From NCBI RefSeq assembly GCF_035594765.1, contig NC_085841.1, forward strand, positions 206,716,155-206,780,154: a stretch of 64,000 nucleotides of DNA, given 5' to 3'. This DNA is from Anolis carolinensis (lineage: Eukaryota). The notes beneath the pieces were generated by a model. The model searched no databases and had not been told where the DNA came from. It saw only the letters and a list, made by a program, of their open reading frames with translations. This document shows, piece after piece, positions 1 to 64,000 of the stretch. How positions within the stretch are numbered: the stretch's first letter is position 1; every line of letters starts with the position of its first letter. Made by a program: the position numbers and the translations under genes.

Positions 1-217
1 ATTCGCAAACCAAAACAGGAGGTGAGAGGAAAGAAAAATCGTTGAGAAACCCTTTTTCTGGCAACCCCAGGACCTCTTTCCCCATCCAGTCGTTCCCCAC
101 CCCACCCCCAAAATACTTGACACAAACCACAGTTACTATTTTTAAAAAAATGCAAATAAAAATAAAATAAAGCCACCGGCTCTTCGGGAAAGTTCTCGGG
201 GAAAGTATATATATAAT

Positions 218-412
218 GGGTTGCTGTTAGTTTTCCAGGCTGTATGACCATGTTCCAGAAGCATCCTCTCCTGACGTTCTGCCCACATCTATGGCAGGCA
301 TCCTCAGAGGTTGTCTGCCATAGATGTGGGTGAAACCTCAAGAACATGGCCATACAGCCCGGAAAACTCACAGTAACCCAGTGATCCCGCCGTGAAAGCC
401 CTCGACAACACA
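218..412. mobile_element. Penelope-like element fragment (inverted repeat) in the presumed Hoxd9 3'UTR
   Basis: gggttgctg..gagttttcc..gctgtatg..ccatgttccagaagc family sequence followed by its reverse complement; about 100 nt downstream of the Hoxd9 stop. Confidence 0.85.
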
Positions 413-511
413 TATGCATATAATGTTCACAATAATGAATCCCTCTTTATGTGCGAGTAGAAACCCCTCCAGACATCTAACACCCCACTCAAAGCAGTCC
501 CGCGTGGATCC

Positions 512-753
512 TTAGTCCCCTTTGTTGTTTTTCTCCTTGTTCATCTTTTTCATTTTCATCCTCCGGTTCTGAAACCAGATTTTGACCTGTCTCTCTGTGA
601 GGTTTAAAATCCTAGCCACTTCGTAACGCCGGTCCCGGGTGAGGTACATGTTAAAGAGAAATTCCTTTTCCAGTTCCAGCGTTTGGAATTTGGTGTAAGG
701 GCAGCGCTTTTTCCGCGTGGAGCGAGCGTGGATCCAGTTGGCCGCGGGGTTAT
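512..753 (-). CDS. HOXD9: Hoxd9 exon 2 (homeodomain)
   Basis: Hand translation after the acceptor ttctctag: (N)[87 protein letters not shown] and the C-terminal KGD* match HOXD9. Stop at 512-514. Not in the ORF track. Confidence 0.95.
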
Positions 754-990
754 CTAGAGAAGTGGAGTGGGGTTAGGATTGGAGGGGAGTGGGGGAGAAG
801 AGAAGAGCGAGGAGGGAGAAAAAGCCAAGGGGGGGGGAAGCAGGGAAAGGGTTGGGGTTTGGGAAGGGAAGAAGAGAAGAGAGAGGAGGGAGAAAAAGGA
901 AAAGGGAAAAGAGGGGAGCGGGTTGGGGTTTGGGAAGGGAAGAAGGGCAGGAAGGGAAGGAAGGGAAGAGGGGGGGAGAGAAGGAAGGTC
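754..990 (+). repeat. G/A-rich low-complexity tract in the Hoxd9 intron
   Basis: About 230 nt of almost pure purines with many GGG runs. Confidence 0.8.
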
Positions 991-1159
991 GTTAAATTAA
1001 TTTAACGAAGGACGCCTGCTCTTTTCACCACCGAGGAGGAATTATCATAAAAGTCTGAATGGCCCAGTCTGTTTACTGTACAAATGATGGTAGTAGTAGT
1101 GGTGGTGGTGGTGAGAGGGGGGAGCCCCTCTCTTTCTGAATCTCTCTCTCTCTCTCTCT

Positions 1160-1263
1160 CTTTATTTTTATGGGCGCTTGTTGCTCCGCGTCTAGACGTT
1201 TTTATAGGTTAGTAAAACTATCAGTTTTGCACATTGGAGCCTTACGGGTCGGGGGGCAATAAA
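1160..1263. promoter_or_regulatory. Candidate Hoxd9 intronic element with clustered Hox/Cdx motifs
   Basis: TTTTATGG, TTTTATAG, GTAAAA and CAATAAA within 100 bp of non-repeat DNA. Confidence 0.45.
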
Positions 1264-1331
1264 TCAGAGCGGGTGGGGGCAATTTCTTTCCTTTGCTCTC
1301 TCTCTCTCTAGTAGTTCCCTTTCCAACTTAC

Positions 1332-2130
1332 TTGGGTCAAGTTGCTGCTGCTGCTGCTTCTCCTCTTTCGGGTCACGGCTGGGGCTGGCGTTGCGGCTGC
1401 TGGCGTTGCTGTGGGGGGCGCCAGCGGGGTTTGGGGGCGCCCCGTTGCCGGAGGACACCTTCTCGGCCAGGAAGGGCCCTTGGGGGAAGTCTCCGGGCCC
1501 GGCGGCGATGCCTTGGGGCTCCCTAGGAGGGGCGCACTCGGTCCTTTCGGGAGGAGGAGGAGGAGAAGAGGCAGAGGCGGAAGCGGAGGCAGAGGGGGCC
1601 CCACTTTCCGGCTTCACCAGTCCATAGTGGCGGGCGCTGGAGGGGTGGAGGGTGGGCGCAGCGGTGGAGGGGACTGGGAGGGTGCCGTTGCCGTTGCTGC
1701 TTCCGCCGCCGCCTCCTCCTGCTGTTACTGCAGAGCTGCTGCTGTTGTTGGCAAAAGGGGCGAAGGGCTCGATCCAGGAGCGCACGTACCTGCCGCCACT
1801 CTCTCCAGAGCCCCCCAAATGCGGCTGGGGCATGTACGGGTGGTAAATCCCCGGCATGGGCTGAGGAGGAGGAGGAGGATGAACCGGCGGCCAGGACCCG
1901 GCGGCGAAGACGGAAGAGGAAGCCTTGGGCGCGAAGCTGCAGGAGGCGAAGTCCGAGGCGGAGGCGGAGGAGGAAGAAGGCCGGGGCGCCGATTGCGGGT
2001 GATGGGGGGCTCCCCCTGCCAGGAACCGGGCCGAACCCCCTCCCCCGCCGCCTCCATAAACCTCCTCGCCGTTGTCGTGGCCTATGAGGGCATCCACGTA
2101 GTAGTTACTGATTGTGCCGCTCGACGACAT
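1332..2130 (-). CDS. HOXD9: Hoxd9 exon 1
   Basis: MSSSGTISNYYVDALIGH...FASCSFAPK...GRYVRSW...LDP, then donor A|gtaagt (1331-1326). 799 nt, phase 1; spliced protein is 346 aa. Confidence 0.95.
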
Positions 2131-2387
2131 GTTTGTGGAGGCTCCCTCCGTGGCAGGGCATCGGACATTAAAGGCATTAAAGGAGGAAAATCAAACAAAC
2201 GGGTCCTTGTTGTTGTTGGGTGTTTTTTTTTTCCTTCCCCTCTCCAAAAAATAAATAAATATTTTTTTCGCCCCCCAAATAAAAAAAAATATATACACAC
2301 ACACACACACACTGTTTTAACTGTGGAAGATTCGCCGCCTTTCCTGGAGAACAATCGTAGTATTTTTGCAGGCGGCCCCTGCTCTTC

Positions 2388-2445
2388 ACCATTGGTCCCT
2401 CCGCCCACGTGACGGTATTTACCAATACTCCGGGTAAATCAATCC
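2388..2445 (-). promoter_or_regulatory. Hoxd9 proximal promoter motifs
   Basis: CCAAT box (attgg), GC box ccgccc, E-box CACGTGAC (2406-2413), and TAAATCAAT Pbx/Hox-like site. Confidence 0.55.
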
Positions 2446-2927
2446 GCTCAACTGGGGCTGCAAAAGAGAGGGAGGGAGGGAAAGGGGGCGAAGAGGGAGG
2501 GGAGGAGGGGGCTCGCATCAACCCACAAGGACGAGGAGAGAGGGAGGGAGGGAAGGGAGATCCAAAATGAAGGCTACAGCCAAAGCCTAGGCAGGCTCCA
2601 GAGCAGGCGTGGCCTTACCTACCGGGAGAAAAGGTCGCCACTGCCACTGCCGCGAGTGGGGCGGACTATTTCTTCGCCTCTTGGGAGAGAGCCCTGACTG
2701 CCATTCATTCATCCCTGCCAGCTCAAATCCTGCCAGCCTTGGCTCCTCTCTTGCCAGAGAAAAATGTCCTCCTCGGCCAAAGAAAGAGATAAATGAGGCG
2801 AAGGAGAAAGGAAGGCAGGGATCCACTCATACAAACTCTAGGGAGATCCTGTTAAAAACAAACACTTCAAAACATTAGATTGTTGATCTGAGCGCGAGTA
2901 ACGACTCTCTTCATCAAACAAGGCAAT

Positions 2928-3147
2928 GGGTTGCTGTAAGTTTTTCGGGTGTATGGCCGTGTTCCAGAAGCAAGCTTCCCTAACTTTTCACCCACATATA
3001 TGGCAGTCTTCCTCAGATACATACCTCACAACCACTGAGGATGCCTGCCATAGATGTGGGTGAAACGTCAGGAGAGAATGCTTCTGGAACATGGCAATAC
3101 AACCCGGAAAACTCACAGCAATTCCGGGCATGAACGCCTTCGACAAA
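2928..3147. mobile_element. PLE inverted-repeat fragment
   Basis: Same family as 218-412; plus arm carries CTGAGGA...GAAACGTC. Confidence 0.85.
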
Positions 3148-3730
3148 CAAGGCAACGTTACAAGGGGGTGGAGGGGGGGCATACAAAGCAATGACAGCCA
3201 TCTTTCCAGCGCCAAGCTTGGCTTCCTTTCTTTGTTCTCTGTCTTTATTTATTTTTTATTATGATTATTTTTAAAAATAAAAAACAAGGCAGAGAAGAAA
3301 TGATTGAGAGAGAGAGAGAGAAAGATAATGCTCCTGCTGCCCATTGTGTTGTTTTAAAACAGGTGGAAGACCTCTCCGCAAAGATTTTATGCCTTTCAAT
3401 AAAATTTTTATGAGGTGCATTTGATTATAGATTAATGTGTCCCTCTAATAAAATGGACTGATGGCACACGAGGAGGGAAAAAAGCCTCCCCTTTCTCTCT
3501 CTCTCCTTTCTTCCCTCCCTCCACACTGACAGCGCCAGTCTCTGCACTTGGAAAGGGTTTGCAAAGCTGGCATCCACACAAGAAGGAAGGAATGAAAGGA
3601 AGGAAGGAGGCGAGAGGCTCCCCAGTTGCCTTCAACGGAGCCTGGGTTGTTGCTTTTGAGGAAGGGGGGCAATATCCCCATAACCCAGGCTGCTTTGGCA
3701 AATAATCGGTGACAAACAAGATGCAAAAGA

Positions 3731-3880
3731 GGCCCCTTCCATACAGCTGAATAAAATCCCACATTTTCTGCATTGAACTGGGATATATGGCAGTGTGGAC
3801 TCAGATAATCCAGTTCAAAGGAGATATTGTGGGATTTTCTGCCTTGATATTCTGGGTTATGTGACTGTGTGGAAGGACCC
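3731..3880. mobile_element. Harbinger-like MITE
   Basis: TIRs ggccccttcca...tggaaggacc; many related copies in the window. Confidence 0.75.
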
Positions 3881-5880
3881 AGAGACACCCCCCCCCCCCA
3901 AAACGACCCCTATTTTCTGGCCTTGCTTTCATTTCTTGGTTGCCTTCAAGCTCTTAGTGGCCAGGAAGCATTTACTACCACCCTTTCCACCCCAACCCCC
4001 CCAAAAAGTCAAGGAGATCCAGACGAGTTTTACCACCTTTTTATTATTTGCTCGGAGAGGCCAAGTTTCCGGCGAAGGGGGGCTCGGATCTGGAACAAAG
4101 AGCCCGCCGGTATTTACAACTTAAGCAGCCATTCTGGTTTCTTCTCCTGGAGATAAGTTTGAATTTCAGGCGGGCTAAGAAATGGATGGGCTTGAATGTG
4201 GAGAGAGAATGTGTAGGATTAGTTGGAAACAAAACAAAACAGCCCCAAAGTCAACCCAAACACTCGACAAGCCAGCTGAATTTCCCAGTTATTTGATTAC
4301 CAATTGGCCAGAGATTTCTTGGAAACGGCCATAGGATATATATATATATGATGAGAGAACATGTAGAGAATATATATATATATATATGCTTTGTTAATGT
4401 TTTATTTGGTGAAACATCATACAGTGTCCAAATAATCTAAAGCCCACCTCCTAACATTTTTCCCTGTGTGCTTTTGTGTTTGACACAGTGTGTATTGATT
4501 GACACTTCACATCCATACACACCTATAATATTGAAGTCAATAGCTTTCAGCTTGAACCATAGTTCAAATTAACATAGGTTAGAGATACGCTTTAAAGGCA
4601 GTTTGGAAGTTGACCGAGAAAGCTTCTTCCTGAGCTTCGTTTCATAACAATATTATTCCGTTTCCATTCAGCAATCGTTTCATACAGAAGCAACGGACAT
4701 GAGCAGGTTTAATAACATAGCATCCAGACAGCTCAAAATGTCTAATGATGGGGTGTGAAAGCGTGCAAACACACTATTTATACAATATGTGGACACATAT
4801 GCAGGTTAGACACATCTAAGCTTGGAACCAGACCCATGCAATGCAACCATATAGCCAAGAGAGTGTACTGACTCTTGATAAGAAGTACTGATCAGCTTTC
4901 ATCTCAAAGGACAGTCTTTCCAGGCTAATTTTGGGGTGGAGGCGACAGGAGGGGAATGGGAATATAACTGTGATATCACTGTTCCTTTATGAACTCTCTC
5001 TGTGTCATTATGCAAGCCAATATTTTCCACTTTGGTCGAGGCCGTTCCTAGATTTCTGCGCTTAACAAGGCGGGGATTTTTAGCAATTTGGCTTCTCTTT
5101 CCATTTCCCCCTTTTAAGGGGGTGTGGGTGGTTTTCTTTCTCAATTTGCCTCCTTGTTTAGTTGTTGTCTTTTTGAAGGTGAAAGCATTTGCAAGGATTT
5201 GGACTTCATCTGAGAGTCATGTTCATTTGCAAAATCACATGCAAACACACATATAAACACCCGGTAGGGCCGCTATTGCTTTGGGTTCTTTTTCTCTCCC
5301 TTTCCCTCCCTTTCTTTTTGCTTACTCCTTCCCCCCTTTCCGCTATTTTCCCAAAATAATGCGTCTGTTGGCCCTATTTCGCAGAGTCCAAGTCGTAAAC
5401 TTCGTGTCTTTTGAGGTTTGCTATTAAGAAAGCCAACAAACACCCGAAATTGCCTTGGAGTCGGGCAAACATAGAAGCTGAACCTCCCTCCCTGAACAAC
5501 GCCAGGCGCTTTCGAGGTGGGCAAAAACGGAGAAGGCCTTGTTTAGAAAATCAGGGGCAAAAAAGGATTATTTCAAAGCAGATATTGTGGAATTTTCTGT
5601 TTAGATATTCTGGGATATTTGACTGTATGGAAGGGCGCTAGGTTTGCCTGAATGCAAGAAAGGAGGAATAGAGGAGGCTAAATCTCGCAGGTAATCCTCA
5701 TCTTTACGCCAGGTTGTTTTTTGTTTTTTTAATTACCAAACAGTATAAAATTGGCTCTGGTAGAGAAATGAATGATGCTTTTGTTATGTTGCTTTCGTTT
5801 TTTAACCTCAAAAAGTTTTAACCTCAAAAAATCAACCCTGGATCATTTAAAGGCATATTTTTACTAACATTTGAAGGCTT

Positions 5881-6200
5881 TGTATTGTCGAAGGGTTTCA
5901 TGGCCAGAATCACTGGGTTGCTTTGAGTTTTCCGGGCTGCATGGCCATGTTCTAGAAGCACTCTTTCCTGACGTTTTGCCTGCTCCCTCATAGGTTGTGA
6001 GGTCTGTTGGAAACTAGGCAAGTGGGATGTATATATTTGTGGAGTGTTTAGGGTGGGAGACAAGAGTTCTTTCTCCCACTTGTCTAGTTTCCAACAGACC
6101 TTACAACCTCTGAGGATGCCTGCCATAGATGCAGGCGAAACATCAGGAAATAATGCTTCTGGAACATGGCCATAAAGCTCGGAAAACTCACAGCAACCCA
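5881..6200. mobile_element. PLE inverted-repeat fragment
   Basis: Family sequence in both orientations. Confidence 0.85.
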
Positions 6201-6449
6201 TTTAAAGTCTTCCTCTCAAGTTGTGCTAAAAGCACCAACCAAGACATTCGAACACTATATAGGGAACAATTGGATATATAGCATCTATATCCAAATCTAT
6301 ATCTATTTCCACAGGAACCCCTTCCCCGTCGCTTCCATGTTTTCTCTGCTTTCCCATCCTAAAGAGAACGAAAAGACCCGCAAACTCGTGTATTTTGTTT
6401 TGTTTTGCTTTGTTTTGAAAGACCAAAGGCACCGCATGACTTTACAGAG

Positions 6450-6455
6450 TTTATT
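6450..6455 (-). terminator. Probable Hoxd10 polyadenylation signal AATAAA
   Basis: tttatt on plus, about 820 nt after the stop, followed on the minus strand by GT-rich sequence. Confidence 0.6.
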
Positions 6456-6946
6456 GCATTACACATGCGAATAGGACATGCACAAAGAAGAAGACACATC
6501 GCTCCCCCACCCTTTAAATACCACTACGATTCCACGTATGTACCACAAGGGAAATAATGTGGAAAAAATAAAGGATCAAAATAAAGGTCTACAGCTGAGA
6601 ATGAAAGATTTCATTGCACAAAAGACAAGTCTGACGGATACCGGGGAGTGGATTGTTAGTTACATCATAAAATGTGCTTTCTTGCTTTCACTCACTCTCT
6701 CTTGGCTTGGCCTCCCACCCACCCACCTCCCGGAAAAACAAAACAAAAACAAAAACCCTTTTTTCCTTCCAAAATAATTCTTAAAGTATTTCCTATATTC
6801 AAAATGCCATTTTCCCCTATCGCAGCCCCCCACATAAATACCACGTGGTCAGTTAAAAAAACATGAGCGGGCGGGGGAAGGTCACATTGTTTGGATGTTC
6901 GACATTTCCAATAAGTTAAGACCGAATGAATGTGTTCAAACTAAGT

Positions 6947-6964
6947 TTACCCTGCATTACGATG
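6947..6964 (-). promoter_or_regulatory. miR-10 target site in the Hoxd10 3'UTR
   Basis: mRNA reads CAUCGUAAUGCAGGGUAA, complementary to the miR-10 5' end UACCCUG(U), and resembles the mammalian HOXD10 miR-10b site as recalled. Confidence 0.65.
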
Positions 6965-7272
6965 AGGAGGAGAAAAACAAAATAGAACAATAAATTACAC
7001 GTGCTAGGGTTTCTTTTTGTTTAATATATATATGTACGTATGTATGTATATATATACTCGCCATAGGGACATACGTAGACACTTGCAGCACTAAAAAGGA
7101 TGAGGAAAGGTCACATTCTATCAGAAATTAAAAAACAATGTCAAATGAAGGGGTGTCTCTTTCCCTTCTCCCTCCCTCGCCCCTCCCTCCTCCCCAAATA
7201 AAGTCTCTCCTACATCTCTGTAGCCACTGAGCCTGTGCCTCAGCGATTGGTCAGCCCCCAGGTGAAACCGGT

Positions 7273-7550
7273 TTAAGAGAAGGTCAGATTAGCGGTCAGT
7301 TCTCGGATTCGGTTCTCTCTGCTCATCTTCTTGAGCTTCATTCTGCGGTTTTGAAACCAGATCTTGACCTGCCTGTCAGTGAGGTTTACGCTCTTACTGA
7401 TCTCTAGGCGGCGCTCTCGAGTGAGATACATATTGAATAAGAACTCTTTCTCTAATTCCAGTGTCTGATGTTTAGTATAAGGACACCTCTTCTTTCTGCC
7501 ACTCTTTGCAGTTAACCAATTGCTGGTTGGCGTATCAGACTTGATTTCCT
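7273..7550 (-). CDS. HOXD10: Hoxd10 exon 2 (homeodomain)
   Basis: [36 protein letters not shown]...[15 protein letters not shown]; acceptor ttttgctag| at 7551. Confidence 0.97.
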
Positions 7551-8685
7551 CTAGCAAAATCAAAGGAGAAAGAAGGAAGGAAGGAATAAAATAAAAAGAA
7601 GGAAAAGGGAGAATACACACACATGCACACACCTCAGTGACTTATATAGTGTACCCTTGGCCATGAACCCACCTCCATTGTGTCTGCCAAATATGGTGGC
7701 TTGTGGGTATCAAACATTGCTGAAGGCTGAGTTTGAACACAATGGTTTCCAGGTGCGAATTAAACAATGACCAGGCGAATGAGCCAATGAGCTTTTCTGG
7801 GTAGCTTTTGTTGCTTTACAGTATACAGGCTACATCTTCTGCATCTAGAGATGCAGAAATAGATTTCAAATATTCTACAGCATGGGGAAGAATCCTGCCA
7901 CCTTCCCAATGTATCACGTTTCCTTAGGTATCTTTTGTAGAAACCAATGTATAACCTGGAAAGCCACTTAATTCACATCTCCGTTAAAACATTTTAATCC
8001 ACATTCATTTTGAAAAATGAGTCCATTTTATAATACCCCCACAATTAGCCAGGAAAAACCAATATGGCCTTTAGAAAAAAAAAACTTTCCACTAATAGAA
8101 AAATTGAAAGAAAGAAAAAACAGAAATACCCTGCAGAGCCATATTTTTTCCATTCAGGATTGTTTCCCCTCATTAGAGGCAAAGTTGACCTGGACTTATT
8201 AGTGAAATTGCAATTGCCTGCTAATCTTTTCCCTTTAATCAGTATATAATTAAGACCAAATTCACAGCAGGGCTTGCAAAGGTTTTCTATTTAAAAAATT
8301 AACTAAAGGCGCTTTCCGTTTGATTTGTGTTTTTTAGCTTTTGGCTCTTCCACCATATGATCCCTCCTTCAAAAGCTTGTGGACCCCCACCCTTTCCTAA
8401 AGGACAATGAAATAAACATTCACCCCATCTTTAGGAATTTAATTTCAGCCTCTAGGTCCTATTTCACCTTAAGAAACCCCATTTAGGTCACCTCAGTTTG
8501 GGTCTCGTGGACCAGGAGAGAAAGGGCCATGCTTTATTGTACATCCTCAAACTTTCTCCCCTTCCTTTTTTAAAGGGGGAAAATTGGGGAGGTGACCCTT
8601 ATTTTGAACAGTGGTGTTCAGGAAGACACAGAGGAGGAAATATTCGATCCCAGTCTGATCAAAAGGAAAAGCGAACTGAGATCCA

Positions 8686-8839
8686 GGGCCCTTCCACACA
8701 GCCCTATATCTCAGAATATCAAGGCAGAAAATCCCACATTATCTGTGATGAATATATGGTAGTGTGAACTCAGATAACCCAGTTATTGTGGGATTTTCTG
8801 CCTTGATATTCTAAGATATAGGGTTGTGTGGAAGGGCCC
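8686..8839. mobile_element. Harbinger-like MITE in the Hoxd10 intron
   Basis: About 55-bp TIRs gggcccttccacacagccctatatc... Confidence 0.8.
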
Positions 8840-9176
8840 TTAGGGGGGAAAAGAGAAAGCCATGGGGTGGTATCATGCAGCAGCCAGGCAAAAGGGGGAG
8901 AAGAAAAGGGGGAGTGCTTCCTCCCCAAAAAGGGGTGCTTCTCTACCCCTTCATTTTGCCACCCACATCCCTGAAAACTTGAGAGAACCTGGCACCAAAA
9001 GAGAGAGACACAGAGGGATAGGAAAAAGAGAAAGGGGCTGAGGAAGAGATGGGGAGAAAGAGAGAAGGGTTTTCCTGCTGCACCATGAATGGTGGCTATG
9101 CTAGGCAGGCACTTCTTACTGTGCTTTAGGCAACCAAGTGAGGAGGAGGACCACCCAGCCTGGTGAGGATACCGAC

Positions 9177-10023
9177 CTTTGCTATCTTTCTCCTGGGCTT
9201 CGGGGCTGGAGACGGGGGCTTCCGGCAGACAGCCCCTGTCTTCTTGAAGCGAGACGGACTTGGGCTCGGGACTTTCCACTTGGGCGACTTTGGCGGAGTT
9301 GTTGTCTGGGTGATGGTGGTGATGGTGGTGCTGGTGGTGGTTGCTGCTGGTGGTGCTGCTGGCATTGCTGCTGCTGCTGTTGGCATTGCTGCCGCTGTTG
9401 CTGGGGTTCTCGTTCATTTTCTTCTCCATCGGGACCTGCGAGGCGAGCTGAGGCTTGGAGGCGCCGCGAGGGTTGAGCTGCAACATGACAGTGGAACTAC
9501 TCGCCTCTGGGCCGTTATTGTACTCTTGGGCTTTCCCCGCCGTGGCGTAGGTCTGGCTGAGCCTGAAGTATCCTGGGACGGGGACCTCGGGGTTCTCGAT
9601 GGGGCACGAGTCAGAGACCAGCCTCTGGTAGGAAGGGACCTCGGAGGCGGAGGACACCAGCTTGGACCTCTTGTCAGAATACATGCAGCAGTTGGTCTCT
9701 TCCTTAATGTTGGCCGTGAAGGAGCAAGTGGGGACCTGCTGCGTAACAGGTTGCTCTATTCGGCAGGACCTGCTCGGGTCTGTCCAATTGTCTACTTGAG
9801 GGATATACGGGTGGACGTTCATACCCATATTTTGATGATTGACCTCTCGTTTGGCCAGAGACGGCAGGAGTCCACAGGTTTGCATCCCATACGTCCCAAT
9901 GTCTGTGCTAGGTGGCATGTACATGCTGGCGCTGTTGGAATAGAAGCTATCGCTCCTGCAGGCACTGATCAAGGAGTCGACTAGGAAAGTATTGGCGGCA
10001 GGAGAGCTGTTGGGAAAGGACAT
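9177..10023 (-). CDS. HOXD10: Hoxd10 exon 1
   Basis: [28 protein letters not shown]...[15 protein letters not shown]...EKDSK; donor G|gtcggt. 847 nt, phase 1; spliced protein is 374 aa. Confidence 0.96.
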
Positions 10024-10779
10024 TTTGGGGAGGAATTGGGAGGAGAGAGATTGTGTCCTTTGTAGGCTGACATCTCTACGAAAACATTCCCTGTGTAATT
10101 GTGGGTGCCTCTGCGCAACCACATGACGGCTAAGCCAATGAGAGGGGGAAATGGCCTTGAGCCGCTACCTCCCCGCCACTCACGTGGTGCCCGGGACACT
10201 CGGCCGAGGCGCAAAGGCGGACAACAGCGACACCTGGGACGTCCGGGCGGAAGTGCAGCCGCCCAGCGCCGCCTCTTTCGCCCCTTCCTCCTCCGCCTCT
10301 TCCAGAGGCGGCAAAAGCAGCAGTGCTACCCACAGCAGCAACCTTTTCTCCCCCCTCGCCAAGCCATGCTTCACCCCCCCCCCCCCCCCCCGAAAAGCCA
10401 TCCTTGGCGCACTGCGCTGATTTAAAGCGAAGATATTCATGGAAAAGACCTGAACCCCCCCCCCCCCCCCTCTTCCATCCACACACCTTCCTTTTATTCA
10501 AATCTTCCTCTTAAAAAAACAAAACAACCAAAGTCCTAAGCAAGGCACTGTCCGAATTCAGCCTGATCCTGAAGAACTTACTCCTGTCTGCTTTGGCTCA
10601 AAAATACTGAGGCAGGTACTTCAGCACATTGCTTTTTAAGATTAGCAAAAAATGAAGAATTCCCTTTTCCTAATGATTCCTAGTGCCACCATTGATATCC
10701 AAGTGCAATAATGAACAATTACGGGTGACAATTGCATTGGAATGGCTCCTGTTATATGTGTGATTTTAAGCTATTGTTT

Positions 10780-10937
10780 TCATTGACATGTTTTTATGAC
10801 GCGATTTTAAAGTATATGTTGTTAATGTTGATATGTTGTTCAAGGCATCAAATTGTGCCTTTGTTGTAAGCCGTCCTGAGCCCTCTTCCAGCGAGAAGGG
10901 CGGGATAGAAATACATTAAATAAATAATAATAAATAA
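10780..10937 (+). mobile_element. CR1/L2-type LINE 3' end
   Basis: gtaagccg.cctgag...gaagggcgggat..aaat..(taaa)n tail; similar tails at 23130-23345, 60780-60885 and 62785-62928. Confidence 0.6.
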
Positions 10938-11006
10938 GAAGGGAAACGCAAAACTGGGGAGGGATGAAGGAGGCAGGGGCATGGCATGGGAGCAGGAGTA
11001 AGATAG

Positions 11007-11293
11007 GGTGATCACACCTGATGGTGATGATTATGATAATAATAATAATAATAATGTGTTGTCGAAGGCTTTCCTGCCCAGAATCACTGGGTTGCTGTGA
11101 GTTTTCCAGGCTGTATTATCATGTTCCAGAAGCATTCTCTCCTAACGTTTCACCCACATCCATGGCAGGCATCCTCAAGGTTGAGGGCTCGACCTCACAA
11201 CCTCTGAGAATGCCTGCCATAGATGTAGGCGAAAGGTCAGGAGAGAATGTTTATGGAACTTGGCCATACAGCCCGGAAAACTCATAGCAACTC

Positions 11294-11345
<52 letters not shown>

Positions 11346-11834
11346 GCGTCATACAGTTGCTGCTTCAACCAACTTCATCAGCCTCTCCATTAACAGACAC
11401 CAATGCTGTCCTCAGAAGAACCTTCCAAGGAAAGAGGTCTTAATTTGCAACAAGTCTTCCCCCTTAAACCCGCCACATACATTTCCTTCATTCCCTTCAA
11501 AATCAGGAAAGTCTTTTCAAAAGATACGGTATCCATCCACAGGCGAAAGATGCGGTGATCACACCTGATGATGATGATGATGATGATGATTATGATGATG
11601 ATGATAATGGGTTGCTGTGAGTTTTCCGTGCTATATGGCCATGTTCCAGAAGGATTCTCTCCTAACCTTTTGCTCACATCTATGGCAGGCATCCTCACAA
11701 CTTCACAACCTCTGAGGATGCCTGCCATAGATGTGGGCAAAAGATCAGGAAAGAATGCTTCTGGAACATGGCCATAGAGCCCGGAAAAATCACAGTACAC
11801 TAGTGATTCCGGCCATGAAAGCCTTCGACAACAC

Positions 11835-11893
<59 letters not shown>

Positions 11894-12080
11894 AGCTGCT
11901 GCTTCATCAACCAACTTCATCAACCTCTCCATTAACAGACACCAATGTTGTCCTCAGAAGAATTCTCCAAAGAAAGGGGTCTTAGTTTCCAACAAGGCTT
12001 CCCCTCAAACCCTCCACATACGTTTCCTTCTTTCCCTTCATAATCAGGAAAGTCTTCTCAAATGAAGCGATATCCACCCA
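11007..12080. repeat. Tandem duplication of about 545 bp; each unit contains (ATG/AAT)n plus a PLE inverted repeat
   Basis: ggtgatcacacctgatg near 11007 and 11554; shared unique block tacag.tgctgcttca...aggaaagtctt at about 11352-11530 and 11891-12075. Confidence 0.85.
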
Positions 12081-12747
12081 CATCCTCCTGAAATTATGGG
12101 ATTTCCCCCGCTTACTTCCCTATGGAAGAGTTTCCGGGGTGGAGGTGATCTCCGAAAAGAGTCCTAATTTAGGGAGGATACCCAAAGGGGTTTTGGTGGT
12201 GGGATCTAATGTTTTCCTTTTATGGGTTTTGTAAAAGCATTGGTTCCTGACAAGTGCAAGGTACAAAAGGTTGTGGGATTTATTAATACAGATTAAGAAG
12301 AATCAGGGCGATCAATAAAATCCTCATCTACATTCTTGGGCCACTTGGTAATTTTCTTGCTTCTGAAGCTTTTTCAAGAGTTATACCCCCTCTGTTGCCA
12401 CACACGGGGAAGATATTTTATGCACAAATCAATCGAGACTTTGTAAAGGAGAAGATTAATAGTGAAGATTTAGCATAATGGTGTTCGCGTTATGAATGAT
12501 TGAAAATTATATTATTGATTTTTCCTCATCACGACTAACCAAGAAGGTCAATTTTTTGTTTTAATACAAATCGTCAAATAGTAAAAGCTAGACTTTTGTC
12601 ATGGGTTTAAAGTTTTACATTTGGACTGGATTTTCCCAATTTATTTATTTGACAAATTCCAACCATCCTTATGATATCTGTGCTGGGAGGAGAGGGAAAT
12701 CTCCTTTCCGGTGAAAACAGAAGACTAAATCTGGAAAAGTTCTCTTA

Positions 12748-12892
12748 GGGCCCTTCCACATAGACATACAAGCCAAAATATCAAGGCATAAAATTCCACA
12801 ATATCTGCTTTGAACTGAGTTATCTGAGTTCACACTGCTCTATATTACAGTTCAAATCAGATAATGTGGGATTTTATTCAGCCCTGTGGAAG
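12748..12892. mobile_element. Harbinger-like MITE
   Basis: gggcccttccaca start and family body. Confidence 0.7.
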
Positions 12893-13609
12893 TGATCTGG
12901 GTGAACTTTGGATCTCGCAGAAGACTGAATTCACACATAACATCAAGAACTTCCCTTCCAAAACCCACAACTCAATTTTCTATCTAGAAAAAGTGAAATC
13001 ATGAGATCTAATCCTCTCGGCTTGACAAAGCGAGCACGCTACCTATATTGAAATTTGGGCGTTTTCAGTGTACCCCTATGTATACTTATATATAATGTAT
13101 GTATCCTCAATGTGTTGAAGGCTTTCATGGCCGGAATCACTGGAATCAGTTAAAGGTTTTGTTTGTTTTTTTGCCCTGGTTGTGTTCATCTCCGTTAACA
13201 CCAACTGCTGTTAGAACAGAATGCGATTGTGAAGAATGCGTTTGGAAATAATAATCAAGATTTCCCTTCCTCCGCTCTTTCATTTTGTCCTGATTATATA
13301 TTTTTAAAATAAGATCCCTTTTACTTATTTATTTTTCTAAAACTCCAAGCGCCTTCGCCATGATGTTATGGCTAAAGGTGCCCTTGGTCTATCTGTTTAT
13401 CTAGGCCCTATTAGTTCCCCCTCGCCCATTCCCTCCTTCTCCCCTTTAAAATAAAACCTCAGGGAAAAGAAAACAACATAGTTTTAAAGGGCGTTTTAAA
13501 GGGCCCTTTCGCCCTTCTTTCTGGCATCTTTTCTTGCCCTTCTGGACTCTCTCACTTTCCAGTATTTTACACCATATCTATGGAGGGGGCATCACGCTTT
13601 GTTATTATT

Positions 13610-13789
13610 GTCAAACATACAAGAGCTCTTTCTCCCACCCTGAAAACTCCAGAGATAAATAAACCTCACTTGCCTAGTTTCCAACAGACCTCATAACCTT
13701 CGAGGATGCCTGCCATAGATGCGGGGAAACGTCAGGAAAGAATGCTTCTGAAACATGGCTATAAAGCCCGGAAAACTCACAGCAACCCA
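13610..13789 (+). mobile_element. PLE fragment
   Basis: caagag.tctttctcccaccctg...ggaaaactcacagcaaccc. Confidence 0.8.
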
Positions 13790-14594
13790 CTTATGATTAT
13801 ACTTTGGTTAAAAGGGAAAAAAAGCAATGCCTTTCGTGCCTTTTTTTTTTTTTTTTTTTGCTGAAAACACCCTTTCCTCCCTATTTTCCCTGCTTGTGGC
13901 AATGAGACAGACCTTTTAAAAAGCTGATCGCAGCTGTTCAAATACAACATCATTGTCAGGTTAAGGGAGGCTGGCTTTTCCGGCGGGGCTGAGCCATCCT
14001 CGACATTTCTGTTTTGGAAATTGTGCCCTTGTTCCTGGGGGATTGGTTTCGAAATAAAGGAGCGGAGCTACACGAAGGAAAAGAGGAGATAAATCGGGGC
14101 GGATGGATGAGGAGGATAGTGCCAGAGCCCGGCGTGTTTGTGTTTGTGTTTGAGGCAGAGAGAAAGAAAAAGGGGGGGGGATCTATCTCTCCCTCTGTTT
14201 CCACCCTTCTTCCTTTCACCCCACCTTCCATTTAAGATCATTACCAGAGCCATTGCTAAGATTTTGTCTGAGCTGGGCGAGAAACAAAAGTGGAGGTCAC
14301 GATGCTCCTGCTTCGGGGGCGGCTCTTTACGCCTTGGCCAGCAGCAATTCTCCTTCTTCTCCCTCCTTTCTTCCTCCCCAATCCCCTCCAAACTAGACGC
14401 CAGGCGACCCACCGAGTTTAAAGCATCCCCCACACCCCCTCGGCCTGCCCTTTAAGACTTTCCCCGTGAAATCTAATCAGGGACTCCATTCCCCATCCAC
14501 GGCTCCTGCCTAATCCTTATTTACACTGAGCAGACGTGTCCTCGAAATATCCCAGTAGTCCCATCTTTCTGGTTTATTTTATTCCATTTTATGG

Positions 14595-14751
14595 NNNNNN
14601 NNNNNNNNNNNNNNNNNNNNNNNNNNNNNNNNNNNNNNNNNNNNNNNNNNNNNNNNNNNNNNNNNNNNNNNNNNNNNNNNNNNNNNNNNNNNNNNNNNNN
14701 NNNNNNNNNNNNNNNNNNNNNNNNNNNNNNNNNNNNNNNNNNNNNNNNNNN
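14595..14751. other. Assembly gap
   Basis: Run of N. Confidence 1.
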
Positions 14752-14913
14752 NTGTTTTGCGTCCCTCTGGGCTCTGGCATTGTTTAATGAACTCCTTCCT
14801 TTTGATCCATAGGATGCATCCCCTCCTAGATATGAGATATGGATCCCTCAGTCTAGGATCTCCCATCAGTTTGTTATAGGCAAAGGCAGCCCATTGATCC
14901 CAAAACATCACTA

Positions 14914-14951
<38 letters not shown>

Positions 14952-16313
14952 ATATATTAAAGGCTTAATATATATATATATATTAAAGGCTCAGAGCTGG
15001 AAAGTCTTTGGAAATAAGGGGGGCCTGGAGGAAATGAGGACCAGATTTGGAAATTGGTGTGACACGATCTAAAAGGTGAATAAACATCTCTCTGGGAAAA
15101 TGGATTATCCTTAGACCTGGTGTATTTCAAGGCCACTCGGGTTTTCAATCATATTTAAGATGGAATTGTAGTAATTAACATTATAATAAATAAATCAATA
15201 TTGTGCCATAAATGAAATATACAATCGACATTACCGCAAAGGTTTCCCTCTTTACAGTCTCATATTTTGTCGCCAAAAGGGTGAAACCCCCCAAAAAGCT
15301 CCATTTAGAACTCGATTACTATTTGCAGTAAAATATATGTTGACATCGCCCCTTTTCTGTCTTAATAAATAATAGAAAATAAAACCTGGCGAAGAAAGTC
15401 GTTACTTTGAACCTTAATTTTAACCCTTCAGGTTGATTCTACTCTACTGGGCTTTTTTTCACTCCTAGTCCCTCCTCTTCTTTTATTTTTCATATCACTA
15501 TTTTAGTGCAATTAATTATATTATCAGAAAAGGAGGGGGGGGAGAAAGACTGCCCCAAAGTGGGAGACACAAATGTGTAAACATTAAAATGGACCAAAAT
15601 GAACATATGTTTCCCAAATATTGTTTGGAAAGGGATTTTAAAAATTATTATTTGAGAAATTATTATTTGACATCCGTGAAAGCTTTATAAGGCTTCGTCC
15701 CTTCATTTGAACATTTCATCTGGTGGAAACAAGCTCTTGTAAACAGAAATCCAATTAATTCCATCTCCTCCTGCTATAAGAGCTTTGGGACTGGAAGGCT
15801 GGCCTTGAAGAGAGGAAAGCCACGCCGAAAACTCTGTCCCTTTCCTTCGTTTTAACATCATAACAATCTCACCTTTCTGTTTTCTGAGCTTCGAAGTCTA
15901 GGGCTGAAAATTATTGGGGATTATAAGGGGGCGAGTAAAGATAGGGTCAAAGGAGAGATCCCTTTCTGACACTTTCAGCCCTGGTGCCAAGCTCATCGGG
16001 ATTTTATTTTCTCTATTATATTTGCTAGACAATATCTGTAGGATAATTCAAGAGTGGAATTTCCCCTTCCGCCCTGCTATGCAGGTATTTCTGCATTTGG
16101 TAGCAATCTATAAAAGACCTCTCTCTATGGCGGACTCCCCTCTTGCTCTTTCTTTATCAGGGGGCCCTTTGTTTATGGAGGCATACAGCGACGGAAGCAA
16201 TTTCATACACAATTTCATACACAACTCGCCTTTAAAAGGTTATCACTCTTATCTGGGCTCCTTCTTGGAGCCTTTCTTTCAACATTTAATTTTCAGACAA
16301 CAGAGAAATCAGA

Positions 16314-16994
16314 GGCTGGATCTACTCGGGGAAATAATGCAGTTTGGACTGCATTACATGGTCAGGATACCACCATATTGTTGGGACCAGGAAATGTGAA
16401 ATTCACTTTCCACATCTCTCCTGGTCTCAACAATATTGATCATATAATATTAAAACCGCATTATGGGCAGTGGATTATACTATATGGTCAGGATACCACC
16501 ATATTATTGGGCCCAGGAAATGTGAAATTCACTTTCCACATTTCTCCTGGTCTCAAAATATAACTCAGTTTGAAGTGCATTGAGCTGCATTACATGGATC
16601 TGTACTGACTATATAATATTCAAACTGCATTATTCGACAGTGGATTGTATTACATAGTCAGGGTACCACCATATTGTTGGGACCAAGAAATTTGAAATTC
16701 ATTTTCCACCTTTCTCCTGGTCTCAATAATATAACACAATTTTAAGTGCATTGAGCTGCATTTTATGGGTCTATACTGATCATATAATATTCAAACTGCA
16801 TTATTCGACAGTGGACTGTATTACATGGTCAAGATACTACCATATTATTGAGACCAGGAAATGTGAAATTCATTTTCCACATTTCTCCTGGTCTCAAAAT
16901 ATAACACAGGTTGAAGTGCATTGAACTGCAATTCATGGGTCTATACTGACTATGTAATATTCCAACTGCATTATTCGGCAGTGTATATCCAGTC
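16314..16994. mobile_element. MITE with an internal tandem array of 4 units (periods about 126, 170 and 171 bp)
   Basis: Termini ggctggatctac / gtatatccagtc with a 3-bp AGA direct repeat on both sides; repeated accaccatatt.ttgggaccaggaaatgtgaaattc. Confidence 0.75.
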
Positions 16995-18579
16995 AGAATA
17001 ATGCTATGATCGCCCTTTTTAGGTAGCCATTAATAATAATTTCTTTCAAAATGGTTTTGAAGCAAATATAAAGGACATCCTCCTTGAGATGCAGACAACG
17101 AGAGACAGAAATCGCATTCCAACATTCACCAACCGAAAAGAAACTTTGAACAACCTTGAGGAAAACAAAGAAACAATTCGAATCCACACCATCATCATAA
17201 ACGCCTTCAGATCCCTTCCTTCAAGCAACACAAATGTCTGGAGGTTCCCTTCTCCAAAAAAATAAAAGCCAACTTCTTAAATATTCGACTAATTTCATAA
17301 GCAGCATATATCCATCGCTATATATATAAGACGTGTTTCTTTACGACAACAAAGTTGCTTTTCTTTGAGGAAGGCCCTGGTATAAACGTGAATCGAACTC
17401 TCGTTTCTTCCTCCTGTTATCTTTTCAAAACCTGCGTCGAATTTAAAGGGGGGGGGGGGGGGGAGAGGGTGCAACCAAACATATGGCTCTTTTTCTTTAT
17501 CCTTCTCAAAATAAATTCATTATAGGACAAGGTACCATTGATTCTGGGTTTCAGCGGCCAAACGATCATTTAAAGACCCCGACTCTGGGCTTTTTGTGTG
17601 TCTCCTTGTATTTATTTCGGGCGGATAGGACTGTTCTAGGTATCTGGGTAACAATGAACTTCTGCAAACAAAAACAGACCAAAGGAATGCTCTTCCAAAA
17701 CAAAGAGCCCGCAGCTCCTTTCCCAGAAATGACTTTGAATGTGTCTGGTTTGTCAGACAGGATCCTTGCCGAGAAAAGGCGGAGAAAGCCCACCTTCCAG
17801 CAATTTGGTCTTTTTGTGTGTGTTTCTTTTCCTGGAAAAAGTACATCTTTGGGGCAAAGCAAGGTTTTTCAAAACAGAATCTAAATTCAGAGGGATTTTT
17901 TTCCTTCCTTTAAAAACAAAATACATTTTAAAGTCTTGGTGGAAAACATCCTTCCCTTTGTCTTCTATCTGCGAGGAAATAAAAGGCATTTTTTTTCAAA
18001 AATGGATCAAGGTGACCACATAATATTCATTTTTGTTTTAAAAAAACTGTTTTTTTCCTTATCGATGCTACTTTTCATTCATTTTAAACAGAAAAATACC
18101 CTTTCAAAAGACACTTCTCCTTTAATCATTTCCTAAAACCCTGCCTAGATTATCTCAAAGGGTTATGATCTTCCTACTTCATGGAAAGGAAGCCTTGTTT
18201 CTCCAAGTGTCGCCGTTGGCATTGATATTCTTTGGATGTTGCGACTGCACTTTAAAAAGAAACAATTAGTGTTTGATTCTGCTGAGGAAATACAGGAGAT
18301 AAACTAACCCTTTCCTTAAAATGGGAGAATAATCCTATGCATCAAATTGTAAAAGATTATGACCCCAAATATTTTTAATGAAATACGCCTTGTTCGTGTC
18401 ATAGTTATGAGTTACTTGCTCCATAAATCTTCTTTATGCTCTATTTTCTCATTTCCAAAGCCCTGAAATCTTATAGTTGCTTATATATTAGATATTTTAT
18501 TAGTTGCAGGAGTATTGGGGAGTGGGGGGGAGCGAATACACTTGAACATCAAGACAATTATGCATTCCGGAATATGAGC

Positions 18580-18593
18580 GCGCCCTCTTGTGG
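18580..18593 (-). promoter_or_regulatory. CTCF motif
   Basis: Minus strand CCACAAGAGGGCGC matches the CTCF core consensus; lies between Hoxd10 and Hoxd11. Confidence 0.65.
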
Positions 18594-18807
18594 AATTTAG
18601 CAAAAGGGCACCAAGACATTTCTTTGAAAAATCATTATTGCTGGGATTCTTTCAATTTCCTATTCATTTTTCTCACATATGGACTATGGGTTTTTTTCCC
18701 CATTCCTTAAAAAACGTTTAGTCATGGAGAAATCTATTTTTAAAAACGCATAGATACACCAGTAGCTGGAAAATTTAGAATAATTATTGAAATAAAATAA
18801 ATATTTG

Positions 18808-19011
18808 GGGTTGCTGTGAGTTTTCCGGGCTGTATGGCCATGTTCCAGAAGCATTCTTTCCTGACGTTTCACCCACATCTATGACAGGCATCCTCAGAGG
18901 TTGTGAGGGATATTGGAAACTGACATAGATGTGGGCGAAATGTCAGGAGAGAATGCTTCTGGAACATGGCCATATAGCCCGGAAAACGCACAGCAACCCA
19001 GTGATTCCGGA
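18808..19011. mobile_element. PLE inverted-repeat fragment
   Basis: Family sequence in both orientations; minus-strand hammerhead core at 18860-18900 with a weak G-U-rich helix II. Confidence 0.85.
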
Positions 19012-19249
19012 TAGATGTAATATTGATAGATAAAAACTTGATTCAGTTGTTTGGGAGACAAATGACTCCTATTTTTACCCAGTTTTAAAAGAAGTTGGAT
19101 ATCACTTTTTCTAATAGAAACATTTTTTTCTCCCCAGAAAATTATTGAAGGAAAAAAGCTGGCATTTCATGTATTTCCTATTCAATACATATCTCGATGT
19201 TGGAAAATCTCTGTTCGAAAATAATTTTCGATTGAAACTGCAAGTCTTT

Positions 19250-19488
19250 TCAATGCTAATCAATGTGATTAATTGAATCATTCACACTTGCCCCCAATAG
19301 ATAAGAGTTCTTTCTCCCACCCTGGACCTTCCACAGGTATATAAACCTCCCTTGCCTAGTTTCCAACAGACCTCACAACCTCTGAGGATGCGAAACGTCA
19401 GGAGATAATGCTTCTGTGACATGGCCATCCAGCCCGGAAAACTCACAAAAACCCAGTGATTCCGGCCTTTAAAGCCTTCGACAACACA
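19250..19488 (+). mobile_element. PLE fragment
   Basis: Family sequence with the hammerhead helix II deleted. Confidence 0.8.
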
Positions 19489-19867
19489 TTATCGATATAA
19501 ATGCCTTTTCTAATATCTAACTATCCATCTCTTTATCTCATTCATACGTCAAAGACATCCAGGAATGAATTCTCATTTATTTCGCTATCCTGGGTTGCGG
19601 CATCCCTCTCGCCCCAATATTTATTCTTTAAACGTTCTTTACCCTTTAATGACCCAAGTTCTGAAATTAGCTACGGGAATGGATACCAAATAATGCTTTT
19701 TGGGTTTTTTTTTTGCGGGGACTTGAGGTTGGAAGAAATCTAATTTTATACTTGGGAGGTGAAAGGGATAATTAGCCACAGGAAACTAAGGGAGTGTTTT
19801 CTTTTTCCCCTCCCTTTGTTCCTTTTTAAAGAAATTAGTCTCCTGAAACAGAGAAAATGTTCTCTGA

Positions 19868-20017
19868 GGGCCCTTCCACACAGCCATATATCCCAGTATA
19901 TCAAGGCAGAAAATGCCACAATATCTGCTTTGAACTAGGATATCTGAGTCCACACTGCCATATATCCCAGTTCTAAGCAGAACATGTGGGATTTTATTCA
20001 GCTGTGTGGAAGGGGCC
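19868..20017. mobile_element. Harbinger-like MITE
   Basis: gggcccttccacacagc...gctgtgtggaaggggcc. Confidence 0.8.
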
Positions 20018-20239
20018 TGGGAGAAACAATTAGTCAAAGGGTGGTTTTCCAAATGGAAACTGGGTTTTGGAAGGGAGTGCTTGAGTTTGCTGGCGTAGGC
20101 GCAGCAAGAAGCTGTTAATGCGTGTGCGTGTGTGTGCCCGTACATCTGCGTGTCTGTAAGGTGGGGAGGGGGTAGGAAGTGAGCAAAAAGCGGGGAAAGA
20201 AGCCTAGAGAGTGAGTAGGTAGGTGGTGGTCGAAAATAA

Positions 20240-20320
20240 GAGAGGAACCTTTAAGGGTCCTAATTATTCAGAAAGGTTAAAGGTGATGACCTTGACATCC
20301 TGGAAGTTCAAAGGCATAAG
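20240..20320. promoter_or_regulatory. Nuclear-receptor site cluster; candidate Hoxd11 region IX
   Basis: DR1 AGGTTA-A-AGGTGA (20274-20286), TGACCTTGA (20287-20295) and DR1-like AGTTCA-A-AGGCAT (20305-20317), located 3' of Hoxd11. Confidence 0.6.
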
Positions 20321-20554
20321 GAGTATGGTTTTGCTTCCCAAAGAGTTTCAAATTTTGATTTTTGTCCCTAATTACCTACAATCTCCCTGGTTTAGGGGTT
20401 TTCTTTTTTTGGTAGCTTTCCCCTTCGTTTTATTCCTCTTAGTTTGGCCTTTAAGGGATGCAAAGAGAATGAGAGAAGGATTTCTTCTTCCTTAATGTTT
20501 TAGTCTCCCCCTCCCTTTGAAAAAAAAAAAAGCCAAATTCTTTTCTCACTCATC

Positions 20555-20700
20555 CCCTTTATTGCACATTGCGGAAATCTCTTTTCGGCCCACCAGAAGG
20601 TGTACAATATGACCCAATTAAGCTATTTAGACCCTGAGCTTTTATGGTGTTGTCTAGACAGTTCAAGGTTTTGTAAACAGCGCACAGCATATAATAAAGT
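20555..20700. promoter_or_regulatory. Hox/Cdx motif block; candidate Hoxd11 region VIII
   Basis: TTTATTG, CAATTAA, TTTATGG and GTAAACA in unique DNA between Hoxd11 and the region IX candidate. Confidence 0.4.
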
Positions 20701-20859
20701 GGGAGAGAAGGATCTCTACCAAATTCTTCTAGAGTGGGGGGGAAATAATAACCTTAATGTGTAATTAGTCCTGCTTTCATTGGTTTGTTTATTTATACCA
20801 TATGAATAGGTAGAGATGCCTTGTAAAATATTGGCTCTCAGTACTTTAGTTCCGCCCAT

Positions 20860-21238
20860 GTGGCCTAATCTGGCTACCACTATTAAAAACTCTAAAATTA
20901 GGACCTTAAGGAAAGAACATCACTCAGAAAACAGGAATTCCAGACAGGAATCAATCAGGGCCAGCTAACACCTCCCAACAAAGGATTCCTCCAGGCAGTA
21001 AACACTACACCTTGAAGCGAAAAGGCTATTTAATGCTAATCAAGGTGACCAATTGAAAAATTCACACCTGCCTAAAACAGACAAGAGTTCTTTCTCCCAC
21101 CCAGGATCTTCCACAGATATATAAACCCACTTGCACAGTTTCCAGCATACCACACAACCTCTGAGGATGCCTGCCATAGATGCAGGCGAAACCTCAGGAG
21201 AAAATGCCATGCAGCCCGGAAAACTCAAAGCAACCCAA
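20860..21238 (+). mobile_element. PLE 3' fragment
   Basis: tctggctacca.tattaaaaactctaaaat...pLTR sequence. Confidence 0.85.
21158..21198 (+). ncRNA. Minimal type I hammerhead ribozyme motif (PLE)
   Basis: cct-CTGAGGA-t-GCCTGC-catagat-GCAGGC-GAAA-c-CTC-agg. Confidence 0.6.
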
Positions 21239-21537
21239 TGGCCTAAGTTAGTTTGGGAGGCAGAAATTGTATCATTGCAAAAAGTAGAAGCACTTAATTG
21301 TTTCTCTATCCCTGCTCAATCATATTAGACTGGGATTTTTTTTTACTAGATTAGACTAGTCTGGGGTTAATTTTTTAAAATCTAAAACACACTTTCTACA
21401 TGGGTCGATTCAGAATATTGCTTTTATTAGTCCTTTCCGTTTACTGGGGTCAAACACATCCTTCATTGACTGCGATGGACCTACACTCAGGCTTCACACC
21501 TGGGCTGACAAGGGGATCTAAAGTTGTCTTGGTTTTT

Positions 21538-21681
21538 GTTGGGGAAACTGAGCTGTTAGGCTCAAAATAACCCTCGTTTGGAGTGATTCCACCATAAATA
21601 TAGCAGAGTACCAGAAGTAAACTTCATAACCAGCAGAAACTTAAGCGTGGTGAGCTAGGATAAGCTTCTATTCTTCAGGAT
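21538..21681 (+). mobile_element. Fragment of an unclassified TG...CA (LTR-like) repeat
   Basis: tgttgggga..ctgagctgttagg.tcaaaataaccctc...; copies at 24047-24262, 30258-30423 and 36878-37153. Confidence 0.7.
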
Positions 21682-21741
21682 ACCCTTTTCTGTCCTCAAT
21701 ATTGGTGGTCTCCAGGCGGCCATGTTGCATCTGCCTTCCAT

Positions 21742-21755
21742 GCGCCACCTGGTTG
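21742..21755 (-). promoter_or_regulatory. CTCF motif
   Basis: Minus strand CAACCAGGTGGCGC. Confidence 0.55.
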
Positions 21756-21997
21756 GTTACAACTGCAGCGTGGTTGACCTCTCTGTACGGATTTTCCGAA
21801 TTAAGGAACAGGGATAGATGGGTTTGTTTTGGGAAAGGTGTGGGGGGAAAGGATGGGGTGGAAGACGGGCCAAGCTTTCTCCTATGAACCCTTTCATTCC
21901 CCTTGGAAACAGACAAGAGCAACAGCGAAGTCCTTGAGCGATGGCACTGCAGACCAGGCACACGAAAGAGGACAGCTTCCATCTGTACTACCATCCA

Positions 21998-22003
21998 TTT
22001 ATT
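21998..22003 (-). terminator. Probable Hoxd11 polyadenylation signal AATAAA
   Basis: tttatt on plus, about 590 nt after the stop. Confidence 0.5.
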
Positions 22004-22587
22004 CACGTGAACAAGACAGCGTCCCATGCGTTTTAAAACAATGGCCATAACAACCAGAGATGTATATCTTTACCAGTGTATAGATATATATATCCAAGGT
22101 ACATCGCCCTTTTTTCCACCGCCACCTCAATTTAAAAAAAAGGAGAAAAAGGAATATCTCCATCTCAAAGCCAACAGAGAGAAAAGTGGCGTCCTCTGAT
22201 GTCTTTCCTAAAACAACCCCATACATTTGGGACCGACCATGAAAGGAAGAAGGGAAAGGAATCAAAACCACGGATGATTGTTCAGTTTTAAAAACAAAAT
22301 AATAATAATATAATAAGAATAACAACAACAACACACGACAACATTAGAAGGGAGTGTTGGATTTACCCCGTTTCCCCTTGAGGGGGCTCCTGCTTCTCCA
22401 CCAAACCCCCGAGATCTCCTGGGTGGCAGGCAAAGGTGGTTGGGAAGAGCCCAGAGTCGTTGCCCATAAAAGCCATGGGGTCTGTCCTCGGGTTGAGTGT
22501 CCTGTAAACCTCCTGGTGCCCGGTGAGGCAGGCCGAGAAGGGGGCGCCCCTTCCTTTTCCCCATCCCATCCCCGCGGGTCCTCCCCC

Positions 22588-22823
22588 TCAAAACAAGGGA
22601 TTCCCCGTGAAGTATTGCAGTCGATCCCTGTTCAGTTTCTTTTCTTTCATCCTGCGATTTTGGAACCATATTTTAACCTGTCGATCCGTGAGGTTCAGCA
22701 TCCGAGACAACTGGAGTCTTTTCTCTTTGTTGATGTAGACATTGAAGAAAAACTCCCGTTCCAGTTCTCTGATCTGGTACTTGGTGTAAGGGCACCTCTT
22801 TTTCCGAGATCGCTGAGGAGGAG
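22588..22823 (-). CDS. HOXD11: Hoxd11 exon 2 (homeodomain)
   Basis: [78 protein letters not shown]; acceptor tgttcag|. Confidence 0.96.
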
Positions 22824-23585
22824 CTGAACATTTGGGGTGGGGAGAAAAGAGGAGGAGGAGGAGGAAGAAGAAGAGCGAAAGTGAAGCGAGTGGCCCCATT
22901 CAGACCCTTTCTCAAAAGCCACCATGCACAAGAACGTGGACTTGAGTCCAGCTCTGTCAAGTTGCCCTCCTGCAGGGCGAAAACGGCCCCTTCCCCTTAC
23001 TCTCCGAGGACATCTGTGGAGTTTAGGCCTCTCTGGAGAAAACTTTGGCAAAGTGGATTGGGAAGAGAACAATGTGAAAAAAATAAGGGAAGAAGGGGAA
23101 GAAATATTTAGAAAGCTCAATTGGTGGCAGACTTTTGATACTTTTGATATGTTTTATATGTTTTAATCGCTTGAAATACTATTTTAATTGATATGTATAT
23201 TTTTATAGTTTTATAATATTGTGTTTTACTGAAATTGTTATTGTCTGAATTTGGAATTGAATTATTGCCATGGTTTGTAAGCTGCCCTGAGTTCCCTTTG
23301 AGGGTGGGAAGGGCGGGATATAAGTACAGTAAATAATAAATAAATACATAAAATAGCGTTATAGTGTCCAGAGGAAAGTGCCCTTACTGAGTAGTTTAAA
23401 ACTTCACTCCAACAGCAGGCCTCTGCTCTTTTGGGGATATGGTTCCGGAAGGAAAACTCTCCTCTTTCCAAAGTTAAACCCCAAACCAAATAGGACAGGC
23501 AATCCATTTGTAATAAATTGATAAAATGGTTGCTGTTGTTATGATCATCATTACCATGGATATCATTATCATCATTTTATTGCTC

Positions 23586-23804
23586 ACATGTGAGTGTGGA
23601 GAAGAGCAAACCACAGACCACCAATTACAATGCAGCCTGAGCCCTGCCACATACACTATGGAGGACCTTCTTATAGCAACCCCAGAGGCACTTCAAGTGG
23701 CCAGATAATAGTATAATGCCAAGTTTTAACCTTTGTCTGTGTTCTTAAATACTGTACATTACAACTGTACCCTCGGTTCGCTTCTGACACGATAAATAAA
23801 TAAA
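23586..23804 (+). mobile_element. 5'-truncated Ingi/Vingi-like LINE 3' end in the Hoxd11 intron
   Basis: Encodes TCECGEEQTTDHQLQC (C-terminal zinc knuckle); tail ctgacacgat(aaat)n; 12-bp TSD ATTTTATTGCTC. Confidence 0.85.
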
Positions 23805-23889
23805 ATTTTATTGCTCCACAAACCCCGAATTCCGTCCCAATCCCCATCCTCCTCCCAGCACTACCTTGAAGCCCATCGCAACGGGTTTC

Positions 23890-23980
23890 CAATCGTAAAC
23901 ACGCTTTACAGTGGCTGAGGAAACCTTATAGGATATATAAAAGCCCTGTGGATGCTTATAAAATGGCACGTAAAATTGGA
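23890..23980. promoter_or_regulatory. Candidate Hoxd11 intronic element with AbdB-class motifs
   Basis: TCGTAAA, TTTAC, TATAAAA twice and CGTAAAA clustered. Confidence 0.45.
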
Positions 23981-24046
23981 AGAGGGAAGAGAGTGAGAGA
24001 AAGGACTGGGGCTTGACAAAGTGGGGTGGCCTTGTGCACCCTCCCC

Positions 24047-24262
24047 CTTACCTTTCTTAGAAGATGAGATTTAGTAAGCTAGTTAGCTTCTCTATCAAGA
24101 AGGTAAAAATATTTTGAACCTAAAGTTCTGAATGGAACTTTATCCCAGCTCATGTAAGTTTCTGCTCGTTATGAAGTTTACTTCTGGTCCTCTGCTATAT
24201 TTATGATGGAATCACCCCAGCTGAGGGTTATTTTTGAGTGTAACAGCTCATATTCCCCAACA
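24047..24262 (-). mobile_element. TG...CA repeat copy in the Hoxd11 intron
   Basis: Reverse complement of the 36878-37153 family. Confidence 0.7.
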
Positions 24263-24483
24263 CCTCCTGCCTCTCTTCAATTTTTGGCCTCTCCCTTTAA
24301 AAAAAAGAAAAAGGCAGAGGCCAAAGACAGCCCAAAGCATCAGGCCGAGGCTGCCCCTTTCCTCCTCCTCCTCCTCACCACCAGTGTTGGCTTCTCCCTT
24401 TGAAGAAAGCAAAAACAACCCGGGTTCCCAAGGCCGAGGCTGCCCCCATCCTTCCCCTTCCTCCTCCTCCTCTTCTTTCTCAC

Positions 24484-25150
24484 CTGATCCAGGGGTCTTC
24501 TTCTCGGCCTCCCCTGAGGTCACCTCCTCGCCGCCTCCTGCTCCGGGGCTGCCTGCCTGCTTCTTCTCCTGGCTGGGAGCCGGAGAGGCACCCGAGGCCT
24601 TGGGGTCGCCCTTCCTCTCTACTTCCTGAGGCTCCGGGCACGCTGCGACCCCTTGGCCGGCCTCGTAGAACTGGTCAAAGCCTTGTGGGAGGATGCCGTT
24701 CCTGCCCACGGCGCTGTAGAAGTTGGTGTTGGAAATAGCGTGGTAGAAGTGGGGGCCTCGGTGGGCGCCCCCGCAGACGGGGTCCGCCTTGAAGAGCGCC
24801 TCCACCCTCCGCCCGGGAGACAGGAAGTCCCCCCTGCCCTGCATCACCTCCTCGTAGTAGCTGCCGCCCGAGCCGTAGCTGGAGGTGGCGGCGCCTCGGT
24901 AGGGCCACTTGCCGCCGCCGTCGCCCGCATTTCCTCCCGTGTAGTCCCTGAACGCCGCCGCTGCCACTTCGCGCACCGGTTGCACGTGGGGCGGCAGGTT
25001 GGAGGCGTAAGGGAAGGCCATTTGGCAGGAGGGCGACTGGGGCAGGAATGGGGGCTTTCCGGGGAAATCCGAGGGCGAGACGTAGTAGGCGGCGGCGGGG
25101 AGGTACATGCTGGAGGCCCCGTGGCTGCCGCAGTCGTCAAAGTCGCTCAT
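24484..25150 (-). CDS. HOXD11: Hoxd11 exon 1
   Basis: MSDFDDCG...SMYLP..YYV.PSDF...HVQPVREV...[15 protein letters not shown]; donor G|gtgaga. 667 nt, phase 1; spliced protein is 300 aa. Confidence 0.93.
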
Positions 25151-25394
25151 GTCTTCCCCTCCTCCTCTTCCTCCTCCTCTCCCTCCTCCACCAGCAAGGA
25201 GCAGCAGTAATCGCAGCAGCAGCAGCCACAGAGCCCAGCGGCGCCCGGGAGCTGGCCAAGGAGCCCCATCTATCTGCCCCCGGAGAGAGAGAGAGCAGCC
25301 CCGAAGAAGGAGGAGGAAGTGGAGGAGCAGCTAAAGGAGGAGAAGCTAAAGGAGCTCAAGGAGACGCAGGAAGGGGGGGAAATCCCACTGTGAG

Positions 25395-25450
25395 CTGCTG
25401 ACGTGCAATTCATCTTGATTGATTCGAGGGGTAATTGTGTCACGTGACGG
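25395..25450 (-). promoter_or_regulatory. Hoxd11 proximal promoter motifs
   Basis: TGACGT (CRE-like), TGATTGAT (Pbx/Hox) and palindromic GTCACGTGAC (25439-25448). Confidence 0.6.
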
Positions 25451-25987
25451 AGCCCAGGAAGAAATGTCCTTATATCTATATCAGACCCCCTCCCCGCACC
25501 TCCTTGAGCCTCTCCGCCTTCTCGTCCTCCTTGCCTGCCTTGTCTTGCTCAAGCCCACTCTCCTCCGCGAAAACCCTTCCCAAGTCACCCACTCACTCAC
25601 TCAACCGCCCACCCAGTCAGCCCAAAGGCATACACTCGTTTGGACAAATAGGACCATTCCCAGCTCTTCCCTCCACCCTGCCTTTCTCCACCCCTCCTCT
25701 TTCCCCCCTCCCTTCACCAACCCTGGAGAGATGAGAAGCTAAAGGTAGGGCAGCAGATCACCTGGGCAACAGATCGTCCCATCTTTCTTGCGCCGGTAAT
25801 CCCTTCCACACAGCAACAAATCCAGTGTGCCATCAGGACTAGCTCAATGACACCCAGGCCACCCTCCACACGCAGAGAAAGACTGAGAGTCAAAAAGAGA
25901 AGGGAAAAGGCACGGCCCCAAGTAAAAAGGAAAGAACGAGTCCCCCTGCACTGTATGCCTGTATGTCCTCTCCTCGCTTGTTTCCAA

Positions 25988-26326
25988 GTGAGGAGATCAA
26001 GCAATGGCTAATACCGAATGAGAGACTCCCTCCTGGACACACAGAAGACTGGGCGACTTGGAAGGCGCTGAATAGACTGAGCCCTGGCACCAACTTTAAG
26101 AAATGGGGCCACAAAGTGGAGGCCAGGACATGCGAGTGTGGAGAATAGCAAACCACAAACCTCCTACTACAATGCAGTCTGAGCCCTGCCATATGCCCTT
26201 CTGATAGCAACCCCAGTGGCACTCCAAGTGGACAGCAATTGGTCAAAAGACATTTAGTCTAATGCCAAGTTTTTAAACTTTGTGTTTTAAAATTCATTAC
26301 AACTGTACCCTCTGACACGATAAATA
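25988..26326 (+). mobile_element. Ingi/Vingi-like LINE 3' fragment upstream of Hoxd11
   Basis: WLIPNERLPPGHTEDWATWKALNRL...TCECGE; tail ctgacacgataaata; 11-bp TSD CTTGTTTCCAA. Confidence 0.85.
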
Positions 26327-28152
26327 CTTGTTTCCAAAACCAGCCATGATTGGAAATGCAACCAGGCAGCCAGTCAATAAGGGTCAGGAAGGTGATAGAG
26401 TATTCCCCACAATATTTCTCAGAATTGAGGCATCCTTCTTTCACACTAGACATAACATTTACGGGATTGTTGCTGTACACTCCTCAACCTCCAGCATGGT
26501 AAGATGAGTTGAGCGGCACAAACTAATCCTGGGGCAAAAAGAAGGCTTCTCCCCCATCTCCTGGTCCCCTTTACTCCCCACAGGTCTTGATCCTTCCTTG
26601 GTTTTTTTAGCAACATCTACTTTCCCAGCCCTAAAACTCTCCATCCGGCTTGCTGCTTCCCTTCCCTTTCTTTCCTAGAAGCCCAAACATTACTCTGGTT
26701 CCACTGTGTGGAAAAACAGAGAAGGATAAAGAGGGAAAGGGGTGGAAAGAGGGTTGACTCCCCCGTGCCTGGGGACGGCTTCCCCGTTTCAGCAAGTGGG
26801 AACCTTGGGGCGCGCAAAACAGGAGGTTACATCAGACATCTTTGGGTGGGGCGTATGAATCCATTCGTTTATGGAAACAGAAACCTAATCAATACCTAAA
26901 CGTCACGGTTTTAAGCGCAGGCAATGATCAATGTCATTTCAAGAAGATAAAGGGGTGCTGGGGAATCAAGGAGGGGGAGATGACGATATTTGGGGGGGGG
27001 GGAGGGTAGACATTTTCCTTGGTTCTAAACAGAGAGCCAAACAGTCCATGTTTCTCCCCAGCGCATTTGCAATGGCTTCTTCGCCTCCCTCCCTCCTCCT
27101 CTTCGGCTGCGAGGCTTCCCAAGCGAATAGAATAAGGCAGAAAAATTAAACAAATAACACGGAGAGAAATACACACATGGAAGGCACCCCATGAGAAAAA
27201 GAGAAAATCCTTCTGACAACAGACAACAGCACCAATAGCTCTGCAAGGCCGACCCTCTCTCTTTTTCTCCTCTTGCCCATAGTGCAATGTCAAGTTTAAA
27301 CCCAAGACCCAAAGAGACACAAGCGGCCCCAAACCCGACAACAATTCGCAAATGTACAAATGTCCTCCTTTGAGCCCTTTCTAGGAGGCTGTTAGTAAAT
27401 TAAGAGAAATTGGAAATCCAATTCTTATCATCTTGGATGCTCATAGCGAGAGAGAATCTCTATTTACTTGGATGTATTATCAATTAATCGTGGAATGGGG
27501 GTGAGAAAAGGACAAAAGAGAGAGAAAATATGTGCTTTCGAGGCTGCATAGATGACTTTCCGAAGAGGAAAAAAGAAAAAGAAAGAATGCAGAAACCTTC
27601 CGCAGTGCAACCTTGAAACGTCCTTGACGACAAAGCCAAGGATTGAAACAACCCTGTTCTGTTCTGACACTTAAAGTGTCTTGAAAATCTTACTGGATTT
27701 GGTTGAGAGTCTTTCCAGCCTGCTAAAGGCGGGCGCAGTTGTGCATATTATTTATCTGTGTAATACCAAACACACAGGAACAGGAAGAAGAAGGAGAGAC
27801 GAAGACCGTATTATGTTATGTGATGAACAGCAGCACAGGAATATGCAGAAATCAGGAGTTGTTTACTGGCTCGGATAAATCAAGATATATTCCAGCATCA
27901 GTGTACGCATTTTAGTGAGAAGAGGGAGGGAGGAAATGGTTACCATTTGCAGGACTGACTGAGGCGTTCTGCCTCTTTTGCGCTCAATTCTAAGCAGGCA
28001 GCAGAAATAGTATCCATATACAATAAAAATACCCACACGTATCAATCTAACCAAACCAAGGCCAAAATCTGAATTGCTTCTTTTCTATTTTGAAAATTGA
28101 GGTTAAATAAAGGGGAGAGAACAAATATGGCCCCTGATATAATTCACACTAT

Positions 28153-28365
28153 TTTGTCGCAGGCTTTCATGGCAGGAATCACTGGGTTGCTGTGAGCTTT
28201 CCGGGCTGTATAGCGTTGTTCCAGAAGCATTCTTTCCTGACGTTTTGCCCACATCTATGGCAGGCATCTTCACAACTTCTGAGGATGCCTGCCATAGATG
28301 CAGGCGAAACGTCAGGAAATGCTTTTGGAACATGGCCATACAGCCCGGAAAACTCACAGCAACCC
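28153..28365. mobile_element. PLE inverted-repeat fragment
   Basis: Family sequence in both orientations; flanked by ataattcacacta direct repeats. Confidence 0.85.
28276..28316 (+). ncRNA. Minimal type I hammerhead ribozyme motif, intact core
   Basis: ctt-CTGAGGA-t-GCCTGC-catagat-GCAGGC-GAAA-c-GTC-agg; predicted cleavage after 28313. Confidence 0.7.
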
Positions 28366-29319
28366 AATAATTCACACTACCGACCAAAAGGTCTACCAAC
28401 GGCCCACATTATACTGGTGGGCTTCCTTGTTAGCATGGCGCCGTCCACCTCTCCAAGAAACAAATGCAAATCACAACACTTAAGGAGATGCAGTATGTCA
28501 CCCCCTTTCGTTTGAATGCGCACCGTTGGTTTCTGCGCTTTGGTTTTTGCTGCAATGGGTGGACTCCCCCTCTTTCCCTCCCCTCTCCCCCTCCCCCCCT
28601 CCCCTCAAACGTTGACTGCGCAGCAAAGATGGCTCCTGCGCCTCCTTTAGCAATGGAACAAGAGAAGACCTCCTTCGCCTGGATGGTCTCTCGCCCACTC
28701 CAAGCCCACGAGGAGCCAGACATAGACAACCTAATGCAAATCTCCCCCACCTCAAGTCAAATACAACCACATCTTAGAGGGGAAAAATCCAACAACAAGC
28801 TAACCACGACCCTCTCCGTTGGCTTCAAGGACGCCTTAGCAAGACTCTACCAGGTTCCACCATTTCAAGTTCAAGGACACTCCATTACTATTTCTTAATA
28901 AGCACCATCCTCTGGAAATGGTGAATTAAACAAAGCAGAATAGGGGCGAAAGGAGCGAACCTGAGTGAGGTCACCCCCAATCTCTCATCCCTCACAGCCT
29001 GAAACCTGAAGCAGTGCAACCAGCCACCTCCTCTTTCAAACTTGGAAACGTCGACCATTTGCAAAGCGAAATCCTCTCCTCCCCAAAACCCAATCCGAGG
29101 GACTTTACCGTGCGACGTCTTGGAAGGTCTGCAGCCTCCTGGAGCCAGCCGGTGTTTTGTTCCTGGGGACATCTCTTCCCCAAAAGAAAGCTTCCGTGGA
29201 AAACGAGGGCGCCTGGCATCTCGTCGCCCGTGGGGTTGGGTGGGGAGAGGATCAAAGGGGAAAAGGAGAAGACGAAGAGGAGGAGGAGGAAGCAGATGTG
29301 TCTGGTCCGGCTGGAGACG

Positions 29320-29480
29320 GTGCAATTTTGTGCCACCCAAGATAAGGCACTAACTTGACCTTAACTTTGTTATGGCGCCCCTAGTTATCTGGAGAACGTG
29401 AACAGACACTGTCTGGCAGCTCTCGTAAAAACTGACTGGAAGAAGCGATTCTGAGTCATTTCATTTATTGCCACTACGGT
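29320..29480. promoter_or_regulatory. Motif-dense element between Hoxd11 and Hoxd12; candidate region X
   Basis: GATAAG, TGACCTTAACTT, CTCGTAAAA (Hox13-type), TGAGTCA (AP-1) and TTTATTG in unique DNA. Confidence 0.55.
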
Positions 29481-30257
29481 GCTGCAAGGAAGCCTCCCCC
29501 CACTCATTCGCTCCCTCGCTCGCCCCCCTCCCCTTCTGCCAAACTTTAATTATTTATGCTCTTTTAGGAAACACAAAAGCGCCCAGAGCCCATTTGGAAG
29601 AATCCGGGGGACGTTCCTTTGCCTTATCAAACTCCCAGGCATTTGTTGAAGCGGCCGGGGCTCAGCCTATCAGAGCAAAGGACCGCTCCCGGACGCCAGT
29701 CAGATGCGGGTCTAACTCGGAGAAAGAGGAGGAGGTGTAGGTACACATGCGTGTCAAGGATGAAGCTGGACTATCTTGCTGGGGATGCGTACCATTGTGT
29801 GAGAGAGCCAGTCAGAGGGGGGCTACATCACCCCTTTACCCATCCACCCAACACAACCTCAAACCAGACACAAAAGCATCCAAATACGCCTCATCTGCAC
29901 CAGCAACAGTACACACCCGAGTTTATTTCTCCCTTATAGATGCCGGAGCGAAGGTGAACCATTTCTGGGGCATTTTAGTCATGGTTGAGGAAAAATGTGG
30001 GAAAATGTGAAGTTTTACTAAATTCAGAGGTAACTTCTAAGGCAACCAAGGCCGCAATTCTGTACGGATGTCCCTCAGAATATTACAGTGAGGCTTACCT
30101 GGAAATAAAGCAGCCTCGAGCAGTGCTTACTTCCAAATAAATATGTTTGACACGGTAAACAGGTAGAAATATTTTCAAAATGTGCCTTTGGATTCCAAAA
30201 ATCGAATAGGCAGGAGTATTTGTGTGTTTATTAGGAACCCTATTGTGTTTCATAATT

Positions 30258-30423
30258 CTGACTCTGCAATCCTAAACCATCCTGAGGAATGGAAGCTTAT
30301 CCTAGTTCACCACAAGTAAGTTTCTGCTGGTTATGAAATTTATTTCTGGTCACCTGCTAAATTTTTGGTGGAAGCACCCCAACTGAGGGTTATTTTGAGC
30401 CTAATAGCTCAGATTCCCCAACA
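30258..30423 (-). mobile_element. TG...CA repeat copy
   Basis: Ends ccccaaca; same family as 36878-37153. Confidence 0.7.
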
Positions 30424-30667
30424 CATCCAAACGCTTTTGTTCATAATTGCAAAGCATCCAGGATTGTTTGGGCGGAAATAATAGTGAGTGGAATCTTCCC
30501 TTTATTATCGATCCAGTTACCTGTCGCCAAATTACCCCTGACCATCTTCACCCTATTGTTTTTTGGTGTCTGAAACCACATCATCCATTGCAAAGCAGGG
30601 TGTGAAGCTTCGCCTAGAGAAGGAAATATATAGTTGTGGAGCCGCTCACCTGCCTTTGTTTACATGG

Positions 30668-30800
30668 TGTGTTGTCGAAGGCTTTCATGGCCCGAATCAT
30701 TGAGTTGCTGTAAGTTGTCCGGGCTGTATGGCCATGTTCCAGAAGCATTTTCTCCTGACGTTTCACCTGCATTTATTGCAGGCATTCTCAGAAGTTGTTA
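30668..30800 (-). mobile_element. PLE fragment
   Basis: tgtgttgtcgaaggctttcatgg... family sequence. Confidence 0.8.
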
Positions 30801-31376
30801 GGCAGGTACATGGTGTGAATTGGTAGGGTTTGTTTTGTTTATTTTTGAACACAGAAAGACTGGTCAACCAAGACCTATCTATTTCGCTGATTTAAATAAT
30901 AAAAAATATGTGGCTATAATAACTACACCTCGTATATAACGGATATACAGTATGTTTTGTTTTTATCTGATCTTGTCTGCCACACTTTCAATATCATTTC
31001 ACAGCGATAAATACTGCAAATTGACCATGATCCACAACCAAATTTGACAGATTGTGCATAACCATTTTTATATTTTCATCTGGTAGGATATTGTATTGCA
31101 AAACTCAATAATTCAAGGTTTGCAAGAAGTCATTTAATTTCCAGAGTTAAAAGGTGGCGAGGAAAGCACCCACTACCTGCTTTTGTTGTTCATTTTTAGG
31201 GAGAAATACTATTGACAAATGTAAACAGTTATGGAGAAGATATTGTAAATATAAAAAGAGCAGATTTTCTCGACATAATTGGTTTAAACAAGCCCAATCT
31301 AAATTTTCGATATTTTTAAACCTTCCACAACTTTTTTTTTTAATTAGAGTGAAACCTCGAAATCTAAATTTCCATT

Positions 31377-31530
31377 GGATTGCTGTGAGTTTTCCGGGCT
31401 GTATGGCCATGTTCCGGAAGCATTCTCCTCTTGCCTTTGCTTCTGGAACATAGCCATACAGCCCAGAAAACTCACAAGAACCCAATGATTCCGGCCATGA
31501 TTCCGGCCATGAAAGCCTTCGACAACACAT
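31377..31530. mobile_element. PLE inverted-repeat fragment
   Basis: Short arms in both orientations. Confidence 0.8.
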
Positions 31531-31879
31531 TAAATTTCCATTATTGTGGAACAGGAAAATTAGTGACATCAGATGGGTTCATTTAAAGGTTATTTTGGTT
31601 TAATTTGGGCTGAATTATATTCATCACTTTCCAGAAATATCTTTTCCCCCGTTTTGAAGCACCATGAAATATATAATTTAAAGAAATCAGCAAAAAAGTG
31701 GGGGATTAAACTCTCTTTCCTCTTCATTTTTTTTAAGATAGTCAGATTCAAATGTCTGCTATCAGAATTTTAAACAGCTTGAATACTTATTTTTGAGACA
31801 AAAAAGACTTAATGCATAATATGAACTTGGCAAACCGTTCTTGAAATAAGGATAGCATGCCTGGAATTGTTACTAATAT

Positions 31880-32190
31880 TAAGTAACACCTCCCAAACTA
31901 AAGATTCGCCCAGACAGGAAGCAACCAGGCCTTTAAGCTGCAAGGCATTTCGATGCTAATCAATTAATTGCAACATTCACACTTGCCTCCAACAGAGAAG
32001 AGTTCTTTCTCCCACCATGAACTTTCCACAGATATATAATAAAACCCTCTTGCCTAGTTTCCAACAGACCTCACAACCTCTGAGGATGCCTGCCATAGAT
32101 GTGGGCGAAACGCCAGGAAAGAATGCTTCTACACCGTGGCCATATTGCCCGGAAAACTCACAGCAACCCAGTGAAAGCCTTCGACAGCAC
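31880..32190 (+). mobile_element. PLE fragment
   Basis: Family sequence; hammerhead cleavage triplet mutated to GCC. Confidence 0.8.
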
Positions 32191-32227
32191 AATAATATTA
32201 AGTGTTAGTTAATACGAAAGCTTTACA

Positions 32228-32341
32228 TTTCTCTAAAGATATTTCTCAAAACAAAGCGTTGTGTCCGAGACATAATGTAACTCTTAGCATTTACATTATG
32301 TCTCCACACAATGCTTGGTTTGAGAAATATCTTTAGAGAAA
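32228..32341. repeat. Long inverted repeat (hairpin)
   Basis: Arms 32228-32280 and 32291-32341, about 90% complementary, with a 10-nt loop. Confidence 0.85.
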
Positions 32342-33096
32342 ATTTAAAGGGTCAAAATTAAACGGAGTCTTTCAATTAACACTTAAAATGGCAATGCTTT
32401 GATACTATTTTTTTTTTCTAATTTCTCCTAGCCCAGAAATTGTGTGGGCGATTTCTTTGTAATTTTAACAGAAAATACATGTCGATAGTTCCAATTTTTT
32501 CGAAATCCGGAATTGGGGGGGGGGGGGGGGAAGGAGAGATTTAATTAAATTACCCATCTTTAATGTCTTTACATAAGAAAGATTATTTTCCATTCAGAGA
32601 GTTTTGTTACTCAAGTATTCCCCTTTCCGCCATAATAGAAACCAAGAAAGACTTTACAGGACCATACAAAAGGAGTCAGAAAGTCGGCTGCCCCTCCCTC
32701 CGACCTTGAGGAATTTGGCAAAGGCTGATAATGGTGTTCGTAATCCGATTCCCAAATAGATACTTGAAAAATGAAGCAGAAATCGGTCGCCCGGGGGAAA
32801 CACGGGAAGGAATAAATAGTTTCAAGACCCAAGGACCTGGTTGTCTCGCCTCCTGGGTCTTTTTGTGCCGGGGTCGGCCTTTCATTTCGCGTGTAGGCTT
32901 TGGGCAAGGCCAAAGTCAAGCCAAACACGAAAGGAAGGCTACAACAGGAGTCAAAGGAGGGAGGAAGGGAGGGAGAGCCAAGGGCAACTATGACGATCTT
33001 GGAGGCGCCTCCTCGCAGGAGGACAAATGGCAGAATGGCCTTGGCAGGATGAGAGGGGAATGCGGTGGATCCAAGGGAGGAGAGAGAAAGAGAAAG

Positions 33097-33644
33097 GCGT
33101 TGTCGAAGGCTTTCATGGCTGGAATCACTGGGTTGCTGTGAGTCTTCCAGGCTGTATGGCCATGTTCCATAAGCATTTTCTACCTTTCCAGACTACACAG
33201 AGAAGCCATTCAAATCCACAAGCATGTGGACAATTTCAACAGAAAGGAGGAAACCATGAAAATGAACAAAATCTGGCTACTAGCATTTAAAAAAACTCTA
33301 AAATCAGCGAATAAAGAACAACATTAATAAAATAGGGGAATTCCAGACATGTAACAATCGGGGCCAGCTAACACCTCCAAACAAAGGATTCTCCCAGGTA
33401 GGAAGCAACCGGCCTTTGAAGCTGCAAGAACATTAAATTCTAATCAAGGTGGCCAATTAAAACAGGCAGACAAGAGTTCTTTCTCCCACCCTGGACTTTC
33501 CACAGATATATAAAACCCACTTTCCTCGTTTCCAACACACCTCACAACCTCTGAAGATACCTGTCATAAATGCAGGCGAAACGTCAGGAGAAACTTCTTA
33601 TCAAATATAGCCAGCCATACAGCCCAGAAAACCCACAGCAACCA
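33097..33644. mobile_element. PLE fragment with endonuclease C-terminus
   Basis: cagactacacagagaagccatt... reads RLHREAI.IHKHVDNFNRKEETMK, followed by the pLTR. Confidence 0.85.
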
Positions 33645-34796
33645 AGATAGACAGACAGAAGAAGGGAATTAGAGAGAGCATCGAGTTAAGGATTTCTTCC
33701 TCACAGGGATCAAAAAAACAAGACTCGCTTCCACTTGGTCTGGGGGAAAAACTCTCCTGTTTTCCTTCCCTTTAGACAAAGCCGGCTGATGTGGGGGAGA
33801 GAGATTAAAGTTTATTTACTGGCCTACCACAAAACACACTCCGTCAGAGTTTTCTTCCTTCCCTTGCTATTGTAACAGGATCTAGGGCCCAGTCCAATAT
33901 TGTGTGGGGCCTTGAAAAAAGACGTGGAGGACAAAGACAGGCCCCAGAAGTGGTTCCACGAGGCGAAGGGGACCCTGGTGTGGATTCTTGGTCTAAAATA
34001 AATCTCCCCGAAATCCGGGAGCAGTCGCGATGCTGCTTTCTTCTGCGCCTCCAAGAGAAGGCTTTTCCTGAATGTGTGAGCAAATAGAGAGACAGAGAAA
34101 GAGTATACCTGGATATCAAGAAGGACACATATTTATATCACCAAGCCCACACAACCTCTACGTCTCGGAGACACGCAGAAAGCACCCTGTCTTCCTCCCA
34201 CTCCCTCATTCCCTCGCTCGGGCTTTTTATGTGATTCTCCCAGGGATATTTACTGCAGCGGAATCAACCCCTCAGCCAAAACAAAACCATAATGGAGGAA
34301 GTGAAACCAGTCCTTGACGAGCCTTTGTTACAGTAAAGGCAAATTAAACATCTTTCTGTCTCACACAGTGAGAAGAAAGTCAGCGGGGTTGGATCTACAT
34401 TGTCATATAATGCAGTGTAATGTGTCAGGAATTACCGGGTTGCTGTGAGTTTTCTGGGCTGAATGGCCATGTTCCAGAAGCATTATTTCCTGACGTTTCG
34501 CTTGAATTTATGGTAGGCATCCTCAGAGATTGTGAGGTCTGTTGGACCTCTGGCTACCAGTATTAAAAATCTGGCTGCCAGTATTTAAAAAAACAGAAAG
34601 AACCCATGAAAATGAACAAAATCTGGCTATCAGTATTAAAACAAACTCTAAAAATCAGGACAGTTATAAAGAACAACACTCTGAAAACAGGGAAATTCCA
34701 GACAGGAAACAATCATGGCCAGTTAACTCCTCCCAACATAGGATTCCCTCAGGAAGTAAACAGCCAAACCTTGAAGCTGCAGGGCTTTTCAGTGCT

Positions 34797-35058
34797 TTTT
34801 TTTTCGTGTCAGGAGCAACCGGAGTTGCTTCTGGAGTGAGAATTGGCCGTCTGCAAGGACGTTGCCCAGGGGTCGCCCGGATGTTTTTGATGTTTTTACC
34901 ATCCTTGTGGGAGGCTTCTCTCATGTCCCCGCATGGAGCTGGAGCTGATAGAGGGAGCTCATCCACACTCTCCCCTGGTGGGATTCGAACCTGGTAGCTT
35001 TCAGGTCAGCAACCCAACCTTCAAGTCACTTAGTCCACTACGCCATCTGGGGGCTCCT
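34797..35058 (-). mobile_element. tRNA-derived SINE (Anolis SINE2-like)
   Basis: Minus strand A/B boxes (tggcgtagtgg...ggttcgaatccc); tail ctgacacg(a)n; TSD TTTTCAGTGCT. Confidence 0.8.
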
Positions 35059-35197
35059 TTTTCAGTGCTAATCAAGGTGATCAATTGCAACATTCACACT
35101 TGCCTCAAACAGACACGAATGATTTCTCCCACCCTGAACATTCCACAGATCTATTTTAAAAAAACCCCACTTGTCTGGTTTCTAACATACCTCACAA

Positions 35198-35238
35198 CCT
35201 CTGAGGATGCCTGCTATATATGCAGGCGAAACGTCAGG
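35198..35238 (+). ncRNA. Minimal type I hammerhead ribozyme motif, intact core
   Basis: cct-CTGAGGA-t-GCCTGC-tatatat-GCAGGC-GAAA-c-GTC-agg; predicted cleavage after 35235. Confidence 0.7.
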
Positions 35239-35603
35239 AAAGGATGCTTCTGGAACATGGTCATGCTGAAAACTCTCAGCAACCTAATGCAATGTAATTT
35301 GAACTAAATTATATGATCAATGTGTGTTGGGGTTTTACAAAAGGAAAAGGCATTAAAAGTAAAGTAGAAACAAAATATAGCACTTTCAGCAGAGGAGAAG
35401 CTTTGGTGCCCAGCAAGGCCAAATAAGCTTTAAGTAATTAAAAAAGCAGAGGCAGGCGTAGAGCCTTCAGTTCTCTGAAGTTCAAACTGTATTACATAGT
35501 TTGGCAATATACTGCCTTTCAAACTACATTATATGGACCTACACTGGCCATATGCTACAGTTCAAACTATACTGCACTATATTACAGTGTATATCCAGCC
35601 GGG

Positions 35604-35658
<55 letters not shown>

Positions 35659-35787
35659 CGGTATATATATATATATATATCTCCGAGAGTAGCTTTAGGG
35701 ATATGTTGGGCTCCACTGCCCTGCGGGCCCATTTCCTTTACCTCTTTCTCTTTCCCTCTCGCTCACATGCAAGATTGCTTTGTTGGG

Positions 35788-36079
35788 AGCTAACACCTCC
35801 CAACAAAAGATTCCCCCAGGCAGTAAGCAGCCAGACTTTGAAGCTGAAAGGCTATTCAGTGCTTAACCAAGGTGACCAATTGAAACATTCACACTTGCCT
35901 CAAACAGACAAGTGTTCTTTCACCCACCCTGAACATTCTGCATATATATAAACCTCCCTTGCCTAGTTTCCGACAGACCTCACAACCTCTGAGAATGCCT
36001 GTCATAATTGCGGGCGAAACGTCAGGAGAGAATGCTTCTGGAACATGGCCATACATCCCGGAAAACTCAAAGCAACCCA
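35788..36079 (+). mobile_element. PLE fragment about 335 bp 3' of the Hoxd12 stop
   Basis: Family sequence. Confidence 0.85.
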
Positions 36080-36414
36080 AGATTATTTTTATCTGTGGTT
36101 TTTAAAAATCGTGTTTCATACGTTTGAGTTGTTCCTAGCCCAGGTAGTCCATCAGGGAGAGAGACAGGGAATCAGAAAGTGGAGAAGCAAGCAGGGTTCT
36201 CCTGCCAATGCAACTGCTCCTGGGTGTGTGCCATCATCTTTGTGCCACAAAGGCAAGGCATCTTTTTTAGGTAGCTGCAAGGAGGCTCGTCCGGAGGCAA
36301 GTTCACGATTAAGGGGCCGGAGGAGCCCAGGGGTGGCTCCTCCCTCCGTCCCTCCTCCCTTCTCTCCCTGCTTCCCTCCCTCGGGTGCGCGCCTGCGCCC
36401 TGGCCTCGCGCCCC

Positions 36415-36656
36415 TCAGTAGAGCTCCAAGGCCTGCTCGCGCCGGGCCACGCGCTTCTTCTTCATGCGCCGGTTCTGGAACCAGATCTTGACTTGCTGGT
36501 CGCTCAGGCTCAGCCTGTTGGACAGCTCTTTCCTCTTCTGGCGGTTAATAAACTCGTGGAGGAGGAACTCGCTCTCTAGCTCTGCGATCTGCTGCTTGGT
36601 GTAAGGCTTCCGTTTCTTCCTAGGGGACCTCCCTGGGGCTGGGCACCAAGGCGAAC
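36415..36656 (-). CDS. HOXD12: Hoxd12 exon 2 (homeodomain)
   Basis: [80 protein letters not shown]; acceptor gttgcag|. Confidence 0.95.
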
Positions 36657-36877
36657 CTGCAACAGACACGACACGAGTGAGAAGGAGAGAGAGATAGAGA
36701 AATTGGAACAGAGCCCTTCTCGCCTTGCTGGCTCTGAGTCCAAGGAGTCGCCGATGAGCAAAGAGGGCAGAAGAGGCAGATGAAGGAACTCGGGGCTTTC
36801 GTGCTGAAATCACTAAGATGTTGTGTGGTTCCCGGACTGTATGACTATGTTCTAACAGCATTTTCTCCTGACGTTCC

Positions 36878-37153
36878 TGTCCGGGAATCTGAGCTGTTAG
36901 GTTCAAAATAACCCTCAGTTGGAGTGATTCCACCATAAATATAGCAGAGGACCAGAAGTAAACTTCATAACCAGCAGAATCTTACCTACCACGAGCTGGG
37001 ATAAGTTTGGTTCAGGATGGTTTAGAATTGCAGAGTCAGTACCTTAGGTTTAAAATATTTATTCAAGTAAAAGAAATACATTCTAAATAGAAAAGGTCTT
37101 GGAGCTATCCAGCTTACTAAATCTCATCTTCTAAAGTGATAAGAAGGTAAACA
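36878..37153 (+). mobile_element. Longest TG...CA repeat copy, nested in a PLE fragment in the Hoxd12 intron
   Basis: Starts TGT and ends AAACA; flanked by acgttc(c)/acgttc(a); PLE sequence at 36795-36877. Confidence 0.65.
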
Positions 37154-37709
37154 ACGTTCATGCACCTACATGTTGCCTAAATAGAGGCAAAATGTGCATC
37201 CTCATAAGTAGAAGTAAAAGGAGAAGACCCTAAAATGGAGGAGACCACATGGTCAACCCAAGGGCAGTTTTAACGGAAGAGGAAGTTCCCGCACAGAAAT
37301 TATATTACTAAATCACCAAAAGCGAGGAGGAGACAGTGACTAGCAGTAGGAGGAAAGCCAAAGCCTTTTTTTGGAAAAAAAAAACATGCATAGGGAAAGC
37401 TTGGCCCTGTTCTCTAGACTAGCTACTCATTGAGGACTGGAGACTTGATGGCATAAGAGACTTGTGCAGTTCAGGGATGAAACCCAACAGTCCCCCCTAC
37501 ATCTGGCTGGCATCTTCAGGGGAAAATGCTGCTAGAACAGGGTCACACAGCCCGGAGACCACACAACATCCCAGAAAAGCGGGGGGGGGGCACACTTTGT
37601 TAGAGGCTGCATTTTCAGCCCCACACGAGGGGCTTCTTCGTCAGAGACCCCATCTACAAGAACTATTTAATGCAGTTCAAACTGTGGTTGCCAGATACCA
37701 GTTCCCACA

Positions 37710-37962
37710 TTTTTGTTTTGTTTTAGAGCGACTTGAGAAACCACAAGTCGCTTCCGGTGTGAGAGAATTGGCCATCTGTAAGGGCGTTGCCCAGGGGACT
37801 CCCGGATGTTTGATGTTTTACCATTCTTGTGGGAGGCTTCTCTCATATTCCCGAATGGGGAGCTGGAGCTGATAAAGGGAGCTCACCCGCTCCCCCCCTC
37901 CGATTTGAACCACCGACCTGTCGGTCAGTACAAGGGTTTAACCCATTGCGCCAGCGTGGCGG
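37710..37962 (-). mobile_element. tRNA-derived SINE in the Hoxd12 intron
   Basis: Homologous to 34797-35058. Confidence 0.75.
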
Positions 37963-38226
37963 CCAGATAAGAAACTCCCACGTGAAAACCTCAGGAAGGA
38001 AAGCCCTCAATGCGCGTCAGTGCTCTGTGGTTCGTGCCAGTACCATCGAGGCCTCAATGAGGTTTGAGGATTTCCTTTGGAACCACCGAGTTTGAGACCA
38101 CATTGTTCAAGAGGCATTTAATGGTCAGTGAAGACGAGACCGAAGGGAGAGGGAAAGAGCCTTCCTGGAAGGAAGCGGGAGCCTTGGGGCCTTTCCTCCT
38201 CCCGGGAAAGATGGCGGCTGTCCTAC

Positions 38227-38704
38227 CCTGGGGCGGCAGGGAGGCGCGGAGGCCGGGCAGGGTCAGGTTCAAGTTGAGGGCGGCGCGGCGAAGCTCCGAG
38301 GCGTCCAAAAGATCGGCGGCGGCGGGCCATCTCCTCCTGGCTTCTTCTTTGGGCGCTTTGGCCGGAGAAGGCAGCCTCTTCGCCATCAGGTCCTGCCCAA
38401 CCCAAGCTTCCTCCTCCTCCTCTTCTCCCTCCTCCTCAGCGTAGTACTTGTGGGTCCTGTGGTGGGGCAGGTAAGGCGCGAGGGGCTGGGGCGAGGGGCT
38501 GCCCAAAGCCTGGCCCCCAGCTCCCCCTCCACCGCCTGCCGTGGGGCTTGATCTGCCGCAGGTCCAGGCGAGGGAGCTCCGCGGGAAGGGCAGCTGCGCG
38601 TTGGCCCGCAGCCCCGGGAAATAGAAGGCCTCTGGGGCGGGAGCTGCGGGCAGGTTCAGCAGAGAGCCCACGCAGCCCGGGCGGCACAGGCTTCGCTCGC
38701 ACAT
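38227..38704 (-). CDS. HOXD12: Hoxd12 exon 1
   Basis: MCERSLCRPGCVGSLLNL...FYFPGLRAN...LNLNLT..LRASLP; donor G|gtagga. 478 nt, phase 1; spliced protein is 239 aa. An in-frame upstream ATG lies at 38731. Confidence 0.9.
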
Positions 38705-38987
38705 CTCCAGCCACGCTCCGCTTCGCTCCATCCGGGTTTAAAGGCGGCAGGCCGGGTCCCTGGAGGGCCGGAGGACGAGGCACAGGGCGGTCGGCATTTC
38801 GGAGCAAGAGAAGTCCTCAAAATGGGGCGAGAAAAAGAGAGAGACCCAAGGCATAGAGGAGGAGGGGGGAGGAAGAGGAGGGGGTGAGTGGGGAGGGAAG
38901 GAGGGAAGGAAGAAGAGAAGGGGTCCTTCCAGTCACGGGACACCGAGGGCAACCGGAGCGGGGGGGGGGGGAGTGAGGAGGAGGGCT

Positions 38988-39262
38988 TTTATTTATTTAT
39001 CATGTCAGAAGCGAACCGAGGATACAGTTGTAATTATTTAGAAACACAAACAAAGTTAAGCGCTTGGCATGATACATAATGTCCTTTGACCATTAGCTGG
39101 CCACTTGGAATGCCTCCGATGTTGCTCTAAGAAGGTCCTCCATTGCGCATGTGGCAGGGATCAGGCTGCATTGCAGTAGGTGATCTGTGGTTTGCTCTTT
39201 TTGCTCTTCTCCACACTCACATGTCCTGGACTCTACTTTGTGGCCCCATTTTTTAAGGTTAG
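38988..39262 (-). mobile_element. Ingi/Vingi-like LINE 3' fragment about 285 bp upstream of the Hoxd12 ATG
   Basis: NLKKWGHKVESRTCECGEEQ...DHLLQC; (taaa)n tail. Confidence 0.85.
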
Positions 39263-40130
39263 GGGGTGCCCCTCCCTTCCCTTGTCCCAGGACTTGAACC
39301 TCCACCTTCCCTTCCTGCCGAGCTCCCGGAAGATTGGCTCGCTTTTTTTTTTTTGCCTTCTCCGCTTCCCTTGTTTGAATGCGGATTTCTTCCCAGTGTT
39401 AGGCTGGATGTACACTGGCATATAAGACAGTTTGAACTCCACTATATGGGTTTACACTGAAAATATAATACGGTTCAAACAGCATTATATGCCAGTGTAG
39501 ATTCTGCCTATGTTTAGTTCTCTGTGTAGATCATTCCTATAGGTGTATATGTGTGTATACATACATACATATATTTGTACATGCATGCAATATTTGTCTG
39601 GGTGGAGATATTGAGAGAGTGAATATATTATTGCATTTGGTAATAAAGCAGAAATCAAGGTGTGTAGATGCCCATACAACATGTATATATATAGAGGGTT
39701 TTAGAGAGAGAGAGAGAGAGTATATTGCTATATTTCGTAACAAAACAAAAACTAAGGTGTATGTTTGTATGTACTTACATGCACACATACCTTGTGTGTG
39801 TGTGTACACAGGGTTTTTGAAAATGAGTGAGCAAATATATTATTGTATTTAGCAACAAAGCAAAAATTAAGAGGTATATTTATGTGTGTGCGGGGATGCA
39901 CGTGTAACATGCGTGTGCATAGAGAAACGTGCATGCACGAGCGCGTGTAATATCGCTTTATTTGATAAGGCAAGAGAAAGCAAGATGTCCCTATGCCTGT
40001 GTGAGTCTCTGCAGCTATATGATATATGATATATATACTGTATATATGTATGTGTGATATACAAAAAACAACAAATAAACAGAAGTTATCCTGTGTGAAT
40101 GTTCAAAATAGGAATAAGGAGATGGTAAGA

Positions 40131-40330
40131 TGAAGCAGCATGGTGTAGTGGTTTCAGAGTTGGACTATGATCAGGGTTCAATTTGATTCAGTTCCCCACT
40201 CGGACATGGAAACATACTTTCTCAGTCTCAGAAGAAGTCAAAGGACAAACCTTGACAAGAAAAAAAACTGAGATAAGTTTGCTTTGGGGTAGCCATAAGT
40301 CAGAAACGACTGGAAGGCATCTAACAAGAA
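40131..40330 (+). mobile_element. tRNA-derived SINE with RTE/Bov-B-like tail
   Basis: ggtgtagtggtt...gggttcaa head; gccataagtcagaaacgactggaaggca tail; related copy at about 53865-54056. Confidence 0.55.
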
Positions 40331-40481
40331 GACATGAACATTAAATACCTTTTCCTAGAATAAAGATGCCCAGAATTGTATGCAATATGCATATTGTTGC
40401 CTTCTTAATCTTTATGGGTTAGACTGAGACTAGGTACGAAGAATGATTTAACCGATATTATTTTACAGTTTATGTATTGCA

Positions 40482-40725
40482 TGTGTTGTGGAAGGCTTTC
40501 ATGGCCGGAATCACAGGGTTGTTAGGTGTGTTTTCCGGGCTGTACGGCCATGTTCCAGAAGTATTCTCTCATGAGGTTTCTCCCGCACCTATGGCAGGCA
40601 TCCCCAGAGGTTGTAAGGTATATACCTGACAACCTCTGAAGATGCCTGCCATAGATGTGGGCGAAACCTCAGGAGAGAATACTTCTGGAACATGGCCATA
40701 CAGCTCGGAAAACACACAACAACCC
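40482..40725. mobile_element. PLE inverted-repeat fragment
   Basis: Both orientations; flanked by tatgtattgcatg repeats; plus-strand hammerhead core CTGAAGA...GAAA-cCTC at 40633-40673. Confidence 0.85.
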
Positions 40726-41284
40726 TATGTATTGCATGCTCGCACAAGTCTGCGATACATATAATACTTGAATGCATGTGGGGAAAACACCCCTGTTCTG
40801 AACATATTATTTTAGTTGAACATTTTCTTACATATTTAGAAACAAGGCGAATGGAAACTGTCGACCATTGCAAATCCAGGCAGATCGCTTTATACTATTT
40901 GCCTGGAATCCTGAATCAATTTACTTGGAAATAAATCTCATTGAATCCTACTGCGTTGAGGAAATAAATATGGGATAGTAAGACCTTGGGGACTTTTCCC
41001 GGCTGAAAACATCTCTGTCTCATTCACAGAGCTTTATTATTGAGCCTCATTTTTCACAATATAATGTTTTAAATGTCTAATTCCTTGTTTTAATTGTATG
41101 ATTTCTACGGATTATTATATTGAACGGCAAAGAAAACGCTTGCATGTGAGCGAGAGGGAGCGTCACAGCCGCAGTTTATCTGTGCTTTAATTTATTTTAT
41201 CATTGAATACTATGTTACAACTTTTCTAAAGACTCCTGTGTAGGAATGTATTTCTTCGCATCTCTCTCCCTGCTCAAACAAACG

Positions 41285-41470
41285 AATGTTGCCCAGGGGA
41301 CGCCGGGGTGTTTTGAAGTTTTACCATACTGTGGGAGGCTTATCTCATGTCCCGCACGGGAAGCTAGAGCTGACAGATGGGAACTCACCCCACTCCCCGG
41401 ATTCAAACCGCCAATCTTTCGGTCAGCAATTCAGCTGGCACAAGGGTTTGACTCATTGTGACAAGGGGGC
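41285..41470 (-). mobile_element. SINE fragment (same family as 34797-35058)
   Basis: gttgcccaggggacgcc...tgtgggaggct. Confidence 0.7.
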
Positions 41471-42213
41471 ATTATGAGTTAACAAACAGGCAAATATATG
41501 TTATGCAAGCTTCAAACCGTGGCAGCCAGACAAATATATTTTATCATATTTTAGCTGGGATCTGCCCCTGTTGCATAGCCAACAGGGGCAGCTCTGTTGG
41601 CCATGCAGCGAATTCAAACAAAATCTACATCCCACAAAAGAGAGATGCCATTACTGACCAAATAAAGCCCACAAAATGCAGTATGCATTAGGATGTGTAT
41701 GGCCGACTCCTTCTCCCAACGATATGGGTTGTATTGCTGTTTCTCTGAAGGCTCTGAGCCTGTTTTGAAAGCAGATAATAGTTGGGGAAGGGAAAGAGGG
41801 GAAATAGAAAGTCTTCAGTGGTGACTGACTAATTAATAGTAATAATTTGCATGGCATCCTTTCTCCCCTATTCTCTGGGGGGAAATTGTACAGTCAGTTT
41901 GGTCGGCGGGGAGAAGGGAAGGGGGTTAGTGCTGATCTTCCTCTGATGGAAAGACCAATTAAAACATGGAGGGGGGATTTTCTCTTCTGAGTCTCGACAA
42001 AGGCAGGACCTCTCTTTTTTTCTCCACACCCCACGCTGGAAATTGACTTAAGGCTGGTAAAGACGTGGCTCTAACCTGCCTTGAATGGGCGTTTGTATCG
42101 AGCTGCTGTTTACAATGGGCACTCTGTGCAGGCGATATCATAATATGTGTGAACTTTTGAAAAGAGACTATTCAAGAAAATATTCCCTTGGGAAAGTTCT
42201 GCAACACCTCTCA

Positions 42214-42336
42214 GGGCCCTTCCACAGTCATATAACCCAGTATCTGCTTTGAACTGGGTTATCTGAGTCCACACTGCCATGTATTCCAGTTCAAAGCAGA
42301 TAATGTGGGGTGTTATTCAGCTCTGTGGAAGGGTCC
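42214..42336. mobile_element. Harbinger-like MITE
   Basis: TIRs with a 3-bp TSD TCA; further copies at 43711-43837 and 43922-43997. Confidence 0.8.
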
Positions 42337-42761
42337 TCAGATACAGTATTCCCAGAAACCTTTGATTCTAGAGATTTCTCTTTCAGGCTAAATATGGCAT
42401 AACAAATGGAATGAAATCCGTTGTTTTTAAGAGACCAAGAAAAAACAGACCAACAGTTCAAACTGCACTGTATGAGTCTACAGTGGCCATATAATGCAGT
42501 TCAAGCAGTGTCGTTCCAGTCGAATGTTGTAGATTTCGAATGCAACATTAAAAAATTGAGTTTCGTGCATCTGTTGTCTTGCGCATATGCATTCAAACCC
42601 AAGTCTGAAAGGGGAAGAGGCAATTTCAGCCATAATGGAAGAACAGACAAAACAATTTGAAGAGGAGGATGATACACGTTAGGGCTTCTTTTCTGTGTAT
42701 GAGAGGGAGATAAAAATTGCTATTCTCCCCTGAAAAAGCGGTGGGAGAATAATTTAGACCT

Positions 42762-43373
42762 TGTGATGTCCAAAGCTTTCATCACTGGGTTGCTGAGAGT
42801 TTTCCGGGCTGTATGGCCATGTTCCAAAAGCATTCTTTCCTGACGTCTCACCCACATCTATGGCAGTCATCTTCAGAGCTTGTGAGAAGTATGTTGGAAA
42901 CTAGACAAGTGGGGTTTATATATCTGTGGAATGTTCAGGGTGGGAAAAAGAACTTAACAGAAAGGAGGAAACCACGAAAATGAACAAAATCTGGGTACCA
43001 GTATTTTAAAAAATTCTAAAAATCAGTACAGTAAATAAAGAACAACACTCAGAAGACAGGGGAATTTCAGACAAAAAACAATCAAGACAAATTAACACCT
43101 CCCAACAAAGGATCCCCCCAGGCAGAAAGCAACCAGGCTTTGAAACTGCAAGGCTATTCAATGCTAATCAAGCTGGTCAACATTCACATTTGCCTCAGGC
43201 AGACAAGTGCTCTTTCTCCCACCCTGAACATTCCACAAATAAATAAACCCCACTTGGCTAGTTTCCAACAGGCCTCACAACCTTTGAGGATGGCTGCCAT
43301 AGATGTGGGGGAAACGTCAGGAGAGAAGGCTTCTGGAACATGGCCATACAGCCAAGAAAACTCACAGCAACCC
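42762..43373. mobile_element. PLE inverted-repeat fragment
   Basis: Inverted pLTR, then ORF tail, then pLTR. Confidence 0.85.
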
Positions 43374-45034
43374 AATTTAGACCTTCCCAGTTAGGCTCAC
43401 AGTATTGTGCTTAGGTGCCATCAAATCACTTATCAACTTAAGGCGACCTCATGAACCCCATAAGGGTTTCTTAGGTAAGGCATACTCGGTTTAGCTATTG
43501 CCTTCCTCTAAAATCCAATCTATACCAGATATAAGAAATTATTTGAGGAATTCTGTGAAATGGGCAAATTGGGTCCCATCTACAATGACCATTAAACCAG
43601 TTTGAAACTAGTTTCAAACGTGGCAGCCAGACAGCAGGCTCACACAAAAGTCAGAGGGGGGGACCCTTAATGCCTATCATTGCTTTGTGAGTTGTGTCAT
43701 GACCATCTGAAGCCCCTTCCACACAGCTGAATAAAATCCTATATTTTCTGCTTTGAACAGTGGCAGTGTGGACTCTGATAACCCAGTTCAAAGTAGATAT
43801 TGTGGGATATTGTGGGATATGGCTCGGTGGAAGGGCCTTAAGCCTCACACTGATTCCAGGATTTTCTTTGTAATAATCTGCATAAAGAGGGTTTGTATAG
43901 CAACTCCCAAAGAATCTGCTTGGGCCCTTCCACACTGCCATATATTCCAGTTCAAATTAGAAAATGTGGGATTTTATTCAGCTGTATGGAAGGGGCCTTC
44001 GCGGCCCTCCCCTTTCCCCACAAGCCTTATGAGAAAAGTTACTTTCGAGGACTAAGACTCCCGGAATTCCCGCCTCTCCAGCCACCATGACCAGTACAGT
44101 CTAAAAAGTAGCTTTCTCTGGCTCTGCGATTAGGCTTTGCCTCAGACCTCTCAACTTCTTCCTCCGATTAACTCTTCTCACTGACCTAATATGGAGAGCT
44201 TGGAAGGCCTCATTTCCCCGTCTGCCCTCCTCGTCCTTCTCAATCCCATTTAAAACAAAACAAAACAAAATCTTGGAGATTATAGTCCTGTCCAGATTTT
44301 GCCTCCTAGTTTTCAGGCCCATGCCTCCGGCCATTCCACTCCACACCACTTTCTTCTATCAAGGAAGACCAAAACCAACCCCCAACTCCTCCTTGGCTTT
44401 GAACGCAATCTTTAAAGCATTAGCTCTCTCCCTTCCCCCCAGCCCCACAACACGGTCCTTCAGACCACACAGGCAACGCCAGAGGATATTGCTCACGGCC
44501 ACTACCTCTAATTTTTATGGGTTGACTGATGTCTCCCAATTGAGCCTCTCTTATTAAGTCTTTGGGCTCTGCCTTCCTCTGGGTTTCAACCCCGAATGAC
44601 TCAAGGGGGGGAAAGGCCCAAACAGCCTTCTGCCCCGACAGCTTAGCCATAGCCCCTCCTTTGCGCTGCCAGTGCCTTCATTTTTTAAAATTGAAAATGT
44701 ATTCTGTTTTCATTGACATTTATATCCCGCTTTTCCTCCAATGAACTGAAGGTAGCATATAGGACTCTGACTGCTCACTTTATACACATAACCAACCTTT
44801 GAAATGTGAATTTTAACGTTTAACGAAGAATATGCCATCCAAATGAAGTTCCTACAGAAATGTCTGCACTATTTACATTTTTGTAGATTATTTTATTTTA
44901 TTAACTGTTATATTTATATCCTGCCTTTCCTCCAACATACTCCATGCAAGTTTATATTGTGCATGTAAAAGAAACATGCAAGCACTCAAACGCACACAGG
45001 AAAAATATCAACAAACTAGAAATATATTTGAATA

Positions 45035-45922
45035 TTTATTTATTTATCGTGCCAAAAGTGAATTGTTGTGATCCCCAGGTTGTGACAGTCAGTTTTCCTA
45101 CAATGTTATTTCTAGCACCCACTTTTTGCTTGATATTCAAGCCGTGCTTCTTATAAATCAGAGCACAGTCCAGAGTAACTCCCAGGTATTTTGGTGTTCT
45201 GCAATGCTCCAGTGGGATTCCTTCCCAGGTGATCCTTAGAGCTCGAACTGCTTGTCTATTCTTAAGATGGAAAGCACACATCTGCTTTGGAGAGTTTCTG
45301 TTCGACCATTTCAAAGCTCCCTGCTTGAGCGGTTATGGCAAGATCATCAGCATAGATCAAACTTTCTGTCTCTTCTGGCAGTGGTTGGTCATTTGTGTAA
45401 ATGTTAAACACTGATGGAGCAAGCCTTCTGTTTTTGCCATCTGCTTCTCTGGCCCTGCAACTCAACAAAAAAGCTCCTGTTTTATAGCAGATTTCCTATG
45501 AAGCAGGTGAGGTAGTACTTTTTGATACTATAATTTTTTTTCAAAGGAGAAGGTGATGATTTACAGTATCATAAGCTGCTGACAGGTCTATGAAAACAGC
45601 TCCTGTGATCTGCTGACTTTCAAAACCATCTTCTATGGGCTTAATCAGGTTCAAAACTTGTGATGTGCAGCTTTTGCCTTTCCTGAAACCAGCTTGCTGG
45701 GATTCCTGACAGATCCCTAAAATCTGAGGAAAGCAAGAGTCATAGCCATTTTAAAACCAGGCAAAGACCATAATGACCCAAAAACCTATAGACCAATCTC
45801 CTTGTCATGCAATCTTTACAGATGAAGGAGAGAATACTACTTTACAGCTTATAGAGTCCATTTATGATGTACCAACAATTTCTTCAATTGAAAAAACTTA
45901 TTTTGCATAGGATTATGGGAAA
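45035..45922 (-). mobile_element. Ingi/Vingi-like LINE with 5' inversion and internal deletion
   Basis: Minus strand: QQAGFR...IYADDLAI...KYLGVTLD plus (taaa)n tail. Plus strand 45706-45922: IPKI*.KARVIAILKPGKD...YRPISL. 15-bp TSD AAATATATTTGAATA (45020-45034 and 45923-45937). Confidence 0.9.
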
Positions 45923-46444
45923 AAATATATTTGAATAATATGGGAAGACTTGGATGCTATGAGGGGAAGTGAGACTCAGGACATGTGGAAGAAAGATAAA
46001 TATCATGCAATAAATATTTTAATGTATTTCTGATTTATTCATCACAAAGAAATCACAAAGGCTATCCAGTTCAGTCTATTGCTAGGCAGGAACACTGGCA
46101 TTCACATCTTATTTAGATCTCTTGCATTCCTATATTCTCTAGCTAATAAGCGCCTCCTTCTGGGATCCAGAACAGACTTCACTAAAGAGCTTTAAAATGC
46201 TCCCTCTCTGTTCACATGAGAAAACAAATGTTCACAGAGTGTATAAATGAATGTCAACACTGACTGCCTTTCTAAAGGCACTGGATTTGCTGTGTTATTC
46301 TTCATATGTTTCCGAGAAGCCAAATCCACTTTGTGGGTTGGGACTTTCTTTGTAGCATAGAACTACAGCCTTAAAGGGCTGTCCTTCATTCACTTACTTG
46401 TGAGCCCTTTGATAAAAGAAGAAGGAGGGTCATTGGTGTGAGGA

Positions 46445-47025
46445 TGATAGGATTATGATACCAATATGGTTAGATATTGGTGCAGAGTAACAGAAATACA
46501 GAAGTCTAGGGGTTTATGTGAGCAGAGGTGAGAAAAAAAGCAAAATAGCCAGCCTCCCTTTCCTTTTAAAAGAGACATGTGCATAAAATAAACATCAGAG
46601 ACACTAAAAGTAAAATAGTAAAAATATGTTTACTCACGATCTTGTATGATGATGGTCATACAGGTAAAAACATCTTAGTTCCAAAAGAACACTGTTCAGG
46701 ATACTACATATCTCTTAACAAGAAGTAACATCAGGCAGCATGGCTGGATGAAGAGCCAGGAAGAGGTGAAGAGCAAGAAGAGCAGGAAGAGAGAGAACAA
46801 AAGAAAGTCTCCCCTTTTATGCCCCAAATTCTAAAGGCATATGTAACTTCCTGTATGTCTCCAGGAAGTATACTCCCATTTCCCACATCACATGCAAAAC
46901 CCCTAAAATGGTGCCATCAACTCTGGAATGCAGCTTTGGCTTCAGGTTACTAAGCAACAAACAAAACTAACTACATAAACCATCCCACATTGAAAATGCA
47001 TGCATGATTGCTAGATAACCCAACA
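46445..47025 (-). repeat. copia 3' LTR
   Basis: Direct repeat of 51478-52060; preceded on the minus strand by the purine tract aagattgagaagggc. Confidence 0.95.
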
Positions 47026-47050
47026 GCCCTTCTCAATCTTTCATGCATTT

Positions 47051-50000
47051 TTAAACTATTAGTCCCATCTTGACACGGAGGTCTTGGAAACCATCTCTAG
47101 GTAATGGTTTAGTCAAAATGTCCGCCACCATCTCTTTTGTTGGACAGTATGTCAGTTCAATCGTTCCATCTTGAGAAAGTTTGCATACAGTATGGTACCT
47201 TATTCCAATGTGCTTTGTATGCATCATCATATTCTCAGACTTGGCAAACTTGATACAACTTTGGTTGTCCTCAAAAACATGAATAGGTTTCTGCTCATCA
47301 ATTCCAAAGTCAGTCAGAAGTTGATGAAGCCATAAAAGTTCATCTGATGCTATGCATTCTGCCTCTGTAGTAGATTTAGCCACTAATTCTTGTTTCCGGC
47401 TGGCCCAAGCGATAGGACCGTCTACGTACAGAAACAAGTATCCGCTGGTTGATTGACAATCCGAAGAATCACTAGCCCAGTCAGCATCTGAGTAACAAAT
47501 CAATCTTGGTTTGTCACTTGCTGGTAACTTCAATTGTAAGTCCATTGTTCCTTTCAGGTATCTTACAACTCTCTTGACACCTATCCAATCTCTCTGAGTA
47601 GGTGCATTGACCTTTCTGCTTAGAATTCCAACAGCAGACGATATATCTGGTCTTGTATTGGTAGCTAAATATAGGAGCTTTCCTATAGCAGTTCTATACT
47701 GGTTGTTGTTTGGCAAAAGTTCACTTTCTTCATTTTTCTTAAGAAATCTGTAGTCATTGGTGTAGCTACTGTTTTTGCATCTTGAAGTCCGGTAGCTTCC
47801 AGCAAATCTACAATCTTTTGCCTCTGACTCAAGAGAAAAGATCAATCTTCCTCTCTCTTGATTTGTATTCCAAGATAGTACATAGCATCGCCAAGTTCCT
47901 TCAATTCAACATGTTTGCTCAAATATTGTACAACCTCGGTGTAATCTTCATCTGATTGACTTGATACAATAAGATCATCTACATAGGTCAGAATAAAAGT
48001 ACAATGTCCATTTTTGGTTCTAGTATACAAACACTGATCTGCTTCTCCTTGCTTGAATCCCAGCTACTTCAGCATTTCATCTAATTTCTCATTCCAGGCT
48101 CTTGCTGATTGACGAAGTCCATAGAGACCCTTGTGAAGTTTAGAAACAAGGTGAGGTCTTCTCTTTTCCTCAAAACCAGGTGGTTGTCTCATAGACTTTC
48201 GGAAATCTTTCCATGCAGAAATGCAGTCTTAACATCTAGATGTCGTACAGTCATCTTCTTTGAAGCTGCAACACTTAGAAGTAGTCTTATGGTGCTGTGT
48301 TTCACAACAGGTGCTGTGTTTCACAACAGGTTCTGAGAAAATCCCTGAGCAACTAGTCTCGCTTTGTAGCACTCAATTCTTCCTTCTGCATCTCGCTTTA
48401 ATGTGAATACCATCTGCATCCAATTGGCTTCTTACCGGGTTGAAGTTCAGTTAGTGTCCAAGTTCCATTCTTGTGTAGAGCATCAATCTCTTCTTGTGCT
48501 GCTTTCCTCCACTGTTGAGCTTCTGTGGCAGGCAGCATCTCAATTTTGTGGATTGTTCACTGGATAATGTTGACTCTGCATGGTAAGACAATATCGAGGG
48601 TGGTACACCTCTGTTGGGACGCAATGAATACCTGTGAGTTTGTTCTGGAAGACAACCTACCTCTGCAGATCCATCTAGTCCAGGACCCAACTCATCAGCA
48701 TCATCTTCTGGCTCTCCTGTTTGTGTACTTCCTGTAGCATCTTTGGTGCGTTCTTGCCTCTCTGGATGGACTCCTGTGGCATTTCCAGTGTATCAATTGA
48801 AGAAATTGTTGGTATATCATCAATGGACTCTATAAGCTGTAAAGTAGTATTCTCTCCTTCATCTGAAAAATCTAGCATAGTCCCTTTTAGATTGACTTTG
48901 GTCTGTTCATCAAAATGCACTACATGTCGTGTAGATACTTCACCAGTCATTAAGTTCAGGACTCTATAACCCTTATCTTCAGGTGCATAACCAACTAAAA
49001 TAGTTTGTTCAGATCTACAGTCCAACTTGTGCCTTTTCTGCTTGGGAATGTAAGCATAAGTTATACTTCCAAACTTTTTGATGCGTTTCATACTTGGCAC
49101 ATTACCAGTCCACAACTCAAAAGGAGTCTTAGTAGCACCTTTTGTTTGTAGACGATTCTGAAGAAAGGTAGCAGTGACAAAAGCTTTGCCCCAAAGGCAA
49201 TCTGGAAGACTTACATCTTTTAACATACACCTTGTCATCTCAACTAGAGACCTAATCTTCCTTTCAGCCACTCCATTTTGCTGAGGAGTATAAGGAACAC
49301 TCTTAATATGCTGAATTCCATTCTCTCCCAGGAATCTCTGTATGCGGTGTGAAGTGTACTCACTACCACAATCAGTTTGAATAGCTTTTGGTGTGCATCC
49401 AAACTTAGTTTTCACCATAGCAACATATCTCTGCAACATGTCTTGAGCTTCAGATTTATCTTTCAAAATGTAAAAAACACAAAACCTCAAAAAATCTTCT
49501 AAGAAAATAACTGCATAACGATTTCCTCCATATGAAGTCTTAAAAGGTCCACAGATATCTCTGTGAATTAAATCTAGAATCTTAGTAGATCTCTTTTCTG
49601 GGTTGACTGGAAAAGAGGGACTCACTGCTTTCTGTTGAACACAGACTACACATTTATCAAAAGCTGTATTACTAATCTAAGGGTTTGTAGCCAAATTGTC
49701 CTTCTGCAACTCAAAACGTCTATGCCAAATTTCAAGATTCTTTCCATCAACATGTGTCTTAACTATGTTGGCTTGCTCAGATGAAACACACAATTCATAC
49801 ATTCCATTCTTTTCAAAAGCTTTGGCATACAAAACACCTTCTTTTGTAATATCACATTGACTATTCTCAAAATGAATTGCAAATCCCTTCTTGTCCATGG
49901 AACTAACACTTAGCATGTTGTACTGAAGTGAATCAGTGTAAAGAACATCTGAAATCTCTGTTTCAGCAACCTCATCAGGCAAACTACATTTTACAATACA

Positions 50001-51010
50001 CTTTCCAGATCCTTTTATTTTCAATAAATCTCGATTAGCTACTCTCAGATCACCTTTAACTCATTGACTCAGTTCAACAAAATTCTCAGAGTTATTTGAG
50101 CTATGCTGTGTACAACCTGAATCAACAATCCAAACATCATCTTTATCTTTGTTCTCATTAATTGTTAAAATAGAATGAGCAGCCATTAAACCTCTATGTG
50201 ATTGTCTGTTTCCAGCAGGCTTATTTGTAAAAACTTTCTTTTCCTGCTTTACTTGCTTATTGCCACTAGATGGCGTGCCATCTCTCTTTGGTAGATGACA
50301 AAACCTCACAATGTGACCAAATTTACCACAATTAAAACATGTACTCCCCTTTGGGCTCTCCCTTGAAGCTCTGCCCCTATGAGGGTGGCTACTTGACGCC
50401 ATGTAACTTGATTCATTTGATCTAGAACTATCCACATGTGAACTTCTATGCTGGTCATCAAAGAAGTCTCTGAACCTCACAATAGCCAAATTAAAAGTTA
50501 TATCTGGATTTGATTCAATGGCAGACATATATAGCTCGAAGGTCCTTCCTAAAGATCCTACCAAAAGTCCAACCTTATGAAAATCTTCAATGTTAAAACC
50601 AGACATCTTTAACTTATCAAGCATTTCTGTAAAAGTCTCTAAATGTTTATCACACTCTTTCTTACCATTAAGCTCTGTTTCATAAGTCTCTTCAACAATC
50701 CAATCGCAGCCAGCTTAGAAATATGACAAAATGTGCATTTGAGTGCTTCCAGCATATCTTTGGCTGTTTCACAATCTCTGACATACATCATTTGCTTAGT
50801 TTTCAGAGTAGAAGTGATCAAATATCTGGCTTTTGCATCCTTCACCTTCCAATATGAAATAGCTTGCTCATTAGTCTCTGGACATGCTCTCTGAATACAA
50901 TCCAACACTCTCTCATACTCCAGTAGTATCAATACTTTATCATGCCAATAATGAAAATTATGGCTGTTCAAATCTTCTCTCAACAAATGCAATATCTCTC
51001 TATTATCCAT
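47051..51010 (-). pseudogene. Fragmented copia gag-pol
   Basis: CCHC knuckle CFNCGKFGHIVRFC; protease WIVDSGCTQH; integrase DLIHRDICGP...TDCGSEY...QNGVAERK; RT TYVDDL; RNase H YSDADWA...EDNQSCI...ADILTKPL. Multiple stops and frameshifts. Confidence 0.93.
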
Positions 51011-51477
51011 CTTTATAACAAAATTCCAAAATTAAAATCTTCAATCAAAATATAGGAATCCCAAAAAGAGAAAGATCAAAATCAAAAATCTCAAACTCTC
51101 AAAATATTGGCTTAAAATGAAAATGAGCCAAAAAGAAAATCAACAATCAAAATGGTTCTCTGATAAGCACATGCAAAGGAGAAAGGAGGAGGAAAAAAGT
51201 GTCGTTTTAAAAGTCAAGCCTCAAAACCAGTAAGCCTGCAAACATTCAATGGCTACCATGTGGCCAAGCGATCTACAACACAAAGGCTTGGCCTTTAGGC
51301 AATCTCCCAAGTTTCGGCCAGAACAAAAGAAACACCAAATGCCTTCTCAGTGTGAGCTCTCTTTACTTCCTCATGACACAAAGAGTCAAAATTAAAATAT
51401 CACTTCTTAAAATTGCTCTTTTAAAAATATCCCCTTTTTGCTGAGACCCATAACCTATTAGGAATATATTCATAACC

Positions 51478-52060
51478 TGTTAGGATTATGATACCAATAT
51501 GGTTAGATATTGGTGCAGAGTAACAGAAATACAGATATCTAGGGGCTTATGTGAGCAGAGGTGAAAAAAACCCCCAAAATAGCCAGCCTCCCTTTCCTTT
51601 TAAAAGAGTCATGCACATATAATAAACATCAGAGACATTAAAAGTAAAATAGTAAAAATATGTTTACTCACAATCTTGTATGATGATGGTCATACAGGTA
51701 AAACATCATAGTTCCAAAAGAATACAGTTCAGGATACTACATATCTCTTAACAAAGAAGTAACATCAGCATGGCATGGCAGGATCAAGAAGCATGAAGAG
51801 GTGAAGAGCAAGAAGAGCAGGAAGAGAGAGAACAAAAGAAAGTCTCCCCTTTTATGCCCCAAATTCTAAAGGCATGTGTAACTTCCTGTATGTCTCCAGG
51901 AAGTATACTCCCATTTCCCACATCACATGCAAAACCCCTAAAATGGTGCCATCAACTCTGGAATGCAGCTTTGGCTTCAGGTTACTAAGCAACAAACAAA
52001 ACTAACTACATAAACCATCCCACATTGAAAATGCATGCATGATTGCTAGATAACCCAACA
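51478..52060 (-). repeat. copia 5' LTR
   Basis: TG...CA direct repeat followed on the minus strand by GGTTATG PBS-like sequence. Confidence 0.95.
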
Positions 52061-52841
52061 GAAGAATACTTGTAATGTATTCAAGGTGCTTTCCCCTCCA
52101 AAAACACCAAAATAATAGTTGCTGAATAACCAACATTTTGGAATGAAAATGACACTGTTATTTCTTGAGCACTCACATGCCCTTCTCACACCAAAACAAA
52201 GTCATAGCCATGCTAATCTGGAACATTAGCATGCAAAAGAATCTTGTAACACCTTGAGACTAAGAGGGAGAAATGTAATGTACTAGTTGGAGTGCAACAT
52301 CTACCTCAGAGTTGGCGTGTAAACCTTCTCCTTGGATGCATCTTCACTATAGAATTAATGCAGTTTGATGCCACTTTATCTACCATTGCTCAATTCAATG
52401 GAGTCATGGGAATTGTAGTTTTTATTAGGATTTACTGTGTTAGGGGAAAACTACCCCAAAAATACAGCAGAGCATTCAAAAACACAAACAGGATACTGAG
52501 AGTTGAGCATTCAGCTCACAGCAAGCAGAGTGTGAAGTGCCATGTGGCTCTGAAGAATGTAGAGCTTAGGAGGCAAAGATCCAGAGTTCAGTCTTTATAG
52601 TTAGTAAAGGTTTATTTACAAAAGTAATAACTACATTTTAATAGTAAATAAGAAATAGTAAATAACTGGGCCCTATACCTCCATCTCTTTTAAGGTTCAA
52701 AATAGAGGGGAAAATCTCAAATCATTACATCTCTCCTGACACACAAGCAGAGAGAGATCTCAATACACACAGCACACACTAAGATGTAAGAAGCAGAAGC
52801 CAAAGACAAAAGACATGCACCTACAAAGTATCAATTCTACA

Positions 52842-53114
52842 CAGAGTCGGCCCTAGGTGTAGGTGAACAGAATTTTGGCACCCCCCCAAACTAATCACTG
52901 AAAAATAAAAGCGTTGGATAAGCGAAAATGTTGGATAATAAGAAGGGATTAAGGAAAAGCCTATTAAACATCAAATTACATTAAGATTTTACAAATTAAG
53001 CACCAAAACATCATGTTTTACAACAAATCAACAGAAAAGCAGTCTCGACTGCGCCCCTGTATGTTTTGCGCCCGAAGCGACCGCTTAATTTGCCTCATTG
53101 TTGGACCGGCTCTA
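52842..53114. mobile_element. Non-autonomous hAT-like element
   Basis: Imperfect TIRs cagagtcggccct / tagagccggtcc; 8-bp TSD ATTCTACA. Confidence 0.75.
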
Positions 53115-53165
53115 ATTCTACATAACCAACCAGAATGAGAACAGAAACAGAGGAGAGAAGAAATA

Positions 53166-53488
53166 CAGTAGAGTCTCACTTATCCAACACTCACTTATCC
53201 AACATTCTGGATTATCCAACGCATTTTTGTAGTCAATGTTTTCAGTACATTGTGATATTTTGGTGCTAAATTCATAAATACAGTAATTACTACATAGCAT
53301 TGCTGCATATTGAACTACTTTTTCTGTCAAATTTGTTGTATAACATGATGTTTTGGTGCTTAATTTGTAAAATCATAACCTAATTTGATGTTTAATAGGC
53401 TTTTCCTTAATCCCTCCTTATTATCCAACATATTTGCTTTTCCAACGTTCTGCTGGCCCGTTTATGTTGGATAAGTGAGACTCTACTG
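53166..53488. mobile_element. Tc1/mariner-pogo type MITE
   Basis: TIR cagtagagtctcacttatccaaca with TA TSD. Confidence 0.9.
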
Positions 53489-53733
53489 TAGATACATTCC
53501 AACTGTCATTCAGGAGTCATGGGGGAAGGGACACCCTCAGCCTATTCTAAGCTAACTACTCCTCAGTGATGACTGGAGACTTGGGCAGTGTGGGGTTAAA
53601 TTCCAACTGTTTTAACAAGGTATTTGTCTTTCTCAACTAAAATGTGGTATTCACTCAGCAAAGTACAACTCCCAGGATCCCATAGCAATAACCTATGGAA
53701 GTTAAAATAGTGTTAAATTGCATTAATCCTGCA

Positions 53734-53864
53734 GGCTGGATCTACATTGCCCTATATCCCAGGATCTGATCCCAGATTATCTGGCAGTGTAGACCCATAT
53801 AATCCAGTTTAAATCAGATAATCTGGGTTCAGATCCTGAGATATAAGGCAGTGTAGATCCAGCC
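53734..53864. mobile_element. Harbinger-like MITE (ggctggatctaca type)
   Basis: Long TIRs; relatives at about 54578-54724, 61320-61470 and 63009-63210. Confidence 0.75.
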
Positions 53865-54156
53865 ACGGTGTACTTGCATCCCAGGGCTCTGGGACATCAG
53901 GGTTCAAATTCCCACTCAGTCAGGGAAGCCTGCTCAGTGACCTCAGGTTATCTCTCAGCCTGGAAGGAAAGTAATGGCAAACCCCCTTCTCAACAAATCT
54001 GGTTAAGAAAAACCTGTGATAGGGATGCCACAAGTCGAAATAGCCTTGAAGGCACAGGGGTACTTCCTAGGGAGTTACTTCTAGGCAAGTGTACATAACA
54101 CTACCTCTTTAGTCTCCCACCCTCTCTCTTACTCCATTTCCATTGAGAGGCAGAGC

Positions 54157-54335
54157 ATGCATCTATATTGCAGAATTAATGACACCACTTTAAGTCACTT
54201 GGCTCAATGCTAGGCTTCTCTGCCAAACTGTGCTGGTGTCTCATCAAACTACAAATCCCATGATTCCTTAACATTGAGCCATGGCAGTTAAAGTTAAAGT
54301 GGTGTCAAATTGTGTTATTTCTACAGTGAAGATGC
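54157..54335. mobile_element. Palindromic MITE (gcatcta..tgtagaattaatgcag type)
   Basis: Inverted termini; partial or related copies at about 52335-52420, 53660-53730 and 55855-56060. Confidence 0.6.
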
Positions 54336-55159
54336 AACAACAGAAAGATATTTGAACAGATAGTAAGAAAGAGGTAGAGATAACAAACAAATAAACAGGA
54401 GCACTCTAAAAAATACCTCCCCCAAGCAACTGGGAATACAGGTTCTTCCATACCAACAGGAATTCTCATAGCAAAAAAACTTGTGTATCCTAGAGTCACT
54501 TTTGATATAGGGAAATCTACCACATATTTTTTCTTGGCAACATTTATTCAGAAAGAGTTTGCCTTTTCCGAGACTGAGGTCCATTCTACACTGCCATATA
54601 AAATCCAGATTGCCTGATTTGAACTGGATTATATGGCTGTGTAGACAATATAATCCAGTTTAAAGCAGATAAGTGGAATATCCACTTGGATAACCTGGAT
54701 TATATCGCAGTGTAGAAGGGACCTGAGGGGGAGTATGGCTTGTCCAAAGTCACCCAGTGATATCCAAACAATATCTACTAAGAAACAAACCTGATGAATT
54801 TGTCACTTATTTCCAAATGGTGGCATGCATTAATGGAAACTATGCACCTCCTCTGAGCAACATGTTCCATTGGCTTCAGAGACGATCACTGCTCTCACAT
54901 CACAATAATTTCCCCTTCAATAGAGGTTGCAGTCAGCAGCACACAACAATGGAAACTGCATAATATTCAGGAGGGTTTACTCCGCAAAATATGGTGATGC
55001 TTTAGTTGCCAGTCCAGAGGGAATGATCTCAAAAACCTTTATGTGAAAACATTTTCTACCTAAACCAATGTAGCTAGATTTCTTTCTAATTAAGGAAGAG
55101 AAACTGGCTATACTAAACTGCGTAGAGGGGAGAAGGTTAGTGCACCTCTATACATGTGT

Positions 55160-55367
55160 ATGTGTTTTCAAGCCACCTGTCAACATATAACAAACCCCAT
55201 GAATTTCATAGGAATCCTTAGAGGTAATTTTGCTAGTTTCTTCCTCTGAAATATCACCAATAGCATCTGATATTCATTGATTGTCTCCCATCTAAGTACT
55301 AACCAGGACTGACTCTACTTAGCTTCCAAGGTCAGTTGGGATCTGATGTCTTCAGGGGATTTAGACC
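55160..55367 (-). mobile_element. 5S rRNA-derived SINE
   Basis: Minus strand ...ggaagctaagtagagtcagtcctggttagtacttagatgggagac resembles 5S boxes A and C, followed by a non-5S body. Confidence 0.7.
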
Positions 55368-56146
55368 TGTCTCACCTCTACTTTCATTGAATTTAATGTG
55401 GAATGATGAATCATATCAAACAAAGTGATTCAGTAGGTGAATCAGAGTTGCAAACAGCAAGTGCTTTGAGGCCTATATCTTATCTTCCTTGTGTATGAAC
55501 ATTTCCAGTGTACACACCAGCAGAGTGCCCCACTCAGCTACCAGAAAGAACAGTGACTCATTCTTCAAAGAATTTTTATGGGACTACAGAAGCACAAGCC
55601 CTAAAGCTCCAATAAATCCTGAGTTAAACAATTCAGAAATAAGATCAAGAAAGAAAGAGTTATTTGACCCACTTCTGTGTCATTTCACATTGCTTAACAC
55701 TAAGAATATTTGTCAATTGCAAAGGTAAATTCTTATTCCCCGTCTAAAGATTGCAAAGGTAAATATTTATCCCCAGTCAAAGACCAGGGAATGTGAAGAA
55801 GACAGTTTGAATTTCTGATGAAAATAAATAGCTATCATCTCAGTCTTGACCATGGCACCTATATTGTAGAATTCATGCAGTTTGACACCACTTTAACTGT
55901 CATGACCCAATGCTATGGAATCCTGGGATGTGTCATTGGCGAAGAGAGCAGCACCTTTTGGCAAAGAAGGCTAAAGTCCTTGTAAAACTATATCTTCCAT
56001 GATTCCTTAAACTGTGCCATGCCAGTTAAAGTGACATCAAACAGTATTCTACAGAGTAGAATCTACTCCGTGGATACATTCCCAACAAGTTCAGTGGCCA
56101 TATACTGTTGGAAATTACAACATTCTTGAATCTTCCTCTAGTAATT

Positions 56147-56772
56147 TGTTTTTTTTTTAATATAATTTTTATTGAGTTTTGTTACAATTCGAATCTAAGG
56201 GAAAGAACGAGGTAAGTGTGGTGGGATAGATGGGTATGGTAAAATTTGGATAAGGTGGGGGAGGTATCTACTTTCTCTAGATATCAGGGGGAGGGGGGGT
56301 TCTAGCTGTATCTACAACTATAAAGTAGTAAATACAAAGGGAGGATCTGGGGAACACAGGGGGGGGGGAAATGGGGAAAGGGGGAAGAGAGAGGAAAAAG
56401 TACCTAACTGGGGAGGGGATGGGGGGGGGGTGTAGACTTCCACTCTTCCATCTTCCTATTATTTCCATTTGTTTAATTCATCTTCTTAGTTCTTCTTGCA
56501 AATACATTTCAAAGCTCGACCAGTCCGTTTCTTTCATGGCGCGTCCGGTGTTCTTTTTGATCATAAAAGTCAATTTGTCCATATTCTTTATCTCTACTAC
56601 TTTTTCTAGCCACATTTCTTTAGTTGGGATGGTTATTCCTTTCCACTGTCTTGCTATTACTAATCTTGCTGCGGTAATTAGGAAAGTAAAGATTTTTTCC
56701 ATGTTCTCTCTGTTCTCCTTTTTTCCTTTCCCTTCATTATCCTGTTTGGGGTATAAACCTAATATGTTTCCT
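56147..56772 (-). mobile_element. L1-clade LINE 3' end
   Basis: ORF2 C-terminus ITAARLVIARQWK...PTKEMW...DW..F; AATAAA and poly(A) on the minus strand. Confidence 0.75.
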
Positions 56773-57410
56773 GGGAAGTTGTGGGAGGGGCTGCAGACCA
56801 CATGATCTGACCTGAAACTACTCAGACCTTAGACTCCATTTGAGATTCTTCTTAGACTTTGGACTGCTAAGAGCAAATGCTTGATGCTCATAAGAGAGAT
56901 TTTCCTGGCCAGATGGGACAGAAACTATCTCAAACATATCTGAAACTGGACTGATAACACAATACCTGTGTTATGCTAAACACATGAAGATTGTGAGTAA
57001 ACCAAATACCTTATTTTACCAAAGCCTACTTCATTTTTGTCTCTTGAGTGCATGATATAAAACTAGTTATTTTATGGGATAATAGATATATTTTGGGCAA
57101 CTGAAAACACTTCTAAAGCTCTGCTGTTTTTATGCACTGGCAAAATCTCAATTTTCCTAACAGATCAGAGACAACAAGTTATCAATCCAACAGCCGAAGC
57201 CAATTTGCCTTGCATATTACATTTGGTTGTGTACCACTTGAGAAAATTATACTCAAACCGGTTTTTGGCTCTTCTCTGAAAGGTCATGCTTTTCCAAAAG
57301 GTTATGATCTCCAAATGATTATGAATGTCATTTCCCAAAAATATACTGGGAGCTTTTTGTAGAATAAAGATACTTATAACTGAGTGTTCCGAACGTTTAT
57401 TAAATTAAAA

Positions 57411-58532
57411 TCTGCATATATATTATGGAGTAAACAACAAAACCACTGAACCAAATCACACCAAATTTGGCCACAAAAGACATAGTCATCCAAAATATGT
57501 CTTTCAAACAAAAACATAAAAAACCTAGAAAAATAAAGTTCAAATTAGAGGATTTGCTGCCAGTTAGAAGGCTAGGCTCTGCCCACTTCGTCTCCTAGCA
57601 ACCTGCTTGGCGAAGGGACAGCCAGAGTTCAGTTAGGCCTCTTCCACACTACCTATAAAATAGAGATTATCTGATTTGAACTGGATTATATGGCAGTGTA
57701 GACTCAAGGGCCTGCCACACACCTATATAACCCAGAATGCCAAGGCAGGATATCTGCTTTGAACTGGATTATCTTGAGTCCACAGTGATACATAATCCAG
57801 TTCAGTGTGGATTTTATACAGTTGTATAGAAGGGGCCTCATATAATCCAGTTCAAAGCAAATAATATAATATTATAAATATAATATATAAATTACTGTGG
57901 TATAATAATACAGAACAATATAATCTCTAAAATCAGGACAGTAAATAAAGAGCAACACTCTGAAAACAGGGGAAATCCAGAAAGGAAACAACTAGGGCCA
58001 GCTAACACCTTGCAGCTTAAAGCAGTCAGGCTTTAAGCTGCAAGGCAATTAAATGCTAATAAAGGTGACTAATTGCAGCATTCATACTTGCTGCACTGAG
58101 ACTATTCATTGCTATTCAACCTGGCCAACCAAGAATTCCACAAGGTAGAAAGCGGCCGGGTTTGCAAGCAGCAAAGGCTATTCAGTGCTGTTCAACCTGG
58201 CCAACCAAGATTTCCCCTAGATAGAAAACCCTCAAGTTTTGAAGCCACGAGATTACTCCGTCCTATTCAACCTGTCCAAGAAAGCGGCCAGGCTTTGAAG
58301 CAGCGAGGCTATTCAGTGCAATTCAAATTGGCCAAAAAACCATTCCCCTAGAATGCAAGTACTCAGCCTTCTAAACAGAAAACCTATTACATTGTATTCT
58401 AGCTCACCAAACAAGGATTCACATAAGAAGAAAACAGCCAGGCTTTGAGGCTGCAAGGCTATTCACTGCTATTCCACCTGGCCAACAAATGATTCCCATA
58501 AGCCACAGCAACGCGTGGCCGGGCATAGCTAG
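57411..58532 (+). mobile_element. Composite non-autonomous Helitron
   Basis: A|TC 5' end (tentative); 3' hairpin ccacagcaacgcgtgg then CTAG|T; contains MITE and PLE pieces and an internal tandem repeat. Confidence 0.75.
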
Positions 58533-59259
58533 TTGTCTTATAAATATGGTTCAACGGAATGCAATTAACAAGAAAACTGCGCCAGAACCCACCCGGTTTC
58601 CCTTTACTGCCATGTTCTTTCAATTAAGGCGTCAAAGCCTGTTCCAAATCCATGCATTTCCCGGCTTTCTCTGGCTCCGAGTCTATGCCTCAGTTTGTCC
58701 AGCAGATGACAGTGTTGTTCTACCCAAGAAACCACCAAGAGTGCCTAGTTCACAACTACTATGGCCGCCTTTGTGTATTAAAATTACCCTCAGCCAAGGA
58801 TTGCGGGAAAGCTACCCTGCATTTCCAGAAGTATTTTTTCCTTGCTGTTGTTCTTAGTGTTCGGTGCTAGCAGGCCAAATATTCAGCAAAAAATGAAACA
58901 AGGGGGTTTCGCTAGAAAGGGCCTGAAAAATGGAACACAGGAAAGATGGAGGAACTTGGCAATGCCCTTGTGCCCATTAGAAGACCGTGGTTAGCTTCCG
59001 GTGTCATAATAATCCTTGCTTTCTCATCCTGGAATTCTATTTCAATCTCGCATGTGTGTCTGTCTCCCCTCTTTCTTGATTTAAACTTTATTTGTGAGCA
59101 AAGATGGCCAAGGGTCAGAGACTTTACAGGTTGTCAAGGCAGCAAGTTTCAAGTTCATGGCAGGCTGACCTCGGTCCCTTTCCTTTCCTCCTTTCCTCCC
59201 TTGTCCCTTCCCTTTCTTCCTCCCTCTATTATTCCCTCCTTCCCGCCATTCCTTCCTTC

Positions 59260-60094
59260 TGGGTTGCTGTGAGTATTCCGGGCTGTATCGTCATGTTCCA
59301 GAGGCATCCTCAAAGGTTGTGAGGTCTGTTGGATAGTTATGCAAGTGGGGTTTACATATATCTGTGGAAGGCCCGGGGTGGGAGAAAGAAATCTTGTCTG
59401 TTGGAGGCAAGTGAGAATATTACAGTTCATCACCTTGATTAGCATAGAAAAACCTTTCAGCTTCAAGGTCTGGCTGATTCCTGCCCTAAGGAATCCTTTG
59501 TTATAGGAGGTGTTAGCTGTTCAACCAACCTGGACACAGAATATTATTTGAAAATACAGAAATGCTGGACCACTCTAACAACCACCATGTCAGACTACAC
59601 AGAGGAGCCATTGAAATCCACAAGCCTGTGGACAATTTCGATAGAAAGGAGGAAACCATGAAAATGAACAAAATCTAGCTACTAGTATTACAAACTTCTA
59701 AAACCGGGACAGTAAATAAAGAGCAGCACTTACAAACCAAAGGAATTCTAGGCATGAAACAATCTGGGCCAGTTAACACTTCCCAACAAAGGATTCTCCC
59801 AGGCAGGAATCAGCCAGGCTTCAAAGCTGCAAGGCTATTTTATGCTAATCAAGGTGATTAATTGCAATAGTCACACTTCCCTCCAACAGACAAGAGTTCT
59901 TTCTCCCTCCCTGGACCTTCCACAGATATATTACCCTTACTTCCCTAGTTTCCAATATACCTCATACCCTCTGAGGATACCTGCAATAGATGTGGGCAAA
60001 ACGTCAGGAGATAATGCTTCTAGAATATGGCCATACATCCCGGAAAACTCACAGCAACCCAGTGATGCCGATCATGAAAGCCGTTGACAACACA
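59260..60094. mobile_element. Longest PLE fragment, with GIY-YIG endonuclease C-terminus
   Basis: 59523-59690 reads NQPGHRILFENTEMLDHSNNHHVRLHRGAIEIHKPVDNFDRKEETMK, between inverted pLTR arms. Confidence 0.88.
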
Positions 60095-60994
60095 TTCCTT
60101 CCTTCCTTGGAGGCAGAAGAACGAGATTGTTGCTTTATTACAACTATAGCAAGCACACTGAATTTATTCTTGAATTTCGACTCGGCACTTAGCTTACACT
60201 TTTTTATTGAATGGCTCTAACTCTACCAAGGACTAGCCATAGCATTGAGGCCCGAGGCGAATATAAACTTTTGCTTCTTTATATCAAAGCCGTCTGGAGC
60301 CTTCTGCAGGGTGAGCCCTGAGTAAGTGATTTCAGGAGGGCAACTGCAGTTCATATTTCAGTCACGTGTGAGCGTGTATATGTTTCTCTCTCTCTCTCGC
60401 TCGCTTTCTCTTCCCCTCCTTCCTTTTCTAGCTCCCTACTTCCCTCGACACAGAAGGAAAATTATACCCAGTAAACTAAATTTTCTCTTGCTTTTAATGA
60501 AGCTTCATTGGGAGTACGGTCTGAACAAGCTGGACAAGTTCACGTACCGAGAGTAGTACAAATGCGTTCTGAGTTTTTTAAAGAGAGGGAGAGGAGAATG
60601 TAAATGATAAAATTTAAACAACATATGTGTTTAATATGCAAATAGTAATGTTTATTTTGTCAATTGTTGATTTAGAATGGTTGTGATTTTTGAACTGGAG
60701 TGGAGCATCCCAAGAGAAAGGTAGTACAGAAGAGGTGATTTCTGTGTTCACTAGTAATATTTCACATTACCTTTGTTATTGCTGCTGAGTTTATATCCTG
60801 GAGTTCTTCATGTTTACCACTGTGTTTTGTTTTACTGGAAGCCGCCATAAGTCCCCTCCGGGAGATAGGGCGGGTTATAAATAAAGCATCAGTATTGTTG
60901 TTGTTGTTCTTGTTATTATTATATTCCTAAGGGTTCTGGTTCGTGGACTTCATCCAGGCAGAAGAAGAACTTTGAAGTATCAGAGGTTGCAATA

Positions 60995-61302
60995 ATTCAA
61001 GAAACAATCGGGGCCAGCTAACACCTCTCAACAAAAGACACCCCAGGCAGGAATCAGCCAGGCTTTGAAGCTGCAAGGCTATTTAATGCTAAACAAGGTG
61101 GCTAATTTCAATATTCACACTTGCCCCCAACAGACAAGAGTTCTTTCTCCGATCCTGGACATTATTCCACAGATATAGAAACAGTTGTGAGGTCTGTTGC
61201 CTAGTTTCCAACAGACCTCACAACTTCTGTAGATGTGGGTGAAACGTCAAGAAAGAATGCTTCTGGAACATGGCCATACAGCCCGGAAAACTTTCAGTAA
61301 CT
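60995..61302 (+). mobile_element. PLE fragment
   Basis: Family sequence, locally rearranged. Confidence 0.8.
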
Positions 61303-63577
61303 CATTTCAATATTTTTTAGGACCCTCCCAGACAGGCCCTTTATCCCAGGATCTGATCCCAGGGTTTCTGCTTTAAACTGGATAATATAAATCCTCATTG
61401 CCTGATAATCTGGGATAAACAGAAAACCTGGAATCAGATCCTGGGATATAGGGCCTGTTTGGAAGGGCTCTAGGGAGCCTGTTATCTTTCATGTGTCTTA
61501 CACTGCTCCTTATGGTTGAGTGCATTTTATGTGTGTGTGCATGATGAAGTATAATAATCACATTTATTATCACAATAATTCTATGAGTTTTTCCTTTGTA
61601 TATTTAAAAGATCTCAAAAGGCTGTAGACATAAACACAACAAGGAGGATTTTGCTTCGTGCAGACCCCTTGAACCCAGCTGTATCTTAAAAATATGTGGT
61701 TTAAAAATAAAAGAGGGTTTTTAATTTAGGCTAAGTTGGGAACTACTAGAGGCTAAAGGGGCGGGGGGAGAGTGTGTGGAAAGAAAAGAAAAATGTTCCC
61801 TCCAAAATAATGTATCAAATCTTCTCAAACCATAAGTGTACACACTCACGTCTACAATGGCACACTCACGTCTACAATGTCCCAGAACGGATAGAATGGC
61901 GAAAATGACATAGTAATAATAAGACTAAAGAGCAGGGATTCTGACAGATTCTTTGATTGCAAGATTCTTTCCTCAAGGGAAGGTGACACTTTATTGTGTT
62001 CTTAAAATAGGAACAGCTAAACAAGACTTTATGAGGCTGACTATGAAAGCAATGAATAGGACAAAGTAGAACTGTTTGTCCAATTGATTTCAAGCTCAGA
62101 GCCCCACCGTATCAGTCCAAGTCCCATAAATTGCACAGAATTGCTGTCCAAATATGCCCCTTTCTTGTTTCCTTCAATAAGTTGCATTTACATTCCTTGT
62201 GGATCAGGCCCTTGTTTGTCCTTCTTCCCACTCCATGGCCTACAATCCAATTGATAATCCCAGTAGACCTGTCCAATCAATGGGTCGAGTTACCATTAGC
62301 CATTGCTTTAATGTGTCTTCAATAGCTGGGACTAAGTACTAGATTTAGAGTTAAAATCAAGGAGGACACAAAGAGCAAAACGGTTTTATAAAGGATTATA
62401 TAACGGGACATAAGGCAAGCAGGTTTGTGTCTCACTGGAAACACTAAATGGAGAAGATGCAAAGATAGCTGTGTGTTGAATTTCAATCAATTCCTTTACA
62501 TTTTGTATTTCACTGATCCCTCCGTGAGAATTCTACTTTTTGAAATAAACTTTTTTCTTCAGTCTCCACACTTCCAGCATTGCAGTAAGTTAACACTTCA
62601 GTTTGGCATTTAAAAAAAAGAAAAGAAATGCAGTTTAGACTTCCAAAGAAAAGAGCTAGGCCAAGTTTCTAAGAGCAAGGGAACACAGGAAATAAAGTGT
62701 TTTAGGTTTATGGGTTTCTGACAAAGTTCTCAATCTCTGGAATACTAGAAATTTGGAGACTGAAGGAAAGCATTCAGAAGAATGTCTCTGTCTATATGTG
62801 GTTGTCTATATATGTTGTTTGTCCAATGGCATTTAATGTTTGCCATTATGTGTGCATTGTGATCCGCCCTGAGTCCTCTTGGGGTGAAAAGGACGGAATA
62901 TAAATACAGTAAATAAATAAATAAATAAGATGAGAAGAAGACAATAGGGGAAATGGCCTCACTTTGCCCTCCATTCCTACGCCCCCTGTATGTAGTTACT
63001 GGGACTAAGGTCCCTTATACACTGCCATATAATCCAGGTTATCAAATAAATAATAATAACCTAAAATAGGAAAACTTTATTTGAAACGCACCCTATCTCC
63101 CAATAATCTAGATTATCCAGTTTGAATTGGATAGTATGAGTCTAACACTGCCATATAATCCAGTTCAAAGAAAATAACCTGGATTTTATATGGCAGTGTA
63201 GAAAGTGGCCCAAGTTCACTAAAGTTGGTGGGGGTTTACCTCCGACTAAGCAGGAACAACCCAATGAATTAAAGGACGCTGAACTCTCAGGTTCAGTGTT
63301 TTGGGAAAGCAGTCTTTATTCATAAATCAGTCCCACTGTATGCCCTGGAGCTTAGATCTACTTATCTGATATAAAAGTGGCGCCTAGAAGAGGAAAGGCA
63401 GAAAGGGGACTTGTTGAATTTTCCTTAATGGAAGCTGACCTTTAGACCCACCTGCCGCAAAGCTGTGTTTGTTGGTTTCCAGGGCACCGCTTGTCCACAC
63501 TTTGGTCAATTATGCACGAAAACGCAAGGAGAACGACCCCGAAATCAAAGGCTAAATTCAGATAGAACTTATCTCTA

Positions 63578-63727
63578 GGGTCCTTCCACACAGTGGTATA
63601 ACCCAGAATATCAAGGCAGAAAATCCCACAATATCTGCTTTGAACGGGATTATCTGAGTCCACACTCCCATATATTTCGGTTCAAAGCAGAAAATGTGGG
63701 ATTTTATTCATCTGTGTGGAAGGGGCC
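63578..63727. mobile_element. Harbinger-like MITE
   Basis: TIRs with a 3-bp TSD CTA. Confidence 0.85.
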
Positions 63728-64000
63728 CTAAGTCACCGCTTTTAGGTGACCCTTGTTGGCTCTCTGCTAATATCTGTGCCATTTGGTTAACAAAAGCTCT
63801 GAATTGCCTTCTTTCCCCGCTCAGGAAGAGTTGAAAGATGGCATTATGCACTGTGCTGCAGGAGAGACAAAAGAAGAACGGGGGCTCAATATTTATATAA
63901 AAATACACATTGATTTATACACACTTTTATACAACCAAACATATAGGCACCGGTCGGCTTAAGCCTTGGATCCCCACGCCACTGAGTGTGGTTGTCCTTG

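Follow-up and report, generated by a model that had tools for sequence, protein, structure and literature searches.

The window, 64,000 nt of Anolis carolinensis DNA, covers the anole HoxD region from Hoxd9 to Hoxd12, with the genes on the minus strand. A tblastn search placed homeoboxes on this strand at 560-715, 7327-7497, 22636-22806 and 36451-36621. The ORF at 1264-2130 shares 94% identity with Hox-D9 of A. carolinensis and matches Pfam Hox9_act (5.5e-30); together with the four homeoboxes it bears out the Hox-cluster setting proposed in a first-pass annotation of this DNA. The labels Hoxd10, Hoxd11 and Hoxd12 are presumed from cluster order, and the presumed Hoxd10 matches Pfam Homeodomain (9.7e-22).

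560-2130, minus: Hoxd9; exon 1 ORF 1264-2130, homeobox 560-715
7273-10122, minus: presumed Hoxd10; homeobox exon 7273-7632, long upstream ORF 8770-10122
22636-25150, minus: presumed Hoxd11; homeobox 22636-22806, exon 1 ORF 24248-25150 (PF12045)
36415-38731, minus: presumed Hoxd12; homeobox exon 36415-36936, upstream ORF 38054-38731

The annotation described a dominant repeat carrying a hammerhead ribozyme core, and local blastn indeed found 34 arms of such a repeat in the window, from about 21 insertion events. The sites with the hammerhead motif are copies of this one repeat and not independent events. The 35-nt motif, CUGAGGA-U-(6-bp stem, 7-nt loop)-GAAACGUC, is exact on the plus strand at 28279-28313 and 35201-35235, the two copies ranked best in the annotation. 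A hammerhead scan, proposed at the same time, gave a divided result: the pattern CTGANGANGCCTGC-N(3-12)-GCAGGCGAAACGTC matched the plus strand at these two sites (0 expected in shuffles), but no Rfam hammerhead family matched, even at E ≤ 10. Allowing up to 3 mismatches to the commonest 35-mer of the family gave 13 sites (0 expected). All of the near-intact copies listed previously are present, each with one defect, named below with the formally intact motifs.

28279-28313, plus: formally intact, right arm of foldback 28176-28380; core without defect, helix II 6/6 Watson-Crick, helix I 3/3, ACGU; Hoxd12-Hoxd11 intergenic region
35201-35235, plus: formally intact, single arm 35192-35288, intergenic, with sequence of the pseudo-LTR (pLTR) end upstream
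18863-18897, minus: formally intact, left arm of foldback 18799-19007; weak helix II (2 Watson-Crick pairs and 4 G-U wobbles), G10.1-U11.1
3035-3069, plus: near-intact, C11.1>U; right arm of foldback 2927-3121
6110-6144, plus: near-intact, G16.2>A (ACAU, palindrome lost); arm of head-to-head pair 5907-6200
21161-21195, plus: near-intact, G16.2>C (ACCU); single arm 21153-21239
32080-32114, plus: motif with U16.1>C; single arm 32071-32170
33551-33585, plus: motif with G10.1>A; arm 33542-33643, facing a 5'-truncated arm at 33122-33188 (minus)

The class assignment made earlier, a minimal type I hammerhead of Penelope-like elements (PLEs) with helix III absent and a palindromic ACGU, is correct. 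The minimal hammerhead (min-HHR) class of metazoan PLEs was described in 2014 (Cervera and de la Pena, PMC4209133), and all 4/4 of its features are found in the window motif: an unpaired nucleotide between A9 and 10.1, G10.1-C11.1, palindromic 15.2-16.2, and helices of unequal length, II being long and I short. As in the window, PLE min-HHRs are type I, lack helix III and loop 3, carry a palindromic 15.1-16.1 tetramer, are located in the pLTR and are massively dispersed as single motifs or pairs on opposite strands (PMC4209133). At 3 bp, helix I here is shorter than in Schistosoma (4-5 bp) and longer than in D. virilis (2 bp); the reptiles named in that study are a turtle and snakes, not anoles. 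A further source on min-HHRs is Lunse, Weinberg and Breaker (RNA Biol 14:1499), as cited in PMC6765202. The GCAGGC given previously for the 3' strand of helix II holds for the two best copies, but the family majority is GUGGGC, as in the published anole element Poseidon_Ac. Three arms have GCGGGC, from which GCAGGC and GUGGGC each differ by one CpG transition.

Judged by its sequence, the window repeat is the pLTR/ORF junction of Poseidon_Ac, a PLE of the Penelope/Poseidon clade from A. carolinensis (Frangieh et al. 2024, PMC11167929; Repbase entry, Arkhipova 2006), and not a new ribozyme. The Poseidon_Ac consensus ends in ...cctcacaacctctgagg and starts with atgcctgccatagatgtgggcgaaacgtcagg... 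(supplement of PMC11167929); joined in tandem, end and start give the majority motif of the window, including helix II GCCUGC/GUGGGC. Compared by eye, repeat and consensus do not differ in the 57 nt that follow the ATG, and identity over 114 nt is about 92%. In the published geometry the start of the ORF coincides with that of stem II, C3 and G8 precede the ATG, and the cut lies 26 nt after it (PMC11167929). All three points hold in the window repeat, where the ORF ATG is A9-U-G10.1 of the hammerhead. Two translations of window copies agree with the N-terminus of Poseidon_Ac_1p (MPAIDVG...GHESLRQ): the minus-strand motif at 18863-18897 reads MPVIDVGETSGKNASGTWP... from its ATG, and the plus arm of the foldback at 11605-11809 reads MPAIDVG...GHESLRQ through the tail.

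The anatomy of the copies is that of the same retroelement. Arms share common 3' ends and vary in 5' truncation (query starts 1 to 56). The 3' ends fall at about +84 or about +114, two classes separated by 30 nt, matching the published reverse transcription (RT) start at 111-118 and the 30-40-nt tail between two start sites (PMC11167929). Thirteen head-to-head pairs account for 26/34 arms. In 8/8 tight foldbacks the tail is at one end only, as in Fig. 2 of PMC8557442, and tail-less ends adjoin AT-rich DNA or microsatellites. In contrast to Poseidon_Ac itself, the window copies are all truncated, with no ORF beyond +114, and no full-length copy with RT or GIY-YIG was found within the window. 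The remaining arms and pairs are as follows.

214-385: foldback, about 150-350 nt downstream of the Hoxd9 homeobox; both arms dead (minus arm G12>A and A13>G; plus arm without C3/U4)
2927-3121: foldback upstream of Hoxd9 exon 1; tail on plus arm only
5907-6200: head-to-head pair; longer arms reaching pLTR-end sequence, internal deletion in minus arm
11081-11299: foldback; minus arm C3>U, plus arm G8>A and adjoining an (AAT)n microsatellite
11605-11809: foldback; minus arm C3>G, G12>A and adjoining a (GAT)n microsatellite; plus arm G12>A
13691-13794, plus: single dead arm, C3>U, U4>C; the copy closest to the N gap
19390-19462, plus: single arm, helix II deleted, tail present
30694-30798, minus: single dead arm, G8>A, tail present
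31374-31491: short foldback of two strongly 5'-truncated arms; hammerhead part gone
34429-34535, minus: arm with core intact, helix II broken (3/6 pairs); faces 35192 (plus) across 634 nt
35980-36080, plus: arm, G8>A; just downstream of Hoxd12 exon 2
37524-37573, plus: short decayed fragment without hammerhead, within the Hoxd12 intron
40508-40728: foldback, arms about 96 nt, 0 nt spacer, predicted MFE -174.7 kcal/mol; plus arm motif 40636-40670 ACCU (G16.2>C), minus arm A6>G; tail only on minus arm
42781-43376: head-to-head pair, arms at least 170 nt; both motifs dead (A14>G; C3>U)
59260-60066: head-to-head pair, long arms; minus arm hammerhead deleted, plus arm G12>A
61230-61304, plus: arm 5'-truncated or deleted; core missing

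The N gap at 14595-14752 lies within non-repeat DNA, about 800 nt from the nearest arm (13691-13794), and is irrelevant to the hammerhead finding.

With the homology, anatomy, decay pattern, strand and position of the copies as observed, we consider it highly probable (about 0.93) that the repeat is a 3'-terminal piece of a Poseidon-type PLE and that the HoxD copies are truncated insertions that have decayed neutrally. Each unit would combine the last part of the pseudo-LTR with the initial 84 or 114 nt of the ORF that follows it in a tandem transcript. Since reverse transcription would begin within the ORF, at two fixed sites, and would often end prematurely, even short insertions would nearly always include the junction and hence the minimal type I hammerhead. 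Insertion as head-to-head inverted pairs would be common and would account for the palindromic appearance. In an active Poseidon the ribozyme presumably serves to process the RNA of the element itself, acting as a dimer and/or together with the encoded protein. The copies in HoxD would have been dead on arrival and decayed neutrally afterwards, a few retaining the motif by chance. The hammerhead motifs in HoxD are mostly decayed end-pieces of the already published Poseidon and, as such, already known. Divergence of the copies from their own majority is about 10-12%. Between +58 and +114 they diverge by about 8% from the active Poseidon_Ac consensus, from which they differ at positions 58-91, and they therefore belong to an older or related subfamily.

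Decay is evident in the motif itself. It is formally intact in 3/34 arms, about the number that neutral decay predicts, since a rough expectation is 2-3 among 24 full arms. Identity to the majority was 0.927 in the core, 0.929 in the functionless loop II and 0.878 downstream. Among the arms there were no compensatory helix changes, and pairing was no higher than in shuffles.

The annotation had further suggested that transcripts crossing HoxD could self-cleave. In the fullest form of this idea, the copies are working ribozymes that cut read-through, antisense and enhancer RNAs, as dimers or with Poseidon protein, and so affect Hox regulation. We regard this as very improbable. Three motifs are formally intact, but the remaining 31/34 arms are broken, and conservation in the core does not exceed that in loop II. 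The two best copies are intergenic and on the plus strand, and so run antisense to each of the four Hox genes; of the intact motifs, that at 18863-18897 alone has the sense orientation. Both this motif and that at 28279-28313 are predicted to be wholly buried within foldback hairpins of about 95 bp, with predicted MFEs for the whole foldback of -144.1 and -147.6 kcal/mol, respectively. For 35201-35235, a rod-like alternative fold of the 58-nt context is predicted at -20.5 kcal/mol versus -13.2 for helices I and II alone. The parent element is reported to be active in the green anole and to be expressed there, and its hammerhead cleaves in vitro with PAc protein, activity being knocked out by C3G or G8C and rescued in the double mutant (PMC11167929). 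However, in those 2024 tests cleavage occurred only with PAc added, and no RNA-seq reads starting or ending at the cut site were found (PMC11167929). Activity of the template RNA required the first 172 nt of the ORF, whereas the inserted copies end at +84 or +114; protein binding to the HoxD copies may therefore be poor. A further point in favour is that the arms at 35192 and 35980 (both plus) have the same orientation about 790 nt apart. Metazoan PLE hammerheads, for which dimer action was proposed, cleave poorly in vitro even as dimers (PMC4209133). Under a double-hammerhead model mixed pairs could in principle act, since an enzyme-competent 5' half survives in 8 arms and a substrate-competent GUC-AGG half in about 20. 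Also in favour, altered HoxD13 expression has been reported in anoles with TE-rich Hox clusters (PMC6791295). On balance, any cleavage of host transcripts by the HoxD copies is probably negligible.

Even less probable is that the ribozyme is irrelevant and the foldbacks have been co-opted in HoxD as sources of hairpin or small RNAs or as regulatory DNA. The predicted hairpins are very stable (-144 to -175 kcal/mol), and miRNA precursor models match with 53 bits against a gathering score of 70; all such matches fall below the respective gathering scores and occur on both strands, as for any long hairpin, and the foldback arms are 74-93% complementary, i.e. decaying. Least likely of all, the palindromic units would be MITE-type DNA transposons with a chance resemblance to the hammerhead core: 8 loci are near-perfect foldbacks (arms 37-96 nt) and the weak Rfam matches are to miRNA-like hairpins and not to hammerheads, but the sequence is a retrotransposon pLTR/ORF junction that translates to its N-terminus, the motif has every incidental feature of the published class (PMC4209133), many arms are single with variable 5' truncation and fixed 3' ends, and in the foldbacks it is the centre that varies, the fixed 3' ends lying outermost and only one side bearing the tail, unlike a transposon with defined terminal inverted repeats.

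The Poseidon pieces can also be compared with retrozymes. Non-LTR retrozymes are tandem hammerhead repeats that give circRNAs, and their type I hammerheads are related to those in the pLTRs of PLEs (Cervera and de la Pena 2020, PMC7229834); in a preprint, retrozymes are proposed to be non-autonomous PLE derivatives (Li et al. 2026, 10.64898/2026.07.22.740005). Retrozyme units are head-to-tail and their hammerheads canonical, whereas the window copies are single or head-to-head, and the window contains no head-to-tail array. A. carolinensis is reported to have Hox clusters exceptionally rich in TEs (Feiner 2019, PMC6791295, citing Di-Poi 2009/2010 and Feiner 2016). The same richness is directly visible here, where the load from Hoxd9 to beyond Hoxd12 comprises about 21 Poseidon insertions, a copia-type element and other repeats. 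Feiner 2019 contains 0 occurrences of Penelope elements and 0 of ribozymes; the present analysis names the TE family behind part of this load.

The hammerhead motif reported in this HoxD window by the first-pass annotation was correctly recognised and is an already known feature. The pattern CUGAGGA-U-GCCUGC-(7 nt)-GCAGGC-GAAACGUC was found exactly at 28279-28313 and 35201-35235 on the plus strand, the two places that the annotation had put forward as its best copies, and had no match in any of 100 dinucleotide shuffles. When up to three mismatches to the family's commonest 35-mer were allowed, 13 sites were found, with 0 expected. Since these 13 sites are copies of one repeat, their excess over chance marks a repeat family and not independent selection. 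The further copies named by the annotation are all present; five on the plus strand carry one defect each, and one on the minus strand is formally intact. The N gap at 14595-14752 falls within non-repeat sequence, ~800 nt from the nearest copy, and is irrelevant to the motif copies.

Further copies of the hammerhead motif in the window
3035, plus strand: near-intact motif, C11.1>U
6110, plus strand: near-intact motif, ACAU
21161 and 40636, plus strand: near-intact motifs, ACCU in both
33551, plus strand: near-intact motif, G10.1>A
18863-18897, minus strand: formally intact motif, helix II wobble-rich with two Watson-Crick pairs

Local blastn placed the motif in a repeat unit of ~100-115 nt, present in the window as 34 copies (arms). 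When the arms were aligned in ribozyme sense, their 3′ ends were common and their 5′ truncation was variable, the longer copies extending upstream into common sequence. The 3′ ends form two classes 30 nt apart, at ~+84 and ~+114. The 30-nt 3′ extension that separates them (the tail) passed our tail score in 11 arms and is partial or internally deleted in 5 more. Twenty-six arms are joined in 13 head-to-head pairs, their 5′ ends towards each other and their 3′ ends on the outside, and 8 of these pairs are tight foldbacks (214-385, 2927-3121, 11081-11299, 11605-11809, 18799-19007, 28176-28380, 31374-31491 and 40508-40728). The tail is confined to one arm in 8/8 tight foldbacks. Because the protein of Poseidon_Ac (PAc), a Penelope-like element (PLE) of Anolis carolinensis, cleaves and extends both DNA strands (PMC11167929), we infer that this one-sidedness would agree with priming twice, on opposite strands of the DNA, from the two different start sites of reverse transcription. 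The microsatellites (AAT)n at 11298-11343 and (GAT)n at 11566-11607 directly adjoin the tail-less 3′ ends of two arms.

This is the anatomy of a retroelement. A MITE would have fixed terminal inverted repeats and a defined unit, and was rejected since the arms are truncated variably at the centre, the 30-nt extension is one-sided and many arms are single. A non-LTR retrozyme is built of head-to-tail tandem hammerhead units. The window lacks such units; its pairs are head-to-head, and same-strand arms are never closer than ~790 nt.

The motif itself agrees with the minimal type I hammerheads (min-HHRs) described by Cervera and de la Pena in 2014 in the pseudo-LTRs (pLTRs) of PLEs. Those ribozymes lack helix III; positions 15.2-16.2 are palindromic, the base after A9 is unpaired, G10.1 pairs with C11.1, and helix II is long while helix I is short. 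They are often dispersed singly or as opposite-strand pairs (PMC4209133). The window repeat has all of these features, including the single and paired dispersal. In the 24 aligned arms the unpaired nucleotide between A9 and 10.1 is U in 22, the pair 10.1-11.1 that closes helix II is GC in 13 and GU in 6, and helix II, of 6 bp, is 92% paired. Helix III and loop 3 are absent; the palindromic ACGU tetramer, with which a dimeric helix III is possible, is kept in 18/34 arms and lost elsewhere. The core boxes (C3 U4 G5 A6 N7 G8 A9; G12 A13 A14; A15.1...U16.1 H17, the last being the cut site) are without defect in 12/34 arms.

Pattern search finds the motif, and the covariance models do not: none of the hammerhead families in Rfam 15 (type I, II, III, HH9 and HH10) matched anywhere in the window at the gathering score or at E<=10, and 151 nt taken from around the best solo copy likewise had no Rfam hammerhead match at E<=10. 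The Rfam hammerhead models expect helix III, and this limit of helix-III-dependent models is known. Rfam matches in the window were limited to sub-threshold ones to miRNA hairpins, caused by the foldbacks.

The parent element can be named. Poseidon_Ac was studied by Frangieh et al. in 2024, and its hammerhead has C3 and G8 before the ATG and a cut site 26 nt past it (PMC11167929). In the window the ATG is A9-U-G10.1, and GUC ends exactly 26 nt past the ATG. Reverse transcription of Poseidon_Ac begins internally, 111-118 nt into the ORF, with a 30-40-nt "tail" between two start sites (PMC11167929); the arms of the window correspondingly end at ~+84 or ~+114. The Poseidon_Ac consensus in the supplement of PMC11167929 ends with the pLTR sequence found before CUGAGG in the window and starts with the sequence that follows; the repeat is the pLTR/ORF junction of the element. 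Compared by eye, the consensus and the window majority are identical over the first 57 nt past the ATG and share ~92% identity over 114 nt. Window copies also translate to the published N-terminus of Poseidon_Ac, including the stretch encoded by the tail. PLE insertions are known to be often 5′-truncated, to adjoin a truncated copy in inverted orientation, to carry the tail on one side only and to target microsatellites (Craig et al. 2021, PMC8557442), and the window repeats this with its 13 head-to-head pairs, one-sided tails and two arms at (AAT)n/(GAT)n. No ORF of an autonomous copy, with telomerase-like reverse transcriptase and GIY-YIG endonuclease, was found in the window, where integrase and gag of copia type, at 47-51 kb, are the sole retroelement domains. 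The window copies are truncated fragments, so the missing ORF does not speak against a PLE origin.

The copies lie among the genes of the HoxD cluster, which were located by their homeoboxes and N-terminal exons.

Hox coding features of the window
560-715, minus strand: homeobox
7327-7497, minus strand: homeobox
22636-22806, minus strand: homeobox
36451-36621, minus strand: homeobox
1264-2130, minus strand: N-terminal exon, Pfam Hox9_act
24248-25150, minus strand: N-terminal exon, PF12045

By colinearity the window extends from Hoxd9 past Hoxd12, with every gene transcribed from the minus strand. The ORF at 1264-2130 is, over 99% of its length, 94% identical to Anolis carolinensis Hox-D9, compared with 76% for A. 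sagrei, which identifies the window as HoxD of the green anole or a very close relative. Upstream of Hoxd12, at ~47051-51010 on the minus strand, are the remains of a copia-type LTR retroelement, whose separate ORFs encode an integrase core, a retroviral SH3-like domain, a gag zinc knuckle and a fragment of gag. Sequencing runs X4-X9 (16-27 million letters) contain about half of the words sampled from a 5.9-kb HoxD stretch, which suggests that they are targeted data sets of the clone or capture type for the HoxD locus and not whole-genome or RNA runs.

The copies in the window are decaying freely. Only 3/34 arms have everything that is formally required, and the others carry killing substitutions (at C3, A6, G8, G12, A13 or A14), deletions or broken helices. 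Where the motif is covered (24 arms), identity to the majority is 0.927 in the core, 0.929 in the functionless loop II and 0.878 in the 56 positions downstream. Multiplying the survival rates observed at the single positions gives a rough expectation of 2-3 intact motifs for the 24 arms; 3 were seen. In no helix pair are both partners changed, and pairing is as frequent as in column shuffles; with 24 copies of one young family this is expected, and so weighs little on either side. A single CpG transition separates each of the helix II strands GCAGGC and GUGGGC from GCGGGC, which occurs in three arms, and the two strands thus give no evidence of selection for pairing.

From the motif the first-pass annotation had gone on to suggest that transcripts crossing the HoxD cluster could be self-cleaving. 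The copies at 28279 and 35201 on the plus strand are antisense to every Hox gene in the window, and both are intergenic between Hoxd12 and Hoxd11. The sole intact copy on the minus strand, at 18863, is the one with two Watson-Crick pairs in helix II. The foldbacks holding the 28279 and 18863 copies are predicted to form whole-foldback hairpins of -147.6 and -144.1 kcal/mol, respectively, in which the entire motif is buried. In short isolated transcripts a predicted rod-like alternative fold, with CUGA paired with UCAG, beats helices I and II by 7-10 kcal/mol. Even in dimeric form, the hammerheads of metazoan PLEs are poor at cleavage (PMC4209133). The anole Poseidon_Ac hammerhead cleaves only with PAc protein present, and no RNA-seq reads start or end at its cut site (PMC11167929). 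To be active, the template RNA of Poseidon_Ac had to include the first 172 nt of the ORF (PMC11167929); because the window copies stop at +84/+114, PAc protein may bind them poorly. The suggestion of self-cleavage is therefore unsupported, given the few intact arms, the antisense and intergenic position of the best copies, the burial of motifs in predicted hairpins and a parent inactive without PAc.

In the double-hammerhead model one motif supplies the catalytic half and its partner the GUC-AGG half. A competent catalytic (5′) half is kept in 8 arms and a competent substrate half in about twenty. Just downstream of Hoxd12 exon 2, the single intact arm 35192-35288 and the arm 35980-36080 (G8>A) lie ~790 nt apart in the same orientation on the plus strand. 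Under this model the intact core of the 35192 arm would cut the GUC of the 35980 copy and not 35235. Judged by sequence alone, such mixed pairs may occur. In tissues that express Poseidon protein, the 8 enzyme-competent arms might pair with the many GUC-AGG halves and cut intergenic or antisense HoxD transcripts; we regard this as highly improbable. If it were true, a protein-assisted ribozyme borne by a transposable element (TE), acting through Poseidon protein and mixed arm pairs, would modulate posterior Hox regulation in anoles. The repeat would bear on Hox regulation only through copies that cleave host RNA in vivo, and such cleavage is unlikely.

Earlier publications cover the motif, the element it comes from, the odd anatomy and how rich in TEs anole Hox clusters are. 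As a discovery the finding carries little weight, the class having been published in 2014 and the anole hammerhead tested in 2024. Descriptions of how heavily TEs load the Hox clusters of anoles date from 2009-2019 (PMC6791295). PMC6791295 mentions neither Penelope nor ribozymes, so naming the TE family here is a small gain in annotation: one family behind part of the expansion of anole HoxD now has a name. The window is also a clean textbook display of PLE insertion anatomy within a developmental gene cluster, with both 3′ start sites, tails on one side only, arms folded back head to head, and microsatellites as targets.

The window also contains another family of palindromic repeats, whose sequence is not related to the Poseidon ends. 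It forms MITE-like foldbacks at 53734-53864, 61318-61472, 39400-39510, 3753-3838, 63620-63705, 57666-57865 and 54574-54727, and matched models of miRNA precursors, mir-607 and mir-605 among them, below threshold. At 55255-55371 on the minus strand a weak 5S rRNA-like match scored 29.8 bits, under the gathering score of 38; it may be a SINE derived from 5S or be due to chance.
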